Below are positions 1-64,000 of a stretch of DNA of 64,000 nucleotides, piece after piece; position 1 is the first letter of the stretch, and each line of letters starts with the position of its first letter. The stretch lies in IMG/VR virus record IMGVR_UViG_3300026484_000007, positions 62,001 to 126,000 of that record. One strand, given 5' to 3'. The position numbers and the translations under genes were made by a program. The notes beneath the pieces are model-generated. The model did no database searches, was not told where the DNA came from, and was given only the letters and a program-made list of their open reading frames with translations.

Positions 1-1
1 T

Positions 2-3000
2 ATGAAAGAAGAATTTGCTAAAATCTATGATAAAATATCTAATATAGATCAAACTGAAGAAATCGCTGAGATACAATTATCCATTAATAAAATTAATGAA
101 AGACTTACTGGAGATGAAGCTAAATTTTCTAATTTATCAAACACAGTAAAACTAGTTCAATCCACTGTTAATTCTTTTGAAAATTCTATGAGAGATACAA
201 TTAAAACATTTATTTCTCAAGAGCAAATGGATAGAGATGCTGCTATCTTAAAAACTCAAGAAAATATTATTAGTACTTATAACGCAAAACTTGCAGAGAT
301 TGAAACATTAAAAACCGAAATTAAATCCTTACAAGATTTAATTAATACTACGATAACTTATGATGCAACTGAAGCAGATCAAAGTTTAGTGGCAAGCAAT
401 TTAAATACTATTCTAAATAAATACAACGATCTTGTTACTCAAATTAATGATATCAATACTGAGTTAAACTCGATTGATGCAGAGTACACAAATAAATTAA
501 ATTTAATGGATCAATCAATTGATTTATTAAAAAATGATTTTAATACTTTAATTACAAACGAAGCTAACGCAAGAATTGCTCAAGATAATATTTTAAATGA
601 TAATATTAATGAAGTTAATACTAAAGTTATAGAAATTGTTGGAGGTTTAACGTCTGACAATACATTCCCTGAAATAAACAATAAAATTTTATTAAATCAA
701 AATAAAATTGAAACTCTTGATAATAACATTAAAGATGTTTACGATAATTTAAATAATAAATTCATGAGTCTTATAAATGACTTAAAAGATTCAATTATTG
801 AATTTAATAATTCATTATCAAATGAGATCGAAAATAGATCTAATGCTTTAGGGGAAATTGCTAATAAATTATTAGATGAAAGTACTGATAGAGCAAAAGG
901 AGATCAAGAAATTTTAGATTTACTTGCGCAAGCAAAATCTGAAATCGAGACTGGAATTTCCGATAACTCTACTAAAATTAATCAAGAAATTCAAGATAGA
1001 GCTAATGCGATCACTGCGCTTGATGATAAGTACACTGAGATTACTAATCAGAATCTTGCAAAGATCAATGATACTATCACTGATTTAAATAATGAGATTC
1101 AAACAAGAGTATCTGAAGATAAAGTTATTTCTGATAAATTAGATCAAGAAATTCAAGATAGAGTTCTTGCAATTAACACTGTTGTTCAAAAAATTGCTGA
1201 TGAAGCGAAACTTAGAAACGACGCTGATATCAATCTTACAAATGAAATTTCAAATATTAATGCTAAATTGAGTGCGATCTTTGATGGATCAACTGTAGAT
1301 CTTGATAGTTTCAAAGAAGTAGTTGATTATATTAATAAATTAAAGAATGATGAAGACGAAATCATCACAAACTTAGTTGATCAAGTTAATGCGAAGTACA
1401 CTGAAGTTAATCAATTAATTCTTGATAAAGAAAATGAAATTAAATCTGACCTTAGCGCTTTAGAAGATAAAGTTAATACTGAAGCAGAAATTCGATCTCA
1501 AGCAGATACTGTTTTAACTGAAAATATTAATAAAGAAGTTCAAGCAAGACAAGATGCGATTGCCCTTCTTAATAATACAATAAATAATATTAATTTAACG
1601 ATTACCAATAATCATAATGAAGTTCTTTTAAAAATTGATCAAGAGGTTCAAGATAGATCTACCGCAGATCAAGAAATAAAAGATTTAATAAGTGATACTA
1701 AAGATTCTTTTAATACTAAAGTTTCTGAAATTAATAATGCGTTAGTTCAAGAGGTTCAAGATAGAAAAGTAGCTGATACTGATCTTAAACAGATCACTGA
1801 TAATATCCTTCAAGATATTTCTGATAAATACAATATTTATCTAAACGACAGCAACGCTATTCATAATGAATTTACTAATATTTATGGTGGAGCACCAGAA
1901 GATTTTAGAAACTTCGCAGTAGTAAAAAATACAATCGATAATAACGAAGCGTATTTTAAAAAGGCTGTATCAGATTTAGATAATAAGTATAAAAATATTA
2001 CTGATAGTAATCTTGCAAAGATCACTAAAGAATCAATTGATAGACAAGATGCAGATCAAACTCTTGATAATAAAATAAGCTCTGAGATCGTTACGCGCGA
2101 GACCGCAGTTAATTCTTTAAATTCAAGAATTGATCAAGAAACTTTAGATAGATCTACTGCAAATCAAGATTTACTTAATAAGATTACTGATGAAATTAAT
2201 ACTAGAAAATCTGAAGATTCTAAATTAGATTCTAAGATTACTGATGAGATTACAGCGAGAACTAATGACGTTAGCAATCTTCAATCTCAAATTGATTCAG
2301 TATCAAGTGATGTTACTGATAAGTACACTGAGATTTCAGGTAAATTAAATAATGAAATCAATACAAGAGAATCTCAAGTTAAGACTCTTGATGATAAAAT
2401 TAATACTGAGATTCAGGATAGAGTTACTGCGATTAAGCAAGTTCATAATGAAGTTGCAGTGGAAACTCAAAGAGCTATCGCTAAAGAAGAATATATTCTT
2501 GAAATTGCTCAAGATAATCAATCTAAAATTGCTAGTATTTTAAAAGACGCAGATTCAACCATTGATTCATTTAAAGAATTAGATGATAAAATCAATGCAA
2601 ATAAAACAAGTCTTGATAATGATATTCACGATCTTGACATCAAAACTGAAAATTATTATAATGAATTAAGAACAGATGTAGACAATGAAGTAAGTATTAG
2701 ACAAAGAGATTTTAATACTTTAAATTCAAAAATTGATAATGAAATTGATAGTAGAATTACTGGGGATAAAATTTTAACTACTAAAATTGATTCTGAAGTA
2801 ACTGCTAGAGTTGACGCGGACAATGCTTTATCAAAAAGTATTCAAGATGAAGCAATTTATAGACAAACTGGAGATGAAAATCTTTCTAATAGAATCAATC
2901 AAGAGATCCAAGAAAGATCTGACGCAGATGCTAAATTAGAATCATTATTAAATAATGAAACTTTAGCAAGAAAAGATGCTGACGATGCTCTTCAAGCTCA

Positions 3001-5011
3001 AATCGATAATCTTGTAACTAAAGATACTGAAATTTATACAAGAATTGATGAAATCGATGAAAGAATTACTAACGATGAAGGTGCTTTTGATACACGATTG
3101 AAAGACCTTGAAAGCTCTGTTGGAAATATTTTAGATTTAGCTCCAGAAGATCTTGATTCATTCAAAGAAATCATTGATTGGGTAAAAAATATCGATGCTG
3201 AGAATGATGCAGATTTATCTAATTTCATTGCTACCGCTAATGCTAAAATCGATGACCTTTATGAAAAATTAGATGAAGAAAGAGATCAAAGAGCTAATGT
3301 AGACGAAAAATTATTAACAACTATTGAGCAAGAAATTCAAGATAGAAAAGTTGCAGATGATGATCTTGATAGCAGATTAAATACTGAAATCTCTGATCGA
3401 GAACATGCTGACTCTTTACTTAAAGGTAAAATTAATGCTGAAGTAACTAGAGCTAAATCAGCTGAGCAAGATCTTAATGATAAAATTGTTGATGAAGAAA
3501 CTAGAGCTAAATCAGAAGAATCTAAATTAGATTCAAAAATAAATGATGAAGTTTCTAGAGCTAAAGACGCAGAAGGTACTTTAGTATTCAATAATGATAT
3601 CCTAAATGAAGATGGAAGTACTCCAGATAATTTAACTGATGCAATCAATGATGTTGATAGAAAAATTTCTGGATATTACAATGAAGTAACTCAAGAAATA
3701 ACTGATCTAAATACTAAAATTGATCATTCTGTATCTGATCTTCAAGCAGAGATCACTCAAGAAAAACAAGATAGATCTAATGAAGATGTAAAAATTTATG
3801 ATGCAATCAATAAAGAGATCTTAGATAGATCTAAAGCAGATACTGATTTATACAATAAAATTACAAAAGAAACAACTGACAGAGAAATTGCAGATCAAAA
3901 TCTTTTAAATTTAATCAATGATAATGAAAAAGACAATTCTAACGAACACACTGTATTCGATAATAGAATTTCTGATCTTGAAAGTAAACTTAATAATATT
4001 TTATCTGGATCAGATATTAACTTAGATAGCTTCAGAGAAATCGTAGATTACATTAATTCTATCGATATTCAAAATGATGAAGAATTATCTGAATTTATCT
4101 CAAGTACTACTTTAAAACTTGATGAATTAAATTCTAAAATCGAAACAGAAATCGATAATAGAACTCAAGATTATCTTGAATTAGACGATGAAGTAAAATC
4201 TTTAGTTGCAACTGAAACCGAAAACAGAATTGCAGCTGACGCAGATCTTAAAAAATACGTTGATGATATGGTTTTAAAAGAATCTGCTGAAAGAAAAGAT
4301 GAAGACAATCAATTAAGAAAATTAATTAATGATTACTTAGATTTAGTAGATGAAGCTAAAGCGGATCTTACTAAATACATTGATAATAAAATCGAGGAAG
4401 AAAAGCAAGATAGAATTTCTCAAGACGATTATTTAAATAAAAGAATTGATACTGAAATCAACGATAGATCTTTAGCTGATGATAAACTTCACGATGAAAT
4501 TATCCAAGAAGCTGATACAAGAGCTATCGAAGATAAAAAACTTCAAGACCAAATAAATAACGAAGTTAATCGAGCAATTAATGCTGAAGATAGATTAGCT
4601 CTTAATTTATCAAATGAAATCAATAGAGCTAAAAATGCGGAAGGAGATCTTGATTTCAACGATGACATCAGAAATGAAGATGGTACTAAAGCAGATAATT
4701 TAACTGAAGCAATCAATATTGTGGATGAAAAATACTACTCTACGATTAACGAAGTTATAGAAAAGCTTGATCAAGAGATCCAAGATAGATCTGTTGCAGA
4801 TCAACTTTTACAAGATGCTCTAGATCAAGAAAAACAAGAAAGAATTGATTCTGATGGTACTCTTGATTTCGATGATGACATTAGAAATGAAGATGGTACT
4901 AAAGCAGATAACTTAACTGACGCAATTAATGCGGTTAATAGAAAATATAATTCTATAATCTTAATGATTACATCATTAAAATCTGAAATTGAAGCGCTAC
5001 GAAGACAATAA
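2..5011 (+). CDS. Large coiled-coil repeat protein, probable tail fibre/virion structural protein (5' partial)
   Basis: Open from window edge. Many E-x-x-x-R-x-x-x-D heptad-like repeats, recurrent 'DLDSFKE(I/V)' and 'EGxLxFNxDIxNEDG..DNLTDAIN' modules. Confidence 0.6.
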   Translation: MKEEFAKIYDKISNIDQTEEIAEIQLSINKINERLTGDEAKFSNLSNTVKLVQSTVNSFENSMRDTIKTFISQEQMDRDAAILKTQENIISTYNAKLAEIETLKTEIKSLQDLINTTITYDATEADQSLVASNLNTILNKYNDLVTQINDINTELNSIDAEYTNKLNLMDQSIDLLKNDFNTLITNEANARIAQDNILNDNINEVNTKVIEIVGGLTSDNTFPEINNKILLNQNKIETLDNNIKDVYDNLNNKFMSLINDLKDSIIEFNNSLSNEIENRSNALGEIANKLLDESTDRAKGDQEILDLLAQAKSEIETGISDNSTKINQEIQDRANAITALDDKYTEITNQNLAKINDTITDLNNEIQTRVSEDKVISDKLDQEIQDRVLAINTVVQKIADEAKLRNDADINLTNEISNINAKLSAIFDGSTVDLDSFKEVVDYINKLKNDEDEIITNLVDQVNAKYTEVNQLILDKENEIKSDLSALEDKVNTEAEIRSQADTVLTENINKEVQARQDAIALLNNTINNINLTITNNHNEVLLKIDQEVQDRSTADQEIKDLISDTKDSFNTKVSEINNALVQEVQDRKVADTDLKQITDNILQDISDKYNIYLNDSNAIHNEFTNIYGGAPEDFRNFAVVKNTIDNNEAYFKKAVSDLDNKYKNITDSNLAKITKESIDRQDADQTLDNKISSEIVTRETAVNSLNSRIDQETLDRSTANQDLLNKITDEINTRKSEDSKLDSKITDEITARTNDVSNLQSQIDSVSSDVTDKYTEISGKLNNEINTRESQVKTLDDKINTEIQDRVTAIKQVHNEVAVETQRAIAKEEYILEIAQDNQSKIASILKDADSTIDSFKELDDKINANKTSLDNDIHDLDIKTENYYNELRTDVDNEVSIRQRDFNTLNSKIDNEIDSRITGDKILTTKIDSEVTARVDADNALSKSIQDEAIYRQTGDENLSNRINQEIQERSDADAKLESLLNNETLARKDADDALQAQIDNLVTKDTEIYTRIDEIDERITNDEGAFDTRLKDLESSVGNILDLAPEDLDSFKEIIDWVKNIDAENDADLSNFIATANAKIDDLYEKLDEERDQRANVDEKLLTTIEQEIQDRKVADDDLDSRLNTEISDREHADSLLKGKINAEVTRAKSAEQDLNDKIVDEETRAKSEESKLDSKINDEVSRAKDAEGTLVFNNDILNEDGSTPDNLTDAINDVDRKISGYYNEVTQEITDLNTKIDHSVSDLQAEITQEKQDRSNEDVKIYDAINKEILDRSKADTDLYNKITKETTDREIADQNLLNLINDNEKDNSNEHTVFDNRISDLESKLNNILSGSDINLDSFREIVDYINSIDIQNDEELSEFISSTTLKLDELNSKIETEIDNRTQDYLELDDEVKSLVATETENRIAADADLKKYVDDMVLKESAERKDEDNQLRKLINDYLDLVDEAKADLTKYIDNKIEEEKQDRISQDDYLNKRIDTEINDRSLADDKLHDEIIQEADTRAIEDKKLQDQINNEVNRAINAEDRLALNLSNEINRAKNAEGDLDFNDDIRNEDGTKADNLTEAINIVDEKYYSTINEVIEKLDQEIQDRSVADQLLQDALDQEKQERIDSDGTLDFDDDIRNEDGTKADNLTDAINAVNRKYNSIILMITSLKSEIEALRRQ

Positions 5012-5053
5012 TATAATACAATTATAATAATTTATAATAATTTTAAGATTTAT

Positions 5054-5080
5054 AAAAAGGATCTTTTTTAGATCCTTTTA
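5054..5080 (+). terminator. Hairpin AAAAGGATC-N7-GATCCTTTT after the 1669-aa ORF
   Basis: Inverted repeat with T-tail, intergenic; built on the GATC-N7-GATC motif. Confidence 0.45.
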
Positions 5081-5096
5081 AAATAAGGAGACTAAA

Positions 5097-6821
5097 ATGG
5101 CTGAAATAAATGATACCTCAGTTTTAAATGCGAATGCAGGGATGAGTATTTATGATGTAAATTTTAATTTAATGCAATTCGCTAGCGTTTATAACGATTT
5201 CATTGATACTGTAAATCCTAAAACTATGATTCTTCAGCGAATCGTTAATAAAGAAATTCTATCTGTTGAAATTGAAAATGTCGCAAGTATTAAAAATAAA
5301 TTAAAAAGCGATATTGATAAAGAAAAACAAGATAGAATTGAAGCAGATAATGAAATCAAAAAAACCATTGAAGAAAAAACCGAAGAATTCGATGCTAAAA
5401 TAGCAGCTGAAGCTAAAAAAAGAATCGATCAAGACGTAATTCTTGATAATAAAATCGATACTGAAATTTCTAGAGCTAAAGATGCAGAAAATACTTTAGA
5501 TACAAAAATTATTAATGAATCTAACCGAGCTCTTGAAGCAGAAAAAGATCTTAATGATAAAATTAGTGCTGAAGCTTCACGAGCGAAATCTGTAGAAAAT
5601 CAATTAAGAACTGATTTAGATGCCGAAACTCTTAGAGCTAAAACGACTGAAGATCAATTAAGATCTGATTTAGATGCTGAAGTTCTTAGAGCTAAATCAG
5701 AAGAATCTAAATTAGATTCAAAGATTGAAGACGAAATTACTCGAGCAACTTCTGTTGAAAATGAATTAAGATCTGATTTAGATACAACTATGGATAAATT
5801 AGATCAAGAAATCGATAGAGCTAAAAAAGCTGACGGTTCTTTAGTATTTAACGATACAATCAAAAATGACGATGGAAGTACTCCAGATAACTTAACTGAC
5901 GCAATTAATGACGTTGATGAAAGATACGAGCATATCACATCTTCATTAATTCAAGATCTTTCTTTTGAGTCTAAATTTAGGCAAGAAGAAGATGAAAAAT
6001 TACAAGAAGAAATTTCTAATGAAATTGCTAGAGCTAAAGATGCAGAAGGACCATTAAAATTCAATGATGATATCAGAAATGAAGATGGTACTTTAGCAAC
6101 AGATCTAACAAACGCAATTAATATTGTGGATGATAGATTAAATAATACTACTAAAGCATTAAAAGATAAAGATGAAAAAATTCTTGAATACATTGATGCT
6201 CAAATTGAAAAAATTATAAATGGATCTCCAGAAGCTTTAGATACTTTAAAAGAATTAGCTGATGCGCTTGGAGATGATCCGCAATTTGCTACAACTATTT
6301 TAGATAAAATTTCTAAATTAAATTCTAAAATAGGTAATTTAGATGAATTAAACACTGATGATAAATCTAGTTTAGTAAAAGCATTAATTGAAGTTCAATT
6401 AGAAATCAATAATGAAGCTAAAATTAGAGTCGCTGCAGATAACACTTTAAATACTAAAATTTTAAATGAAGAAGCTAGAGCTAAAGATGCAGAAAAAGAT
6501 TTAGATTATAAAATCGAAAAAGAAATCGATAGAGCAATCAATGAAGATAAAATTCTTGATGATAAAATCGATGAAGAAATTATTCGAGCGAAAGAAGCTG
6601 AAGGTACTCTTGTATTCGAAGAAAACATAAGAAACCACGATGGTACTAAACCAGATAATTTAACTGATGCAATTAATGCAGTTAATAAAACTTGTTTTGA
6701 GAGAATTGATCAAGCATTTGATGCGTTAGATAACTTTGGATCTTTTATAGATACGTTAGATTCTTCTGAACCAAGTATTGACATAGATTTCTTAAAAATA
6801 GAAATCAAAAAATTATTCTAA
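5097..6821 (+). CDS. Tail-fibre-like coiled-coil repeat protein
   Basis: Classic fibre motif GSPEALDTLKELADALGDDPQFATTI; same repeat modules as the upstream ORF; AAGGAG RBS. Confidence 0.7.
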   Translation: MAEINDTSVLNANAGMSIYDVNFNLMQFASVYNDFIDTVNPKTMILQRIVNKEILSVEIENVASIKNKLKSDIDKEKQDRIEADNEIKKTIEEKTEEFDAKIAAEAKKRIDQDVILDNKIDTEISRAKDAENTLDTKIINESNRALEAEKDLNDKISAEASRAKSVENQLRTDLDAETLRAKTTEDQLRSDLDAEVLRAKSEESKLDSKIEDEITRATSVENELRSDLDTTMDKLDQEIDRAKKADGSLVFNDTIKNDDGSTPDNLTDAINDVDERYEHITSSLIQDLSFESKFRQEEDEKLQEEISNEIARAKDAEGPLKFNDDIRNEDGTLATDLTNAINIVDDRLNNTTKALKDKDEKILEYIDAQIEKIINGSPEALDTLKELADALGDDPQFATTILDKISKLNSKIGNLDELNTDDKSSLVKALIEVQLEINNEAKIRVAADNTLNTKILNEEARAKDAEKDLDYKIEKEIDRAINEDKILDDKIDEEIIRAKEAEGTLVFEENIRNHDGTKPDNLTDAINAVNKTCFERIDQAFDALDNFGSFIDTLDSSEPSIDIDFLKIEIKKLF

Positions 6822-6831
6822 GGAGCCTTTT

Positions 6832-7398
6832 ATGTCAAAATTAACTCAAGATATTTTAGAATTATTACAGTATGTAATAGAATTGCAAAAAAATTATGCA
6901 AATGAAAAAGTTGACGAAAAAGTTGACGAAGTTATCGCAGATCTTGGTCAAACCAAAGACGAATTAAAAGCTTTAGTAAACGCATTAGATGCATTAGATT
7001 TCAAAGAAGATGGTGAAATTGATGTTGCTACTTTAACTAAAGCAGTTGCTGATACCAAAGCAGCATTAGAATTAAATGCTAATGATTTAGATGCGTTAAA
7101 AGGTACTATCGCTGATATGACTGCTAACATCAGCAATATTGCAGAAACACTTGGTGGTTTAGATGAAATTGATGCTCTTAAAAATGATATTTCAGGTATC
7201 AAAAACATCATTGATAATTTTACAGGTGATGACGATATCGCTGATCTTAAAGAAAGAGTATCTACAATAGAAACTAAAGTTGAAGATTTATCTTTAGATG
7301 TTGAAGCAATTAAAGCGCAATTAAGTTTAAGCGTTTCCGCTGAAACTTCTGAGTCAACTGAGACTTCTGAGACAGGAACTACTCCTACATCTTTCTAA
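6832..7398 (+). CDS. Acidic coiled-coil protein, possibly structural
   Basis: AAGGAG RBS, heptad pattern, S/T/E-rich tail. Confidence 0.6.
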   Translation: MSKLTQDILELLQYVIELQKNYANEKVDEKVDEVIADLGQTKDELKALVNALDALDFKEDGEIDVATLTKAVADTKAALELNANDLDALKGTIADMTANISNIAETLGGLDEIDALKNDISGIKNIIDNFTGDDDIADLKERVSTIETKVEDLSLDVEAIKAQLSLSVSAETSESTETSETGTTPTSF

Positions 7399-7421
7399 TA
7401 AATTCGTAATAAAAGTTTTTT

Positions 7422-7476
7422 GGGAAAGTGATCTAAAAAAGATCACTTTCCAGCTTTTTTTTGTCGTCAGAAAAAA
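7422..7476 (+). terminator. Hairpin + T-tract + GTCGTCAG-A6 motif
   Basis: ggaaagtgatc-N7-gatcactttcc then T8 gtcgtcag A6. Confidence 0.65.
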
Positions 7477-7601
7477 CTTGAGTTCCAGAACGTTGCGCTT
7501 CTATAGCTATCTAAAGATATATAGCAGTTCTAAAACTAATTTAGAACTCGTATATATCACTTGTATCTAAAAAAGATGCTACATTGAAAATCAAAGTTTT
7601 C
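7471..7601. repeat. Dispersed ~130-bp imperfect palindrome, copy 1
   Basis: Core agcagttctaaa..tttagaactcgtatatatc; arms match copies at 14165, 32705, 39776, 60478. Confidence 0.9.
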
Positions 7602-7677
7602 AACTAAAAATATTTTTAAAACAAAAATTTGGATAAATAAATTTTATCCAAATTTTTATAAAATTTAAGGAGCTAAT

Positions 7678-8532
7678 ATGGCTGATAATACTGTTAATAC
7701 TAATTATGTAACTGAAGATGAATTAAAAGCATTTGCTGAGCAAGTTCATGCATGTGTATTAAATACTATTGCTACAGAAGAAACATCTTATACTGAACTT
7801 GTAAAAGAATTCGTTGAATCTAAAGTTACTGAACTTGAAAATAAATTAGTTAATAACGAAGATTGGCTAAAAGCTAAAGAAACTATTGATTCTTTATTAG
7901 CAGTTTTCGATGAAAACACTGATGGTTCTTTAAGTGCTGAAGAACTTTTAACTAAAATCGGTGAATTCAAAGCTAATGTTGATGCGTTAAGTGCTAAAAT
8001 TGCTGACGTTGAATCTAAAATTGATGCAGGTCTTTCTGATTTAAACGCTAAAATTGCTGTAAATGAATCTACAATTGATGAAGTAACTTCTAAAGTTGAC
8101 GAAGCTTTAAATAACTATAATGATACTGTAGAAAAAGTTGCAACTATCGAAGGTTCTATTACTGACGTTAATGCTAGAATTGACGATGTTGAATCTAAAA
8201 TTGAGGCTGTAGCTCAAGCTGCTGCAGACGGTGTTAGTGAAGAACTTGAAAGCACAGTTGCTACTCTTAAAGAAGACATTGAAACTTTCAAAGCTAACGT
8301 AAATACTGTTGTTGATGAAGCGCAAGAAGAAGTTAAAACTAAAATAATTACTGAAGTTAAAACTGAAGTTTCTGCGATGTTCACTGGAATGCAAGAAGCG
8401 TTCGCTGCGTCTTGTGATGCTGCAAAAACAACTATTGAAGAAAGAATGGCTAATTTAAGATCAGCTTTCGGATTACCAGCTGCGGCTGATACAACTAATA
8501 CTTCTATAGATGGTGATGGTGCAGTAGTTTAA
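7678..8532 (+). CDS. Acidic coiled-coil protein, possibly structural
   Basis: AAGGAG RBS, Ala/Glu/Val-rich heptads. Confidence 0.6.
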   Translation: MADNTVNTNYVTEDELKAFAEQVHACVLNTIATEETSYTELVKEFVESKVTELENKLVNNEDWLKAKETIDSLLAVFDENTDGSLSAEELLTKIGEFKANVDALSAKIADVESKIDAGLSDLNAKIAVNESTIDEVTSKVDEALNNYNDTVEKVATIEGSITDVNARIDDVESKIEAVAQAAADGVSEELESTVATLKEDIETFKANVNTVVDEAQEEVKTKIITEVKTEVSAMFTGMQEAFAASCDAAKTTIEERMANLRSAFGLPAAADTTNTSIDGDGAVV

Positions 8533-8594
8533 TAACTACTCCCTCCCCTTCTTTTTTTGTCGTTAGAAAAAAACGAATCGAAAAAGGATCTTTT

Positions 8595-8930
8595 ATGGGA
8601 TATAAAAAATACGAAGTTCTTGTAAGAAAAATCAGTAAGACTGATATCGACGATGTAATTAAAATTTTTAAAAAAGCAATTAATACTAAACAAGAATCCG
8701 ATCCAGATACTTACTGGGCAGCAGGAATTTTTGATCTTAGAACTTTAAAAGAATTTATTATTTTCAGCGATAAAGCTGCAGAAATATTTAGTATTGATGA
8801 TGAATACGTCACAAAACATTATGAGAAAATTCCTGGCGTCATGTTTTTAGGTCAAAGGATTACTGATAGAATCCCTGATGAAATTATGGATAAAATCATT
8901 GAAGAATTGAAAGCGCGCGGAGTCGTCTGA
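8595..8930 (+). CDS. Hypothetical protein
   Basis: 111-aa ORF with AAGGA RBS. Confidence 0.6.
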   Translation: MGYKKYEVLVRKISKTDIDDVIKIFKKAINTKQESDPDTYWAAGIFDLRTLKEFIIFSDKAAEIFSIDDEYVTKHYEKIPGVMFLGQRITDRIPDEIMDKIIEELKARGVV

Positions 8931-9000
8931 AAAACAGTGATCCGCGGACGTTAATCAATCAAAGATACACAAAGATATAAAAGCAGTTCTAAAATTTCTA
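8929..9000. repeat. Dispersed palindrome family, left-half copy
   Basis: gatacacaaagatataaaagcagttctaaaa matches the left arm of copies at 39776 and 60478. Confidence 0.75.
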
Positions 9001-9004
9001 CGAA

Positions 9005-9050
9005 TTTTTTCTAACGACAAAAAAAGTGGATCCTTTTGGATCCACTTTTT
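9005..9050 (-). terminator. Hairpin + T7-GTCGTTAG-A6 between convergent genes
   Basis: aaaaagtggatccttttggatccacttttt, possibly bidirectional. Confidence 0.65.
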
Positions 9051-9095
9051 CTAACCTCTCTCACCGTCTCCTAAATTATTTAAAATTATTCTAAA

Positions 9096-10676
9096 TTATT
9101 TTACTAATTTATTTTTCATGATAGTCACGAACGAACTTAATTGTCTTTCTAAATCTACTTTATTCTGATCAATAGTATTAAAATCATCATCAACGAATAA
9201 ATTAAAATTTAATTTAATACTTAAATCTTTAGCTATAGCATTCAATATATCATCTACAGCAGCACTATCTCCAATTATTTCATAAAAATAATTAAACATT
9301 TCAAGATTTAAATATTCTTTAATGATATTAAAATTTTTCTTTTTTGAATTATTTTTGAAAAATTTATGATTTAATTTATGATAATAACTTTCTTTAGTAA
9401 AAGAATTTTTAGTAAATTTAGTGATAGTGTTATATAAAAAACTATGATCTAAAAAATTTATTTGATCTTTATTATACGCTCGCATAAAATCAAAATAATT
9501 TGGTTCAAAGAATGATTGAATGAATTCATCGTTATATACTGAAAAATAATCGTCTTTTAAGAATCTCTTATGTTTATTCAAGAATACAACTAACATTGAA
9601 TCAATTATGAAAGTATTCGTATTCAATTCATTACTATCATCAAACACTAAATTAAAATTTTCAGTAAATAAATTTTCTAATTGTTTAAAGAATCCAACTT
9701 TTACTTTACTAAGATTAGTAGCATAAAAACTAAATAAATTTTGATGAATTAAAGTTAAATACGAACTGAATATTGCTCTAAGAGTCATTGGATTTTTATT
9801 TTTAATCGCAGTAAACATTAAATACTTAAGAACTCTTTCAATGATTTGATCAGGAGTAATCATTAAAATATCATAATAAAATTCTCCAATTTTTGTCTTA
9901 CTATTGTATTTTACCAACCATTGTTCGATTAATGATTTAAGTGTTAAAAGAAATCTAGTTAATTCGGCTTGTCTTCCTAAGATCGAATAAAGATCTTTTA
10001 AGAATAATTCTAATGGATTTTTTGCTCTTTTGATGTTAGTAACTTCTTTTTCAGCTAAATACATCTTAGCGAATTCTTCGAGTACTTTTAAATAATAATG
10101 AAATGATACTAATGTCAATTTATTTACACCTTCATCGAACATCGTTAATTCAATATCATCTGTTAAATTTTTATAAATTTCATGATACATTAATTTATCT
10201 TCTTCAGATAAAAATTCATTATTTTCTTCTTTTCTTTTTAACTCTTTATCAATTTTTTCATAAATAAGATTTTTTATATGCTTATCTATTTTAACGAATT
10301 GCTCGATGGTTAATTGTATTTGATATTCATTTTCAGGTTTATTACCAAGAAGAACATCGAGGTTATTAAAAACAACATCTTTATCTAAAACAGAACTTAG
10401 TTCTTCGTAAATATAAGTTTCAATTTCGAAATCAAGATCATGCTCAACTAAGAAATTTTCTACGATTTCTTCAATCTTTTTATAATCGTATTTTAATTTT
10501 TTTTCTTTTTTATCTTTAAGACTAGCGTAAACGAGTTTAAGTTTTTCGTTTACTTTATCATAAGATTTATTTTCAGATTTATTTTCATTTGCCGTTTCCG
10601 GCATCTCTGACGTTTCTATGGATGTTTCATTAGTTGTCTGTACCTGATCCTGATTCTCCATCTTTAACCTCCTCAA
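9096..10676 (-). CDS. Hypothetical protein
   Basis: 526-aa ORF; likely start at MENQ behind GAGG. Confidence 0.7.
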   Translation of the reverse strand: MRRLKMENQDQVQTTNETSIETSEMPETANENKSENKSYDKVNEKLKLVYASLKDKKEKKLKYDYKKIEEIVENFLVEHDLDFEIETYIYEELSSVLDKDVVFNNLDVLLGNKPENEYQIQLTIEQFVKIDKHIKNLIYEKIDKELKRKEENNEFLSEEDKLMYHEIYKNLTDDIELTMFDEGVNKLTLVSFHYYLKVLEEFAKMYLAEKEVTNIKRAKNPLELFLKDLYSILGRQAELTRFLLTLKSLIEQWLVKYNSKTKIGEFYYDILMITPDQIIERVLKYLMFTAIKNKNPMTLRAIFSSYLTLIHQNLFSFYATNLSKVKVGFFKQLENLFTENFNLVFDDSNELNTNTFIIDSMLVVFLNKHKRFLKDDYFSVYNDEFIQSFFEPNYFDFMRAYNKDQINFLDHSFLYNTITKFTKNSFTKESYYHKLNHKFFKNNSKKKNFNIIKEYLNLEMFNYFYEIIGDSAAVDDILNAIAKDLSIKLNFNLFVDDDFNTIDQNKVDLERQLSSFVTIMKNKLVK

Positions 10677-11070
10677 TTTTTTCTTTCATTTTTTTCTTGA
10701 TTTCGACAAATTTTTCTTTTAAACTATGATTAACTTCTTCAATAAGCTCTGCTTCAGATTTCGCAGGATTAGCTTTGAATCCCATCATATTTAATTCAAA
10801 TGTTATACTTTCTGTTAATTCGTATTGATCCAATGGATGAACTTCATCTGGATTTATTGCAGTTACTTGAAAATCTGGATCATCTTCATTTTCAATAAAA
10901 CTGATTTTTACAAAGTATTTATTTTTTAAATCATTTATTTCAACGATATGCGTTTGAATTTTTTCTTGTAAATATTTTTCAAATTCTTCTTTTGATAAGT
11001 CTTTATTATTTTGAAAAATTTCTACAGAAATTAATCTACTCGGTCCAATTTTTTTAGTATTTTCGCTCAT
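10630..11070 (-). CDS. Hypothetical protein
   Basis: AAGGAG RBS; TATAAATA upstream on the minus strand. Confidence 0.65.
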   Translation of the reverse strand: MSENTKKIGPSRLISVEIFQNNKDLSKEEFEKYLQEKIQTHIVEINDLKNKYFVKISFIENEDDPDFQVTAINPDEVHPLDQYELTESITFELNMMGFKANPAKSEAELIEEVNHSLKEKFVEIKKKMKEKIEEVKDGESGSGTDN

Positions 11071-11176
11071 TGTATCTCCTTAAGATCTTTTTATTTATAT
11101 AGGTATATCATTGTTGATCTTTAAAAGATCTCTCTTTAAAAAACAAATTTATATATTTTTAAAGGAGTAAATAAAA

Positions 11177-12115
11177 ATGAAAATTCACGATAATAACCCA
11201 TTTACAAAAATTTTTCTTTTTTTAATACTTTCCGTACTTTTCGTAGCGTTAAATTTTTTTAACGCTTTAAATGCTGCGGAAAATCTAAGTTATCAAGAAA
11301 AGGATCTAAAAAAGATCTCTTCGAATTATGTAAAGAGCCCAAAAAATATAAAAAAACCAAAATTAATTTTTTCTAAAATTCAATTGGATAATTATTATAT
11401 TTATGCTATTTGCGATCAAGTGCTTTTAGATTCATTACAATCAAAATGTTATAGTTATACTTATAAAGCGCCGGTATTTAATTTTTTTAAAATACAATAT
11501 TCACATATCAGAGAAGGGATCAAAAAAAGATACTTTTTTCATTATGATAAAAGAATTCCATCTTTATATAAAAATTATATAAATGATTATACTAAAGGAA
11601 AAGACAAATACGACAAAGGACATCTTGCGCCTGATGCGTCATTTGATTTTGATAAAGAAGTATTAAAAAGTACATATTTATCAAGTAACGTTGTTCCTCA
11701 AGTTCCATATATAAATAGATACATTATTTCAAAAATTGAAAAAGATGAAAGAAATATTGTCAAAAGATCTAAAAAAGATCTTTACGTGTTAACCGGAGCA
11801 GTTTATACGCATTATGATTATAGATATGTAGATGAGAACATTTTTAAAACAAAAGTTCCTTCTGCGATGGTCTTTTTATTTATTCAAGATGAAAAAGTAA
11901 TAAAAGGTTATCTTGTTCCAAATACTTTTAACTTTTCTTTTAAATACAAACAAGCATCTAAAAAAGATCGAAAAAAGATCTTTGAAAATTTAAGAATCAA
12001 AATAAATAAAAAAGATGAAATCAAAAGACTACTATTAAAACTTAATATTAAAAAAATTACTTTTAAAAAAAATAAAAAAAGGATCTTAAATGGATACAAA
12101 GGATACAAATATTGA
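11177..12115 (+). CDS. DNA/RNA non-specific endonuclease (NucA/EndA His-Me family) with N-terminal signal/TM segment
   Basis: DKGHLAP active-site motif, SNVVPQ..IN motif, YVLTGAVY, KVPSAM; hydrophobic N-terminus. Confidence 0.85.
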   Translation: MKIHDNNPFTKIFLFLILSVLFVALNFFNALNAAENLSYQEKDLKKISSNYVKSPKNIKKPKLIFSKIQLDNYYIYAICDQVLLDSLQSKCYSYTYKAPVFNFFKIQYSHIREGIKKRYFFHYDKRIPSLYKNYINDYTKGKDKYDKGHLAPDASFDFDKEVLKSTYLSSNVVPQVPYINRYIISKIEKDERNIVKRSKKDLYVLTGAVYTHYDYRYVDENIFKTKVPSAMVFLFIQDEKVIKGYLVPNTFNFSFKYKQASKKDRKKIFENLRIKINKKDEIKRLLLKLNIKKITFKKNKKRILNGYKGYKY

Positions 12116-12578
12116 TTCAACCACATCTTCTAGCAAAATTGAGCTTTTAATTCATAATGCTAAAGATGAATTCAAAAAAATTATAAATAAAAATATAGAA
12201 TTTTTTACTACTGAGAATGAAAGTATGAAAAATCGATTAAATAAATTTTTAAAACTTATAAATAATAATAAAGAATCTTTATTAAATCGAATTAATTCAG
12301 TTGAGAAAAAAATTCTTAAAAAACATGAAAGTGATCTAAAAAAGATACAAGATGAATTCGAAGAAAAAATTGAGAGCTTAATAAGATCATTTGATAAACT
12401 TCGTAAAGAATTTTATGAACGAGACAAAGTTGTAAAATATAAAAAATTTGAAGATCTTAATGAAAAATTTGAAAAGTTGTATAAAGAATTTTTAGAGACT
12501 GAGAAGAAATTTGTATCTAAAGAAGATTTTAATAAATTGAAAAAAGAATTTGAAGATCTTCATGAGATCTTTAAATAA
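12090..12578 (+). CDS. Coiled-coil hypothetical protein
   Basis: K/E-rich heptads. Confidence 0.6.
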   Translation: MDTKDTNIDSTTSSSKIELLIHNAKDEFKKIINKNIEFFTTENESMKNRLNKFLKLINNNKESLLNRINSVEKKILKKHESDLKKIQDEFEEKIESLIRSFDKLRKEFYERDKVVKYKKFEDLNEKFEKLYKEFLETEKKFVSKEDFNKLKKEFEDLHEIFK

Positions 12579-12595
12579 AATAAAGGATTTTATCA

Positions 12596-13168
12596 ATGAA
12601 AATACAAGAATACGATTTAATTAAAAAACGTTTCGGTAAAAAGGTTCCTGAAAAGATCCTTTTCCATAGTTATAAAATGTATCCTAAAGAATTCAATTAT
12701 GATTATAAAAAACATAGGTATTATATTTATATCTATCTTGATCCATTTACATCATACCTTGAACATAATCAATTGGGATATATTGAAAAACCAGAGATCT
12801 TTTTTGGATTCGAACCATTCTATGTTGGTAAAGGAACATCGGGGCATGGATATCGTTTGAATCAACATATCCAACATTTTATAAAAAATAAAGAAAAAAA
12901 TGAGTTTAAAAGATACAAAATGAATGAAATTCAGCAGAAGATGTTTTCTAATAAATATCCGGACAAGCCAAAGAATTGGAAAGAATTTCAAGATCATTTT
13001 GTGATGGTATATAAGGCGTTCGATAACGAACAAGATCTAATGAATACAGAAAAATTATTAATAAATAAAATTGGAACAATAAAAAATATGGATGGTCCAC
13101 TTGTAAATAAAATTACAAATTACGATCAAAAAGCAATAAAAAGGATAGAAGATGTATATTACAGTTAA
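12596..13168 (+). CDS. GIY-YIG-like nuclease domain protein
   Basis: YYIYIYLDP..PFYVGKG..RLNQH..E..LI..GPLVN pattern. Confidence 0.65.
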   Translation: MKIQEYDLIKKRFGKKVPEKILFHSYKMYPKEFNYDYKKHRYYIYIYLDPFTSYLEHNQLGYIEKPEIFFGFEPFYVGKGTSGHGYRLNQHIQHFIKNKEKNEFKRYKMNEIQQKMFSNKYPDKPKNWKEFQDHFVMVYKAFDNEQDLMNTEKLLINKIGTIKNMDGPLVNKITNYDQKAIKRIEDVYYS

Positions 13169-13631
13169 ACTTGTTAAACCCAACGGAGAAAATCCATTAC
13201 TAGTTAAACCAGAAGATACTTTTAACCCTGGTATCTTAAATTTAAATTTAAAAAACATTGGATGGATTGAAGACACTGGTGAAAAAATTGATTTTTATAA
13301 ATTAAATTCAGACGAAGAAGATGTAATAGATTACTCAAGAGATCTTTTTAAGATCCATTATAGATTTAAAAATGTTCTTAAAGAAAAATATTTTTATTTT
13401 GCTATCGACAACAGCGAAGTGTCAAAGTATCTCGCTAAACATAATTTTTATAAACTAGAAAGATTTTATATAAATATAGATAATATTTTATTCATTGAAG
13501 AAGAATATAAATTATCAGTGACGAAAGATAAAAATAAAGTAAAATTATTTTTTTATTTATCAGATGGAATGGTTCTTCAAATTCTTACAACAAAATCTCG
13601 TTGGGAAAATTGGAAACATATTCGATTATAA
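13152..13631 (+). CDS. Hypothetical protein
   Basis: 159-aa ORF overlapping the previous stop. Confidence 0.6.
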   Translation: MYITVKLVKPNGENPLLVKPEDTFNPGILNLNLKNIGWIEDTGEKIDFYKLNSDEEDVIDYSRDLFKIHYRFKNVLKEKYFYFAIDNSEVSKYLAKHNFYKLERFYINIDNILFIEEEYKLSVTKDKNKVKLFFYLSDGMVLQILTTKSRWENWKHIRL

Positions 13632-13666
13632 ATCGTATTCGATTATAAATCGTATTCGATTATAAA
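13619..13666. repeat. 17-bp tandem repeat (tattcgattataaatcg) x~3
   Basis: Read directly; spans a stop codon just upstream of the endolysin. Confidence 0.85.
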
Positions 13667-13684
13667 AATCATAAAGGAATAACA

Positions 13685-14089
13685 ATGGCTTATCATTTTG
13701 GAAAAACATCATTAAAAAGAATGGAAGGTTTAGATAGTGATCTTATAAAGATCCTTAACCTTGCAATCAAAGAAACTAAGCAAGATTTTAGTGTTATTGA
13801 AGGTCTGCGAACTGCGGAACGACAATACGAATTATATCAAGAAGGTCAAAGTGAGCTTGATGGCTACGAAAGAAAATCAATGCATCAATTTGGAAAAGCA
13901 GTTGATATTGCTCCATACAAAGATGGAAAATTAGTATGGGGAATTGACGAAGATCCAAAAGCTTGGTTAGAAGTTGGAAGAGCGATGCTAAGAGCTGCTC
14001 GAAAATTAAATATATGTTTAGAATGGGGATTAACTTACAACATCGGTAATGGATACGATGCACCTCATTTTCAATTAAATGAAAAGTGA
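13685..14089 (+). CDS. Endolysin, M15 peptidase (L-Ala-D-Glu endopeptidase, T5-lys-like)
   Basis: EGLRT.ERQ..LY..G.S, SMH..GKAVD, DAPHFQL zinc-ligand motifs. Confidence 0.88.
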   Translation: MAYHFGKTSLKRMEGLDSDLIKILNLAIKETKQDFSVIEGLRTAERQYELYQEGQSELDGYERKSMHQFGKAVDIAPYKDGKLVWGIDEDPKAWLEVGRAMLRAARKLNICLEWGLTYNIGNGYDAPHFQLNEK

Positions 14090-14125
14090 TCTTTTAAAGA
14101 TCACTTTTTTTGTCGTTAGAAAAAA
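14083..14125 (+). terminator. Hairpin + T-tract + GTCGTTAG-A6
   Basis: aaagtgatcttttaaagatcacttt followed by the motif. Confidence 0.65.
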
Positions 14126-14164
14126 TCAAAGAAAAAATTAAAGTTGACTCGCGAAAAAACTTTT

Positions 14165-14312
14165 GAAAAACTTGTTTTTTAATGTAGCATCTATTTTCGA
14201 TACAAGCGATATATACGAGTTCTAAAATTTTCAGGATTTCTAAATCATTTTAGAACTCGTATATATCTTTGCGTATCCATAGAAGCGCAACGTTCTAGAA
14301 TCACTGTTTTTT
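14165..14312. repeat. Dispersed palindrome family, inverted copy with longer loop
   Basis: gatatatacgagttctaaaa..ttttagaactcgtatatatc; arms are the reverse complement of copy 1. Confidence 0.9.
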
Positions 14313-14342
14313 CTTAAACGAAATAATAAAAAGGAGAAATTT

Positions 14343-15455
14343 ATGGCAACAGAATCTACGAAGACCACAAAAACCACACCGACAAAAAGTTCTTCTCCAA
14401 TTTTATTACCTAATATATATACAAGTCGTTATACGAGTAGAATTGGTTTAATGGTTTTTGAATTATATAATAATTCTATTTATTTTTATATGGATTTAGA
14501 AGATGGTCAAATAATTGAAACTTTAAAAAGCATTTATTTATTTAAAGATGTAAAAGCTTTAAACGATCTTCTTGATCTCAATATCCCATTCGATAAATAC
14601 GAATTGGAAAATCCTGAATATTTAATGACTCCAATAGAAAAAATAAGATACGAGATTTCTTCGGTTACTCTCGAGGAATACTATCCAAACGAAGAAAATC
14701 CTCAGAATTGTTTTATTATTGAAAATCAAAACGACGTTATAACACGAGATGAATTAGAAGAAGAATTATTTCATAATAATGAAAATTATTATACTAAAGA
14801 TGAGATCGATGAAAAATTAATTGATCTTCAAAATAAAGTAAATGAATTATATCCTACGAAAGAATCTTTTTTAGATCTCAAAAATGAATTATATAATTAT
14901 TTAGATGAAAAACTTAATTTATTAGAAGATGATCTTCAAAAGATCGCTAATAAAGTTTTCGATGATCTCGACGATGAAATCAGTGAAAAGATTAGAGCAT
15001 CTTTTAAAGATCTTTTAACGACAGAATTTGCGAATCTTGCGTTTTCTCAAATTGATCCACAATTGTTTTTAAAAGAATTAGATTATTCTGAATTCAAAAC
15101 TTTCTTAGAACAATTAGCATTATCTTTATTAGGAAAATATTATTACGAATCTGAAGATTATGAATCAAATGATCTTATTTTGATTCGACATGATCTTAAT
15201 AGTACTTATCTTAATATAAATATTTATGAATACCAAGATGGAGAATATTGGAGTTTTTATCCTTCTTTTTCAACGCATGATAAAAATGTATTATTAATCA
15301 AAGGCGTAAAAGGAAAGAAAATTAGAGTTTTAATAGATAGATTAAAATTCGATGAATTAAATTCTGATATTTTATTGAATGCGAGATACTCGCCAGAAGA
15401 ATTAGCGAATATGTCTTATGAAGAACGATGGGCATTATTATTTAGAATTAAATAA
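14343..15455 (+). CDS. Hypothetical acidic protein, possibly virion-associated
   Basis: AAGGAG RBS, 370 aa. Confidence 0.6.
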   Translation: MATESTKTTKTTPTKSSSPILLPNIYTSRYTSRIGLMVFELYNNSIYFYMDLEDGQIIETLKSIYLFKDVKALNDLLDLNIPFDKYELENPEYLMTPIEKIRYEISSVTLEEYYPNEENPQNCFIIENQNDVITRDELEEELFHNNENYYTKDEIDEKLIDLQNKVNELYPTKESFLDLKNELYNYLDEKLNLLEDDLQKIANKVFDDLDDEISEKIRASFKDLLTTEFANLAFSQIDPQLFLKELDYSEFKTFLEQLALSLLGKYYYESEDYESNDLILIRHDLNSTYLNINIYEYQDGEYWSFYPSFSTHDKNVLLIKGVKGKKIRVLIDRLKFDELNSDILLNARYSPEELANMSYEERWALLFRIK

Positions 15456-15456
15456 T

Positions 15457-15566
15457 TTTAGAACTCGTATATATCCTTAGTATCCAAAAAAGATGCTACA
15501 TAGAAAATCAATGTTTTCTAAGAATTTTTTCTAACGACAAAAAAACTCTCGCATATGCGAGAGTTT
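15457..15566. repeat. Right-half palindrome copy plus hairpin-T7-GTCGTTAG terminator (minus strand)
   Basis: tttagaactcgtatatatcc..agatgctaca; aaactctcgcatatgcgagagttt hairpin. Confidence 0.8.
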
Positions 15567-16062
15567 AAATTATAAATAATTTATCATGTAGTCTATGAAG
15601 TTTATTAAAGAACGATCTCGAAAGTTTTTGATATTCTTTATCATGAATGATATCTTCTGATACTAACGAGATGTCTATCATTTTATCTAACATTTCTACC
15701 AATTCCTGCAACTTTTCTTTTTCATCATAATCTCCTTCATGACGAGTACTAGTCCCCCAAATTTTTTCTATCAATGATAATTTATGTCTAATCACTAATA
15801 ATAAAAAAACAGGATCCGATTGACAATCAATTTTTAAAATAGGATCCCACTTTTTAATATTATTTTTATAAATCCATTTATCTCTTAAATAAGTATCCCA
15901 ATGATACTCAACCATCATTTTTAAAGTTAAATAATAATCTTTGATCGTTTTTAATAATACTTTAATCAAAGTCACTACTAAACTTTCATTTTTAAAAAAA
16001 TTCCAAAGATCTAAAATTGATCTTTTTATTTTAGATTTTAATCTAATAAAATATCTTACCAT
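15565..16062 (-). CDS. Hypothetical protein
   Basis: 165-aa ORF coupled to the exonuclease gene. Confidence 0.6.
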   Translation of the reverse strand: MVRYFIRLKSKIKRSILDLWNFFKNESLVVTLIKVLLKTIKDYYLTLKMMVEYHWDTYLRDKWIYKNNIKKWDPILKIDCQSDPVFLLLVIRHKLSLIEKIWGTSTRHEGDYDEKEKLQELVEMLDKMIDISLVSEDIIHDKEYQKLSRSFFNKLHRLHDKLFII

Positions 16063-17156
16063 GCATTTTCCTTTTCTTCATGAACGTAATATATTTCCTT
16101 ATTAAATTTATTGTTTCTTATTAATTGATTTTTATCTACTAAATAATGTTTAGTATTTCTATAATTAAAAATAAAACTTCTTCCAATAAATACTGCTTTA
16201 ACACTAGCATTATTATATTTAGCAATGGCATATAATTGTTCAACGAATTGTAATTTTTCATCTAATTTTACTGTTAAGATAACGTCAAGCATGTTGTAGG
16301 CTGCAAATCTTGCAGGGTTTTCTAAATAAACTTTATTGAAATCTCCTTCGAGATCTAATTTATTAATTTTTAACTCAACTTCAGCGATAGTATCTAATTT
16401 ATAATTAGGTAAAGATTTACCCATACCTGATCCTCCCGAATCAACGGGTTGGTATAATTTTAATATATCTACCGCAGTTCTATCGGCGATCTCGTATGTT
16501 ATTTGACCATATTTTTTAATACTAAAATTTGATATGATTTTAAAAGCATTTTCTTCGCCAATTAATTTAATTAATCTATTGATAGTATAAGGGTCGTCGA
16601 AGCGAGAGCTGTTGAATCCAATCAAAAACAGCGTTCCTATATCTTCGATGGTTTTAAAAAAATTAATAATCATAGTGGCTTCATCGTCAAATACGTTAAT
16701 AACTATTTCTAAATTTTTTATATCATACATTTTATTTTTTTCGCAAGATTCTTTATAAATTTTTTCTATCTCTTTTTTAAATTCTTCTGCATTATCAAGA
16801 AGCTGATGAAACTTAGAACTTTTATTTCTAAGAAAATCTATATAAATAGTATTATTAATATTATTATAATAAGCTATTGATGTTATTTCAAATTCTACTG
16901 AGATTGGATCAGGTGCTTTCTTTGGATCGAATCTTGTTTCGATATCGTAAAAAGTTTTATTCATAACTTTTCTATCCCAGAACTCTTGATCTTTATCTCC
17001 GTATTCATTTAAATATTTAAAGAAAAATAATTCTCCGGGAGAAACTTCAGTGTTATAAAATTGATAAAATTTTAAATTATCCGTTTTTAAGTTATCTATT
17101 ATATTTCTAAATGAGTCTCCATAAACTACATGCCCTGGAATTTCAATTGCTTTCAT
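16056..17156 (-). CDS. Family-B DNA polymerase, 3'-5' exonuclease module (split gene)
   Basis: ExoI YDIET, ExoII GFNSSRFDDPY, NYKLD, ExoIII YNMLDV. Confidence 0.88.
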   Translation of the reverse strand: MKAIEIPGHVVYGDSFRNIIDNLKTDNLKFYQFYNTEVSPGELFFFKYLNEYGDKDQEFWDRKVMNKTFYDIETRFDPKKAPDPISVEFEITSIAYYNNINNTIYIDFLRNKSSKFHQLLDNAEEFKKEIEKIYKESCEKNKMYDIKNLEIVINVFDDEATMIINFFKTIEDIGTLFLIGFNSSRFDDPYTINRLIKLIGEENAFKIISNFSIKKYGQITYEIADRTAVDILKLYQPVDSGGSGMGKSLPNYKLDTIAEVELKINKLDLEGDFNKVYLENPARFAAYNMLDVILTVKLDEKLQFVEQLYAIAKYNNASVKAVFIGRSFIFNYRNTKHYLVDKNQLIRNNKFNKEIYYVHEEKENAW

Positions 17157-17169
17157 TAATTCTCCTTTT

Positions 17170-18165
17170 TTAGATTCCTGATCTTATTTGGATCTCTTCA
17201 TCAAATAAATCTTTAAATTGATCTAATTTCATATCAATATTAAAATTCATAATTGTATCAAAATCTAATTCGATATCTAGTTCTTTAAAGATCTTTAAAA
17301 GATCATTCTTGTCTTTTTCATTTAAACCAACGGGTATGCTTATAACATTTAATTTTTTATTAATTTCATCTTTATTGATCATATATGGAGATAGTTCGTT
17401 GTTTTTATTTTTTAAATTATAAATATCTAAAATTTTTTTAAGATTATTTAATTTAACTTGAACGACGATGAAACTTTCTCCAGGTCTTAGATTATCTTTA
17501 AAAATTAAATTATAAAACATTGCTCCTTTAACTGGCATCGGTAAAGATTTAAATTCTTTCACTCCCCATTTTTTAGGAATTCCAAAGTATTCGATGTCAA
17601 GATTTTTAATAGCTAACTCTAGTTTTTTAGAATAGATCTTTTTTAGATCATTAAAAATTTTATAATATAATTCTTCTTCCGTTGTAATATCAAAGTTCTT
17701 CGTTAAATTAAAATACACTTCATTTAATAAATCAAATGTTATTTTCGTCACGTCCGATTTAACGATTTGACCTCCTGTTTTTTTAATCTTTCCTTGATCG
17801 TAATATGTTCCTTCATTCCATAATACTAAAAGCGAATAATATTTTTTACCACGGAAGAATCCACGCACTGCTACAACTTCGCTTTTAAAATCCATTAAAT
17901 TATACTTTGGATTTAAATTAAATTTATCTTGAAGATTTTCGTTTAAAAATTTTCCATAATACCCATTTGATGTTAAAGCGATATCTTGTGTATAATCCAC
18001 AGTCTTTTCAATATTTTCAAATTTTTCAAATGGTAATTTAATTTTCAGATACGCTGAGTCAGTATCTGAATATAAAGTCTCTTCTGCTCTGTCAACTGTT
18101 TCTATCCACAAAGGAGCGAAATCAAAGACTTCGCTGTGAAAATCATAATTGTTAATTTTTTCCAT
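17170..18165 (-). CDS. Family-B DNA polymerase, C-terminal palm/thumb fragment
   Basis: Motif C YSDTDS, KKYY, KKTGGQIVKSD; motifs A and B absent. Confidence 0.85.
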   Translation of the reverse strand: MEKINNYDFHSEVFDFAPLWIETVDRAEETLYSDTDSAYLKIKLPFEKFENIEKTVDYTQDIALTSNGYYGKFLNENLQDKFNLNPKYNLMDFKSEVVAVRGFFRGKKYYSLLVLWNEGTYYDQGKIKKTGGQIVKSDVTKITFDLLNEVYFNLTKNFDITTEEELYYKIFNDLKKIYSKKLELAIKNLDIEYFGIPKKWGVKEFKSLPMPVKGAMFYNLIFKDNLRPGESFIVVQVKLNNLKKILDIYNLKNKNNELSPYMINKDEINKKLNVISIPVGLNEKDKNDLLKIFKELDIELDFDTIMNFNIDMKLDQFKDLFDEEIQIRSGI

Positions 18166-18175
18166 TAATTTTCCT

Positions 18176-19066
18176 TTAAAAGAAAACGTTAGTTAAATAA
18201 TATTTATTTAACTCTTCTAAAAACTGATCTTTCCAAGATCCTTTATCATCTTTTTCTTTTAATTTATTTTTTACTTCATTGAATATTTTCTCTGCAACTA
18301 TTATATCTTTATGATCGCCCCATTTGAATACATATCCTTTTTTATTTCTTTCTCTGAAAATAAAAAAGGTATTATAAAATATAATTTTTTCATATAAAAG
18401 ATTAAACGGATCTTCAAAAGATCTATAAAAGATCTCTAAAAATTTTATTATAAAAAGATCAATCAATCCCATTGAAATCATTGGCAATAATTCATTTTCT
18501 ATAATTTCGAATAGTTCTTTTTCATTTATTTTATCTTTAAATTTTTTAGATTCTTTAGATAATTCTGTCGTTAATAACATAGAAAATAAAAAATCATCAG
18601 GATGTTTATAAGTTATAGCAATTCTAAAAATATTAATGAAATAAAAAACGATGGAAGAGAGATCTTTTTTAGATCTCTCTTCCAATAAAACAAACGGCGA
18701 ATTTAAATTTAAAAAACTTTTATTCGATGAAAGAATTTTTAAAATCTCTTGAGAGAATATTTTAGACCAATTTTGATCTTTTTTATTTAGCATCCATTTA
18801 GGATCTATAAGAGTATTTAATTCTATTTGCGACTCAATTAATTTTTCATAAAGAATTGGGTCAATACCCTTTTCTTTAATTAAACTTGAAATTTTATCAT
18901 CTTGCTCTTGAATAATTTTACTAATTGATTTTTTTGCTGGGCTTGCAATTCCATTAATATTATCTACACCAGATACATTAATTATATTTTTTACAACTGA
19001 GTTTACTTGATCTACTAAAGATTCATTCTGAGCAATTATATTCTTCTGTATATCGTTTGTCAACAT
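18176..19066 (-). CDS. Hypothetical protein
   Basis: 296-aa ORF in the replication block. Confidence 0.6.
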   Translation of the reverse strand: MLTNDIQKNIIAQNESLVDQVNSVVKNIINVSGVDNINGIASPAKKSISKIIQEQDDKISSLIKEKGIDPILYEKLIESQIELNTLIDPKWMLNKKDQNWSKIFSQEILKILSSNKSFLNLNSPFVLLEERSKKDLSSIVFYFINIFRIAITYKHPDDFLFSMLLTTELSKESKKFKDKINEKELFEIIENELLPMISMGLIDLFIIKFLEIFYRSFEDPFNLLYEKIIFYNTFFIFRERNKKGYVFKWGDHKDIIVAEKIFNEVKNKLKEKDDKGSWKDQFLEELNKYYLTNVFF

Positions 19067-20978
19067 ATTTAACTCCTTTACATAATGGACAGATTACTAT
19101 TCCTTGTTGTTCAAGGATTTCATGAAATTTAATATCTAATTCATTAACTTTATTTTTTAGATAAATTAAATTTTCATTATTTTTCTGAATCTGATCTTTT
19201 AAAGATCTTTTATCTCTTAAATAATTTTCTATAGTTGTTTTGTCTTCCATAATTAAATTAAATTTACTTTTTATATTTAAGATTTTTTCAATTTTATTTA
19301 CTGTATCTTCAAAGGATCTTTTTTGGATCATTAAGTGATCTTCAAAAGATCTTTTTTGTCTTAATAGATTTAAAAAATAATTTAATCTTTGGAACTCTTC
19401 AATGAAAATTATTTTTTTATTTAATTCATCTTTTCTTTTTAATTGATCTTCAAAAGATCTTTTTTGGATCCTTGCTTGATTTTTAAAATTTAAAAATGAT
19501 TTTAAATATTCTAACCATTGATATTCCGCTTTAATTTCCCCAACCCTTTCAATTTTTTTATTAATATTATTCAATTGATCTTCAAAAGATCTTTTTTCGA
19601 TCCTTAATGTTTCTAAAGTTTTTTTATCATTAAATAATTCATTAATATATTCTATAATAAATTTCAATTCTAATATTTTTAAATCTTTTTGATATTGAAG
19701 CAATTCTGTTTTAATTGTATTGATTTCTTTATCGTAAGATTTAATTTCTTGATTGAGTTCAATGATTTCATTTTTAAAATCTGAAATTGCAAGGCTAATG
19801 TTTTCAGTATTAAATAAAAAGTTAAATACTTTTTCAATATCTGAGCTTTTAGATCCAACCATAAATAATTGATCGTATTGAGAACTATAAGCGATTTTTT
19901 CTGTTTGATTTCTCAATTCGCCTTTGATATTTTTATATAATTTTTTTATATCAAGATGTTTAAAACCTAACTTAGATACTGCTTCTTTAATTACAGAATC
20001 TGCAAGATTTTTACCTAAGTATTGCTCTCCTTCGATTTCAAATATAACTTTTTTAGACTTATAAATCATTACTAAAGGATCTTCAAAAGATCCATCTTCG
20101 TTTTCTTTATAAAATTCAATCTTAGAAACTTTAGCTCCGAGTCTTAAAAATCTTTCTTTAAAATCATTAAATAATAAAGCTTTAATTGCTCTAAGACTTG
20201 CACTTTTACCACAATTGTTTGGCCCTGATATAACAACGAAACCTTTATAATAAAATTCAATATCTTTTATACTTTGAAAATTTTGAATTCTTACTTTGTA
20301 TCCATTTAAGATCTTATCATTTGGAAGATTAGTTTTTTTATCTTCAATGAAGACAGTTTTTAAATCATTTTCATAAAAATAATTTAATTGATAATGAATA
20401 TGAGAACCAACGTTTAAATCGTCTGTTTGAGATACTAATACTAATGTAAAATCGTATTCTTCAGCAAACTTTCTTAAGAATAAACTTAATCTTTCTCGGT
20501 ACTGTGGAGAAACTTGAGCAAAGCTTTCATCAAAAATATAAAATTTATTTTTGCTATAAAAGTATCCTATTAAGATCTTAAAAAGAACACTAATGACACT
20601 AAGTACTCCACCACCGTTAGTTTCAAGTAATTCATCGTTTTTGCCTATGTATTTATCGCCTTGATAAAATGTAATATTGTATTTTATATTCTTAGAAGTA
20701 CTTTTTACTTCTTGCTCAATATTGATTCTAATATCATCCTGAAAAATATCTTTTAACGCTGAATTTATAATATTTAATATAAATTCTTTTTTGTATTCTA
20801 ATTTATAATTTTTTAAATATTCTAAAATAGATACGCTAAGATTCCTTAACCTTATTTTTTCAGATAAAGAAAAAAGAAGAGATTCTCGCTGAGCGAGAAT
20901 CTCTTCTTTTTGAATGATTAGATTTTTTAATTGATTAATCTGAACTTGCAGTTCCTGACTCTTCTTCATTTGATACAT
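19023..20978 (-). CDS. SbcC/Rad50 (gp46-like) ATPase with permuted domain order
   Basis: Signature TNGGG, Walker B YIFDESF and LVSQ come before IQNFQS and Walker A SGPNNCGKS; C-terminal CPLC zinc hook. Confidence 0.82.
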   Translation of the reverse strand: MYQMKKSQELQVQINQLKNLIIQKEEILAQRESLLFSLSEKIRLRNLSVSILEYLKNYKLEYKKEFILNIINSALKDIFQDDIRINIEQEVKSTSKNIKYNITFYQGDKYIGKNDELLETNGGGVLSVISVLFKILIGYFYSKNKFYIFDESFAQVSPQYRERLSLFLRKFAEEYDFTLVLVSQTDDLNVGSHIHYQLNYFYENDLKTVFIEDKKTNLPNDKILNGYKVRIQNFQSIKDIEFYYKGFVVISGPNNCGKSASLRAIKALLFNDFKERFLRLGAKVSKIEFYKENEDGSFEDPLVMIYKSKKVIFEIEGEQYLGKNLADSVIKEAVSKLGFKHLDIKKLYKNIKGELRNQTEKIAYSSQYDQLFMVGSKSSDIEKVFNFLFNTENISLAISDFKNEIIELNQEIKSYDKEINTIKTELLQYQKDLKILELKFIIEYINELFNDKKTLETLRIEKRSFEDQLNNINKKIERVGEIKAEYQWLEYLKSFLNFKNQARIQKRSFEDQLKRKDELNKKIIFIEEFQRLNYFLNLLRQKRSFEDHLMIQKRSFEDTVNKIEKILNIKSKFNLIMEDKTTIENYLRDKRSLKDQIQKNNENLIYLKNKVNELDIKFHEILEQQGIVICPLCKGVKYVDKRYTEEYNCSE

Positions 20979-21417
20979 TTTGAAATTCCTCCTTTAATTT
21001 CTTAAATTTTTTTTCTTTTTCTTCATATAAATAATCGGCAAAAACACTTAAAAATAATAAAGCGTTTTCTCTCTCTTTAAAATAAAAGGAAATAATATTT
21101 AAATTTCCAGAATACTTTAAAGCGCTTAATGCTTTAATTGTTAAGAATCCAACTATATAACCAGAATCATCTATATCTAGTCGATAAATACTTGGATCTA
21201 AATTCATTTCAATGTATTCTTTTGATCCTTTGGAGATCACTAACTCAATTACCTCTAAATCTAATGGATCAATTAATTTATTACCGAGAACGAAAAGTTT
21301 TTCATTTTCGGTATTTTTATAAATAATGTAATCTTCAATTTTAGATATAGGGATTAAAACCCCTTGTTCTTTTAACGTCTCAATTTTTTCAACTGTTTCT
21401 TTATCACGAATTATCAT
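20935..21417 (-). CDS. Hypothetical protein
   Basis: 160-aa ORF with AAGGAG RBS. Confidence 0.6.
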   Translation of the reverse strand: MIIRDKETVEKIETLKEQGVLIPISKIEDYIIYKNTENEKLFVLGNKLIDPLDLEVIELVISKGSKEYIEMNLDPSIYRLDIDDSGYIVGFLTIKALSALKYSGNLNIISFYFKERENALLFLSVFADYLYEEKEKKFKKLKEEFQNVSNEEESGTASSD

Positions 21418-21418
21418 A

Positions 21419-22807
21419 TCACTCCTTTCTTTCTAAATTTTCTAAAGCTTTTTTTCTGAGAATACAACTACCACATTCACCACATGGTTCTCCATTTTTA
21501 GGATAATAACATGAGAATGATAAATTAAGAATTTCATAAAATTTATTTTTACCAAATTCTTTTACGAATTCTTTGATCATATTTGTCTTCGTTCTATTGA
21601 TATATGGAGCTTTCATCCCAAACCCCGTGAAGAATTTTCCACCATGATTTAATACATTTTCCATATTATCCATCCAAGCAGAATTATTATCACCGAAAAC
21701 TTGTCCTTCTGATAAATTTAATCCGAAGACAATTAATCCTAAACTTACTCCATCTTTTTCTGCGATAGATTTAATTATTTCTGCAAAAATAGAATTTCTA
21801 AAAGGAATATAACTTAAATTTTCTTCAGTTTCTCTTTCATCACCTTTTGATGATTTATCCGTAAGTTTTAAGTTAGTATCTAAAATAGATGCTAATCCAT
21901 TAATTATATTTTTTACATCAATAATTCTGAAAGAATATTGATAATCTGGAAAGTCTTTTTTTACTAATTCAATAAACTTTTCAGTAGCAGCAATTTCTTC
22001 TTGAGTACTATTATTACCATAATCAAAATAAATAAAATTAATTTTGATTGCATCTTCATTGAAAATCAACGAAATGTGTTTTTCGATTTCATCAATTACT
22101 TTATAAGCACTTAATGAAATATCCATTCCACCACTAAAACTTATATAAATATTTTTATATACGTCTGATGGCCTATCGCAATGAGCTTCTGTTTTTATAA
22201 ATACACCATCCTTAAAATTAAATTGTGGATCCATGCTATAAATTTTTAAATTTTCGTGTTCATGTTTCCAAAGACCCATTCCTTTATTGACGATATTGTA
22301 TTCGTCGAAATCTGGGAAAATCTCAAGATATGTATATAATCCTTTAATGAAATTTTCTGGTAAATCAGAATGAAACATTATTGCTTCAGTATCAACTGTT
22401 AATTCTTTATTTAATTTTTTTTCAACTTCTTTATCATTCGAAATTGTTCCATGAACCCAATACCAATCATGTTCATTGATAAATGGAGGCATTGTTTCTA
22501 ATCCAGATTTTTCCATTTCAGGTTTCTGTCTAGAAAATAATACTAAGTGACATTTTTGAAATAAAAAAAGCGATTGTTTTTTTAATTCTTCAAAAATTTT
22601 ATCAAAAAAATCATTGTACGTATCTTCAAAAGATTCGCCTTTGCTGATTATAGATTTATAACTACTATACGGATTTCCTAACCACAATAATGTGAAAGAA
22701 TAACCATCTCCACCTTTTTTATTCAATTCATATTCTAATAATTTTTTATTAGATAATAAATCCATTATATTCTTAATTTGATCATTGCTGTAAAGTATTT
22801 GACACAT
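21419..22807 (-). CDS. queC: Gat-QueC: Ntn glutamine amidotransferase domain fused to 7-cyano-7-deazaguanine synthase
   Basis: N-terminal M-C, HGTISN and VDTE in the GATase-II part; SFSGGMD PP-loop, YIPFRN, SCY..PCGECGSC..R. Confidence 0.88.
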   Translation of the reverse strand: MCQILYSNDQIKNIMDLLSNKKLLEYELNKKGGDGYSFTLLWLGNPYSSYKSIISKGESFEDTYNDFFDKIFEELKKQSLFLFQKCHLVLFSRQKPEMEKSGLETMPPFINEHDWYWVHGTISNDKEVEKKLNKELTVDTEAIMFHSDLPENFIKGLYTYLEIFPDFDEYNIVNKGMGLWKHEHENLKIYSMDPQFNFKDGVFIKTEAHCDRPSDVYKNIYISFSGGMDISLSAYKVIDEIEKHISLIFNEDAIKINFIYFDYGNNSTQEEIAATEKFIELVKKDFPDYQYSFRIIDVKNIINGLASILDTNLKLTDKSSKGDERETEENLSYIPFRNSIFAEIIKSIAEKDGVSLGLIVFGLNLSEGQVFGDNNSAWMDNMENVLNHGGKFFTGFGMKAPYINRTKTNMIKEFVKEFGKNKFYEILNLSFSCYYPKNGEPCGECGSCILRKKALENLERKE

Positions 22808-22880
22808 TTTTTTCTCCTTTTGATTTTAATTTTTTAAAATACTTAAATACTTAAAACGCTTAAAACAAAAGAGATCTTTT

Positions 22881-24809
22881 TTAGATCTCTTTTTGCTCTT
22901 CTTCAATTTCTTCATTTTCTTCATCAGATAAAATGAATAAACCTCTTGCATGAATACTTAATGAATCATATGCTCCAGTTTTAAAAACTGAATTTTTAAA
23001 ATTTACTGCATAAATTTTTTCACCAGTATTTATTTCTTTTACTTCTTTTACATGAATTCCTCTATGTTTTCTTGCAGTCGCAAGAATTCCATGAGTTTCA
23101 AGATATTTTTTATCTTCTTCCAAAAGCTTTTCTAATCTTTCAGATTGTAATCTTAATTTTAAAGTATTAGGTTCTCTTTTAGATACAACATGATAGTATC
23201 TGAAATCTTCATCAATAACCATAGCTCTTAGACCAGTATCTTTTCCTCCAAAATCAGCATCTCCATTTAAATTAAAAACTCTAGAATTTTCATCCCCGTA
23301 ATTATATGGAAGCCAATCTACGTTTCTATGTCCATGAATTTGAAATTGATTTTCTTTAGTATGTTTTTCCCAAGTTTTTTTGATAACTTGCTCATCTCCA
23401 TATTTACCAATTCCTCTGATAATTTCTTCAGTTTTTAAAAAGATTTTTGGCGGCTGAATAATTCCTCCATGAGTAAATAAAATTTCTTTTCCTTTGAAAT
23501 CTATCCAAGCCATTTGAGCTAATTTAGAATAAAAATCTTTAATTGCTTTTAATTCTTTATCTTTATAATTTTCATAGATAAAATAAAAGGTTTTTCTTGT
23601 TTGTATTGAAATTAACCTTCTTAATTCTTTATCATAGTATTCTTCGATCTTTAAAAGATTAAATTTTATTCTTTCTAGTTTTTTAAGATTTTCATTGTAA
23701 GATCTAACATCTCTATAAATTTGAATAATTGAATCAAATATATCTGGATCAGATTCTTTGATTACATCTAAATTAAAATATTTTTGAAGTTTGTCTTTAG
23801 ACCAATCTTTTTTTAAATTAAAAAGAACGTTTTTAATTACTGACAGATCTTTTGGATCTGCAAAAGAACTTAAATGTTTTTCTTCGAAAAGTTCTTTATT
23901 TACCTCGAATCTTTTTTCGATCTCTTTTAACTTTTCATTAATTGATTTGATTATAGATTTATAATCATCAATTTTAGATTTAGCATCAATGTACTCATTG
24001 AAATATGTAAATCCTAATTCATGATTTCCTTGTAATAGCATTACATTTTCGTATTGAAAAATTTCCATAAAGAAATCAATTGTCTTCTTAAGATTTTCTT
24101 CGTCTGGAGCTCTATCAAAATAGTCTCCTAAAAATATCCAAAAATAATTAGGATCTTTTATAGATTCAATATTTTCTTCTTTTTTAATTTTATTAATTAA
24201 CTCTTCTAATTCATCGTAACAACCATGAACATCTCCGATAGCAATTACTTTTTGATATTGATTAAAATCAAATGATTTTTCTTTAGATTCTTTCCATTTA
24301 GAAAATTCATCCGGTTTAATTACTTCAACCCAACTTGGAATGTTTTGAGTTCTTTGTCTTTCAAAAATATTTTTAATTGCTTCTTCTGGAACATATTTAT
24401 GTGGTTCAAAAGATTCTAATCTTGATTTATTTCTTTTTAAAATTTCTTCTAAAGAAAGATCTCTGAAGTCAACTAAAGTTACTCTGTATCTGTATTTTTT
24501 AGCTAACTGTCTATATCTATTAATTAATTTAGAAGAACTATGAGTAGCATCGATTACCGTAAAATCTCCTCTCTTCATTCTTTCTTCTAAAAACGCAAAA
24601 ACAAGTTCCCAAACCCTTTTATCGTTTTTTGAGGAAATTGTTTTTATTAGAGAGTCTGGTTGAGAAACCGGACTCTCCATTTTAAGTCTAATATCATCTG
24701 GTTCAATAGCAAATGGTCTAAGACCATTTTTATTAATCCAAGTACTTTTGCCTGATCCAGGCGCCCCACATGTTAAAATTAAATTTCTCATTTTTCTCCT
24801 TTTTTCCAA
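22881..24809 (-). CDS. Polynucleotide kinase (AAA_33)-metallophosphoesterase with truncated RNA-ligase-like start
   Basis: GAPGSGKST, VIDATH; GDVHG, GDYFDR, GNHE, THGG, HGH; C-terminal NF..VF..ARGLF. Probable start 24791. Confidence 0.85.
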   Translation of the reverse strand: MEKRRKMRNLILTCGAPGSGKSTWINKNGLRPFAIEPDDIRLKMESPVSQPDSLIKTISSKNDKRVWELVFAFLEERMKRGDFTVIDATHSSSKLINRYRQLAKKYRYRVTLVDFRDLSLEEILKRNKSRLESFEPHKYVPEEAIKNIFERQRTQNIPSWVEVIKPDEFSKWKESKEKSFDFNQYQKVIAIGDVHGCYDELEELINKIKKEENIESIKDPNYFWIFLGDYFDRAPDEENLKKTIDFFMEIFQYENVMLLQGNHELGFTYFNEYIDAKSKIDDYKSIIKSINEKLKEIEKRFEVNKELFEEKHLSSFADPKDLSVIKNVLFNLKKDWSKDKLQKYFNLDVIKESDPDIFDSIIQIYRDVRSYNENLKKLERIKFNLLKIEEYYDKELRRLISIQTRKTFYFIYENYKDKELKAIKDFYSKLAQMAWIDFKGKEILFTHGGIIQPPKIFLKTEEIIRGIGKYGDEQVIKKTWEKHTKENQFQIHGHRNVDWLPYNYGDENSRVFNLNGDADFGGKDTGLRAMVIDEDFRYYHVVSKREPNTLKLRLQSERLEKLLEEDKKYLETHGILATARKHRGIHVKEVKEINTGEKIYAVNFKNSVFKTGAYDSLSIHARGLFILSDEENEEIEEEQKEI

Positions 24810-25261
24810 AATGATACTTCTTCAAAATAAAGACAATCATCGAAATCTTTTACGAATCTGTATTTCTCATCTAATTCGTATCTATTTTCGATAATGATAT
24901 CTTTATGAGCATATCTTTGAAGGATCATATCAATCCCAGTATTATAAATTCTCATGATCTTTTCATGATCAATGTCGATGATATTGTAATCATTAACAGA
25001 TTGAGAATTTTCTCCCGAAGCGTTTAAATCAATATTTAAATTAATATTTAAATCGCATTCTTCAATAAGTTCTTCATCAGTTGGTAAAACAATTTCATCA
25101 CTACCTTCTTTTTCAAAATCATAATCTCTAATGTGATTATACAATAATTCTTGCGCCGTCAAAAGACAAAGCGCATCTTCAGTTTCATCAGTAACGAAAG
25201 CTACTGTAATAATATCTTGATTTTCTTCCATTAAAGCTATAGCTCTTTGATTTTTAAACAT
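24788..25261 (-). CDS. Hypothetical acidic protein
   Basis: AAGGAG RBS. Confidence 0.6.
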   Translation of the reverse strand: MFKNQRAIALMEENQDIITVAFVTDETEDALCLLTAQELLYNHIRDYDFEKEGSDEIVLPTDEELIEECDLNINLNIDLNASGENSQSVNDYNIIDIDHEKIMRIYNTGIDMILQRYAHKDIIIENRYELDEKYRFVKDFDDCLYFEEVSFWKKGEK

Positions 25262-25288
25262 TCGTGCTCCTTTTAATTTTAATTTTAA

Positions 25289-27022
25289 TTAATTTTTAAT
25301 TTTTAATTTTTTAATTTTTTTAATTAATCCATCTTTAATTTTTTTTAAAGATAATGTTAGATTCTTGAGTAATTTTCTGTACTCGATATATACAAAGGAT
25401 TCATTTGCTATTGTTTTCATATATGATGTAGACTGTCTATCTGCATCATAACTACGACAAACGTATCTTAACGGAACCCTTTCTTCAAGCCTTATTTGTA
25501 CAATATCCTCTAAATTTTCTGAACTTCCACCAAACGATCTAATTTCGATCGGTTCCCCAACTCTTTCTCTTAAAAATCTTAAGATAGCTCTATTTTTTAA
25601 ATACGGTGAACATAACGAAAGAATTTTTTCATCGTAAGCCATATCATACTCTGGAGTTAATACCACTTTAGTATTTTTTAAAAACATTTTAATTAAAGGA
25701 ATATTAATAGCTTTATCATTCTGAACATTAAAATAATTCAGACGATTAAAAAAGTTTAAATTTGAATATATAGCGTTGTAAAATCTATTAACATTCGAAT
25801 CTGCAAGCACTTGTAAAACATTAAATGAAAATGGTTCTCCAGTTTCTTTATCTTTTAAATTTTCGGTCGTCTCATAATACGAAATCGAAATAAAATCAAG
25901 ATAGAATCCTTCAAAGAATCTATTTGGATTTAATAATGTTTTATGAGGAGAGTTTGATGTTTTATTATTAGAATGTTTTAAGATATATTCTAAAAATTCT
26001 TCTTTAATTCTAAGAAAAAATTTAAAATTTGATCCCTTATAACCATAACTTATTAAATCATAAAAATGATTTATTTTATTAGCGAAACTCTTTTTTCTGA
26101 AACTTATTTGATATGAGTTTGAGTTATTCGGGTCATTAGAATCGTTAGCTTTTTTTAAACGCAAATACCACGATTGTTTTATATCAAAAAATTTATATAA
26201 ATATTCTTTTTTAAAAAAGACTTCAAATATTTTTCCAGAATCAAGAACTTCTCTAATTTCTTTATCGTTAAATTTATATGGATACGTTTCGATCGTATAA
26301 TTTTCTGTTATAGCATCAGCATTTTTATATGGAACACGTTTAAAAAAATTTATATCATTTTCATCAACTCCATTAACTAAATTGCTAAAATCTATAATTT
26401 TTGAAATCTTTTTAAATTTATCTTCATAATATTTAAGAATAAAATCATAATCATCTTGAGGAACTATTGGAGCATTCATTGCATCTTCCATTTTTTTCTT
26501 AAAATCATTTTCTAAGAAATCATAAATTACTTTAAATAAATTCACTAATTTAGGGATTGAACGAATCGAATGTTTGTGTTTTGTATATCCATCTTCGTCT
26601 AAAATCTCAAATAAAACATTTGAATCTTTATTATCTATCTGCGTTACATATTCTGAAATAGATAAAGTAGTATTATTTACCGTTAATAATAAATGATATT
26701 TTATGCAAAAAATATCAGGAATATCTCCATTAATAATTTCATCTTTGAAATTATTGATATATCTTTTCATTTTTTCCCAAAACTCAACATATTCTTGTGG
26801 AAATGCATTTGCTGTTTTAAAAACTTGAAGTCGAGTATCGACTTTGTAATTTAATAATTCAAAATGATATTCGCTATATTTTTTTATATAAACCCCAATA
26901 TAATCTTCAGACCAAGAACTAGCTTTTCTTATTATAAAATAATCTTCTGGTATTCCTAATGAAGTAATTTCCTCATTTAATTTATCAATAAGTGTTTCTA
27001 TAGTGTAGTTTTTGTATAACAT
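25289..27022 (-). CDS. Hypothetical protein
   Basis: 577 aa, AAGGAG RBS. Confidence 0.7.
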   Translation of the reverse strand: MLYKNYTIETLIDKLNEEITSLGIPEDYFIIRKASSWSEDYIGVYIKKYSEYHFELLNYKVDTRLQVFKTANAFPQEYVEFWEKMKRYINNFKDEIINGDIPDIFCIKYHLLLTVNNTTLSISEYVTQIDNKDSNVLFEILDEDGYTKHKHSIRSIPKLVNLFKVIYDFLENDFKKKMEDAMNAPIVPQDDYDFILKYYEDKFKKISKIIDFSNLVNGVDENDINFFKRVPYKNADAITENYTIETYPYKFNDKEIREVLDSGKIFEVFFKKEYLYKFFDIKQSWYLRLKKANDSNDPNNSNSYQISFRKKSFANKINHFYDLISYGYKGSNFKFFLRIKEEFLEYILKHSNNKTSNSPHKTLLNPNRFFEGFYLDFISISYYETTENLKDKETGEPFSFNVLQVLADSNVNRFYNAIYSNLNFFNRLNYFNVQNDKAINIPLIKMFLKNTKVVLTPEYDMAYDEKILSLCSPYLKNRAILRFLRERVGEPIEIRSFGGSSENLEDIVQIRLEERVPLRYVCRSYDADRQSTSYMKTIANESFVYIEYRKLLKNLTLSLKKIKDGLIKKIKKLKIKN

Positions 27023-27059
27023 TCTTTCTCCTTTTAATTTTTAATTTTTTTTGAAAAAT

Positions 27060-27170
27060 AAAAAGGATCTAAAAAAGATCCTTTAATAAAAAGGATCTAA
27101 AAAAGATCCTTTAATAAAAAGGATCTAAAAAAGATCCTTTAATAAAAAGGATCTAAAAAAGATCCTTTTT
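27060..27170. repeat. 28-bp tandem repeat x4 (aaaaaggatctaaaaaagatcctttaat)
   Basis: ggatct at 27065, 27093, 27121, 27149; each unit is a GATC-N7-GATC hairpin. Confidence 0.95.
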
Positions 27171-27177
27171 GACTAAG

Positions 27178-28932
27178 TTAAATAACTGGATTCCATTCAA
27201 TTTCAAAGTTATCTTTTTCAGATAGAATTCCTATGTCATCAATAAGTATACCTAAAACATCCGAAGGATCTTCATGAATTTTAAAAGCAATTTCATCGAA
27301 TCCTTGAATAAGTTCTTGATACACTTTTCTTAATACCGAATCTTTTCCATCTTTCATAAAATTACGAATCTCATTATAAAAATCTTTATCAATAATTAAT
27401 AGATTTCCTGATTCATCGTAAGTCAAAGTGTCTCTAGTTTCATCAGCAATTTCGACTCTAACTTCTAGATCTTCTTGATCTTCATATGCAGCTTCTGTTT
27501 CAATTACATTTGCCCATTGAATACTATGATATTGATGGTTTCCACTGATAAATAATGCAGCCCCAACAGGATGCATTTTTAAAGATATATTTTTGATCGT
27601 AATTTTAATTTTCCCAGATTTTTTTGGCTTATATTTATTATAAAGTCTTTTTAAATCTCCAGGAAATTTTTCAATTAAATCAAATAATTCCATTTGATTA
27701 ATATCATAAATACTTCTTAATTGAAGAACTTCTTTAATCTCTTCAAGAAAATCTTTTTCAGTTTGTCCTTGAAGGTTTGTAGCGATAGAAATAGATTCTT
27801 TTCTGTTTGCGTCTTTTCCTCCGAAAGCTCCGAATCCGTAACTAAGTAAATCCTTTGAATTTTTTGATCCATATGATTCATAGTCATATCCTGAATACAT
27901 TCCATATCCATAAAATGAATTTTCAATATTTTCAGGAATTACCATATCTTGTGGTTCGTATGATTCAAGGATTGCCTGCATAATTATTTCTAATTCTGGG
28001 ACACTATCTTGAATTCTAAATTTTTTTACTAACAGTTTAGATATTCTTTGAGTTTCTTGTCCAAAGAAAGCTTTAAATCTATTCGATGGTACAACAAATT
28101 CTTTATCTTGAAGAAGTCCTACCATAGTAGGAATTTCTTCAACTGTTCCAACGGCTCCTTTATCCTCATTAGTCGGATCCACCTGTTGGATATTAAAATA
28201 TCTACATTCTGTTGTAAATAGTTCAGCATCTTTATCACAATAAAGAACACTATCTACTTGATGTAAATCCTGTGCTTCTTTAACTCTAAAGATAACACCA
28301 GGATTAAGAGGATTGTTTCTAAGATCAGTTCCAGAGAACCCAAATCTTCCTGGGTGTCTATGAATTGACCCAACCTCTCCTTCGACGAATTTTACTTCGT
28401 ATCCTTTGTCAGTAAATAATTTTTTTGGAAATGCTTTAATAATTTTTTTAGCAATTTCCATCGATAAAGGTTTAATCTGTTCAGAAACTTGATTAACCTC
28501 TACAAGATTGAAATCTACGCTTCCAGTCGTAACTTTTTGTGGAAAATTAAAATATACCGTTGGAAACGTTAAAACTACAACTTCATTTTTATCATTTTTG
28601 ATTTTTATTTGCAGCGCTCTAAAGTGAAACTGAAATTCACTTCCGTGAGCAATTGGTAAACATTTTTCTTGAATTTTATTTAAAACTGCTTGTTTATGTC
28701 CTACGAATAAAAGATGATCATCTCTCGAACTCTCAGTTGGTGTACTATAAGATTTTGCTTGATAACCATAACTATTATCATAACTATTATCATAACTATT
28801 ATATGAACCTTTTGTATTTACTACATTCCCTGTATTCATTGTATTGATATTTCTCATGTTATTTCCTCCATCTTTTTTATTTTTTTTCTCTGCGTTTAAT
28901 AATGTTTTTTGTGTTAATTTATTTCTTGCCAT
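27178..28932 (-). CDS. JAB/MPN (JAMM) metallo-isopeptidase domain protein
   Basis: GSIHRHPGRFGFSGTD (HxH..SxxD), upstream Glu in HGSEFQF, PQKVTTGSV element typical of prokaryotic JABs. Confidence 0.75.
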   Translation of the reverse strand: MARNKLTQKTLLNAEKKNKKDGGNNMRNINTMNTGNVVNTKGSYNSYDNSYDNSYGYQAKSYSTPTESSRDDHLLFVGHKQAVLNKIQEKCLPIAHGSEFQFHFRALQIKIKNDKNEVVVLTFPTVYFNFPQKVTTGSVDFNLVEVNQVSEQIKPLSMEIAKKIIKAFPKKLFTDKGYEVKFVEGEVGSIHRHPGRFGFSGTDLRNNPLNPGVIFRVKEAQDLHQVDSVLYCDKDAELFTTECRYFNIQQVDPTNEDKGAVGTVEEIPTMVGLLQDKEFVVPSNRFKAFFGQETQRISKLLVKKFRIQDSVPELEIIMQAILESYEPQDMVIPENIENSFYGYGMYSGYDYESYGSKNSKDLLSYGFGAFGGKDANRKESISIATNLQGQTEKDFLEEIKEVLQLRSIYDINQMELFDLIEKFPGDLKRLYNKYKPKKSGKIKITIKNISLKMHPVGAALFISGNHQYHSIQWANVIETEAAYEDQEDLEVRVEIADETRDTLTYDESGNLLIIDKDFYNEIRNFMKDGKDSVLRKVYQELIQGFDEIAFKIHEDPSDVLGILIDDIGILSEKDNFEIEWNPVI

Positions 28933-29027
28933 AAGTTTCTCCTTGTTTTTTTAATTTTTTTTATTTTTTAAATTTCTTCGGTATTTATAATGCGCCCCAA
29001 AGATAAAGCTAAAGCTTGGCGCATGCA
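28933..29027 (-). promoter_or_regulatory. Shared leader A (GCGCC hairpin, TATAAATA, A-tracts, AAGGAG)
   Basis: Near-identical to 30719-30801 and 31974-32060. Confidence 0.8.
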
Positions 29028-29129
29028 AAAAGAATAATAATTATTCATGAAATTAATGGAGAGTTTCGTCCGTAAGTTTTTAATTCTTTTAATTAACTTT
29101 TTAATTAAAGAGATCTAAAAAAGATCTCT

Positions 29130-29210
29130 TTAAAAGTCATTTTGATATCCTAGCATATTTAACCAGCTAAGAAAAATCAAAATCATTAGTATTTCTCCCA
29201 TTAATTCCAT
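29130..29210 (-). CDS. Putative 26-aa hydrophobic peptide MELMGEILMILIFLSWLNMLGYQNDF
   Basis: Hand-translated; AAAGGA RBS; followed by a GATC hairpin. Confidence 0.4.
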   Translation of the reverse strand: MELMGEILMILIFLSWLNMLGYQNDF

Positions 29211-29255
29211 GTCAAATCCTTTACTTTTAATTTATTTTTTTATTTATTTTTTTAT

Positions 29256-29702
29256 TTATTTTTTTATTTCATTTTGAAACCATTGAACTCTTTTACCTAT
29301 CGGTAAAGGTTCTTCTGGCACTAATTTATATTTAGGAAGAAGTTTTACTAATTCTTCGTAGTAATCTCTTCCTGCTAAAATTAAAAAAGTGATCTCTGAA
29401 AGATCACTTTTGAATTTTTCTTTTAACTGAGTATAAACTCTTTGAGCCCATTCTTTTTTTTCTTTTGGACTCATATTCTTGAGTGTAACGTCGTACTTCT
29501 CAATCTTTTTGAATGGATGTAATAATCCATGTTTTGCTGAAATGATGAAAATTTCATCATTTCTCGGATCTAATTTTGCTTTTTGCAAAGCCCAATTCCA
29601 ATGAGCTTTAAAAAGCATACTTGGAGAGTATAATTTATACGCCTCCATTTTATTATTTAATTTCTTGCTAACGCAAGAAATTAAGGCTACCTGTTTCTCC
29701 AT
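29256..29702 (-). CDS. DUF6884-like protein
   Basis: LISCxxKK, A.xLY.xS..F, IISAKHGLL, YDVTL, LAGRDY, L.IG.R motifs. Confidence 0.7.
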   Translation of the reverse strand: MEKQVALISCVSKKLNNKMEAYKLYSPSMLFKAHWNWALQKAKLDPRNDEIFIISAKHGLLHPFKKIEKYDVTLKNMSPKEKKEWAQRVYTQLKEKFKSDLSEITFLILAGRDYYEELVKLLPKYKLVPEEPLPIGKRVQWFQNEIKK

Positions 29703-29704
29703 TT

Positions 29705-30718
29705 TTATTCTCCTTCAGATTTAAACACAACACCTGGCAATGTTTTTTGCCAAAGCATTTTTGTAACTTCCATAGCTCCGTATGAAAGTTCCTTATATCT
29801 TCTGTGGATTATTTCACTAAACCACATTGAGTTCATATTAATTTTTGATAGGGTTTGCCATCCTCTATATGTGTTATTATCATGCGAACCCGTACAAACA
29901 TTATTTTCACGTGAATCGTGGTTTGCTTTTAAGTTTCCACTAAGATTTCCTGGTAATGAAATTCCTTGAATTCCTCCACCAGATGTTTTTATCGTTCCCC
30001 ATCCAAAATACGGAAGAACCATTCCTTTTGAAATAATTTGGAATGGAACTATAATTGATGGAATCACCGCCTTTCTTTCGATTTTAATTTTTCCCGAAAT
30101 TAACGCTAACGAAAAAACATCGTCGAAATTTTTTTCTTCTTCAACGACGCGACTTGATAGTTTTGCTGTTTCAGTAAAACTATTCCAAGTATACGCAGCG
30201 ATAATTGCATTCAATTCGATTGCTTTATTGTATTCTTCAAGATTTTTTTCGACTTCATTTAAGAATTCAAAAATCATTACAGTCCCTTTTGTGTTTAATA
30301 ATTTTTCTTTTTTTGGACTTTTTAAAATTGATAATAATGTTCCAGGATGCATTGGATTGATTAATAATTCATCTCCATCTACATCTGCAATAAAAAGCAT
30401 TCCTGCGAATTTATTCGTAGTATCCAATATTTGAATTCCGATTTCTAGTGCTTTTTCTAAAGTCACTTTTAATTTAAGAACTTTATCTGATACATTATCA
30501 TAAAATGTGCCTGCTGTAAAATACTCAATTGAAGAATACGAATCAAATACATCATTGTAATTTTTTACAACTTCTATGATCTTATTCCAATCGTTTTTAA
30601 TTGGGATAACGATGTCTCCCTTATCGTTAATTATTTCTAATCTTTCTGTGCTTTCTTCACTTCCGTTTCTAAAATCATTAAATTCTTCGTTTAACACTGC
30701 ATTAAAAAATTCAACCAT
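29705..30718 (-). CDS. Putative prokaryotic E2-like (UBC-fold) protein
   Basis: Only Cys lies in SGNL..NNVCTGS..GW, resembling the Prok-E2 N..VC.G site; flanked by E1 and JAB genes. Confidence 0.45.
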   Translation of the reverse strand: MVEFFNAVLNEEFNDFRNGSEESTERLEIINDKGDIVIPIKNDWNKIIEVVKNYNDVFDSYSSIEYFTAGTFYDNVSDKVLKLKVTLEKALEIGIQILDTTNKFAGMLFIADVDGDELLINPMHPGTLLSILKSPKKEKLLNTKGTVMIFEFLNEVEKNLEEYNKAIELNAIIAAYTWNSFTETAKLSSRVVEEEKNFDDVFSLALISGKIKIERKAVIPSIIVPFQIISKGMVLPYFGWGTIKTSGGGIQGISLPGNLSGNLKANHDSRENNVCTGSHDNNTYRGWQTLSKINMNSMWFSEIIHRRYKELSYGAMEVTKMLWQKTLPGVVFKSEGE

Positions 30719-30801
30719 AATTTCTCCTTGTTTTTTTAATTTTTTTATTTTTTTCCTTGGTATTTATAATGCGCCCCAAAGATAAGCTAAAGCTTGGCGC
30801 A
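30719..30801 (-). promoter_or_regulatory. Shared leader B
   Basis: Identical to leader C over ~85 nt. Confidence 0.8.
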
Positions 30802-30836
30802 AAAACGCATAAGCGTAAAGTTTTCTAATTGCTTAA

Positions 30837-31973
30837 TTACATGCTACAAAAAAAACGTTCTTCTGAAGAATCGTTTTTAGCTTCAGTAATTTCTTTACTA
30901 CCTTCTTCATCTTCTACGATTTCTTCTTTCCACTCGAAACCTTTTTTGATTTCATTTTTTTTCTTTTTCGATAATTGATTGTAATCAAATTCGAAAAGCT
31001 CTTCTCCATTTTCAGCATTATAAATTTTTTCTGGGTTAGAGAAAAGTTCGATCAGCTTGTAAGTTGCTACCCATAAGTTTAGTAGCAATACTGGTGTGTC
31101 GATAGAGCCGTATGTCTCAACAACTCCTTCTGAAATGTTTGGACATTTTGTGATTCTTATAGAATTTCCACTATGTCCAACCATAATAAAATTTGCTCCT
31201 TTTTCTGCTAGATATTTTCTAGTAGAAAAATCTGGTGCTCCAATGAAAATAGTATCAGGATTATTTTCGATGATTTTATCGATTTCATCTTTGCTCAGAT
31301 AATCCCTCACTAATGTCGTGGAATCTGAAAGATCAAATTCTTTATCAATTGTATCTAATTTAGATACAACATTCCCACGTGTTTGGAATCTACTGAATGC
31401 TTTATGCATTACTTGTTTCCCAACACGAAAAATATTTGTCAAAGCCCAATTATCTTTCTCATAAATAGAAAGATTTTTAAATAGTGGTCTTGCGTCGAAT
31501 ACGTCTTGTAGAATAGTTAAATTCCATAAAATGTTACTCATTGCCCCACCGAATCCGATCATTACAATTTCCAGATCTTTTGCGGGAATACTTTTTGAAC
31601 CACTTGCTTTAAAATAATTTTTCAATACCGAACTCGCAAATGGCAAGTCTTTAAAATAAGTTTTTGAAATTCCTGCTCCAGTCATGTAGTTAGTAAATCC
31701 ATCTGTTAAAAGATAAGATGGATAAAGTTCATCTGAACTTAAATCTTGATTGCAAACATCAGCTATTCCTGGATTTAGGAATGCTAAATTAGGATTAAAA
31801 ACAATTCCGTTTTTTTGAAGAACTTTTTTAACCTCATCTGGATCATTACTATCTAAATCAAATATTCTATGAATAAAAACATTATCTGATCCTAATTCAC
31901 TCTTTTCTGAAAATCTGTGTCTAATTTCTTCTTGTAGATATTCCACGAAACTTCTGTTAATTGTCTCTGCCAT
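30837..31973 (-). CDS. ThiF/MoeB/E1-like adenylyltransferase
   Basis: VMIGFGGAMS (GxGG), IYEKDNWALTNIFR (D..SNLxR equivalent), SKL, IFIGAPDFSTR (D..R). Confidence 0.8.
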   Translation of the reverse strand: MAETINRSFVEYLQEEIRHRFSEKSELGSDNVFIHRIFDLDSNDPDEVKKVLQKNGIVFNPNLAFLNPGIADVCNQDLSSDELYPSYLLTDGFTNYMTGAGISKTYFKDLPFASSVLKNYFKASGSKSIPAKDLEIVMIGFGGAMSNILWNLTILQDVFDARPLFKNLSIYEKDNWALTNIFRVGKQVMHKAFSRFQTRGNVVSKLDTIDKEFDLSDSTTLVRDYLSKDEIDKIIENNPDTIFIGAPDFSTRKYLAEKGANFIMVGHSGNSIRITKCPNISEGVVETYGSIDTPVLLLNLWVATYKLIELFSNPEKIYNAENGEELFEFDYNQLSKKKKNEIKKGFEWKEEIVEDEEGSKEITEAKNDSSEERFFCSM

Positions 31974-32060
31974 AATTTCTCCTTGTTTTTTTAATTTTTT
32001 TATTTTTTTCCTTGGTATTTATAATGCGCCCCAAAGATAAGCTAAAGCTTGGCGCATGCA
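31974..32060 (-). promoter_or_regulatory. Shared leader C
   Basis: Identical to leader B. Confidence 0.8.
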
Positions 32061-32094
32061 ATATATGCAAAATAAAAAGAATAAAAACCCAAAT

Positions 32095-32667
32095 TTAAAT
32101 TCTTAATTTTTTGGGTTTTTTCTTGTTTTCTTCTAATTTTTTATTAATATTCATTTCCGATAAATCGAAATGGACTCTTGTTTTGTCCAAATCGATTATT
32201 TCCGATCGAAATTCTGCGAGAATTTCGATCGGATCATATTCATTATTATTAAAATATAGCGAGTTAATTTGTCTACTCAGTTCCCCGCTATATTTTATAC
32301 CGTACAACACCCATAAACAGGCGCACGCGATTACCTCAATATCGCGTCCGTTACGGTCGACTAAATCGATACGGTATTCCGTATCGATCGCTCTTCTATG
32401 TCTTTTCCCGTTTTTATCGATTACGTAATTATATAACGTAATCTTTTTTAAAACATTTTTTTCAGAAGGATGCCACCAATAATTGATATATCCTTCTCTT
32501 TTTCCTAATTCCATAATAGCTAGAAAATCAATTTTGAAAAAAAGCGGATCATGAAATTTATTTGCAAGATCTACTATCAGATCTTTATATAATTCTTTCC
32601 ACTTTTTCCATAATTCAAAATTACTTTTTAATTGTGATTTAAATGATTTTCTATTTCTTCTTGTCAT
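32095..32667 (-). CDS. Hypothetical basic protein
   Basis: AAGGAGG RBS; locally CG-richer sequence. Confidence 0.65.
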   Translation of the reverse strand: MTRRNRKSFKSQLKSNFELWKKWKELYKDLIVDLANKFHDPLFFKIDFLAIMELGKREGYINYWWHPSEKNVLKKITLYNYVIDKNGKRHRRAIDTEYRIDLVDRNGRDIEVIACACLWVLYGIKYSGELSRQINSLYFNNNEYDPIEILAEFRSEIIDLDKTRVHFDLSEMNINKKLEENKKKPKKLRI

Positions 32668-32704
32668 TTTTTCTCCTCCTTAAATTTTTACAATTTCGGG
32701 GAAT

Positions 32705-32880
32705 AAAAAAACACGAGATCTTCCATTCCCTCTGCTATTAAAATATCAATCTTTAATATACGAGTTCTAAACTTTAGAACTCGTATATATCGCTTGTATC
32801 GAAAATAGATGCTACTTAAAAAATCAAGTTTTTTACAGTTTTTTCTAACGACAAAAAAACCCTCGCTATAAAAGCGAGGT
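32705..32880. repeat. Dispersed palindrome copy plus hairpin-T7-GTCGTTAG terminator of the topoisomerase operon
   Basis: atatacgagttctaaactttagaactcgtatat core; cctcgctataaaagcgagg hairpin. Confidence 0.85.
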
Positions 32881-32892
32881 ATTATTTTGGTA

Positions 32893-34296
32893 TTATTTTT
32901 TAGGTAATTTTAAAAAAACTTGTCTTAAATGTCTTAATTCATCTAACCAGATTTCGCGAGGATCTTGTTTTTCAACCTCTTGATATTTCTGTTTAAGTTC
33001 TTTAATTTTTTCATTAAATTCTTGAATTTTTTCGGTAGTTAATGACCATAAAGGCATACTTAATAAATAATCGTATTTATCATTAATTTTATAAAAATCG
33101 AACTTTTTCAATTGATTTTCAATGTTAGATTTTTTACGTTTTTCTATGATAATTTCTTTTTTAAAGATTTTTTCTAAGAATTTAATTTTATTTTCTGTAA
33201 TTATAATATCATATTTTATTTGATCAAGAATAAATAGTTTTCTTTTATGATAAAGAGTTAATCTTTCAATAATCCAATCTTTTAGATACTCTGCTAATGT
33301 ATCATATTCTAAAATAGTCTTATTTTCATAAGAATATTTAAGAAAAGTCAGAGTTTCAGAATCTTTTGTAATTAATTTAAATAATTTTAATAATTCTTCT
33401 TCTGATTTTTCATAGATCTCTATTGGAACCTTAATTTCAAAATAAAATGAATTCTTTACGCAATTGTCCGACCAATCAACTACAATATTTTTATCTTCTA
33501 ACTCAGATATAATATTAACCATTTTTTCTCTATCGTATCCAGGTGGAACTTCATTAATAATTATAGTTCCATAACGTTTAGTGGATTTGCTTTTTTCAAG
33601 ATTTCCATAGAAAATAAATTGTTTATCATTTTCTCCACGTTCGATTTTTCCATTATAATATGGAAATTTTACTGGAATATATTTTGGAATTTTCTTAATT
33701 TTTCTTTCAAGAATTCCAATTAAAAGATCAATAATAAAATTTGGGTCTCTTGGTAAAATACTTGCACTATAACCTACCGCAATTCCATTAAAACCATTAA
33801 TTATACTTAATGGAATTATAGGCATTAAATACAATGGTTCAATTTTCTTTCCTTCAAGATATTGCTCTTCGTAAATATTTTCATCAATTTTCGGAAAAAT
33901 TAATTTAGCGATATCACTAAATTTTCCACTTGTATATCTTGGACTACTCGCCGCTTGATTGGTTCTATATCCAAATGAACCTTTTGGCTCAATTAAGTTA
34001 ATATTGTTTTTATAATCAGCTGCTAATGTTTCAAAAACGTTATATGTAGATTTATCTCCATGCAAATAATTAGTCTGATTATACACCAATGAATAAATCT
34101 CCGCTGTCTTAATTTTTTTATTCGGGATCTTGGAAAGAACGTATAATTCTTTCCTTGCCGTTTGACTTAAAGTATCATGAAAACTAGGCATCTGTTGAAT
34201 TAATTTATAAACAGAATAACTTAAATATTCTTTATCTGCAAATTCTTTTACATTGTATTCTTTAGCCATAAAATTCTCCTTATTTTTATACCGCAT
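32893..34296 (-). CDS. Type II DNA topoisomerase, GyrA/ParC-like subunit (T4 gp52-like)
   Basis: YLHGD, PKGSFG, SPRYT catalytic Tyr, NGFNGIAVGYS, YLLSMPLWSLT. Confidence 0.92.
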   Translation of the reverse strand: MRYKNKENFMAKEYNVKEFADKEYLSYSVYKLIQQMPSFHDTLSQTARKELYVLSKIPNKKIKTAEIYSLVYNQTNYLHGDKSTYNVFETLAADYKNNINLIEPKGSFGYRTNQAASSPRYTSGKFSDIAKLIFPKIDENIYEEQYLEGKKIEPLYLMPIIPLSIINGFNGIAVGYSASILPRDPNFIIDLLIGILERKIKKIPKYIPVKFPYYNGKIERGENDKQFIFYGNLEKSKSTKRYGTIIINEVPPGYDREKMVNIISELEDKNIVVDWSDNCVKNSFYFEIKVPIEIYEKSEEELLKLFKLITKDSETLTFLKYSYENKTILEYDTLAEYLKDWIIERLTLYHKRKLFILDQIKYDIIITENKIKFLEKIFKKEIIIEKRKKSNIENQLKKFDFYKINDKYDYLLSMPLWSLTTEKIQEFNEKIKELKQKYQEVEKQDPREIWLDELRHLRQVFLKLPKK

Positions 34297-36190
34297 TTAT
34301 ATCGAATAATTCGATGTTTTTCTTAATTATATTTTTACGGTATTCTCTATCTTCTTGCATCCAAGCTAATAAAGTTTTTTCATCTTCTTCCGTAAATTTA
34401 AATGTTAATAAAAGATCTTCGAAAGAATATCTTTTGAACATCTCTTCCCATTCTTCTTCAGTTAAAGAACCTAAACCTTTTTTATAATCAAATACACAGC
34501 CTTTTGCTTCTTCAGATTTTTCAAATTCTTTTAATTCTTGAAAATCAAAAATCATTTTATCAATTTTATCATTTTTATATATAACTACAATCGGTGTTCT
34601 AAAACTATGAATTTTGCCAGTTTTAAGATACGTTTGAGCAGTCATATAAAAATAAGAAACAAGTAAAATATTAATATGGAATCCATCGAAGTCAGCGTCC
34701 GCACCGATAACGATATTTTCATATTCTAATTTTTCTTGATTACCACTAAAATCAATTCCAAGAATTTTAGCAATTTCCATTAATTCTTTATCGGTTTTTA
34801 ATTTTTTAGGATCTTTTAATACATTACTTGTCTTTCCTTTAATAGGATAGAATCCATAAAAATCTCTACCTACACCATTTATAATACTTCCTATCGCAGA
34901 ATCTCCTTCTGAAATGATAAAGTATTTTTTCTGTTTTCCAGCTTTCCAATATTTTACTGGAGTTTTAATTTTCTTTAAAGTTTTATCAATTTCTTTTTTA
35001 TCCTGAACCATTTCTTTAGCTTTATAAAAGTCAATAATCGGTCCAGTAATTGATTTGTCTTTATAGATTTTATCAATAAATCTACTTTTAGCAATTTCTA
35101 AAACTTCATTAGCAATTTCTGGAAATTTAGATGGAGTATTTGTTGTCGCTGTTTTCATTTGAGAAGTAAATCTCGGATTTGGAATATTTCTATAAACGAC
35201 AATTAAAAATATTTTATTTCTGACATCAGCAAATTTAATATTTTTATAACGTTTTTGTAATTTTTCGGTTACTGGTATTAATATACGTCTTTCAACGTAT
35301 TCTAATGTGCTTCCACCTTCATAAGCATTTACTCCATTTACAAAATGGATAAAGTTATAAGTATCTGAACCACCAACTGCAATACTAACATTATCTGATT
35401 CAATTATATTTAATTTTCCATCAAAGAATAATTTATTCACTGAATTAAGATTATTTATTTTAATAACTTTTCCATTAAATTTAAATTGAATTTCTGGATA
35501 AGTAACACTTAAAAAAATTAAATCAAAATAGATTAAATCTTTATAAATTTCATCAATTTTATCTAATTTGAATCTTTCGAGATCTGGATAAAATGTTACT
35601 TTTGTCCCCATTTTTTTCTTTGAATCAGTAACTTTGTAATCAACATCTTGCATATTATTTTTACAAGTTACCTTAAAGAATTTATTTCCATCATCGGTTT
35701 CTCCAATAAATTTTTTACTAAAAATAGTAGCTAATGAAGATCCAACTCCATTCTGACCAATACTTGTATTCGAAGTATTACTATCGTCAAAATTACTTCC
35801 AGCTTTTAAATTGGTCCAAGCCATTAAAGGCATTAAACTATCAGGAATTTCATTTCCTTGACTATCATAAGCTGGTTTAATAGGTATTCCTCTACCATTA
35901 TCTTCAACGACAAATTTTTCATCATCAATGATTATACTAATTTTATTAGCATAATTCCCTTGAGTTCTTAAGTATTCATCAATACTATTATCTAGCAATT
36001 CTCTCATTAATTTTAAAAGACCAGGAATGTATTCGATTTCATCAATAACTATTTTTTGATGATCTTCAGAAGATACGATAATAGGTCTTTTAATTTTTTG
36101 AGGAGTTATAGCTCCGATATACATTGGAGCTCTTAAGAGAGCATGTTCAATATCATTTAATTTAATGATTTTATTTTCTTGCATTTTCAT
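34286..36190 (-). CDS. Type II DNA topoisomerase, GyrB/ParE-like subunit (gp39+60-like)
   Basis: ELLDNSIDE, EDNGRGIP, GQNGVG, SEGDSA, PIKGK, DADFDGFHI, KGLGS. Confidence 0.93.
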   Translation of the reverse strand: MKMQENKIIKLNDIEHALLRAPMYIGAITPQKIKRPIIVSSEDHQKIVIDEIEYIPGLLKLMRELLDNSIDEYLRTQGNYANKISIIIDDEKFVVEDNGRGIPIKPAYDSQGNEIPDSLMPLMAWTNLKAGSNFDDSNTSNTSIGQNGVGSSLATIFSKKFIGETDDGNKFFKVTCKNNMQDVDYKVTDSKKKMGTKVTFYPDLERFKLDKIDEIYKDLIYFDLIFLSVTYPEIQFKFNGKVIKINNLNSVNKLFFDGKLNIIESDNVSIAVGGSDTYNFIHFVNGVNAYEGGSTLEYVERRILIPVTEKLQKRYKNIKFADVRNKIFLIVVYRNIPNPRFTSQMKTATTNTPSKFPEIANEVLEIAKSRFIDKIYKDKSITGPIIDFYKAKEMVQDKKEIDKTLKKIKTPVKYWKAGKQKKYFIISEGDSAIGSIINGVGRDFYGFYPIKGKTSNVLKDPKKLKTDKELMEIAKILGIDFSGNQEKLEYENIVIGADADFDGFHINILLVSYFYMTAQTYLKTGKIHSFRTPIVVIYKNDKIDKMIFDFQELKEFEKSEEAKGCVFDYKKGLGSLTEEEWEEMFKRYSFEDLLLTFKFTEEDEKTLLAWMQEDREYRKNIIKKNIELFDINAV

Positions 36191-36471
36191 TCTTTATCCT
36201 TTAAAAATGATTGTAATCTTTTTAATCTATTTTTCTTTTTAATTAATTTTTCATAAATATTATTAATTAAAGGAATATTTTGAGCTTCTTTTTCAAATAC
36301 CTCCTTATAAAAATTTTTTTGTAAAAGATCAATGTCAATTTTTATATTCTCAATGAGATCTTTTAAAGATACATTATGAAGTTTTAAGTATTCATCTATT
36401 GTAATTCCATATATATCATCTGTGTTTTGGATTGATATGTCCGGCGTTTTAATTAAATCATCTTTTATCAT
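36187..36471 (-). CDS. Hypothetical protein
   Basis: Translationally coupled 94-aa ORF. Confidence 0.55.
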   Translation of the reverse strand: MIKDDLIKTPDISIQNTDDIYGITIDEYLKLHNVSLKDLIENIKIDIDLLQKNFYKEVFEKEAQNIPLINNIYEKLIKKKNRLKRLQSFLKDKE

Positions 36472-36989
36472 TTTATCTCCTTTTTTAAAAACTCACTTGA
36501 ACCTAAAATTAATTTTTTTAATAAATTAACTGGATCAATATCTTTAGCTTCTATATATTTTAACTTATCAAATTCTTTTTCTAAAAAAGATAAATTAAAA
36601 TCATCCACAATTAATCCATATTCAATTTTATTATTTTTCATAAAATTTCTTATGGCTTTTTCTCTATTATTGATTTCGTCAATGTAATTAATATTCAATT
36701 TTTTTACTATTTCAAATAATTCTTTAATTTCATCTTCGATCGAATCTTTTATAGATTCTTTTAAGTACAACTTGTTGTTTTTTAATTCAAGAATACAAGA
36801 CCAAGAACTTGTAAGATAAATCTCAAAGCCTAAAAGATCACAGAATCTATTAAGAATTTCTACGTTTTGAGAAGTTTCTTTTTTTATAGATTCTAAATCA
36901 TATCCATACGATTTTCTATAATTTCCCCAAGGAATAATACAATCATCTAGATCCAAAAAAAGGATCTTTTTTAGATCTTTTTTAATCAT
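36468..36989 (-). CDS. HAD-superfamily (HAD_SAK-like) phosphatase
   Basis: LFLDLDDCI, LTSSW, LIVDD motifs. Confidence 0.72.
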   Translation of the reverse strand: MIKKDLKKILFLDLDDCIIPWGNYRKSYGYDLESIKKETSQNVEILNRFCDLLGFEIYLTSSWSCILELKNNKLYLKESIKDSIEDEIKELFEIVKKLNINYIDEINNREKAIRNFMKNNKIEYGLIVDDFNLSFLEKEFDKLKYIEAKDIDPVNLLKKLILGSSEFLKKEIK

Positions 36990-39742
36990 TAGAATCCTTC
37001 CCAGAAAGACATTAGGCTTTTCGTATGTTTTTCTTTCACTAAATCAAAATTATTTAGTACTCTAAAAAAGATTTTTTCTTTTAAGTCTTTTAAAATTTCT
37101 TGAATTATTTTTTCGTGCTTCGGTTTTACTAAGGAATTTTGAATTCCTCTTATTTGAATCATATGAATAAATCTTTCAATATTATTAGGATCGTTTTCAA
37201 TAGTATTATTTTCTTTTAACTCCTTGAATTTTTCAAAATTATTTAAAGCGAATTCCACAGTATATTTTAAATCTCTATCATTTGGATCTTCAATCTGGAA
37301 AATAAATGATGATAGATTTCGAACTTGTGTTGAGTATCCTCCAACGCAATGTTTCATAATTAATCCAATTCTTGATAATTCATTAGAAGTGTGTAGTTCA
37401 TAAACATCAATATTTTTATATTTATAATCTATCTTTTCATAAGGAATTAATGGTTCGCTGTTCTTTTTATATTCTTTAACCAGTTTTTCGATTATTGGAT
37501 CAATTAATTTTTCCATAAGATCCTCCATAGTATCAACTCTTGCTGTTACCAATGTCGAATGACCTGCTTTTCCAACTACAATTATATCATTAAATTTAAT
37601 CAATAAATCATTAATAAATTTAGGAATTTTTAATAATTGAGTTTTGATGCCTTCTTTACTTTCTCTTCTTGAAAATTTAAGTTTTTCATTTTTATGGAGT
37701 TCAGTAAATTCTTTTTTTATTCTATTTTCAAGAATACTATTAAAAAGAATAATTAAATCTATGTACTTTTCTTTTTTATATGCAGAATTATATGCATGAT
37801 ATAATTCACTATGATAATAAATTAAATTTAGAAAAGTATAGGTATCTTTCGAGTTTAATTTTAATAAATAAGGCTCAGAAATTAACATATCTAATACAAA
37901 ATATTTATTAAAATCTGGATTCATTTTCATAATTGTATTGAAATAATTAAGAATTTTCTTCTGCCCTTTTCTTAGAAATTCTTCTTCTAATTTAGATAAT
38001 CTAAAAGCAGAAGATGGGATTCCAAAATTTCCTTCAAAAAGAAATTCTTTTAGAGTTTCATTTTCTTTAAGCGACTCAATATTATTAAATAAATCATCTA
38101 ACTCTGAGTCAATATTTTTGCCTTGAAATTCTGCTTTAATTTTTTCAGTTAATTCAATACCAGAATTAAAAACAGTATCAACTGTTTGTAATAATGTATT
38201 TAAAAGATAGAATTTTTCTGGATTTTTCTTATAATCGATAAAATCAATATTATTTTTTTTCATATAATCCTGAATAGTTTTTCTTTTCGGGACTAATGAA
38301 TTTTTTTGAAGTTTAAAAAATGTTTCATCTTTCACATCTTGAAGATAATCCATTTTTTTCAAAAGCTCAGAGCTTCTCAATGAAACTCCTAAATCTTCTT
38401 TTAATAAATTCAAATCACGTAATAATTTTTCAAAGTATGAATTGACTTTGGTTTTTAATTTATCAGGAACTTTTGAATCAACGTATTTTTGAATTTTTTG
38501 AATTCTATTAAAAATTTCTTCATAGTAAATCGACATGATATAAAGCAATCTTAAATTTTTATACTTATCAGTATAAAATCTTTCATCTTTTCTTGATAAA
38601 TTCTTTTTAAATTCACTTATACCATCATTAATGAAATTACCAAATGGAGGCAGTGAAACTGCGGGTTTTGGAAAATCAATATATCTAGTTTTTACTTCTG
38701 GTAAAGTAATATGGAATTTTTCCATTCTTCTTTCATGTCTAAAGACAGTTCCGTAATTAAAATTTCTCATTTTAGATTCTAATTGATTAGATCTTAGCCA
38801 TTCAAGATAATCTTCATGAATTACAATTCTATAATATTTTAGTCCGTTTTCTGGTGTAAATAGAATTCCTATTTTTCCATTATTAAAATCGAAAGCATCT
38901 AAAACTTCTTGAGCATACATTTCGAATCTTGAAAGATTGTCTTTAAAAGATATATTGCTATAGTATCTATCAACAACGTTAATTATATTAACAACTTGAT
39001 TTGAAAAAACTATATCTGTTTTTTCGCTATTGCGAACCTTAACTGATTTTTCTTTGAAATCTGTTCGATATTGTGTATAAACGACATTTTCGAACATATT
39101 GTCATTCTCATCATCTCTGATAAATTCATGTTCTAAATTTAATAAAAATACATCGATATCTTCTGGACTTGAATTATATCTATTTAAAAAACTTTGGATT
39201 ATTGCATCAGGAAAAGATCCTGCTAATAAAGCAATTGGTTGAGTAATAAAATTTCTAAGAATTTTTGGACTAAAATTTTTTTTCAAATTCTTTTTTATAA
39301 GGTCAATGAAAAAAGTATCATAAAATTCTGATAAAGTATAAATTTTATCTTTATCAAAACTTTCATAATTTTCTTTTAATGTTTTCATAAAAAACACTTG
39401 AGGGTTAATATTATGAGGAAATGCATATAAATCATTGATTTCATAAATAATTTGATGTATAGTTGGATCAAAATATATCTCAAAAGCGTTATGAATTAAC
39501 GCTAATAAATTACTGTATTCGTCTAAATATTTTTTCTTAGATTCTGATATTTCACAAAATATTTTATCATGATTGACTTTAAATGTATTACCAATTTCAT
39601 TTTTTACTATCAATTTTGATACTTCATCTGGGCGAATTAATTTTGCATCTAATTCATTTAATTTTCCTTGAAATTTTGCAGGTACTAATAACTCATCTCT
39701 ATCTTGATTAATTATTTCGCTAAGTGATTTAATTCTTTTCAT
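36989..39742 (-). CDS. Large protein with C-terminal PcfJ-like domain
   Basis: EL..IG..MKHCVGGY, YTVE, QIRG..N. Confidence 0.7.
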   Translation of the reverse strand: MKRIKSLSEIINQDRDELLVPAKFQGKLNELDAKLIRPDEVSKLIVKNEIGNTFKVNHDKIFCEISESKKKYLDEYSNLLALIHNAFEIYFDPTIHQIIYEINDLYAFPHNINPQVFFMKTLKENYESFDKDKIYTLSEFYDTFFIDLIKKNLKKNFSPKILRNFITQPIALLAGSFPDAIIQSFLNRYNSSPEDIDVFLLNLEHEFIRDDENDNMFENVVYTQYRTDFKEKSVKVRNSEKTDIVFSNQVVNIINVVDRYYSNISFKDNLSRFEMYAQEVLDAFDFNNGKIGILFTPENGLKYYRIVIHEDYLEWLRSNQLESKMRNFNYGTVFRHERRMEKFHITLPEVKTRYIDFPKPAVSLPPFGNFINDGISEFKKNLSRKDERFYTDKYKNLRLLYIMSIYYEEIFNRIQKIQKYVDSKVPDKLKTKVNSYFEKLLRDLNLLKEDLGVSLRSSELLKKMDYLQDVKDETFFKLQKNSLVPKRKTIQDYMKKNNIDFIDYKKNPEKFYLLNTLLQTVDTVFNSGIELTEKIKAEFQGKNIDSELDDLFNNIESLKENETLKEFLFEGNFGIPSSAFRLSKLEEEFLRKGQKKILNYFNTIMKMNPDFNKYFVLDMLISEPYLLKLNSKDTYTFLNLIYYHSELYHAYNSAYKKEKYIDLIILFNSILENRIKKEFTELHKNEKLKFSRRESKEGIKTQLLKIPKFINDLLIKFNDIIVVGKAGHSTLVTARVDTMEDLMEKLIDPIIEKLVKEYKKNSEPLIPYEKIDYKYKNIDVYELHTSNELSRIGLIMKHCVGGYSTQVRNLSSFIFQIEDPNDRDLKYTVEFALNNFEKFKELKENNTIENDPNNIERFIHMIQIRGIQNSLVKPKHEKIIQEILKDLKEKIFFRVLNNFDLVKEKHTKSLMSFWEGF

Positions 39743-39775
39743 TCTCTCTCCTTAAATTTTTAAATTTTTTTCTTT

Positions 39776-39942
39776 GAAAAACTCGTGATCCTAAAACGTT
39801 GCGCTTCATTAGATACACAAAGATATATAGCAGTTCTAAAAATTTTAGAACTGCTTTTATATCGCTTGTATCTAAAAAAGATGCTACGTAGAAAATCAAG
39901 TTTTTTCTAGTGACAAAAAAACTCTCGCGCTCGCGAGAGTTT
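39776..39942. repeat. Dispersed palindrome copy plus hairpin-T7-GTCACTAG terminator
   Basis: Full arms gaaaaact..agcagttctaaaa/ttttagaactgct..agttttttc; actctcgcgctcgcgagagt hairpin. Confidence 0.9.
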
Positions 39943-39952
39943 AAATTTCATT

Positions 39953-40213
39953 TTAAATTTCATTTAGTAAAGTATTTAATTCTTCTTCTTTTTCTTTAAT
40001 GATCTTTTGAAGATCATCTTCGTTTATCGTTCCGTATTTATCTAAAATATAAGATTCCATTTGTTGAATGTTTTGCTCAAGAACTCCAATGTTAATTTCG
40101 GTTTCTTGAATTTGCTTTTGAAGATTTTCTTTTTCTGCGTTGTATCTATTTAAGATCTCATCTAACTGAGCACTATCTATAGTGTTAGCATTGTTAGTAT
40201 TATCTGGTATCAT
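39953..40213 (-). CDS. Small coiled-coil protein
   Basis: AAGGAGG RBS. Confidence 0.6.
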   Translation of the reverse strand: MIPDNTNNANTIDSAQLDEILNRYNAEKENLQKQIQETEINIGVLEQNIQQMESYILDKYGTINEDDLQKIIKEKEEELNTLLNEI

Positions 40214-40629
40214 GATAGAACCTCCTTAACTAGTTTTGAAGCCATTTTCATATCAACTTCATCGCCAAAATTCTTTTTAAGATATCCCATGATTTGCCCC
40301 ATTTTGGCATCGGGATTATCATTTTTGAATTCAACGATGATATGCATTAATTGAGATTCATTTAAAGTTTTAGGCAAAATATCTTCTCCTAATTCTTTTA
40401 AATAATTTAACTCATTTTCAACATCCATACCATTTTTCTTTGCATCTTCAACTTGCTTAATATATCTTTTTAAACCATCTACTATAAAAAGATCTGGTTC
40501 TGGTTTCTTAGGATTTTTTTCTTTAGCCATTTTTTCAACAGTGTCAATAAGCATCATTAAAACGTTTGCTTTATTTTTATCAGTTCTTTTTAACTTCATC
40601 ATTTCTTTTTTAAGATCAATTAATTTCAT
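40210..40629 (-). CDS. GatB/YqeY domain protein
   Basis: LP..L.E, MGQIMG..K..G..VDMK..S..VK..L. Confidence 0.8.
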   Translation of the reverse strand: MKLIDLKKEMMKLKRTDKNKANVLMMLIDTVEKMAKEKNPKKPEPDLFIVDGLKRYIKQVEDAKKNGMDVENELNYLKELGEDILPKTLNESQLMHIIVEFKNDNPDAKMGQIMGYLKKNFGDEVDMKMASKLVKEVLS

Positions 40630-40643
40630 TTTTTGCTCCTTTG

Positions 40644-40690
40644 TAATTATTTAAAATTATTTAAAATTATTTAAAATTATTTAAAATTAT
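40644..40690. repeat. 10-bp tandem repeat (ttaaaattat) x4-5
   Basis: Read directly; begins at the upstream stop codon. Confidence 0.85.
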
Positions 40691-41100
40691 CCATCGAATC
40701 CAACCCACCAATAAGCGTCACCACCATATTTTTTAATTAAATTATATAATTCCACATCATGTTTATCAAAATCATATAAATCGAAATTATCATAATCGTA
40801 ATCTTTATCATTACAATATAATTCTTCGAGATTGTCTATTCCATTTTTTAAAATAAGAATCTCATCTCCAATTAATGCTTTAGTACTAAGCGAATAGATA
40901 TCATTATCAAATATTACTTTCTTTGCATTTTCATTGTATTTCAAATACCAAGGAAGATTTTTTGGATTTAAGTTTTCTCCCTTATAATATTTTAAATCTC
41001 CTATTTCGCGTTTTTGTCTTTTTAATTCCGATAAATTTATAATTCCTATGATAAAACTCGAACTCGAACTATTGCTCACAAATCCTAATCTAATTTTCAT
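40687..41100 (-). CDS. Hypothetical protein with MKIRLGFVSNSSSSSF N-terminus
   Basis: First 17 aa shared with the neighbouring ORF. Confidence 0.7.
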   Translation of the reverse strand: MKIRLGFVSNSSSSSFIIGIINLSELKRQKREIGDLKYYKGENLNPKNLPWYLKYNENAKKVIFDNDIYSLSTKALIGDEILILKNGIDNLEELYCNDKDYDYDNFDLYDFDKHDVELYNLIKKYGGDAYWWVGFDG

Positions 41101-41132
41101 TTTTTGATCCTTTTTAATTCTTAATAATTAAT

Positions 41133-42029
41133 TTAATGATTATTTATTTTAAATATAATACCTTCCTTAAATCCTACTCCACATTCTAAGAATGGATTAC
41201 AAATATCTCCAGAATCTCCTCCGTCAGTAATTGTAAAATATTTAGCTTTTAAATCTTTTTTTTCTATATCTTCTAAATATTTATACGTAAATTTATTTAT
41301 TATTTTATTAGCGATCCTTGAAAGATCTTTCATGATCTGACTTTCTTCTTCCGTAAAGTCTTTTCTACTATAATAGAATCCATCTAATGGAAAGTAATTA
41401 TAAGGAAAAGTATCAAAGAAATCTATTTTTTTGATCTTTTTTAGATACTTATAAGGACTAGCATGTAAAAAATTAATTACATTTGTAAATACAAATTGTT
41501 TGAAAAAATTATTTAAATTGCTTTTTATTATTTTTTCAATTTCCTTATGTTTTTCGTAATGGTATTCAGTTAATTTTGAATACAATGATATCACCGTTTG
41601 AATCTTTTTTGGATCCTTTTTTGCTTCATCAAAATATTTACAAAATTCTTTAAATAAAGCTCTTGTTAAATCTTTATATACAGGAAAGAAAACTTCTAAT
41701 TCTTCAAGATCTCCAACCCAACCAGATTCAGTAATTTTATCTTCTTTATGCCAATCTTCCATAAATTGAATATTCTCTTTAATGTATTTTATAAGTTTTT
41801 CACTTTCTTTCGTCTTAATTAAATCTCTTATAGTTTCTAAATCTTTTATTGTTTTAGAATACCAATGATTTGCATCTTCTTCTTTAGAATGATGTTCAGC
41901 AAATTCTTTCTTTAACTCTTCTAAATTTTCATTTGATTTTAAAAAATCATCAATGATTTTATCAGTATCTTCTTTAACTATAAAACTCGAACTCGAACTA
42001 TTGCTCACAAATCCTAATCTTATTTTCAT
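41133..42029 (-). CDS. Hypothetical protein with MKIRLGFVSNSSSSSF N-terminus
   Basis: AAGGAG RBS; same N-terminal motif. Confidence 0.7.
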   Translation of the reverse strand: MKIRLGFVSNSSSSSFIVKEDTDKIIDDFLKSNENLEELKKEFAEHHSKEEDANHWYSKTIKDLETIRDLIKTKESEKLIKYIKENIQFMEDWHKEDKITESGWVGDLEELEVFFPVYKDLTRALFKEFCKYFDEAKKDPKKIQTVISLYSKLTEYHYEKHKEIEKIIKSNLNNFFKQFVFTNVINFLHASPYKYLKKIKKIDFFDTFPYNYFPLDGFYYSRKDFTEEESQIMKDLSRIANKIINKFTYKYLEDIEKKDLKAKYFTITDGGDSGDICNPFLECGVGFKEGIIFKINNH

Positions 42030-42283
42030 TTTTTCTCCTTTAATTTTTTTTCAAAATTGTGTTCAAAACCTTTATAATCACAATAAATACATTCAAAATG
42101 TGGGGGCTTAATTTCCCCGTTTTGATAGATTTCTCCAGCTACTGGATAAACATCCTTACCACATTGAGGACATTTTAATTCTTTTGCAATTTTTATACCA
42201 TCTTCCATTGTATCAATAAAGCTTAATAATGTTTTTTCTTGCTTCATTTTATCCTCCTTTAATTTTAATTTCTTACTGTGCAT
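42026..42283 (-). CDS. Small zinc-ribbon protein
   Basis: CPQC..CIYC; probable start at MKQEK. Confidence 0.6.
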   Translation of the reverse strand: MHSKKLKLKEDKMKQEKTLLSFIDTMEDGIKIAKELKCPQCGKDVYPVAGEIYQNGEIKPPHFECIYCDYKGFEHNFEKKLKEKK

Positions 42284-42534
42284 GTTCTAACGCGCCCTTT
42301 TTGATCATATAAAGGAGAAATTGCTATTCCTTTACCTCTAACCATAACCATATATCTAACTCCATCTATACAATAAACCATTATATACTTTTTAAATAAT
42401 TCATTTTCATTTAAAGTAAAATAGCCAATATAATGTACTTTAATATCATCTATTTTACGATCAAACGCGAATAATGAAGTATTCATAAATGAAATTATTA
42501 ATGCTAGTAATATAAATTTTATTTTTGCACTCAT
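42265..42534 (-). CDS. Small exported protein
   Basis: Signal-peptide-like N-terminus; CIDGVRY..C motif. Confidence 0.55.
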   Translation of the reverse strand: MSAKIKFILLALIISFMNTSLFAFDRKIDDIKVHYIGYFTLNENELFKKYIMVYCIDGVRYMVMVRGKGIAISPLYDQKGRVRTCTVRN

Positions 42535-42535
42535 T

Positions 42536-42868
42536 TTATTCTCCTTCTGTTTTATTATTTAATTTATTCTTTTTCAATTCCAGATAATCATGAACTATTA
42601 TTTTCTTAATATCTCCGGATACATTCAATTCTTGAATCTGTCTTTCATTTTTATCTTTAATTAAAAATTGAATAGCTTCGTCTCGAACCGAGTAGTTATA
42701 AAAAACAGCAAGAAGAGAAAATGTTAATGGTATTGATAATGCTATGATTGATCCAAATGCACTAGAACCATTAGTTCCAGTATCAAATCCTATACCTATA
42801 CCTATAAATAAAGTAGTCAATAAAGCAACAACAACCATAAATCCTTCATGTAATAATGACGCATCCAT
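42536..42868 (-). CDS. Two-TM membrane protein
   Basis: Two hydrophobic segments. Confidence 0.6.
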   Translation of the reverse strand: MDASLLHEGFMVVVALLTTLFIGIGIGFDTGTNGSSAFGSIIALSIPLTFSLLAVFYNYSVRDEAIQFLIKDKNERQIQELNVSGDIKKIIVHDYLELKKNKLNNKTEGE

Positions 42869-43287
42869 TATTTTTTCCTCCCATGTAAAATGCAGTTTTG
42901 ATTTATAATAAATCCTATTGTTCCAAGTCTTTCATAGTTATCCAAAATAGGACAAGAACAAGCTGGTTGTTTAAACCACCAAGAATGATAATTTTCGTCT
43001 TGATCGAAATGCCATAATTTTTGCAGTTCGAACTCGATTTCTTTTATTCTTTTATCCATCTCTTTTAATTGATCTTTTTTAGATTCAATCTTGCCTAACT
43101 CAATTATTTCTTTTTCTTTATCAAAAATATTTTGAATCTCTTCGTGGTGTTTTATGATATTTTTAATTTCCTCTACGCTTAAATTTTTTTCCATCATTAA
43201 GCTGGTATTTAAACCAGCTGATTTAGCTTTTTCAAATAATAAAGCTAATTCATTTGGCTGTCTGCAACTCATTCTTTCTCCTTTCAT
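42868..43287 (-). CDS. Conserved phage Cys/His protein
   Basis: LQKLW.F..D.NYH..W...CSCP..DN..C.LHG. Confidence 0.6.
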   Translation of the reverse strand: MKGERMSCRQPNELALLFEKAKSAGLNTSLMMEKNLSVEEIKNIIKHHEEIQNIFDKEKEIIELGKIESKKDQLKEMDKRIKEIEFELQKLWHFDQDENYHSWWFKQPACSCPILDNYERLGTIGFIINQNCILHGRKK

Positions 43288-43289
43288 TT

Positions 43290-44438
43290 TTAATTAAGAT
43301 AAATTATTTTTAATTTATCTTTTATTTTTTTAATCTCATCAATTATATATTGATGATACGTAAATACGACTACCATTACATTTTCATCTCCAAAATTAAT
43401 AATATTACTTAATTCATAAGATACATCTTCTGAAGTCTTATGACTTACAGTATTGATAATTTTTGGTGGATTTCTAAATAAAGATTCTAAAGTATTTTTT
43501 AATTCAAGTATCATTTGATACTTAGGAGAATTCTTTAATGCTACTTTTCCACTTACATTATTTTTATATTCTCCTCCTATAAATACCACTTTGCCTTTAT
43601 TGTCAGTTTTATCTAAGAATTCGAAGATTGTTTTTTTCAAATCATTTAAAATAATTTGATAATAATCTTCATTGATATTATCTGCAGCTTTCCACAGACT
43701 CTCTACTGGACCTGATAAATACTTATTATCTACTCCTATGCATTCTCCACCGATCAATCCTGGATGGATCCCTTTGACAAAATTGTCTTTTAATTCACAA
43801 ATTCTAATAGTCTCTTCAAATACTTTTTGATTAAATATTTGCATTTTAAATGAATTCATTAGCGAAATTAAAATATACCTTTGAGTGTTTTCAAAGATTT
43901 TGGCTAAAATTACTGCTTCTGGAAAATCAGAATATTCAGCTCCAAATATCTTTTCAATATAATTTTTTAAATCGGCAGTACTCCAGTAAGTTAATTTAAA
44001 ATTAACATTGTCTCCAGGCGAGTATCTTTCTGGGACTACTGCTTTACTTTTAGATTTTATACCATAAAAAAATGATACATCGAATGTTGATCTTACTACG
44101 ATCGGATTATTTGAAAAATATTTATTAATTAATCCTGCAAAAAGAAGATCTTCTTCTTTATTTCCTTTGGTGTTTATGCAAATATAAATTTTTGCTTTTT
44201 CATCAATTCTTTTAGAAACTTCTTTCATGAATTCTTTTTCACCCCAATGGATAATAAATGCATCACCTATTTTATTCAATTCTTTTAAATTCTCAGGCGT
44301 TTTGATATCCAGAAAAAGAATTTTATTTTCTGGAAAAGTTTTTTTGATATCTTGAGCTGTTTTTAATCCTATTAAACCAGCTCCAATTATAATTTCATTA
44401 TAATTTTCATTCAATTTACAAATTTCTTGAATTAGCAT
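43290..44438 (-). CDS. Divergent UDP-glucose/GDP-mannose-family nucleotide-sugar dehydrogenase
   Basis: IGAGLIG, VVRST, PERYSPG, AKIFENT.R, PGLIGGECI (catalytic Cys). Confidence 0.72.
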   Translation of the reverse strand: MLIQEICKLNENYNEIIIGAGLIGLKTAQDIKKTFPENKILFLDIKTPENLKELNKIGDAFIIHWGEKEFMKEVSKRIDEKAKIYICINTKGNKEEDLLFAGLINKYFSNNPIVVRSTFDVSFFYGIKSKSKAVVPERYSPGDNVNFKLTYWSTADLKNYIEKIFGAEYSDFPEAVILAKIFENTQRYILISLMNSFKMQIFNQKVFEETIRICELKDNFVKGIHPGLIGGECIGVDNKYLSGPVESLWKAADNINEDYYQIILNDLKKTIFEFLDKTDNKGKVVFIGGEYKNNVSGKVALKNSPKYQMILELKNTLESLFRNPPKIINTVSHKTSEDVSYELSNIINFGDENVMVVVFTYHQYIIDEIKKIKDKLKIIYLN

Positions 44439-44456
44439 TCTTTCTCCTTTTAATTT

Positions 44457-45512
44457 TTAATAATTTGCAGTTTTGCAATAATGAAATGGAATATGTTCAA
44501 ATGTTATATTCTTAGCCATTCTGAAAAAATATGCATCAATGTTTATAGCTGGGACTTTATACTTATTTTTTATTTTTAATAAAATATGCAAAGTCGCAAA
44601 TCTTAATAAGAATTCTTCATTTGAATTTTCAATTAAGAGTTCTTTATTTTTAATTTTTTTAAGAATTTTTTTGAATCTCTTAGTTTCTGGAAATAAGTTA
44701 TAGAAATTCATTGCTTGTGGAAGTCTGTAATCGATAGGAATTTTATTATAATTTTTAACAATTTCCGCGAGACGCTCCACATCTATCTTATTAATAATTC
44801 TATATTTTTTTATATAATAATTGAAAAAATATGCTCCAAGAATCTTCTTTTTTTCAAAGAAATCTTGAGTAAAGATAGGGTTATCAAAATTAACTCCGTA
44901 CTTTAATAAAGATTCCAAAATATTAATTCTTTCTTGCAACATTGGATATTGCTTTTCAGTCATTAATAATATTAAAGAATTTATAACTTTCTTATAAAAG
45001 TTTATATAATTTTTTAAACGAAATTCGTATTTGTCTTTATCAGATAATTCTAAATAATAAAAAATATAATTTCTAATTTCTTTTTTAAAGATCTTATCTA
45101 GATCTTTAGAATAAACCCAAGAATCAATATTACCTTTATAATTTGGCGTCCACCAGAACCCAAATTGCAAAGCACTATTAATAACAGAATATCCATAAAT
45201 TAATTCGCTAAAATCAAAACACATATTGTTTCTTTTTTTTACTTCGATGCTCGTTGAAGTTGGAATACAGTATTCTCTTTTATTGATCCAAGAAAGATCA
45301 GGAAATAAAGGTTTTGCTTTTTTTAATCTATCTTTTAAATCAGGCATTCCTTTATAGAATTTTTTTAATTTTTTATCGATTTGATTTTTTTCTTTATCCG
45401 TTAAAATATTTTTTAATTCTTTATACATTTTTTCTCCTTGCGTATATTTTATATATTTAAAAAGAGATCCTAAAAAGATCTCTTTTCTCTTTCTTTTTTC
45501 TGCTCTCTCCAT
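44457..45512 (-). CDS. Qng1/DUF2419-like queuosine-nucleotide N-glycosylase (salvage) homologue
   Basis: ALQFGFW, P.LQER, FEKK, IDYRLPQ, EE..LR.AT, AINID..F, PFH...T.NY C-terminus; probable start 45428. Confidence 0.65.
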   Translation of the reverse strand: MERAEKRKRKEIFLGSLFKYIKYTQGEKMYKELKNILTDKEKNQIDKKLKKFYKGMPDLKDRLKKAKPLFPDLSWINKREYCIPTSTSIEVKKRNNMCFDFSELIYGYSVINSALQFGFWWTPNYKGNIDSWVYSKDLDKIFKKEIRNYIFYYLELSDKDKYEFRLKNYINFYKKVINSLILLMTEKQYPMLQERINILESLLKYGVNFDNPIFTQDFFEKKKILGAYFFNYYIKKYRIINKIDVERLAEIVKNYNKIPIDYRLPQAMNFYNLFPETKRFKKILKKIKNKELLIENSNEEFLLRFATLHILLKIKNKYKVPAINIDAYFFRMAKNITFEHIPFHYCKTANY

Positions 45513-45943
45513 TTTTCGTCAATTACATCTAATACTTCTGGAACATTATCATGATATTTTTTATGACAATATTCGCAAAGTACGATATAATTTACTTTTT
45601 TATCAAAATGCATATCCATAATTTCTTGACAAACATCAAAATCAGTTTTATCGTCTAAAGTATTCATATTGACATGCATTTGAAGATAATCATCTACGAC
45701 ATCAAATAAAGTTTTTGGATAATGATGAGATTCCATTTTAACGACATCTCTACTTATCCCACAAATTGGGCATTCATCAATTCCAATTTTGCTTCGTTTC
45801 TGCCAAATATCATATGACATTGATCCTCTAATTAATTTTTGAAGATGTTTAATACAACGAATATATTGTCTATCATTGCTTAAGTCATAATTATACCATA
45901 TCGAGGTATTTTCATTTTCTTCTTTGAATCGACTATCAGCCAT
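45470..45943 (-). CDS. HNH-like zinc-binding protein
   Basis: CPICG..ESHH..LCEYCHKKYH. Confidence 0.6.
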   Translation of the reverse strand: MADSRFKEENENTSIWYNYDLSNDRQYIRCIKHLQKLIRGSMSYDIWQKRSKIGIDECPICGISRDVVKMESHHYPKTLFDVVDDYLQMHVNMNTLDDKTDFDVCQEIMDMHFDKKVNYIVLCEYCHKKYHDNVPEVLDVIDEKWREQKKEREKRSF

Positions 45944-45996
45944 TTTATATCCTTTGATTAATTTTCTTTATTTTTCCTTTTTATTCTTATTCTTTT

Positions 45997-47211
45997 TTAT
46001 TCGTCTTTGACTAACAATTCAGTTTTTGTCTTAGAGAATTTTGAGTTCTCAATTATTTTATCAAAATACTTTTCGCTAAATCCACTCAATTCTTTAATTT
46101 CTGATCCAAAATTCATTGCTAGTTTTTTTATCGTATCCGACGAATTTTCCCAAGCATGAATATGGATACTTTTTCTTTTCTTAAATTTTTCCATTGAAGG
46201 TTTTAGATCTTCAATGTTTTTATCAAATCTTCTTTTAGATCCAGCTAAAGTAATTCTTACTAATTTTGGAGTCTTTTCTTTTGAATGATTTTGATTATTT
46301 GAATCATTTTCATTAGTATTTTTCTTCGGATCTTTTTTAGATCTTTTTTTGTCTTTTTCTAAAAATATAAAAAATTTTTCTTTTAAATTTTTTATTCTCT
46401 CTGGCTTTAAACATATTTTTAAAAGCGCATCATTAGAATTTGAAATTTTTAATAATTGCTTTCTCGTTAATTTTGGTAATCTAATTTTAAAATGATATTC
46501 TTCTTCTAAATCTTCAAAAGATAGATTCCAAACATTATCTTCACCAATTTCATTGATAATTGTATCTAAATTATTATAAAATTTTTCAGGAACCGTTTTA
46601 TGTTTTTTTAAACGATCGATAGTTGATTTTGAAAGATTAAATAATAAACTCGCATCTTTTATAGATACATTAGGATACTTTTTTAAAAATAAAAAAGCTT
46701 TTAATCTTAAACTGAAAGATTTTGCTGAAAGTTTTGATTTATAAATTTTTTCATGAATATCTAATACCCAAATTAGATCTTCTTTATTAACGATCTTTTT
46801 AAGATCATTAAGTACTTCATCTGTAATAATTTTATCTTCTTCAAATTTTTTAAAATTTTTATCGATTAATTCTTTTTCAATTTCTTTAGCTAAATCATTT
46901 AAAAAATTTTCATATTTTTTAAGATCAATCCCATTATGATCAAGAATGAATTTATAAATTTTTGGATATTCATTTTTGATTTTATCGTATAATAAATAAC
47001 CTATTTTATATTTTCCATCCATCTTATTTTGAATTCTTGGGAATGTCATTCTTGAAATATTATAATCGTATTCTTCTTTAAAACTTTTAGATAATTTATA
47101 TCCTGATGACTCAGGATTTTTTTCAATAAATTCAATTGCCTTTAAAAGCCAAACCCAAGGTATTCCTGAATGTCTAATTCTAACGTCTGATGCATTTACT
47201 TCTTTTCCCAT
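45997..47211 (-). CDS. Basic protein with HTH-like segment(s)
   Basis: SIKDASLLFNLSKSTIDRLK. Confidence 0.5.
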   Translation of the reverse strand: MGKEVNASDVRIRHSGIPWVWLLKAIEFIEKNPESSGYKLSKSFKEEYDYNISRMTFPRIQNKMDGKYKIGYLLYDKIKNEYPKIYKFILDHNGIDLKKYENFLNDLAKEIEKELIDKNFKKFEEDKIITDEVLNDLKKIVNKEDLIWVLDIHEKIYKSKLSAKSFSLRLKAFLFLKKYPNVSIKDASLLFNLSKSTIDRLKKHKTVPEKFYNNLDTIINEIGEDNVWNLSFEDLEEEYHFKIRLPKLTRKQLLKISNSNDALLKICLKPERIKNLKEKFFIFLEKDKKRSKKDPKKNTNENDSNNQNHSKEKTPKLVRITLAGSKRRFDKNIEDLKPSMEKFKKRKSIHIHAWENSSDTIKKLAMNFGSEIKELSGFSEKYFDKIIENSKFSKTKTELLVKDE

Positions 47212-47238
47212 TTCCGTCTCCTTTTTATTGATTTATTT

Positions 47239-48108
47239 TTATTGATTTATAAGTCTTTTAAAATTTTTATTAATCTCCGATCTTAAACGTTGATAGTCCC
47301 AAAAGTTTAGAACGGTATATTTAATAAATTTATTTTCATCGTAATCTTCAAGATAATCGTTTTGAATGATACTGAATTCTTTTGATATAAAAAAATCGAA
47401 TTTAAAATCTTGAACATAGTATCTTTTAACCGAATTTTTATCAATGAATAAATGAACCATTTGATTCTTTTTTTCATCTATAAAAGAATCGATTATAGTT
47501 AATTCTAATTCATTAATAATTTCTTCATTTAACTCAGTTAAAAATGGATTAATCTTGTTTGTATCTTTTTTAGATCCTTTTGCTAAAGAATTAATTTTTT
47601 TATTTAAATCATCTTGTATGATTTTATTGATTTTTTCATTTAAGTTTTTCTGTTCCTTTTTATCAATTTTCGAAGCCTTAAATTTTTTAATTTCTTGACC
47701 GACTCTATTTGCAACTAACTCTCTCGTTCTAATATCGATGAATTGCTCTTGTTCTTTTTTAGCAACTTCTTCTAATTCTTTAATTTTATTTAATTCTTGA
47801 TAAAAATTAAAAAAGTCGCTTCTTATATCGTATTTTTTTATATCATTTTCGATAATTATCATTTTTAAATAATTTAAAAATAATAAAGGATTTTTTTCAA
47901 TTTCCTGATTGAATAATAAATTATATTTTGATAAAAATTGAACAATTTTCGGTCTTCTCCATAATGCTTCAAATAAATAAATAATATTCCTTTTGACCTC
48001 TTTTTCTGACGACAAAAAAACGTCAGGAATAGATTCCTGACGTGATGTAATATAATCAATTAAATCTCTTACCGTAACTTTAGCTTTCGAAGATTTATTT
48101 TTGGCCAT
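47239..48108 (-). CDS. Hypothetical protein
   Basis: GGAG RBS; contains an internal terminator-like motif. Confidence 0.65.
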   Translation of the reverse strand: MAKNKSSKAKVTVRDLIDYITSRQESIPDVFLSSEKEVKRNIIYLFEALWRRPKIVQFLSKYNLLFNQEIEKNPLLFLNYLKMIIIENDIKKYDIRSDFFNFYQELNKIKELEEVAKKEQEQFIDIRTRELVANRVGQEIKKFKASKIDKKEQKNLNEKINKIIQDDLNKKINSLAKGSKKDTNKINPFLTELNEEIINELELTIIDSFIDEKKNQMVHLFIDKNSVKRYYVQDFKFDFFISKEFSIIQNDYLEDYDENKFIKYTVLNFWDYQRLRSEINKNFKRLINQ

Positions 48109-48814
48109 TTTCTACTCCTGAATTTCCAAATAATTTTTCAAGAGTTTTTTGGTTTAAAGTATAAACATGAATTCCTGTTACAAAAACTTTTACTGCATCA
48201 AATAAATAATCATGTGTTTTAACTTTATTGATTTCAGCAATTGTTTCAGTAATTAATTCTCTGTATTTTTCTGGTTTGATAAAATTATCAATTAGAATTT
48301 TTATTAATATTGGAGAGAAAGTTTCTGATAAAGCATTCGCAATCATATTTACGAATTGATCAAAATCAATTTCTTTCCATTCATTGTGTTTATCGTTTGT
48401 ATCTTTTTTAGATTCGTGTTCTTTATTGAAGTCAATATACACTCTTCTAATAGTTGAATAAGATAATCCTTTTGGTTCAAATTCTTCTCTTAATTCTTTT
48501 AATGTTTTTTCTGGATTTTTTTCTAAATATTTTAATAAGTCTCTTTTTAAAAGTTGACTCATTTTTCTATTAGCTTTTTTTCTTACCTCTTTTTTCTCTT
48601 GAATTTCTTTTTCATGAGAGCGTTTTTCATCCAAAATCTCATTTACAATATCTTGATATTTTTTATATTTTAAATCTCTAATTCTAGTAACAGTCGAAAC
48701 GCTTGTTTCGTAATAATTAGCTAAATCTTTTAAAGTCATAGGTATTTCTTTATTCTTAATTTTATTAGCCGCAACCCAAATATCATAAATATGTTGATCA
48801 GATAATCTTGTCAT
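48095..48814 (-). CDS. Tandem HTH DNA-binding protein
   Basis: TLKDLANYYETSVSTVTRI and TLKELREEF..LSYSTIRRV. Confidence 0.6.
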   Translation of the reverse strand: MTRLSDQHIYDIWVAANKIKNKEIPMTLKDLANYYETSVSTVTRIRDLKYKKYQDIVNEILDEKRSHEKEIQEKKEVRKKANRKMSQLLKRDLLKYLEKNPEKTLKELREEFEPKGLSYSTIRRVYIDFNKEHESKKDTNDKHNEWKEIDFDQFVNMIANALSETFSPILIKILIDNFIKPEKYRELITETIAEINKVKTHDYLFDAVKVFVTGIHVYTLNQKTLEKLFGNSGVENGQK

Positions 48815-48836
48815 TGTATTCTCCTTTTAATATATT

Positions 48837-50075
48837 TTAATATGTTTTTAGAATGTTTTTACATTTAGATTCAAGAATTTCTGTCGAATCTTTTTCGTTT
48901 AAATAAATATCTAAAAATTCTTGAATAATCTGTAGATTATTATAAATCTCAACTGCAAATCTTCCTTGTTCAAATAAAGGATGGATCTTTTTAAGATCAT
49001 CAATTGAATAATCAAAATATTTTCTTAGATCTTCTAATGATAAATTATCTAACAATTCGTGACTAAATTGAATTACATTATTAATATTTTGACACATAAA
49101 ATCTACAAAATCTTCATTTTCTAATTTTCCATGATTGCATAATAAATCTTTTTTTTCTTTAATTGTATCTAAAAAAGATTCTTTATTAGAATGATTATCT
49201 AACATCTTATCAAGATCGTTTATATCTTTAATGAATAAATAATCATCTTGATGTTTGCATACTAATGGTAGTTTATGTTCAATTTTGGCAAATCTTATCA
49301 ATTCACTTGAATCCATAGTAAATTCGATATTAATATCGTATTTACTTAAAAGATTTTCTAAGAAAATCGTTGTGAATATCATAAGTTTACTACTTTGACC
49401 TAATAAATGAAGATGAGTAATTTTTCCATTATTATCTCTAATTTTGCTTAATAGCCAAAATAAAAATGGAACAGCATGACTAAATTTCGCATTAGTCTCT
49501 TTTTTTAATCCTACTAGACCTCCAAAAGAATATCTAGTATAGTATTGATATATATTATGCTTATCCATAAGCTCTTTCCATAAATCAAAGACTGGTTCAA
49601 TTCTCGTTTGGACAATAAAAAGTTGCTTATCAGCAATTTCTGGAATTTCTTTAATCAATTGAATACTTTGACTAATACTGTAATCATTGAATTCAATTTG
49701 CTCTTGTTTATTCCAACCACGATTCATAACGTCCAATGAGAATATGTAATCTATATCATCTTTGTATTTTTTTAGTAAATAATGATATGTTCTGATGTAT
49801 TCTTTAACTCTACGTTTAGAAACATATCCCATAATAACCTGGAACCCTCCCGAATCCACGAATAATTTTATTTTATCTGCGACTTCAGGATAAATCTCTT
49901 TATATTTATTTTTCTGCTTAACGATTTTCTTCATTTGCTTATCGATTTGAAATAAAGTCCAAGATTTATTAGTAGTTGGCTCTGCCATTGATACTAAGAA
50001 ATTTGGAAAATATTTAAACGTAACCTTCGTTATTCTTTCTGGAGCTGCTGCTCCAAGTACTGCTACATATTTCAT
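48837..50075 (-). CDS. DpdA/TGT-like guanine transglycosylase
   Basis: FVDSGGFQ, SLDV, FGGLVG, HLHLLG, TMDSS motifs of the TGT/DpdA TIM barrel. Confidence 0.8.
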   Translation of the reverse strand: MKYVAVLGAAAPERITKVTFKYFPNFLVSMAEPTTNKSWTLFQIDKQMKKIVKQKNKYKEIYPEVADKIKLFVDSGGFQVIMGYVSKRRVKEYIRTYHYLLKKYKDDIDYIFSLDVMNRGWNKQEQIEFNDYSISQSIQLIKEIPEIADKQLFIVQTRIEPVFDLWKELMDKHNIYQYYTRYSFGGLVGLKKETNAKFSHAVPFLFWLLSKIRDNNGKITHLHLLGQSSKLMIFTTIFLENLLSKYDINIEFTMDSSELIRFAKIEHKLPLVCKHQDDYLFIKDINDLDKMLDNHSNKESFLDTIKEKKDLLCNHGKLENEDFVDFMCQNINNVIQFSHELLDNLSLEDLRKYFDYSIDDLKKIHPLFEQGRFAVEIYNNLQIIQEFLDIYLNEKDSTEILESKCKNILKTY

Positions 50076-50079
50076 AAAT

Positions 50080-51645
50080 TTACCTCCATTCGTAAACTAA
50101 ATTTCCACTATCATATATCCTTCGATAACCAGCTTCGATCATAATTAATTCTGCTGTTTTGGAAGAATCATAATTGGGGAATTTTTTCAATTTATGTTTT
50201 TGAAACTTAACTCTATGATAGAGTTTTAATTCTGGATCACTCATTTTAAAATAATAAAAATTAGGTTGAGTAGTTCTTAGATATCTAAATCCAATACTTT
50301 TATAAAGATTATTTAAGCTACTAGCCCATCTACGATTAGCATATGAAATTACTGATTTAGGTTGGAATTTTTTCAGAAAATATTTAAACAATCTCTGAGC
50401 GCATCCAACGCATGCAGTAAATTTTTTTGAAGCGAATCTAATGAGCTCGTACTCATAATTTTTATTAAACCTTGGCTTAGCAAAAGCCATACAAGAGATT
50501 AACTCTTGATCATGATATAAGCCTAAATTTATTTTCGACGAACATGATCCTTGCAAATGATTTTCATTAAAAAAATCATTTGTTTTTTTGGACGTTATTT
50601 CTTTAATTTCTAACTTTCTTGCAAAGTATTTTTCTTTAATAACTCCAAGCTTATAAGAGATTACTGATTTCCAAATCTCTTTAATTCTTGGGTTAATCCA
50701 TTCATTTTCAAATATATGCAAAAGATTAATGTTTTTACTTTCGCAAGCTTCAGTCTTCTTTAGATGACGATCTTTATCAGCTTCCAAAGAATGCCAAAAG
50801 AGACCATTGTATTCTATTGCTAGATTTTTCTTTGGAATTAAAATATCTAATTCTTTTGGTTTTATGGTTTTTCTATCGTTTTCTATTATTTTTCCATCGT
50901 AAATTTCTTTAATATAATTTACGATTTCCTTTTCCGTTTGCGAATAATTTGCATTTTTTACGTAATTGATATTTAATCTTTTTAAAGTATTGTGGGCAGC
51001 AACTTGCCCACAATTGAAATAATCCATAAATTCTTTCAATTTAAAATGTTTATTTTCATCTAAAAAATTTTCTATTATAAAATTTGAATCATTATATTTA
51101 TCTAGATTATTTATTTTGCCTGTACTTGAGGATATATAATTGTATTTTTTTAAGCAAGTTTTTTTTGCTTTTTCTTTTATTTCTGGTAATTGCGCAGTGC
51201 TTCGAACTCCGTATTTTTTAATATTCGTCTCAATCAATTTTGATTTTGATTGTTCTGACATTGATGGAACTGGAACTCCATATTTTTCCATTGAAGTTTT
51301 TATAATTTTATTTTTCTTTTCAATGTTTTTATTTGAACAATTCGTGGAGCAAAATTGCCCATAAGAACCACCACTTCGCCATCTTAATTCTTTAGAACAT
51401 TCTTTACATACTGGTATATAATTTATTTTATTTTTTATATGCCAGATAATCTGCTTACCAGTAAAGCCAGAAACTTCAATTTTAAAATGATTATTTTTTA
51501 AAAATTTATTTAAATTAATTATAGTTAATTTTTTAGCATTATCTATATAATTTTTAAAAATATCTGAAGTTTCATATAATTTAATTAAATCATCCAAAAT
51601 AGGAAGCGTTGTAAGCGTACCATTCATTTGATTTTCCTTCTTCAA
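50080..51645 (-). CDS. Hef-like homing endonuclease (KYGV repeats, PD-(D/E)xK/Vsr-like nuclease, C-terminal accessory domain)
   Basis: CKEC..FCS..C, KYGV repeats, ELDI.IP..NLAIEYNG.FWH, ELIRFA..ISYA.RRW, IYDSG. Confidence 0.75.
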   Translation of the reverse strand: MKKENQMNGTLTTLPILDDLIKLYETSDIFKNYIDNAKKLTIINLNKFLKNNHFKIEVSGFTGKQIIWHIKNKINYIPVCKECSKELRWRSGGSYGQFCSTNCSNKNIEKKNKIIKTSMEKYGVPVPSMSEQSKSKLIETNIKKYGVRSTAQLPEIKEKAKKTCLKKYNYISSSTGKINNLDKYNDSNFIIENFLDENKHFKLKEFMDYFNCGQVAAHNTLKRLNINYVKNANYSQTEKEIVNYIKEIYDGKIIENDRKTIKPKELDILIPKKNLAIEYNGLFWHSLEADKDRHLKKTEACESKNINLLHIFENEWINPRIKEIWKSVISYKLGVIKEKYFARKLEIKEITSKKTNDFFNENHLQGSCSSKINLGLYHDQELISCMAFAKPRFNKNYEYELIRFASKKFTACVGCAQRLFKYFLKKFQPKSVISYANRRWASSLNNLYKSIGFRYLRTTQPNFYYFKMSDPELKLYHRVKFQKHKLKKFPNYDSSKTAELIMIEAGYRRIYDSGNLVYEWR

Positions 51646-52010
51646 TATATATCTAAGACATTCTTTGCTTGATAATATTGGGAAATTTTAATATGCTGAT
51701 CTTGAAAGATCTTGATTTTTTCAATTATCTTAAATAATCTTTTTTTGAGTTTTTGATCGCTATATAATAATCTCTGATAATAAAAATCAACCAGATTATT
51801 TAAAAACTGATTATCAGTTTGATTATCTGGGATTAAAAATATCTTTTCATTTTTTAAAAATTCATCTAACGATTCATTTTTTATTTCATTATCTTTAATA
51901 AAAAGCACTTCGTTATTTTCATTATCTAAAAATAATAATGAATTATCATAGATCACTGGATAGATTTGATCCAGCAACATTTCTAAATTATTAATTTTTA
52001 TTTCTTTCAA
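51642..52010 (-). CDS. Hypothetical protein (TTG start)
   Basis: AAGGAG RBS. Confidence 0.55.
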   Translation of the reverse strand: MKEIKINNLEMLLDQIYPVIYDNSLLFLDNENNEVLFIKDNEIKNESLDEFLKNEKIFLIPDNQTDNQFLNNLVDFYYQRLLYSDQKLKKRLFKIIEKIKIFQDQHIKISQYYQAKNVLDIY

Positions 52011-52058
52011 TTTTTCTCCTTTGCTTTTAAATTGATTCGATTAAGACTCAATTAAGTC

Positions 52059-52589
52059 TTAATCAAGTCTTAACGGTAAATCATTTTCTTTAAAGAAAAT
52101 AGAAATCGCTGAAAAACCATCAAGGTTTTTATTATGAGGTTTATGATAATCGACTGCAATAATTTCAATATCATAATTCATTAATTTAGCAAATTTAAGA
52201 ATCTGTCTTTTTAATTTTGCAATTTCATGCGTTCCTGAATCCATAAGTTTTTCTCCATTCATTGATTGTTTATAAAAAACATGATTTAAACCATCAATTA
52301 AAAATTTTACTTTAAAAATTTTTGGATCTGTTGGAGATTCATTATGTTCATGTAATAAATGTTTGTAATAACCTTTTATCTTATTAGGAACTGTTTCATC
52401 TTCAAGTCTTTTTAAAATATTTTCAACGAATACGATAACATCGTATTTAGCATATAAAAATAATTCATGATAAATTCTAACCCAAAGATTAAATCTTTGA
52501 AATTGAAAATCTTCTTTTTCTAACTCCTCTGTATATATTTTTAATAAATACGATAACTCTTTTTTTTGATTTGATGTAATTTGATTCAT
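52059..52589 (-). CDS. Hypothetical protein
   Basis: AAGGAG RBS. Confidence 0.6.
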   Translation of the reverse strand: MNQITSNQKKELSYLLKIYTEELEKEDFQFQRFNLWVRIYHELFLYAKYDVIVFVENILKRLEDETVPNKIKGYYKHLLHEHNESPTDPKIFKVKFLIDGLNHVFYKQSMNGEKLMDSGTHEIAKLKRQILKFAKLMNYDIEIIAVDYHKPHNKNLDGFSAISIFFKENDLPLRLD

Positions 52590-52617
52590 TTTCTTCTCCT
52601 TCGGTTTTTAATTTTTT

Positions 52618-52833
52618 TTACGCGAATAATATAATTATACAAATAGTGAAAGCTATAAATGATAGCAACAATACTGTATTTTTAGTGATATTTGGAATTT
52701 TTTCTAATTGACCAAATTCGTTTTTATATAGATTATTTAATTCGGCTCCGATTGATCCAGCTAATAAAGTAAATATTGCAAATACACTAAAAATAATAAA
52801 AAATTTTTCCGGAAAACTTAAACTTAAATCCAT
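52618..52833 (-). CDS. Small two-TM membrane protein
   Basis: Two hydrophobic helices. Confidence 0.55.
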   Translation of the reverse strand: MDLSLSFPEKFFIIFSVFAIFTLLAGSIGAELNNLYKNEFGQLEKIPNITKNTVLLLSFIAFTICIIILFA

Positions 52834-52842
52834 TTTTTATCC

Positions 52843-52888
52843 TTTTTTTCTGACGACAAAAAAAAGTGATCTTTAAAAGATCACTTTC
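52843..52888 (-). terminator. Hairpin + T7-GTCGTCAG-A7
   Basis: aaagtgatctttaaaagatcacttt hairpin next to the motif. Confidence 0.65.
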
Positions 52889-53555
52889 TCATCGTTCTCA
52901 TTATTTCTTTTTCTTTTTGATATTTTTCATTTTCTGTTGCAATAGCTAAAGCTTTTAATTGCTCTCCTAAACCTATTGCCATCCAAGGATCCATTGCAAT
53001 ATTAATTTTTCCTTGCCCATTGTAGTTTAAGAAAACTTTATGTTTATTTGGATCTCTTGTGCTTGGAGCTGCAGAAACTGCAACTTTTTTAGTCACTCCT
53101 TGTCCTTGATTTCCTGCAAACTTACTGCTATCAGTAAATATCATGAAATCACATTGTTTATACATTGCTGCATATTTAAGAGCTTCTGCCAATGCAAATA
53201 AATCTCTATTAGAGATTTTCATTGTCTCTTTTCTGCTTTGGTCATAACTTCTACCAGTTGCTTTTGTACTATCTTGAATTCCAGGTACGAACATTAAAAA
53301 TGCGTTGCTCGTTGGAAATTGTTTTCCAAGATCTACAAAACCAGTTGCTTCAAATAATTGCGTTGTAGGAAGATTAACTTTTCCTACTATATCTAACTCA
53401 TATTTAAAATTTCCAGTATTTCCAGTGTTTCCAACATTTCCTCCAGCTGATTGAGACCCTTGTGGTGCTTGAGGTGCTTGTTGTGTTTGTGGAGCTGCCG
53501 GTGGAACCGGAGCTTGAGGTACTTGAGGGGCTGGCATTTGATGTGCTTGTGTCAT
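52881..53555 (-). CDS. P/Q-rich N-terminus protein, possible Whirly/PC4-like ssDNA-binding protein
   Basis: F.PG..RSYDQSRKETMKIS..DL weakly resembles the Whirly YDW.RK..F.LS..E motif. Confidence 0.35.
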   Translation of the reverse strand: MTQAHQMPAPQVPQAPVPPAAPQTQQAPQAPQGSQSAGGNVGNTGNTGNFKYELDIVGKVNLPTTQLFEATGFVDLGKQFPTSNAFLMFVPGIQDSTKATGRSYDQSRKETMKISNRDLFALAEALKYAAMYKQCDFMIFTDSSKFAGNQGQGVTKKVAVSAAPSTRDPNKHKVFLNYNGQGKINIAMDPWMAIGLGEQLKALAIATENEKYQKEKEIMRTMRK

Positions 53556-53602
53556 TTTATCTCCTTTTTATAAGTTTATTTTTTTTAATTTTTTTAATTT
53601 TT

Positions 53603-54313
53603 TTAGAAATTAATTGTAATTCCGTCGTCATCATCTTCTTCAGTCTCTTCAATTACTTCTTGAGTTTTTTCTTGAGAGTTTGAAGATGGATGGATACCTA
53701 TATTTTCCGTCGTTACTCCATTTACGATAATATCGTCAGATGGTATATCTTCTTTGATTAATAATGATTCAAGTACATTATTAAAATCTTCGATATCACT
53801 AACATCTTGTGATAAAGAATGTTCAATAATATCTTTAACAGCTTGAACATCATTTTCATCAAAAACTGCTTTTCTTCTACCTTTCTCTTCGAAAACTGGT
53901 TCTATAAATTCGTGTATACTTTGAAGAGTTTCTTGATATTGAAGATTTATTAATTTTATAACATCTTCTGGAATATCATCTTTGCTAACGTATAATGGAA
54001 TTTTTATATAACCGATTTTATCAAGAAAGGCGTTAAGTCCTTTTTCTTTTAAATGCTCTTCTTTTCCATTGATAAAATTTTTAAGATTAAGATAAGTTTG
54101 ATTTAATCCTAATTTTTTATACAGAGCATTTTTATTTGGAATATCTTTAAGAATTAATCTTAATTCCTCCTCAAAATTGATTATTTCATTTTTTGAGATT
54201 TCTTGATTAATATCTTGATTAACATCTTGGCTAATATTTTGACTTTGACTTTCAGGTCCCTCGTTTTTATGAATTTCTTGATTCATTTCTTCTCCTTTTA
54301 AAAGCTCTAACAT
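53603..54313 (-). CDS. Hypothetical acidic protein
   Basis: Probable start at MNQEI; acidic tail. Confidence 0.6.
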   Translation of the reverse strand: MLELLKGEEMNQEIHKNEGPESQSQNISQDVNQDINQEISKNEIINFEEELRLILKDIPNKNALYKKLGLNQTYLNLKNFINGKEEHLKEKGLNAFLDKIGYIKIPLYVSKDDIPEDVIKLINLQYQETLQSIHEFIEPVFEEKGRRKAVFDENDVQAVKDIIEHSLSQDVSDIEDFNNVLESLLIKEDIPSDDIIVNGVTTENIGIHPSSNSQEKTQEVIEETEEDDDDGITINF

Positions 54314-54374
54314 ATATCTTTAATTGATCTTTGAAAGATCATTTGCGTTCTAATTCTACTCAATATCTCGCGAC

Positions 54375-54866
54375 TTATAGATCCCACGGAAATAACAACC
54401 AACCTTTTGGTTTTTTTTCTGCGTAATAATCTACTAAGTCTCCTTTATTTCTTCCTTTATACATAACTGCTGTATAAATTTCAACATCTGCGAATTCATT
54501 ATTTGCGTCTAAAATTGCTTTAATTGTTTCGCCAGTATCAGTCAAATCATCGACTAATAAAATTTTTTTGCCATCAAATTTTTTTAATTGATGCCTGATA
54601 TGATTTATAATATCATCGGTTACTTCTTTAGGCTCAGCATCATCTTCATAAAGAGTTACATCTATTAAATCAGTTTCTCTAATATTAAGATAATAACTTA
54701 AATATCCTCCTGGAACAATTCCTCCTCTATTTATCATCACTATTTTATCAAATTTTTTATCTTCATGACATACATCAGATTGTATTTCTTCTGCCAATTT
54801 TTTACATGCGTTTTGAACATCTTCTGGCGTAATTAATACTTTTCCATCATCCAATTTTAGCATCAT
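54375..54866 (-). CDS. Type I purine phosphoribosyltransferase (Gpt-like)
   Basis: INRGG, LLVDDLTDTGET PRPP loop, WLLFPW C-terminus. Confidence 0.88.
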   Translation of the reverse strand: MMLKLDDGKVLITPEDVQNACKKLAEEIQSDVCHEDKKFDKIVMINRGGIVPGGYLSYYLNIRETDLIDVTLYEDDAEPKEVTDDIINHIRHQLKKFDGKKILLVDDLTDTGETIKAILDANNEFADVEIYTAVMYKGRNKGDLVDYYAEKKPKGWLLFPWDL

Positions 54867-55119
54867 TTTCTCCTTTTTTGATTAAAAATAAATCTTTATG
54901 ATTCATCCAAAAACTTTTATGTGTTAAAGGATGATATAATTTTACTGTATGATTTGAATGAAAATTTTTATCATAATCGATCACAATAAAAATTTCATTC
55001 ATTAGGTTTTCCAAACCATTGAAATCTTCGATAGTTTTCCCCTGGACTTTGCTATAATCAATACTTTTTATTTTTACGTATTGATTAATAATGTCAGGGT
55101 TTAGCTGAATTATTCTCAT
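54847..55119 (-). CDS. Hypothetical protein
   Basis: AAGGAGG RBS. Confidence 0.55.
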   Translation of the reverse strand: MRIIQLNPDIINQYVKIKSIDYSKVQGKTIEDFNGLENLMNEIFIVIDYDKNFHSNHTVKLYHPLTHKSFWMNHKDLFLIKKGENDAKIG

Positions 55120-55171
55120 GCACTGTTACCTCCTTTCATAATTTTTTTGTAAAAAATAGACGGAATGATGG

Positions 55172-55243
55172 TTACATAACCATCATCCCGTCTTCCATAA
55201 AGTCTTCTGAGGGGTCGAACCCCTCATTTAAAATAATCTTCAT
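55172..55243 (-). CDS. Putative 23-aa peptide MKIILNEGFDPSEDFMEDGMMVM
   Basis: Hand-translated; AAAGGAGG RBS; stop codon inside a strong hairpin (55158-55193) followed by a T-tract. Confidence 0.45.
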   Translation of the reverse strand: MKIILNEGFDPSEDFMEDGMMVM

Positions 55244-55332
55244 TTTTCCTCCTTTGGATTTTAATTTAGGTGAGAAGCGATTTAAAGTCACTCTCACCTA
55301 CTATTATAATATCAATGTTTATTTAAGATATT

Positions 55333-57495
55333 CTAAAGCTCTTCATTTTCATCTTCGAATTTCATTCCGAAAACATGAAGGGCATTATTTAGAGTTTTCT
55401 TAGTCACTGAATTATATTTATCTTTAAGATAATATTCACCATCTCTAATATATTTAATAATAAAGTTTTGCTTTTCATCTAAAGCATCAGATTTAATTGT
55501 ATAAATTTCTTTTAGAACAGCATTATCTTCTTTATGCGCTAATAACGCTGCAAGTGATTGCCAACTTACGTGAGCTCCACCACCTTTTTTTCTACCTCTT
55601 ACTGGCTGACCAGTGATTTTTGAATACGCACTTGTAAAACTAACACTATTAAATTTTCCAAAACTTGTATGATGTAATTTTAGCATATAATTCCAAGAGC
55701 TAAATAACATCAACTCTGTTTCATTATAATCATTAAATGGATCTTTAAATCCATAATTTTTTCTAAGCCATTCTAATAATTCAGATGAATATTTGATTTT
55801 TTGCTTACCTATATTTAGGTCGAATCTTTTCGCGTATGGTTTAATAAAAGTATTCATAAGCTCTTTATATGAAATATTCGGGAAGTTTGGGACATATAAA
55901 TAAAAATTGTTTTTATTTATATCATTTATAAATAATTTCGCAAATTCTTCATTATCTAAATTATTAATGATATTTTCAACATCTTGATAATAATCAAGAT
56001 CATATTTTTTTATAAAATTTTCATTTATAAAATTAATTTTTTCTTTTAGAGTTTCTATCGTTTCCGATCCTTCTAAGATCTTTTTAACAGTATTCTCTAC
56101 ATCGATAATGATTTTTGAAACCGCTAATTCAAATACAACTCCCCAGTTATTTCTTCCAGGAATTCCTAATGAATTAAATATCATATCAAAAGGTTTTCCA
56201 GTGCTTGGATCTTTTGGCATTAACTCATCTGGAATAATCATTGCAATAGTTGCTTTTCCAGCAAATAAGTTAGTGAATTTATCACCTCTTGTTGTGTTTA
56301 AATAAATCTTTGAATCTAATTCAATTAGAAAATCCATATCATTAAATTCTTTGATTAAGTATTCTTCCATCAACATTTGCTTATAATGCTTATATTGTTT
56401 TTCCATTGATAAATACTGTGAATAAATTTGCTCAGTTAATTCTTTAGCTTTTTCTTTATTCATTCCAATATTTAAAAATGAATCATAAACATTTTTCTTC
56501 TTTTTAACATTAGCTATAATTAAATCTTCTAATTCATTAATTATACCTCTTGTGTAAATATATTTTTCATCAAGTTTTCTTATTTCTTTAATAAGATCTT
56601 TTAAAGATTCGTCCGTAAGTTCTTGATCCATATCTATCGATCTTAATTCTCTAAGAATATCTTCATTAAATATATGAAGTTTCATAGTAACAACATCGGA
56701 ATTTAATAATCCATCAATTTTTTTAGTAAAAAATTTAGATGGAGTTTTATCAGCATTGATAATTTCTGATGAAAAGTGTTTACTAGTATCAATTTCAAGA
56801 TACTTGATATAATCATCTTTCACATGCATTCCAACATAAGGTAGATATGTTTCAATTTCTTTTTCTTCATCTCTTACTATTTTAAAATATTTCCAATGTT
56901 TTAGAATTGGAATATAAGTTTTTTTAATTACAGTCTTTTGAGCTTTTTTTGAAAAACTTTCAGAAATAACAATTGCATCATCTGCGTTGTATCCAAAGAA
57001 TGAAGTGAATAAAATGTTTGCTCTGTATCCTATTTTAGGTAATTTATTTTCAATATTCATTCCGGTATAATCATAAAGAACTTCTCCTTTTTTGAAGAAT
57101 TTTTTATCTATTTTATATTTTAAATCTAATGAATACTCGATTAACTTTCTACCTTCTGGCAAATGTTTAGTAATCATTTTTTTCTGATTTTTATAATAAA
57201 TTACTAAAATATTATCATCGTTATGTAACACAATTCCATCATCTTCCGCGAATTCCACGAAAGGAGATTGGATTGTACTAATCTTTTGAAATTCTTTATC
57301 AATCATAAAAGGAGTATCAACATTCTTTGATAACATTGGTTGAACTCCTTGTTTGTAAGACATATTTAATCTATTATTGTCTACTGTTTGTGCGAAAGGT
57401 ACGAAAATTTCGATTTGAGGACTGAAAATTGTTTTTACTAACTTTTGTGTTTTTTCCGTTTCTTTTTTCATCTCTTTTGCTATTTCTTTTGCCAT
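55333..57495 (-). CDS. Multisubunit RNA polymerase beta-like subunit, C-terminal part
   Basis: FGYNADDAIVISE, GDKF..FAGKAT, NSLGIPGRNN.G, YMLKLHH, YSKITGQPVRGRKKGGG. Confidence 0.92.
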   Translation of the reverse strand: MAKEIAKEMKKETEKTQKLVKTIFSPQIEIFVPFAQTVDNNRLNMSYKQGVQPMLSKNVDTPFMIDKEFQKISTIQSPFVEFAEDDGIVLHNDDNILVIYYKNQKKMITKHLPEGRKLIEYSLDLKYKIDKKFFKKGEVLYDYTGMNIENKLPKIGYRANILFTSFFGYNADDAIVISESFSKKAQKTVIKKTYIPILKHWKYFKIVRDEEKEIETYLPYVGMHVKDDYIKYLEIDTSKHFSSEIINADKTPSKFFTKKIDGLLNSDVVTMKLHIFNEDILRELRSIDMDQELTDESLKDLIKEIRKLDEKYIYTRGIINELEDLIIANVKKKKNVYDSFLNIGMNKEKAKELTEQIYSQYLSMEKQYKHYKQMLMEEYLIKEFNDMDFLIELDSKIYLNTTRGDKFTNLFAGKATIAMIIPDELMPKDPSTGKPFDMIFNSLGIPGRNNWGVVFELAVSKIIIDVENTVKKILEGSETIETLKEKINFINENFIKKYDLDYYQDVENIINNLDNEEFAKLFINDINKNNFYLYVPNFPNISYKELMNTFIKPYAKRFDLNIGKQKIKYSSELLEWLRKNYGFKDPFNDYNETELMLFSSWNYMLKLHHTSFGKFNSVSFTSAYSKITGQPVRGRKKGGGAHVSWQSLAALLAHKEDNAVLKEIYTIKSDALDEKQNFIIKYIRDGEYYLKDKYNSVTKKTLNNALHVFGMKFEDENEEL

Positions 57496-57513
57496 TTTAA
57501 TTCCTTTCTTTTT

Positions 57514-58734
57514 TTATAAATTTTTTAATTTAAGTCTACCATATTCATTTACTAACGTTTGAGTTGTAAACACTACATTAGCTCCAACGTTTGCCGCCGA
57601 TACACTAATTGGACAAAGAATTCCTTGTGCACTAGAATCATTTCTCTGCCAAGATTTAGGCAATCTTCCATCATTAATAACACTAATATCTTGAGATACT
57701 TTATTTATTAATGGTAATGCGTAAGGAATACTGATATCATATAAATTTCCTCTATGAAGATTATTTGTAAAACCAGATGTCATAATTACTTTTTGATTCA
57801 TTGTAATTAAAAAGTTTTGACCGTTTTTATCTATTACTCCATAAAGTAATCTTAAATAAGATTCAAAAATCGGTTTAATTAAATACTCAGAATGAATAAT
57901 TCTTCTATTATGAATATCAGACATATCTATTTTTTCTCCAGTTAAAAATAACTCGATGATTTTCCAAACGATATTTTTTATTCCTCTAAATCCATAGAAA
58001 TCTTCAAATAGTTCGTGATAAAAATCTAAAATTAAAAATGTATCAATCCATTTAACAAGATCGATATCATCGAAAAAAGATTCTTTATGGAAACCCAAAA
58101 ATTTTACAAATTTTCTTTTATCTCCAAGAGTGGTTTCTTTAGTATGAATTAAACCATTTTGATAAAGTTCTTCAAGTTTATCTTCATCATCTTTAAAGAT
58201 CACTCTTAAGAATAAATCTAATTCTATTTTTTTATAATTAAAAAATACAATTCTTTCAATTTTCTTTTTGCTTTTATTAGCAACATGAAAATCAAATGTA
58301 AAATTATACATTGGATTTAAATTTGCATAAATTTTATTTTTAATTACTTTTGCATCTGGTTCCGACATAACCCTATCAATAGGAGCTTTTTCAAGCATTA
58401 AAATTGGAACGTAAAGAGCGTTGTTTAAAGTATAATAATTTTTTTGAATCAATTTAGGCACAAAGAAACTAAACTCTCTTGAAAAGTTTTTGTATTCTTG
58501 ATAAATATAATATTCATCTTGATAGGTAATAAAATCTCCGAGGTATGGAGATATATTACTTTTCTTTTCAATTAACACTTTATATTCTGGATCAATCAAT
58601 TTAATTTTATTAAAAATTTCGTGAACCGTCTTTTCGATCTTTTGATGATCAACTTCTCTCCACTCGTGTAAATGCATAAAATTTTTATCGCTTTCTGCCG
58701 TTTTATAAACATTTTCGTATACAATTGTATTCAT
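57514..58734 (-). CDS. RNA polymerase beta-like subunit, N-terminal part
   Basis: DIHNRRI..EY, GILCPISVS..NVG (cf. GRICPIETPEGPNIG); adjacent to the C-terminal part. Confidence 0.72.
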   Translation of the reverse strand: MNTIVYENVYKTAESDKNFMHLHEWREVDHQKIEKTVHEIFNKIKLIDPEYKVLIEKKSNISPYLGDFITYQDEYYIYQEYKNFSREFSFFVPKLIQKNYYTLNNALYVPILMLEKAPIDRVMSEPDAKVIKNKIYANLNPMYNFTFDFHVANKSKKKIERIVFFNYKKIELDLFLRVIFKDDEDKLEELYQNGLIHTKETTLGDKRKFVKFLGFHKESFFDDIDLVKWIDTFLILDFYHELFEDFYGFRGIKNIVWKIIELFLTGEKIDMSDIHNRRIIHSEYLIKPIFESYLRLLYGVIDKNGQNFLITMNQKVIMTSGFTNNLHRGNLYDISIPYALPLINKVSQDISVINDGRLPKSWQRNDSSAQGILCPISVSAANVGANVVFTTQTLVNEYGRLKLKNL

Positions 58735-58809
58735 TGTCCTTCCTTTCTTTATTTTAATTATTTCAACTTGATTAGTATTATTTCTTTAAAATCTTTTTTT
58801 TAGATTTTT

Positions 58810-60444
58810 TTATATTTTAATCTTATTAGTTCTTCTTTTAATAAGCTGTGCCGGCTGAGAATTCTTTTTTAATAATGGAAAATAAATAGTGAACTTCATT
58901 GGTTTTTCTGGATCAGAAACCAATTTAACCTGATTGTACTCAAGCAAAACTTCATTCTCTTTTATTTCATTGATATATTGCTCAATTTTTCCACCCTCAT
59001 GTAATTCTGCTATGTACTTATCCAGAATTTCTTTTAAGATTAAAAAATCATTAATCTTTTCAACCCAGAATTGTTCTTCGTTTTCGTAGTTTCTATTTAT
59101 GAAATCTTTAAAAGATTCTCTAAAATATTTTCTGGGAAGAAAATCTAAAACCAATCTTTCTGTTTTTTTATCTAAATGATAGACTCCGTATTTGTCTTTT
59201 TTATTCAGGTATTCGAAAAAATTATATAAAAAATGTTTTCCGTGAGTTCTTTGATATTCCATAACTTCATAATTATAATAACTTGATGGAATTTCTTTCT
59301 TGAACATTTTAAAAAAGTCGTCCGAATGATAAATATTAGACACGTTCATCAAAGAAATATCTCCTCTCATATTATAATTCTTTTTCAAATACGACGTAAA
59401 TGTAGTTACCATAAATCGTTTTTCAAATTTATTTTTGATTATATTTCTAAGTGTCTCCGAAAAGAATTTCAAAATTTTCGCTGGATTATGTAATCTAATT
59501 TTTATTTTTTTAGATTTTATGTATTTATAATTTTCATGATTCTTAAACTCTGGATAATTCAATAAAGTACTCGTAAATTTTTTCATCGGTGTAGGATAAT
59601 TCATTGTATAAATTGATTTTTTTAAAGTAATTTTATTTATACTAAAGTTTATTCTACTCGGAATGATATTAGTAAAAAGATAAATTTTTCCGAATAATAA
59701 TTCAAATATATTAACCGCCTTTTTGATTCTTCTAATCATAAAAGGATTAGCATGAAGCTGATAATTTATTTGATCGGGCGCTATATGAATAGCTTTAAGT
59801 AAAAGATCAATATTCTTTCTGCTGTTTTCATCAAAGAGATTTTCGTTTTTTAAATACTCTTGGATCTTATTAGGATCTGATATAAAAAAGTATATAAAAT
59901 AATTAAACGAAAAAGATCGAATATTCATAAAGAAATGAAATTTTTCATCTATGTACTTTCTGAACTCTTTTTTATCTTTTAAATTTTCAGGTAAAGTATC
60001 TTCAAATAAATAATACACAAATGTTTCAAATATATTCAATCCTTCTCTATTTTGCAAAAAATTTCCTGTGCGGTCAGCAAACTCATTCAGATCTAAAAAA
60101 GATCTTAATTCTAAATTAATAAAAGAAATTTTCTTTCCATTTTTATCTTTAATTTCCATCTCGTTGAATAAAATTTCGAAAAGTCTCATATATCCAAAGA
60201 ACAAATAAAACACTTCATTGTGTGTAATTGATTCCATTTGAATTTTTAAGAAATTCTTAAATTCAAAACTGAAATAATTAAATAATGTTTTTAAAAAGGG
60301 ATCTTTAATAGATCCTTTATTCTCTTCAAAACTCTTTTTTAAAGTTTTAATTAAAACCGGCAATGATTCTTTAAAATTCTTTTTTGCCTTCGCAACTTCT
60401 CCATACGGCATCTGAATTATTTTTATTCTTTTTCTTTTAGCCAT
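58810..60444 (-). CDS. Hypothetical basic protein between RNAP genes
   Basis: 544 aa, AAGGAG RBS. Confidence 0.7.
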   Translation of the reverse strand: MAKRKRIKIIQMPYGEVAKAKKNFKESLPVLIKTLKKSFEENKGSIKDPFLKTLFNYFSFEFKNFLKIQMESITHNEVFYLFFGYMRLFEILFNEMEIKDKNGKKISFINLELRSFLDLNEFADRTGNFLQNREGLNIFETFVYYLFEDTLPENLKDKKEFRKYIDEKFHFFMNIRSFSFNYFIYFFISDPNKIQEYLKNENLFDENSRKNIDLLLKAIHIAPDQINYQLHANPFMIRRIKKAVNIFELLFGKIYLFTNIIPSRINFSINKITLKKSIYTMNYPTPMKKFTSTLLNYPEFKNHENYKYIKSKKIKIRLHNPAKILKFFSETLRNIIKNKFEKRFMVTTFTSYLKKNYNMRGDISLMNVSNIYHSDDFFKMFKKEIPSSYYNYEVMEYQRTHGKHFLYNFFEYLNKKDKYGVYHLDKKTERLVLDFLPRKYFRESFKDFINRNYENEEQFWVEKINDFLILKEILDKYIAELHEGGKIEQYINEIKENEVLLEYNQVKLVSDPEKPMKFTIYFPLLKKNSQPAQLIKRRTNKIKI

Positions 60445-60477
60445 TTTCTCTCCTTATTTTTTTTAATTTTTTTCTTC

Positions 60478-60632
60478 GAAAACTTGTGTTTCCAGAACGT
60501 TAAGCATCATTGGATACACAAAGATATATAGCAGTTCTAAAAATTTTAGAACTGCTTTTATATCGCTTGTATCTAAAATAGATGCTACGTGGAAAATCAA
60601 AGTTTTTACAGTTTTTTCTAGCGACAAAAAAA
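60478..60632. repeat. Dispersed palindrome copy plus T7-GTCGCTAG-A6 motif
   Basis: Close match to the 39776 copy. Confidence 0.9.
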
Positions 60633-60637
60633 GAAGA

Positions 60638-60668
60638 GTATTTATATAGCGCCCTCTTCAACGGCGCT
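60638..60668 (-). promoter_or_regulatory. GCGCC hairpin + GGGCGC-NN-TATAAATAC putative phage promoter
   Basis: Same core and spacing as the three leaders at 28.9-32.1 kb. Confidence 0.5.
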
Positions 60669-60684
60669 CGATTTAATTTATATT

Positions 60685-62697
60685 TTATTTATATATATTA
60701 ATTAAATCTCTATACATATGATCAACTGATTCATTTTTTCTAGATGTAAATATTTTTTGAATAGTTTTATTTCCAAAATTATAAAATATCGTTAATTTTG
60801 GATCAATATTATTAATTACATCTTTCAATGCAAATTGTTTCACGATAGGTTTATCACTGTATCTATATAATACATCATCTTCATCATAGAAAATTAATGA
60901 TAATACCAGTTCGAAATAAACATTGAAAATATCAGTTTCATCTGAAACATTTATTAATTTATCATAAATTTCTTCAATTGGAACAAGATTTTTCTTATCT
61001 CTATTTTTATCAATTAAACCAGTAATACTATTTAAGATTTTTACTGCATCTTCAGAGAATGGTAAATCAATTACATGAATTCTTAACATTCCTTGTTCTT
61101 CATTAAGATGAAGATCGATTGCTTCTGGTTGATATTTATCTTCTAAATAATTTACGATCAATTTTAGATCTTCTAAAGATCCTTTTAAGATCGTTACTTC
61201 AGAATCACTATAATCTACATCGATTCTTCTTAAAACTTCTTGCACTTGCTTATCTTCATTTGCTAAGAAAACCCCACCAAAATGATGCGCACGAAGTACG
61301 CTTTGGATTGTTGCTTCGCTTAAATATTGTCCTATCGGTGCTCCAAGGTTTGCTGTCGTTGGTCTTTTTTCACCTAAACATTTTGGACAAACTTGATAGT
61401 TTGGCATTTGGCAAGTGATTGGTGATCTTAATAAGATCTTTTTACCAATTAAATGATTTTCATCTCCTTGAATCATTAATTCTTTATCACCATCTAATTC
61501 TTTATACCATCTGTATTTTAAAGTTTTTAAATATTTCTCATTTTTAATTAAAATTTCAAAATATCTTTCTTTTCCAGTGTGTTCAAAACAATCTTGAACT
61601 TCTTTATTTTGCTTTAAAATCCCAGCAGTAAAAAAGAATTTTCTTTGAAGTTCTCCACCTTTTGGAATTGCGTCCTGTCTTTGTCCAAGAGCTAATCTTG
61701 CACTATCTCCAGTATTAAAATATTCATCTTGAGTTAAACCATCAAGTAAAGAATTTTTAATATTCATTGGCATCGCTCTACCATAAATATCAGTAGGAAT
61801 TCCAGTATTACTTGCTGCTTTTAATAACTGAACTGATTTTAATCTTGCTCCAGATTGAAAAAGAGAATTAAAGAAACTCGTATCTTTTTTAGATACTTCT
61901 GTTGTAATATAATCTTCATAAAGTACCATATTTTGCTGGAATGCTAAAAATGGTTCTCCTTGAATTAACTTAGTCTTGAATTTATTAATTTCATCACTTT
62001 CAACAATGAAATCATCTAATTCAAATGTTGGACAAGCGTAATCTAATCTCGAACCGGCTTCTAATAAAAATTTATTAAATTTATGAATTCTATCCCAGAA
62101 TTGTCCACCGATATTATTCTTTTTTAAGAATTCATTGTAATCGTATGTTAATTTATTTAATCCTTTTTTATTCAATAAACCATATTTTTCGAAAGTATAT
62201 AAATGATAGATTTCTGAATCATTTGATTGAATCTTATAAACATCAAGAATTTGATTTATTATAACTTCAAAATATGATAAAATTTTACCTTGAATCATTA
62301 CTGGTCTTCCACCATATTTCATAAGTTTATTCATCGTAATTAAAAATATAGGATCTAATTCCTTATAAATCCTTTCAACTGTTTGGATATTTTCTTGATT
62401 TTTTTCTTCTTCATCCATTTGAGAAAAATCATCAATAAGTTCTTGAGGATTAAAATTTTCATACGCTTTCTTTGATAACATGAAAGCACCATAGATACTT
62501 TCATGTTCATAATCAATTAAAAGTTTATCAGTATGTTCAAATTCAATATTGTTTTTAATGAACATTGCAGCGAAATCGCGTTTTGCTTGTTTTGAATGAA
62601 GAGATAAAGATAACATACTATCCCCATCAAAATCCGCATTAAAGAACGCTGACACTAAATCGTTTAATTCAATAACTCTATTTTTTTTATATTCCAT
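60685..62697 (-). CDS. RNA polymerase beta'-like subunit, catalytic/C-terminal part
   Basis: FNADFDGD near the N-terminus; SGAR; bridge helix ARLAL..GGELQR; LRSPITC..CPKC; trigger loop QSVLRAHHFGG. Confidence 0.93.
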   Translation of the reverse strand: MEYKKNRVIELNDLVSAFFNADFDGDSMLSLSLHSKQAKRDFAAMFIKNNIEFEHTDKLLIDYEHESIYGAFMLSKKAYENFNPQELIDDFSQMDEEEKNQENIQTVERIYKELDPIFLITMNKLMKYGGRPVMIQGKILSYFEVIINQILDVYKIQSNDSEIYHLYTFEKYGLLNKKGLNKLTYDYNEFLKKNNIGGQFWDRIHKFNKFLLEAGSRLDYACPTFELDDFIVESDEINKFKTKLIQGEPFLAFQQNMVLYEDYITTEVSKKDTSFFNSLFQSGARLKSVQLLKAASNTGIPTDIYGRAMPMNIKNSLLDGLTQDEYFNTGDSARLALGQRQDAIPKGGELQRKFFFTAGILKQNKEVQDCFEHTGKERYFEILIKNEKYLKTLKYRWYKELDGDKELMIQGDENHLIGKKILLRSPITCQMPNYQVCPKCLGEKRPTTANLGAPIGQYLSEATIQSVLRAHHFGGVFLANEDKQVQEVLRRIDVDYSDSEVTILKGSLEDLKLIVNYLEDKYQPEAIDLHLNEEQGMLRIHVIDLPFSEDAVKILNSITGLIDKNRDKKNLVPIEEIYDKLINVSDETDIFNVYFELVLSLIFYDEDDVLYRYSDKPIVKQFALKDVINNIDPKLTIFYNFGNKTIQKIFTSRKNESVDHMYRDLINIYK

Positions 62698-62724
62698 ATT
62701 AATTCTCCTTTATTTTTTTAATCT

Positions 62725-63153
62725 TTATTTTAACGCTTTATGTAAATCAGTCTTGAACTCTTCATCTTCAATCCAGCACGAAGGAATTACTTTATTGATA
62801 TGCATTTTCTTTTTAATTTCTTCGATAATTAAAGATAAAATTATATCATAATCTTTCTTAGATTTTAATTTAATTAACTTAAGATATTTAAGAATTATGT
62901 CAGCTCCGACGCAAGATACTTTTTCAATGTCTTTTAAAGAGAGATCTTTTTTAGATCTTTCTATAGAAACTCCATATAATTTTTTATATAATTTAGGATC
63001 GCCATAAATATCAGGAATTAAAATTCCTTTCTTTTTTTCCTTTTGGAATTCTTGAATATAATCAATGATCTTTCCAGGATCTTTTAAATCATTAATACTA
63101 AGAAATCTTACTATTTTATCTTTCAAATCATATTTCATTTTTGCTCTTGCCAT
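62725..63153 (-). CDS. Hypothetical basic protein
   Basis: AAGGAG RBS. Confidence 0.6.
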   Translation of the reverse strand: MARAKMKYDLKDKIVRFLSINDLKDPGKIIDYIQEFQKEKKKGILIPDIYGDPKLYKKLYGVSIERSKKDLSLKDIEKVSCVGADIILKYLKLIKLKSKKDYDIILSLIIEEIKKKMHINKVIPSCWIEDEEFKTDLHKALK

Positions 63154-63165
63154 TTTTTTTCTCCT

Positions 63166-63438
63166 TTATAAAGCTTGAAATTCTAACCAACTTACCCAAG
63201 TTCCTTCGTCTTCGACTGATCTTTCTAAGATCTTTTCTATAAAATCTTCAGTTACCTGAATGTCATTATAAATACTTTGATTTTTATTTGGCTGAAATGT
63301 TCCTGTTTGAAGATAGGCGATTTTATATTTATCGCCTTTATAATAGCAAAACATTTCATTTTTAAAAATTTTAATACTATCTACAAACACTGTTAATTTT
63401 TTATTCGATTTTTTCATTAAAGCTTGAATTCTAATCAT
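63166..63438 (-). CDS. Hypothetical protein
   Basis: AAGGA RBS. Confidence 0.55.
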   Translation of the reverse strand: MIRIQALMKKSNKKLTVFVDSIKIFKNEMFCYYKGDKYKIAYLQTGTFQPNKNQSIYNDIQVTEDFIEKILERSVEDEGTWVSWLEFQAL

Positions 63439-63470
63439 TCTTTATCCTTTTTTTCATTGATATTCTCCGT

Positions 63471-64000
63471 TCATTTCTCTACCGTTTCTTCTTTATCCTT
63501 TTTATTATAAAATAAATCATTGTCTCCAAAAACTCTACCAAGAGTTACTCCGCTGGTATTGAATTTATAAAGAACGGGCTGTCTTTCAAATAATATTCTA
63601 AATTCTTTAGACTTTGATTTTAAAAATTCTATAAATAACGGATCGCTAATTTCGATTCCATCATCATTTAATGTATTGTAAATATATTGTAAATACTCCA
63701 TAACTGTAAAATCAGTATCTTCAATATGATCGTTTTCAAATTTTTCATATAAGAATCTTAAGAATTCAGGAAGAAATAATTTTTCTACTGCTTCTCTATG
63801 CATACCAATTTGGTAAGGTTTTAAAGCAGGGTTTGGCACAATTACAGCTCTTTGACTAAACTCTACTGTTTTCCCAGTTAAAGATTCTCTAATATAACTT
63901 TCTTTTTTCTTAAAATTACTTTGAGAAATACTTTCAAAAATTTCAGATACCTTTTCTTGGTATTTATAAACTGTAAATCCAAACATCTGAGAATTTTCTT
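63471..64000 (-). CDS. RNA polymerase beta'-like subunit, middle fragment (probably 5' partial)
   Basis: GKTVEFSQRAVIVPNP.L..YQIGM (cf. GKRVDYSGRSVI) and ERQPVLY (cf. NRAPTLH); frame open to the window edge. Confidence 0.85.
   Translation of the reverse strand, partial: ENSQMFGFTVYKYQEKVSEIFESISQSNFKKKESYIRESLTGKTVEFSQRAVIVPNPALKPYQIGMHREAVEKLFLPEFLRFLYEKFENDHIEDTDFTVMEYLQYIYNTLNDDGIEISDPLFIEFLKSKSKEFRILFERQPVLYKFNTSGVTLGRVFGDNDLFYNKKDKEETVEK

What the first reader, a model, noticed from the sequence alone, without database searches (positions are those of the whole stretch)
28933..60668. Putative phage promoter: GCGCC hairpin ending in GGGCGC-NN-TATAAATAC
Seen on the minus strand: tgcgccaag..ttggggcgc-at-tataaatac in three leaders (B and C identical, A slightly different), and agcgcc..gggcgc-ta-tataaatac at 60638-60668 with a different loop but the same stem and spacing. 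GC-rich stems are rare in this genome. TATAAATA equals the T4 late -10 element, and hairpin promoters are known for N4 virion RNAP. Inference: a promoter class for the phage multisubunit RNAP. The identical leaders could also drive cassette duplication or shuffling.
Basis: partly seen in the sequence, partly recalled or inferred. Interest (0 to 1): 0.62.

Follow-up and report, generated by a model that had tools for sequence, protein, structure and literature searches.

The report
Conserved RNA pseudoknot leader in jumbo phage
The GC hairpin followed by TATAAATAC is real and non-random, but it looks less like a promoter than a compact RNA pseudoknot in front of seven phage genes, with the same conserved core found in RNA viruses and in SAM-II riboswitches.

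Summary
GGGCGC-NN-TATAAATAC preceded by GCGCC occurs 4 times in the window and 7 times in the 272.6-kb phage genome. All copies are on the minus strand and intergenic; shuffled sequence gives about none.

The promoter reading is not the best supported. In every copy the 3' part of the hairpin loop pairs, in register, with the bases right after TATAAATA. That makes an H-type pseudoknot: S1 [A/U]GCGCC:GGCGC[U/A], a 9-nt crossing strand N-UAUAAAUA, and S2 of 6-7 bp.

S1 and S2 change in a compensatory way between copies and at an orthologous locus in a related phage contig. G·U pairs are tolerated.

The same core occurs in RNA viruses, where no DNA promoter can exist. It also forms P1 plus L3 (the "A-minor twist" scaffold) of SAM-II riboswitches. 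Rfam 15 has no family for the phage version.

In phage contigs the pseudoknot sits 38-50 nt before the start codon, ahead of an A-rich leader, and marks the 5' edge of inserted gene cassettes.

My best reading is a portable, mechanically stable 5'-leader RNA element. Its function as a decay or ribosome roadblock is inferred only.

A promoter role for TATAAATA is not excluded. No transcript data could be obtained.

The parts
28975..29023 (-). Pseudoknot copy 1. S1 is T+GCGCC (29023-29018) paired with GGCGC+A (28996-28991). L1 is 14 nt. S2a TCTTTGG pairs with S2b CCGAAGA (28981-28975). The crossing strand is T-TATAAATA.
28930..28974 (-). A-rich leader with Shine-Dalgarno AAGGAG, ending at the ATG of the 584-aa ORFan (27178-28932).
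30754..30801 (-). Pseudoknot copy 2. S1 is TGCGCC:GGCGCA. S2 is TCTTTGG:CCAAGGA, with a G·U pair at a different position than in copy 1.
30716..30753 (-). A-rich leader and SD, ending at the ATG of the 337-aa ORFan (29705-30718). Identical to the leader of copy 3.
32009..32056 (-). Pseudoknot copy 3, identical to copy 2.
31971..32008 (-). A-rich leader and SD, ending at the ATG of the 378-aa ORFan (30837-31973).
60633..60668 (-). Pseudoknot copy 4. S1 is AGCGCC:GGCGCT, L1 is GTT, S2 is GAAGAG:CTCTTC. It starts 17 nt after the stop of the RNAP beta'-like gene (60685-62697).
60611..60632 (-). T7-GTCGCTAG-A6 element directly after copy 4. The same element follows copy 5 and the L247 copy, and precedes copy 7.
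60531..60555 (-). Palindromic TTTTAGAACT cassette core between copy 4 and the 544-aa gene. The minus-strand arm (60442-60530) leads to the ATG at 60444; the other arm (60556-60610) points the opposite way.
32078..32116 (-). Terminator-like hairpin plus T-run between the upstream gene (32095-32667) and copy 3. Similar hairpins lie at 30848-30880 (before copy 2) and 29105-29133 (before copy 1).
58810..60444 (-). 544-aa ORFan downstream of copy 4. It is absent at this position in relatives with 55-63% identical beta' genes.

Best explanation
The conserved unit is a cis-acting RNA element, not primarily a DNA signal. It is an H-type pseudoknot at the 5' end of an A-rich, strongly Shine-Dalgarno-bearing leader.

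Stem 1 is the invariant GC hairpin, 6 bp with a co-varying A:U/U:A closing pair. The 3' part of its loop, plus the conserved extra G, pairs with the C of 'TAC' and the next 5-6 bases to form stem 2. N-UAUAAAUA is the strand that crosses stem 1.

S1 plus this A-rich strand is the same module that forms the 'A-minor twist' scaffold (P1 + L3) of SAM-II riboswitches. The phage copies lack the SAM pocket, so what remains is a bare, compact, stable knot.

Shown: the pairing, the covariation, the occurrence in RNA-only genomes, the fixed 38-50 nt distance to the start codon, and the position at the 5' edge of inserted gene cassettes.

Inferred: the knot acts as a context-independent mechanical barrier at the head of the downstream cistron. 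It would stop 5'-to-3' decay or scanning by nucleases and ribosomes coming from upstream, and keep the A-rich leader free for ribosome loading. Whatever gene travels behind it would then get a stable, translatable mRNA segment.

The stated confidence covers 'functions as an RNA pseudoknot leader element'. I put the specific roadblock/stabiliser mechanism at only about 0.3.
For: - In-register loop/3'-flank pairing of 6-7 bp in all five distinct phage sequences. Copies 1/7 (CCGAAGA) and 2/3 (CCAAGGA) pair with the same loop TCTTTGG through G·U pairs at different positions.
- Copy 7 has a compensatory S1 change (GCGCT:AGCGC). The closing pair is T:A in copies 1-3 and 7, and A:T in copies 4, 5, L247 and L298.
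- At an orthologous locus, upstream of the HTH gene (50% aa identity over 60 residues, E 3e-16), L247 keeps the motif with a different S1 pair and an entirely different but fully complementary 9-bp S2.
- Permutation test on 44 non-redundant instances: mean in-register S2 is 4.36 bp, against 1.77±0.17 (maximum 2.5 in 2000) when loops and flanks are re-paired.
- The same core lies 9-15 nt after ORF stops in dicistro-like, tombus-like and narna-like RNA-virus contigs.
- The same core is P1 + L3 of SAM-II riboswitches (Rfam SAM_alpha, 50 and 37 bits). There L3 adenines pack in the P1 minor groove as a stable scaffold (PMC12434664).
- In L247, L298 and copies 4 and 6 no terminator separates the upstream stop codon (9-25 nt away) from the knot, so the knot is likely to be transcribed there (inferred from co-directional genes; no transcript data).
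- Conservation between copies 2 and 3 begins exactly at the base before GCGCC and runs to the ATG.
Against:
- Terminator-like hairpins sit just upstream of copies 1, 2, 3 and 5. A promoter is therefore needed nearby, and no conserved one is seen upstream of S1.
- TATAAATA equals the T4 late -10 element. It resembles TATATAAATAG, found at a fixed distance from TTTTAGAACT in another repeat class of this genome.
- One metagenomic family (GGTAAGTGCATCAGA-hairpin-TATAAATAC-SD) keeps S1 and L3 but has almost no S2.
- S2 of copy 6 and of L298 is weak and AT-rich.
- Ordinary frameshifting H-type pseudoknots do not stall Xrn1 (PMC10321173), so the roadblock idea is not guaranteed by the topology.
- With L1 = 0 (L247) the full S1 and S2 cannot both form.
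Confidence: 0.58

Rival explanations
1. One reading: a DNA promoter class for a phage multisubunit RNAP. TATAAATA serves as the -10-like element and the GC hairpin as an upstream recognition or insulating element. Transcription would start a few bases after TATAAATA.
For: - All copies are intergenic, co-oriented with the gene 38-50 nt downstream in 5 of 7 copies.
- Terminator-like hairpins lie upstream of copies 1, 2, 3 and 5.
- The conserved block starts at the hairpin, not upstream of it.
- TATATAAATA also sits at a fixed spacing from TTTTAGAACT in front of GC-rich non-coding stretches.
- The element marks cassette boundaries like the T4 PeSL promoter-terminator elements.
Against: - It does not explain the loop/flank covariation with G·U pairs.
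- The identical core exists in RNA viruses and in a riboswitch fold.
- Copies 4 and 5 are followed by a T7..A6 element, an oppositely oriented arm and a 12-bp palindrome before the gene, which already has its own TTTTAGAACT element.
- Relatives L247 and L298 carry the motif inside what look like operons, 9-11 nt after a stop codon.
- Loops of 9-21 nt are unlike N4 promoter hairpins.
Confidence: 0.25
2. The knot is a translational operator for a phage RNA-binding protein. This would resemble the T4 gene 32 leader, where a 5' pseudoknot nucleates binding along an A/U-rich unstructured leader. The seven genes would form a regulon.
For: The architecture is the same: a pseudoknot followed by about 35 nt of A-rich unstructured leader up to the SD. 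The T4 gene 32 operator is recalled from established literature, not tested here. Seven unrelated genes share the element. Three of them are weakly HTH- or sigma-like.
Against: The invariant parts (S1, L3) are shared with RNA viruses of other hosts and with riboswitches, which argues for an intrinsic fold rather than recognition by a phage-specific protein. No candidate binding protein was identified.
Confidence: 0.1
3. The hairpin or knot is a transcription terminator, or a 3'-end stabiliser, of the upstream gene.
For: Copies 4 and 5 begin 17-24 nt after a stop codon, and S2 is followed by a run of seven T. In RNA viruses and in L247/L298 the motif begins 9-15 nt after a stop codon.
Against: Copies 1-3, 6 and 7 are followed by A-runs, not T-runs. 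Separate hairpin + T-run terminators already precede copies 2, 3 and 5. The distance to the downstream ATG is far more constant (38-50 nt) than the distance to the upstream stop (9-233 nt).
Confidence: 0.07

Closest known systems
SAM-II (SAM_alpha, RF00521) / SAM-V riboswitch fold
   Same: Both are H-type pseudoknots. The phage S1 ([A/U]GCGCC:GGCGC[U/A]) plus the crossing strand N-UAUAAAUA-C is letter for letter the P1 + L3 of a widespread subset of SAM-II riboswitches. In SAM-II, L3 adenines wrap the P1 minor groove as a stable 'A-minor twist' scaffold (PMC12434664).
   Different: The phage copies lack the conserved L1 (GAUUUG) and P2 (GCUUGC / GCUAAAG) that make the SAM pocket. L1 and S2 vary freely. 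S2b is 25-35 nt from the SD, so no SD sequestration is evident. No Rfam hit even at E<=10.
Coremin-type and class 3 exoribonuclease-resistant RNAs (xrRNA) of RNA viruses
   Same: A short GC hairpin, a spacer of about 10 nt rich in A (coremin GUUAAACUAC), and loop-to-spacer pseudoknot pairing. Located in intergenic regions and 3' UTRs just after ORFs. They act as a sequence-context-independent roadblock (PMC10520033, PMC10321173, PMC12397905).
   Different: The coremin loop must follow YGAD/YGNNAD and needs a second hairpin, and its S2 is only 3 bp. Class 3 xrRNAs have an internal loop and a ring around the 5' end. None of these features was found here. Nuclease resistance is untested.
T4 late promoter (TATAAATA) and N4 virion-RNAP hairpin promoters
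   Same: The 8-mer equals the T4 late -10 element. N4 early promoters are DNA hairpins.
   Different: T4 late promoters need no hairpin and use gp55/gp33/gp45. N4 hairpins have 3-nt loops and are read by a single-subunit RNAP. Neither predicts pairing between the loop and the bases after the -10 element.
PeSL promoter-terminator cassettes of T4-like phages
   Same: Short conserved intergenic stem-loop-containing repeats that flank variable ORFs and coincide with insertions and deletions between related phages (PMC2839356, PMC4122927). Here L298 and the 544-aa gene show the same pattern.
   Different: PeSLs are a sigma-70 early promoter plus a terminator hairpin, with no pseudoknot. Here the conserved part is an RNA knot plus a translational leader.
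T4 gene 32 mRNA operator
   Same: A 5' pseudoknot followed by an A/U-rich unstructured leader up to the start codon (from established literature).
   Different: That operator is a single autoregulated gene with a different pseudoknot sequence. Here there are seven unrelated genes and no identified binding protein.

Membership tests
T4-type late promoter | TATAAATA centred near -10 upstream of a late gene | tested here: met
   Exact TATAAATA lies 38-50 nt before the ATG in 5 of 7 copies. The word is not rare in this AT-rich genome: 156 copies, 120 of them in coding sequence.
T4-type late promoter | Recognition by gp55-type late sigma with gp33 and the sliding clamp | not tested
   No search for gp55/gp33 homologues was made. 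The phage encodes split multisubunit RNAP genes instead.
N4 virion-RNAP hairpin promoter | 5-7 bp stem with a 3-nt loop, read by a single-subunit virion RNAP | tested here: not met
   Stem length fits, but the loops are 9-21 nt and variable. The RNAP genes found are multisubunit beta/beta'-like.
Jumbo-phage virion-RNAP early promoter | Highly conserved AT-rich motif of about 10 nt, found many times upstream of early operons (PMC7598289) | tested here: not met
   Only 7 copies, all on one strand within 70 kb. A different motif, TTTTAGAACT-SS-TATATATC, has at least 41 copies on both strands across the genome.
SAM-II / SAM-V riboswitch | H-type pseudoknot with P1 and an A-rich L3 in its minor groove | tested here: met
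   S1/L3 are identical to those of SAM-II members L278, L260, L310-L312 and L316. S2 pairing is shown by covariation. The minor-groove packing itself was not tested.
SAM-II / SAM-V riboswitch | Conserved L1 (GAUUUG) and P2b (GCUUGC / GCUAAAG) forming the SAM-binding triplex; score above the Rfam threshold | tested here: not met
   These sequences are absent in all phage copies. No SAM_alpha hit at E<=10 over window 28700-32300, nor at E<=2 in L247/L298.
Coremin xrRNA | 4-bp hairpin with a YGAD (or YGNNAD) loop, an 8-10 nt spacer and a required second hairpin | tested here: not met
   The loops are 9-21 nt with no YGAD consensus, and no conserved second hairpin is present.
xrRNA in general | Blocks 5'-3' exoribonuclease in vitro; ring topology around the 5' end | not testable with these tools
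   Needs an Xrn1 / RNase J1 assay and a 3D structure.
Intrinsic terminator | GC-rich hairpin immediately followed by a U-run | tested here: not met
   S1 is followed by N-UAUAAAUA. Only copies 4 and 5 have a T-run, and it comes after S2. The consensus scan did not call any copy a terminator.
PeSL-like mobile regulatory cassette | Conserved intergenic repeat at the borders of indels between related phages | tested here: met
   The L298 insert sits between two genes that are adjacent in this phage. The 544-aa gene is extra relative to L181-L184. This rests on only two cases.

The most novel reading that the evidence does not exclude
GCGCC:GGCGC plus UAUAAAUA is a portable, kingdom-spanning 'A-minor twist' pseudoknot module. 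DNA phages, RNA viruses and riboswitches would have acquired it independently or by transfer. In its bare form (no ligand pocket) it would be a new class of nuclease/ribosome roadblock: the first xrRNA-like element of bacteriophages, travelling with gene cassettes as a self-contained expression leader.
Probability: 0.22. Interest if true: 0.82.

Novelty: new variant of a known kind. Interest (0 to 1): 0.62.

Why it matters
If this is right, the element is not a promoter logo. It is a small self-folding RNA device that a jumbo phage places in front of selected, often newly acquired, genes.

It reuses the structural scaffold of SAM-II riboswitches without the ligand site. The same scaffold appears right after open reading frames in unrelated RNA viruses. 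That would link riboswitch architecture, viral nuclease- or ribosome-blocking knots and phage gene-cassette exchange.

It would also give a 36-50 nt part that may confer mRNA stability or insulation independent of context. For annotation, it warns that TATAAATA-like words in AT-rich phages need not be -10 elements.

Rfam 15 has no family for it.

Tried and rejected
- Close DNA relatives: megablast against phage records found nothing.
- Rfam: no family at gathering score in the window. Only chance-level hits at E<=10 around copies 1-3 and in 11 motif-bearing loci.
- Ideas considered and dropped: pistol or other small ribozymes, preQ1-I, tmRNA, HUH/Rep nonanucleotide origins, and dicistrovirus IGR IRES pseudoknots. 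Either the defining sequences are absent or Rfam gave no hit.
- Sigma-70 reading: no acceptable -35 at 16-18 bp, and the scan called no promoter at any copy.
- Frameshift or readthrough signal in the RNA viruses: no slippery heptamer at proper spacing, and in-frame stops follow (inspection output).
- The genes behind the seven copies are not paralogues. They have no informative Pfam, PHROG, NCBIfam or Atlas match.
- Literature search for the 8/9-mer with 'pseudoknot' found nothing relevant.
Full report
**What the window is**

The window is bases 62001-126000 of a single 272,602-bp contig with 27.2% GC. Nearly all genes in the window are on the minus strand. They include a topoisomerase II subunit and split RNAP beta/beta'-like genes. 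The nearest named phages (AR9/PBS1, Staphylococcus and Yersinia jumbo phages) share only about 30% identity in the RNAP gene. This is a jumbo phage of an unsampled lineage. Metagenomic relatives with 55-63% identical beta' exist.

**The observation**

GGGCGC-NN-TATAAATAC occurs four times in the window, always on the minus strand, and never in 100 shuffles. Each copy is preceded by GCGCC, giving a hairpin. Genome-wide there are seven copies: genome 90981, 92760, 94015, 122638, 155823, 160102 and 159349. The last has stem GCGCT:AGCGC, a two-sided change that keeps the pair.

A relaxed descriptor scan finds exactly these seven. The descriptor allowed any 5-bp stem with at least 3 G/C, a loop of 3-25 nt, one mismatch in TATAAATA, and at least 4 paired bases after it. 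Twenty shuffled genomes gave 0-1 hits. Hairpins with all-G/C stems are rare in this genome.

**What a promoter model does not predict**

In every copy the last bases of the hairpin loop, together with the conserved G that precedes GGCGC, are complementary to the C of 'TAC' and the bases that follow.

| Copies | S2 pairing | L1 |
|---|---|---|
| 1 and 7 | TCTTTGG : CCGAAGA | 14 nt (copy 1), 9 nt (copy 7) |
| 2 and 3 | TCTTTGG : CCAAGGA | 13 nt |
| 4 and 5 | GAAGAG : CTCTTC | 3 nt |
| 6 | TTTTTAG : CTAAAGA | 2 nt |

- The two variants that face the same loop differ at two positions. Each stays paired only through a G·U wobble, which points to RNA.
- The base before GCGCC pairs with the first base after GGCGC and co-varies: T:A in copies 1-3 and 7, A:T in copies 4 and 5.
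- The resulting anatomy is an H-type pseudoknot. S1 is 6 bp, L1 is 2-14 nt, S2 is 6-7 bp and abuts S1, and N-UAUAAAUA (9 nt) crosses S1.
- Nested folding finds S1 (about -10 kcal/mol), or at copy 2 the competing S2 hairpin.

**Relatives**

Two AT-rich metagenomic contigs carry the motif.

- L247 (GC 0.23): the motif sits 9 nt after an upstream stop codon and about 46 nt before the ATG of a protein homologous to the HTH protein behind copy 7 (50% identity over 60 residues, E 3e-16). At this orthologous place S1 is GCGCC:GGCGC instead of GCGCT:AGCGC. S2 is TTAGAAGAG:CTCTTCTAA instead of TCTTTGG:CCGAAGA. The sequence is entirely different but still complementary.
- L298 (GC 0.25): the knot, an A-rich leader and a 109-aa ORF lie between two genes that are adjacent in this phage, 19 nt apart with 55-58% identity.
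- Contigs with beta' genes 55-63% identical lack both the motif and the 544-aa gene that follows copy 4 here.

So the element sits at the 5' edge of inserted genes.

**The motif outside phages**

An exact-pattern scan of IMG/VR gave 66 loci, 19 of which also have the GCGCC arm.

- Most of those 19 are RNA viruses. L036 has an RdRp/helicase ORF of 1845 aa, the motif 10 nt after its stop, a 330-nt intergenic region and then picornavirus-type capsid domains. L021 and L032 have tombusvirus-type coat proteins. L043 has a mitovirus-like RdRp.
- In these the loop again pairs in register with the 3' flank, for example GGCATG:CATGCC, GTTATG:CATAAC and CCTTGTCG:CGACAAGG.
- Over 44 non-redundant instances the mean in-register S2 is 4.36 bp. 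It falls to 1.77±0.17 (maximum 2.5 in 2000 trials) when loops and flanks are re-paired.
- In L057 the motif is the P2 region of a group I intron.

The largest recognisable family there is the SAM-II riboswitch.

- Rfam SAM_alpha scores 50 and 37 bits on L278 and L260. The alignment shows the motif to be its P1 and L3.
- In the bacterial species genomes, five of nine matches to an 18-nt version of the core are the same riboswitch, each with a terminator behind it.
- In the solved SAM-II structure, L3 adenines twist around the P1 minor groove as an 'A-minor twist', described as a stable scaffold that forms first (PMC12434664).

The invariance of GCGCC/GGCGC and UAUAAAUA therefore has a structural RNA explanation that needs no promoter. 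The phage copies are not SAM-II riboswitches. The L1 and P2 sequences that make the SAM pocket are absent, L1 and S2 vary freely, and Rfam gives no hit even at permissive thresholds.

**Position in the phage**

In seven of nine phage-type cases the knot ends 38-50 nt before the ATG. An A-rich leader with a shared AAUUAAAAA..AAGGAG stretch lies between them. The distance from the upstream stop codon ranges from 9 to 233 nt. The element therefore belongs to the downstream gene.

Copies 4 and 5 are special. The knot is followed by a T7-GTCGCTAG-A6 element, an oppositely oriented arm, a 25-bp palindrome and then the leader of the gene. L247 has the knot and the T/A element directly in front of the leader. 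This suggests the palindromic cassette was inserted later.

**How it probably works**

The invariant parts are shared with genomes of unrelated hosts, while the variable parts carry no conserved pocket. I therefore favour an intrinsic, mechanical role. A compact knot at the head of a cistron would stop 5'-to-3' decay or scanning from upstream and insulate an unstructured ribosome-loading leader. The gene behind it would then be expressed whatever lies upstream.

The placement in RNA viruses, directly after ORFs in intergenic regions and 3' UTRs, parallels that of coremin and class 3 xrRNAs (PMC10520033, PMC12397905). This step is inference. [quoted passage not shown]

**Why the promoter model stays alive**

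- Terminator-like hairpins precede copies 1, 2, 3 and 5, and no conserved sequence lies upstream of S1.
- TATATAAATA also stands at a fixed distance from TTTTAGAACT in front of GC-rich non-coding stretches.
- One metagenomic family in front of small secreted-protein genes keeps S1 and L3 with almost no S2.

If a phage RNAP starts after TATAAATA, the knot would form only on read-through RNA. I give this model about 0.25.

**The better promoter candidate**

TTTTAGAACT-SS-TATATATC occurs at least 41 times on both strands. It is often a divergent palindromic pair, and each arm is followed by one of two conserved leaders of about 60 nt that run into SD-ATG. This matches the description of jumbo-phage early promoters as highly conserved AT-rich motifs that can be found bioinformatically (PMC7598289). 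It is untested.

**Limits**

- My pattern searches fixed S1b and L3, so their invariance outside this genome is partly by design.
- Several singletons in the metagenome scan may be chance; roughly 20 are expected in a database of that size by my own rough, uniform-composition estimate.
- One sample (Ga0081606) holds dozens of largely non-coding contigs with the core followed by an ACAAT repeat. They look like repeats of an unidentified eukaryote. I did not pursue them, and nothing suggested human sequence.

Noticed in passing
window 60531-60555; also about 7526-7560, 8985, 14218-14270, 15457, 32763-32790, 39832-39865; genome-wide: The repeat TTTTAGAACT-SS-TATATATC has at least 41 strict copies, more with TTTTATATC variants. 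It is often a divergent palindromic pair (GCAGTTCTAAAA-TTTTTAGAACTGC). Each arm is followed by one of two conserved leaders of about 60 nt that run into SD-ATG. It is a likely early-promoter class with conserved 5' leaders.
   Followed up: partly
G000:C1 53572, 128713, 174935, 215738, 216588 (outside the window); variant at window 32763 (-): A second class, TTTTAGAACT-N~17-GATATATAAATAG, is followed by GC-rich, highly self-complementary non-coding stretches (for example genome 215.6-216.6 kb and 128.5 kb). These may be phage non-coding RNAs.
   Followed up: no
window 60611-60632; L001 about 9396-9417 and 5796-5817; L247 273-292: A T7-GTCGYTAG-A6/7 element lies next to several pseudoknot copies and at the far end of many 'arm B' leaders. 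It reads alike on both strands. It may be a bidirectional stop or insulator.
   Followed up: partly
window 58810-60444: A 544-aa ORFan lies between the RNAP beta'-like gene and the 406-aa gene. Relatives L181-L184 lack it, so it looks like an inserted cassette.
   Followed up: partly
L278 2964-3041, L260 1151-1224, L310-L312, L314, L316: A widespread subset of SAM-II riboswitches, in genomes of 32-68% GC, has exactly AGCGCC/GGCGCU as P1 and UUAUAAAUAC as L3. Most of them score below Rfam's SAM_alpha threshold.
   Followed up: partly
L036 about 6113-6145, L066, L002, L021, L032, L051, L053, L043, L165: Dicistro-, tombus- and narna-like RNA-virus contigs carry the same pseudoknot 9-15 nt after the stop codon of the replicase or coat ORF. 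No Rfam family matches it.
   Followed up: partly
L057 12083-12762 (-): In a group I intron (61 bits) the P2 region is the same GCGCC hairpin + UAUAAAUAC.
   Followed up: partly
L189, L191-L193, L196-L197 and about 35 more loci from sample Ga0081606: Dozens of mostly non-coding contigs from one sample carry the core with a 23-nt loop, a conserved 25-nt upstream block and an (ACAAT)n repeat behind it, often at contig ends. This is a repeat family of an unidentified, probably eukaryotic, genome.
   Followed up: no
L190 (3 copies), L224 (2 copies), L222, L242, L261, L273, L307, L315: A family GGTAAGTGCATCAGA-GCGCC-GAGGAG-GGGCGC-NN-TATAAATAC lies about 10 nt before the SD of small signal-peptide-like proteins. 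It keeps S1 and L3 but has almost no S2 pairing.
   Followed up: partly
L001 4966-5625, 8938-9312, 9455-10063: The genes behind copies 5, 7 and 6 show weak HTH or sigma-70 region 4/ECF-like similarity. Some pseudoknot-led genes may be transcription regulators.
   Followed up: partly
window 29256-29702 and L001 8063-8911: A DUF6884 protein and a QueE-like radical-SAM protein lie downstream of copies 2 and 7. This hints at nucleotide or base-modification genes.
   Followed up: no
G000:C1 17865-18313 and 270233-270290: A cluster of five tRNA genes (Arg, Ser, Asn, Thr, Gln), and a six-fold tandem repeat of TATAAATAAT near the contig end.
   Followed up: no

What the first reader, a model, noticed from the sequence alone, without database searches (positions are those of the whole stretch)
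44457..45512. Phage homologue of the queuosine-salvage glycosylase Qng1 (DUF2419)
Seen: ordered motifs F.FW, DYRLPQ, E..LR, ID..F and terminal PFH...T..Y match my recollection of DUF2419. Established: Qng1 releases queuine from queuosine 5'-monophosphate. It is not among the phage dpd genes I know of. Inference: it harvests 7-deazaguanine bases from host tRNA breakdown or from modified dNMPs to feed DpdA or to clean the nucleotide pool.
Basis: partly seen in the sequence, partly recalled or inferred. Interest (0 to 1): 0.68.

Follow-up and report, generated by a model that had tools for sequence, protein, structure and literature searches.

The report
Phage Qng1-like deazaguanine nucleotide glycosidase
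A giant phage from hydrothermal vents carries a diverged copy of the enzyme that cells use to cut the queuine base off its nucleotide; it sits among the phage's genes for putting 7-deazaguanine into DNA, so it probably belongs to that pathway, where no such step has been described.

Summary
The ORF is real. It lies on the minus strand at 44457-45512, and the likely start is 45428 (AAGGAG 6 nt upstream), giving 323 aa. It is a true homologue of Qng1/DUF2419: Pfam Q_salvage 30.3 bits (cut-off 25), a 25-sequence profile against Qng1 crystal structures E 7e-19 over nearly the full length, and an AF2 model (pLDDT 86.5) against 7uk3 at Z 18.8.

The catalytic Asp-Tyr, the HhH Lys, the base-reading Asp and the C-terminal His...Tyr-COOH tail are all kept. 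The queuine-specific pocket (W48, H53, Y93, W94, W299) and the D69-N72-D207 proton relay are not kept (S85, Q88, F201, A299). It is therefore a new subfamily, not a queuosine-salvage orthologue.

Context:
- A DpdA/TGT-like gene lies 3.4 kb upstream in a block conserved in three related phage contigs.
- An XGPRT-like phosphoribosyltransferase and a Gat-QueC are also in the window.
- FolE, QueD and a QueE-like gene are elsewhere in the 272.6-kb genome.
- Other metagenomic phage contigs carry FolE-QueD-PRTase-QueC-Qng1-like operons.

Best reading (inferred): it frees a preQ0/G+-type base from its 5'-mononucleotide for DpdA. I found no homologue in deposited phage genomes and no mention in the phage 7-deazaguanine papers I could search.

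The parts
44457..45428 (-). Qng1/DUF2419-like N-glycosidase gene, 323 aa (P0002). The longest ORF runs up to 45512 (351 aa, P0001).
   Evidence: ORF. RBS AAGGAG before the ATG at 45428. Pfam Q_salvage 30.3 bits. Profile against PDB Qng1 E 7e-19. AF2 pLDDT 86.5 with VIA Z 18.8 to 7uk3.
45460..45486 (.). Palindromic hairpin (10-bp stem) between the 157-aa gene and the Qng1-like start, overlapping the upstream stop codon. It could be a weak terminator or attenuator.
   Evidence: Sequence. The terminator-like scan reports it on the + strand; it reads the same on the minus strand because it is a palindrome. Function not tested.
45470..45943 (-). Conserved 157-aa protein of unknown function, always immediately upstream of the Qng1-like gene in this phage lineage.
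   Evidence: 76-78% identical in L017, L019 and L002 and adjacent in all of them. phrog_12252 (unknown function) E 5e-16; weak HNH phrog_8048. No Pfam or PDB hit.
45997..47211 (-). Variable 404-aa ORF inside the block.
   Evidence: Only 27% identity to L017 and absent from L002. Weak sub-threshold Inositol_P match.
47239..48108 (-). Conserved 289-aa protein of unknown function in the block.
   Evidence: 40-61% identical in L017, L002 and L019. No Pfam or PHROG hit.
48095..48814 (-). 239-aa protein with weak HTH-like matches.
   Evidence: Sub-threshold HTH Pfam hits. Partial homologues in L017 and L002.
48837..50075 (-). DpdA/TGT-like transglycosylase, 412 aa (P0027).
   Evidence: phrog_887, the family of the phage PSTCR4 DpdA, E 1.2e-7 and 2.4e-6. 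Atlas: viral clusters 0.97, a TGT-bearing cluster 0.94, a PF23859 DpdA cluster 0.90, and TM 0.62 to archaeal TGT models. Motifs FVDSGGFQ, FGGLVG and FTMDSS. 61-77% identical in L017 and L002. Not hit by PF01702 or PF23859, but PF01702 also misses known phage DpdAs.
54375..54866 (-). XGPRT-like 6-oxopurine phosphoribosyltransferase, 163 aa.
   Evidence: phrog_8995, the same family as the PRTase of Cellulophaga phage phiST. PDB: purine PRTase GpT-2 E 2e-14 and E. coli xanthine-guanine PRTase E 5e-10. Homologues sit in the FolE-QueD-PRTase-QueC-Qng1-like operons of L030 and L040.
21419..22807 (-). Probable Gat-QueC, an amidotransferase-QueC fusion of the preQ0/archaeosine-base synthase type, 462 aa.
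   Evidence: Pfam QueC E 4e-25 on residues 248-457. tblastn aligns residues 32-454 or 115-456 to phage Gat-QueC / 'archaeosine synthase' genes. phrog_1550.
43290..44438 (-). UDP-glucose/GDP-mannose-dehydrogenase-like protein, 382 aa, directly downstream. Any link to the pathway is unknown.
   Evidence: Pfam UDPG_MGDP_dh central domain 27.7 bits. 69% identical in L017.

Best explanation
The gene encodes a phage-specific, diverged member of the Qng1/DUF2419 family of helix-hairpin-helix mononucleotide N-glycosidases. Shown: it has the Qng1 fold. It keeps the catalytic Asp-Tyr (D233-Y234), the HhH Lys (K193), the Asp that reads the guanine-like edge (D298), an aromatic/aliphatic base sandwich (F302, L197), basic residues at the phosphate site (R235, K306), and the C-terminal H316...T320...Y323-COOH tail. 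In Qng1 that tail puts the terminal carboxylate on the ribose 3'-OH, which restricts the enzyme to free nucleotides. It has lost the queuine cyclopentenediol pocket and the D69-N72-D207 relay. Inferred: it hydrolyses the N-glycosidic bond of a 7-deazaguanine nucleoside 5'-monophosphate bearing a small 7-substituent (preQ0, archaeosine-base, ADG or CDG type; ribo or deoxyribo) and releases the free base. That base is the substrate of the DpdA-like transglycosylase encoded 3.4 kb upstream, which would swap it into phage DNA. A plausible source of such nucleotides is the co-encoded XGPRT-like PRTase or the host's own enzyme. The PRTase would usefully recycle the guanine expelled by DpdA into GMP, then GTP for FolE, but would also mis-ribosylate the deazaguanine base. 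The glycosidase would then return that base to the pool. Breakdown of modified nucleic acid is another possible source.
For: Homology and fold: Pfam Q_salvage above its cut-off; 20 of 25 clade members hit PF10343; profile against 7uk3/7u07 E 7e-19 and against human 7ugk E 2e-18; Foldseek's top 11 hits are all Qng1; VIA Z 18.8 and 17.3, with the next hit AGOG at 12.7. Active-site map from the HMM alignment and the residue roles in PMC9881137; conservation across 25 sequences. Context: DpdA-like gene in the same conserved block; Gat-QueC in the window; FolE, QueD and a QueE-like gene in the genome; XGPRT-like PRTase. Relatives lie directly after queC in L020 and L024 (33% identical to each other). 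Compact FolE-QueD-PRTase-QueC-Qng1-like arrays occur in L030 and L040. 11 of 80 metagenome loci have a preQ0-pathway gene within 10 kb.
Against: No substrate or activity has been shown; the specificity argument rests on residue substitutions read from an alignment and a predicted model. The DpdA assignment is remote (E about 1e-6 to 1e-7; no PF01702 or PF23859 hit), and a tRNA target cannot be excluded. A PRTase and a nucleotide glycosidase catalyse opposite reactions, so their pairing could mean something other than rescue. The 11-of-80 figure has no background control, and many loci come from one vent sample series. In L026 and L025 the relatives lie among replication or glycosyltransferase genes with no que genes in the flanks. 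The protein is only 33-38% identical between phages whose neighbouring genes are 61-78% identical, so its role may be less constrained or may differ between phages.
Confidence: 0.5

Rival explanations
1. It is a true Qng1 orthologue. It hydrolyses queuosine 5'-monophosphate from host tRNA turnover to give queuine, for Q modification of tRNA (host tRNAs or the phage's own tRNA-Asn) or as a crude deazaguanine source.
For: Same family, fold and catalytic residues. The phage encodes a tRNA-Asn(GUU), which is a Q-type tRNA.
Against: The pocket for the cyclopentenediol (W48, H53, Y93, W94, W299) and the relay that draws its proton from Q's secondary amine (D69, N72, D207) are replaced: S85, Q88, F201, A299. 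N72 is Q in 22 of 25 clade members and D69 is A or S in 20 of 25. PMC9881137 calls these residues conserved or strictly conserved. The gene neighbours are preQ0 and DNA-modification genes, not tRNA genes.
Confidence: 0.12
2. It belongs to a productive nucleotide-level branch. Together with the XGPRT-like PRTase it makes or exchanges deazaguanine mononucleotides. For example, through the retaining Asp intermediate it could swap guanine for preQ0 on (d)GMP, or release a base that was matured while ribosylated. Modified nucleotides would then exist upstream of, or instead of, DpdA exchange.
For: The PRTase sits inside the FolE-QueD-PRTase-QueC-Qng1-like operons and in the window's block. Qng1 chemistry is proposed to retain configuration, possibly through a covalent Asp intermediate, which is what a transglycosylase needs. 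phiST, whose G is fully replaced, has the same PRTase family (PMC10516641).
Against: This is pure inference. Qng1 is known only as a hydrolase. A DpdA-like gene is present, so no DpdA-independent route is needed. phiST has the PRTase but no Qng1-like gene was seen in it.
Confidence: 0.1
3. It is a guanine-nucleotide hydrolase. It cleaves GMP or dGMP, lowering the canonical G pool or supplying guanine or ribose phosphate during infection.
For: D298, which reads the guanine-like edge, is kept, and the 7-substituent pocket is rebuilt. A MazG-like pyrophosphatase lies near FolE and QueD in the genome.
Against: Qng1 enzymes do not cleave GMP. Like Qng1, this protein shows no residue aligned to the N7-anchoring position of Ogg1. 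Destroying GMP would starve FolE of GTP.
Confidence: 0.1
4. It is a DNA (or RNA) glycosylase that excises a base from a polymer, like its AGOG/Ogg relatives, for example in repair or in attacking modified DNA.
For: HhH glycosylase fold; AGOG is the next-best structural match (Z 12.7). One clade member hits Pfam AGOG.
Against: The Qng1-specific C-terminal tail ending in Tyr-COOH, with H316, T320 and E272 (St E267), is conserved in 23-24 of 25 sequences. In Qng1 that tail occupies the ribose 3'-OH side and, with the hairpin insertions, blocks the DNA cleft. The model aligns to Qng1 along its whole length (1-323 against 12-323), far better than to the DNA glycosylases.
Confidence: 0.05

Closest known systems
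Qng1 / QNG1 (DUF2419, C9orf64; Pfam PF10343 Q_salvage): Sphaerobacter thermophilus Qng1 (7uk3, 7u91) and human QNG1 (7ugk)
   Same: Two-lobe HhH fold with the family's insertions and C-terminal tail. Catalytic D231-Y232, K199, D298, E267, R271, H316, T320 and the terminal Y323 are all matched, at almost the same residue numbers. Basic residues sit at the 5'-phosphate site (R235 for K233, K306 for Q306).
   Different: About 14% identity. The queuine pocket residues and the D69-N72-D207 relay are replaced, with the signature [AS]xLQ[FY]xFW in place of DxxNxxFW. It is encoded by a phage next to DNA-modification genes, whereas Qng1 is cellular. The substrate is unknown.
AGOG / Ogg-type 8-oxoguanine DNA glycosylases (1xqo, 3knt, 3n0u)
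   Same: Same HhH superfamily and the same Asp/Lys chemistry; Z 8-12.7.
   Different: They lack the C-terminal Tyr-carboxylate tail and the cleft-blocking insertions that this protein shares with Qng1. They act on DNA.
Phage and bacterial 7-deazaguanine DNA modification systems (FolE, QueD, QueE, QueC or Gat-QueC, DpdA1-4, DpdL/M/N; Hutinet 2019, Cui 2023)
   Same: This genome has FolE, QueD, a QueE-like gene, Gat-QueC and a DpdA-like transglycosylase.
   Different: No nucleotide N-glycosidase or purine PRTase is part of the described phage pathways. The two papers do not contain 'DUF2419', and 'glycosylase' or 'phosphoribosyl' are absent from them. The pathway is described as base-level synthesis followed by post-replicative exchange.
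Deazapurine nucleoside antibiotic pathways (toyocamycin ToyH, tubercidin TubE PRTases); cited from my own knowledge, not checked here
   Same: preQ0/CDG synthesis genes clustered with a PRTase that ribosylates the deazapurine base.
   Different: Those clusters have no Qng1-like hydrolase and make secreted nucleosides rather than DNA modifications.

Membership tests
Q_salvage / DUF2419 superfamily (Pfam PF10343) | Significant match to the family HMM | tested here: met
   30.3 bits against a cut-off of 25, E 4e-7, C-terminal 90 residues. The clade profile matches Qng1 chains end to end at E 7e-19.
Q_salvage / DUF2419 superfamily (Pfam PF10343) | Qng1 fold: HhH two-lobe core plus family insertions and a C-terminal tail | tested here: met
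   AF2 pLDDT 86.5, pTM 0.88. 7uk3 Z 18.8, rmsd 3.3 A over 253 aa, model 1-323 against chain 12-323; human QNG1 Z 17.3.
Q_salvage / DUF2419 superfamily (Pfam PF10343) | Catalytic HhH Asp (D231) and Lys (K199), and ribose-stacking F75 and Y232 | tested here: met
   D233, K193, F91 and Y234 align. D, K and Y are invariant in 25 of 25 sequences and F in 24 of 25.
Q_salvage / DUF2419 superfamily (Pfam PF10343) | Terminal Tyr whose carboxylate completes the active site, anchored by E267 and H316 | tested here: met
   The protein ends ...PFHYCKTANY-stop. E272, H316 and Y323 align and are kept in 23-24 of 25 sequences.
Qng1 orthologue (queuosine-5'-monophosphate hydrolase) | Cyclopentenediol specificity pocket: W48, H53, Y93, W94, W299, P46 | tested here: not met
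   W299 becomes A299 (small residues across the clade). Y93 and W94 become W104 and V105 and vary. No counterpart of W48 or H53 appears in the alignment.
Qng1 orthologue (queuosine-5'-monophosphate hydrolase) | Strictly conserved proton relay D69-N72-D207 fed by Q's secondary amine | tested here: not met
   S85, Q88 and F201. Across the clade N72 is Q in 22 of 25, D69 is A or S in 20 of 25, and the D207 position is hydrophobic or small.
Qng1 orthologue (queuosine-5'-monophosphate hydrolase) | Hydrolysis of Q-5'-MP to queuine | not testable with these tools
   Needs an enzyme assay.
Phage 7-deazaguanine DNA modification module (dpd/que genes) | Encoded with a DpdA-type transglycosylase and preQ0 synthesis genes | tested here: met
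   The DpdA-like gene 48837-50075 lies in the same conserved block. Gat-QueC, FolE, QueD and a QueE-like gene are in the genome. Relatives are adjacent to queC.
Phage 7-deazaguanine DNA modification module (dpd/que genes) | Needed for, or changing, the level or type of DNA modification | not testable with these tools
   Needs genetics and LC-MS of DNA.
HhH DNA glycosylases (AGOG/Ogg/EndoIII) | Open DNA-binding cleft with no C-terminal plug | tested here: not met
   The Qng1-type tail is conserved, and the model aligns better and further with Qng1 than with AGOG (Z 18.8 against 12.7).

The most novel reading that the evidence does not exclude
Phage 7-deazaguanine DNA modification includes a so far unrecognised nucleotide-level limb. 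An XGPRT-like PRTase and a Qng1-derived enzyme would interconvert deazaguanine bases and mononucleotides. The Qng1-like protein might even act as a (d)NMP base-exchange enzyme through its retaining Asp intermediate. Modified nucleotides, and not only free bases for DpdA, would then be pathway intermediates, possibly feeding replicative incorporation.
Probability: 0.1. Interest if true: 0.85.

Novelty: new variant of a known kind. Interest (0 to 1): 0.62.

Why it matters
Phage 7-deazaguanine DNA modification protects phage genomes from restriction. It is currently described as synthesis of the free base (FolE, QueD, QueE, QueC and variants) followed by post-replicative exchange by DpdA.

A conserved phage subfamily of the Qng1 nucleotide glycosidase has lost its queuine-specific residues. 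It is repeatedly placed next to queC, a 6-oxopurine PRTase and a DpdA-like gene. This points to additional steps that move deazaguanines between base and nucleotide forms: salvage, proofreading or supply.

That gives a directly testable candidate enzyme. It offers a possible explanation for how base supply and guanine removal are balanced. It also widens the known substrate range of the Qng1 fold. The family appears only in uncultivated phages, many of them from hydrothermal-vent samples, so it would have been missed by surveys of deposited phage genomes.

Tried and rejected
- Single-sequence searches: none found anything for P0001 (PHROGs; PDB by phmmer).
- Deposited phage genomes: tblastn of INPHARED with P0001, P0011 and P0009 found nothing.
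- Viral predicted structures: BFVD gave no match at E <= 0.001.
- First AF2 run: with 4 sequences the model was unusable (pLDDT 51.5). It was repeated with 25 sequences.
- IMG/VR scan with the close clade: nothing found. With the wider alignment, 5 loci were found.
- 'No DpdA in this genome': I first thought this from PF01702, even at E 10, from PF20314/DpdA4, and from phmmer with the phiST DpdA3 (the best hit was a 42-residue chance stretch in ORF 25289-27022, and Atlas shows nothing there). I rejected it. PF01702 also misses DpdA in the positive controls phiST and PSTCR4, and phrog_887 then found the DpdA-like ORF. phrog_7068, phrog_19058 and PF23859 gave nothing. The A4 profile against PDB gave nothing.
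It was redone with A5.
- Whole-record searches of the metagenome loci: not possible.
- Promoter scan: uninformative in this AT-rich DNA.
- No RNA runs hold the locus, so expression was not examined. Read laying and complex prediction were not used, and no binding claim is made.
Full report
OBSERVATION

Window 44457..45512 holds one open frame, on the minus strand (351 aa, P0001).

The first ATG would overlap the upstream gene by 43 nt. The second ATG, at 45428, is preceded by AAGGAG at the right spacing and is the start used by the database gene call (P0002, 323 aa). I take the gene to be 44457..45428 (-). A 10-bp palindromic hairpin (45460-45486) lies between the two genes.

WHAT GENOME THIS IS

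The window is bases 62001-126000 of a 272.6-kb viral record (IMG/VR, CheckV 97% complete) with about 26% G+C.
- It has split RNA polymerase beta-type genes, topoisomerase II subunits, a split family-B DNA polymerase and SMC-like ATPases, so it is a jumbo phage.
- Near-identical DNA occurs in runs from three studies. The two holders that carry an organism label are hydrothermal-vent metagenomes.

FAMILY AND FOLD

- Pfam Q_salvage (PF10343) matches above its gathering score (30.3 against 25 bits), but only over the last 90 residues.
- The word-index search found four relatives. The exhaustive representative search with their profile found only 23 proteins at E <= 1e-3 among 1.84 billion. Of the 25 aligned sequences (A3), 20 hit PF10343 on their own.
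- The A3 profile matches the Qng1 crystal structures over nearly the whole length: 7uk3/7u07 from S. thermophilus at E 7e-19, and human QNG1 7ugk at E 2e-18.
- AlphaFold2 with four sequences failed (pLDDT 51.5). With A3 it gave pLDDT 86.5 and pTM 0.88.
- Foldseek's first eleven PDB hits are all Qng1 entries.
- VIA-align gives Z 18.8 (rmsd 3.3 A, 253 residues, model 1-323 on chain 12-323) for 7uk3 and Z 17.3 for human QNG1. The next hit is the archaeal 8-oxoG glycosylase AGOG at Z 12.7.
- The ESM Atlas look-up agrees (feature score 0.93 to Q_salvage clusters).

ACTIVE SITE

The roles of StQng1 residues are taken from PMC9881137. The alignment is and the conservation counts. In the numbering of the 323-aa protein:

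Kept:
- D233-Y234 for D231-Y232 (nucleophile and ribose stack; 25 of 25).
- K193 for K199 (25 of 25).
- F91 and W92 for F75 and W76.
- L197 for I203 (base sandwich).
- D298 for D298 (reads the guanine-like edge; 24 of 25).
- F302 for W302.
- S269, E272 and R276 for S264, E267 and R271.
- H316, T320 and the terminal Y323 for the same numbers in StQng1.
- At the phosphate site, R235 for K233 and K306 for Q306.

Not kept:
- D69 becomes S85 (A or S in 20 of 25).
- N72 becomes Q88 (Q in 22 of 25).
- D207 becomes F201.
- W299 becomes A299.
- Y93 and W94 become W104 and V105 and vary.
- No counterpart of W48 or H53.

In Qng1 the lost residues form the cyclopentenediol pocket and the proton relay that starts at queuosine's secondary amine. 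So the chemistry of a mononucleotide N-glycosidase is retained. This includes the C-terminal carboxylate, which in Qng1 contacts the ribose 3'-OH and argues against a polymer substrate. The parts that make Qng1 a queuosine enzyme are gone. On these grounds I file it in the Q_salvage superfamily but not as a Qng1 orthologue.

CONTEXT IN THE WINDOW AND GENOME

- The window holds a probable Gat-QueC at 21419-22807. Pfam QueC matches the C-terminal half, and tblastn aligns residues 32-454 to phage Gat-QueC/'archaeosine synthase' genes.
- Elsewhere the genome has FolE (G000 179189-179980), QueD (182263-182859), a QueE-like radical-SAM gene (158063-158911) and a MazG-like gene (180319-180780).

I first found no DpdA: PF01702 gave nothing even at E 10, and neither did DUF6610/DpdA4 or the phiST DpdA3. 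A control showed that PF01702 also misses DpdA in phiST and in Providencia phage PSTCR4, so that negative result means nothing.

The PHROG family of the PSTCR4 DpdA (phrog_887) does hit the genome, at window ORF 48837-50075 (E 1.2e-7 on the genome, 2.4e-6 on the protein).
- The Atlas places this ORF next to viral clusters (0.97), a cluster carrying TGT (0.94) and a PF23859 DpdA cluster (0.90). Its Atlas model aligns to archaeal tRNA-guanine transglycosylase models at TM 0.62.
- Its sequence has FVDSGGFQ, FGGLVG and FTMDSS. From my own knowledge these are the TGT motifs that carry the invariant aspartates and the Gly-rich loop listed for DpdA and TGT in PMC10164549. I did not align it residue by residue to a solved DpdA.
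- The structural Zn motif CXCX2C...H is not evident.

I call it DpdA-like with moderate confidence.

It lies 3.4 kb upstream of the Qng1-like gene on the same strand. Comparison with three related metagenomic contigs (L017, L002, L019) shows a conserved block:
- PRTase 54375-54866 (71% and 34% identical).
- DpdA-like gene (77% and 61%).
- 239-aa ORF.
- 289-aa ORF (61%, 53% and 40%).
- A variable ORF.
- 157-aa ORF (76-78%).
- Qng1-like gene (33-38%).
- UDPG-dehydrogenase-like ORF (69% in L017).

The 521-aa DUF7487/REase-like ORF (50080-51645) is present only in the window.

The PRTase is of the 6-oxopurine type. It matches purine PRTase GpT-2 at E 2e-14 and E. coli xanthine-guanine PRTase at E 5e-10. 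It belongs to the same PHROG as the PRTase of Cellulophaga phage phiST.

RELATIVES ELSEWHERE

- P0011 lies directly after a queC fragment on L020.
- In L024 (= L044) queC (562-1344) is followed by the Qng1-like ORF. These two Qng1-like proteins are only 33% identical, so the adjacency is seen in divergent lineages.
- P0009 (L021, L022) has a PRTase 3 kb upstream.
- A 255-kb IMG/VR phage (L025) has both a Qng1-like gene and a DpdA-like gene (A4 profile E 1.4e-9), 40 kb apart.
- A metagenome scan with the short clade (A5) returned 80 loci. With a handful of single-sequence queries at E < 1e-5, 11 of them (36 are 5 kb or longer) have FolE, QueC, QueD or QueE within the flanks.
- L040 reads FolE 709-1455, QueD 1464-2054, PRTase 2058-2501, two small ORFs, QueC 3405-4190 and Qng1-like 4255-5076. 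L030 has the same genes, in the same order and on the same strand, within 10 kb.
- Not all loci show this. L026 sits in a replication module and L025 among glycosyltransferases.
- There is no background control for the 11-of-80 figure, and many loci come from one vent sample series, so I treat the association as suggestive. The compact operons are the strongest single item.

MECHANISM

Shown:
- The fold and the catalytic and nucleotide-binding residues.
- Loss of the queuine-specific residues.
- Genomic association with the preQ0/G+ synthesis genes, a 6-oxopurine PRTase and a DpdA-like gene.

Inferred:
- The enzyme cleaves a 7-deazaguanine nucleoside 5'-monophosphate with a small 7-substituent and releases the base.
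- DpdA uses that base.

My preferred picture runs as follows. DpdA expels one guanine per exchange. The PRTase turns guanine into GMP, which removes the product and regenerates GTP for FolE. A guanine PRTase, phage or host, is also likely to ribosylate preQ0-type bases. The Qng1-like enzyme would return them to the base pool, and would equally recover bases from degraded modified nucleic acid.

I give this about 0.5. The rivals are:
- True Q-5'-MP salvage, 0.12. The phage does encode a tRNA-Asn(GUU), but the specificity residues are missing.
- A productive nucleotide-level route or base exchange, 0.1.
- A GMP or dGMP hydrolase, 0.1.
- A DNA glycosylase, 0.05.

NOVELTY

- The two main papers on phage 7-deazaguanine pathways do not contain 'DUF2419'. 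'Glycosylase' is absent from one, and 'salvage', 'hydrolase' and 'phosphoribosyl' from the other.
- Full-text searches for Qng1 with phage, for 'queuosine salvage protein' with phage, and for PF10343 found nothing relevant. The 2024 MMBR review is not held, so I cannot exclude a mention there.
- No homologue was found in 50,697 deposited phage records with three queries, nor among BFVD viral structures.
- The Atlas does list a Q_salvage cluster whose commonest assigned phylum is Uroviricota, so automatic annotation already labels some of these proteins.

I rate it a new variant of a known kind: a phage subfamily of Qng1 with changed specificity determinants and a new pathway context.

LIMITS

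- No activity, expression or DNA-modification data.
- The DpdA assignment is remote.
- Residue inferences come from an HMM alignment and a predicted model whose coordinates I could not inspect.
- The neighbourhood statistics are uncontrolled.

Noticed in passing
window 44457-45428 compared with 45470-45943 and 48837-50075; L017, L002, L019: The Qng1-like protein is only 33-38% identical between phages whose flanking genes are 61-78% identical. It therefore evolves much faster than its neighbours. This could reflect relaxed constraint, changing substrates or an arms race.
   Followed up: partly
window 50080-51645 (-): A 521-aa ORF with DUF7487 and a weak REase_MTES_1575 match is inserted between two conserved genes. 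It is absent at that place in L017 and L002. It looks like a mobile or homing-endonuclease-type insertion next to the DpdA-like gene.
   Followed up: no
G000 258000-272600 (outside the window; loci L006-L010, L012, L013): The genome gives nine radical-SAM matches, eight of them clustered at its right end. That is an unusual density for a phage. I did not annotate them.
   Followed up: no
G000 132709-133767 (outside the window): A second protein (352 aa) is hit by the PSTCR4 Gat-QueC at E 3e-14, better than the window's own Gat-QueC. It may be a separate amidotransferase or QueC-like gene.
   Followed up: no
G000 17865-18313 (outside the window): There is a cluster of five tRNA genes (Arg-TCG, Ser-GGA, Asn-GTT, Thr-GGT, Gln-TTG). 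tRNA-Asn(GUU) is a queuosine-type tRNA.
   Followed up: partly
method: PF01702 on L016 (phiST) and L023 (PSTCR4): The Pfam TGT model, as run through the genome search, finds no DpdA in two phages known to encode one. A blank with PF01702 therefore cannot be used to claim that a phage lacks DpdA. phrog_887 worked for the DpdA1 type.
   Followed up: yes
window 22881-24809 (-) and 36468-36989 (-): An AAA_33 kinase plus Metallophos phosphoesterase fusion (polynucleotide-kinase/phosphatase-like) lies beside Gat-QueC, and there is a HAD_SAK_2 'Swiss Army Knife RNA repair' HAD domain protein. These are RNA-repair-type functions.
   Followed up: no
window 16056-17156 (-) and 17170-18165 (-): The family-B DNA polymerase appears split into two adjacent ORFs. 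One carries the exonuclease domain (Pfam DNA_pol_B_exo1) and the other the polymerase part (phrog_262, phrog_1918).
   Followed up: no
window 45460-45486: A perfect 10-bp palindromic hairpin overlaps the stop of the 157-aa gene just upstream of the Qng1-like RBS. It might modulate read-through into the Qng1-like gene.
   Followed up: no
L016 (Cellulophaga phage phiST) 28218-28646 and 45600-49705: phiST, whose G is fully replaced by 7-deazaguanine, carries the same small purine-PRTase family (phrog_8995) as this phage, plus a MazG-like gene inside its DpdA3-FolE-QueE-QueD cluster. The PRTase may be a general, unremarked companion of phage deazaguanine systems.
   Followed up: partly
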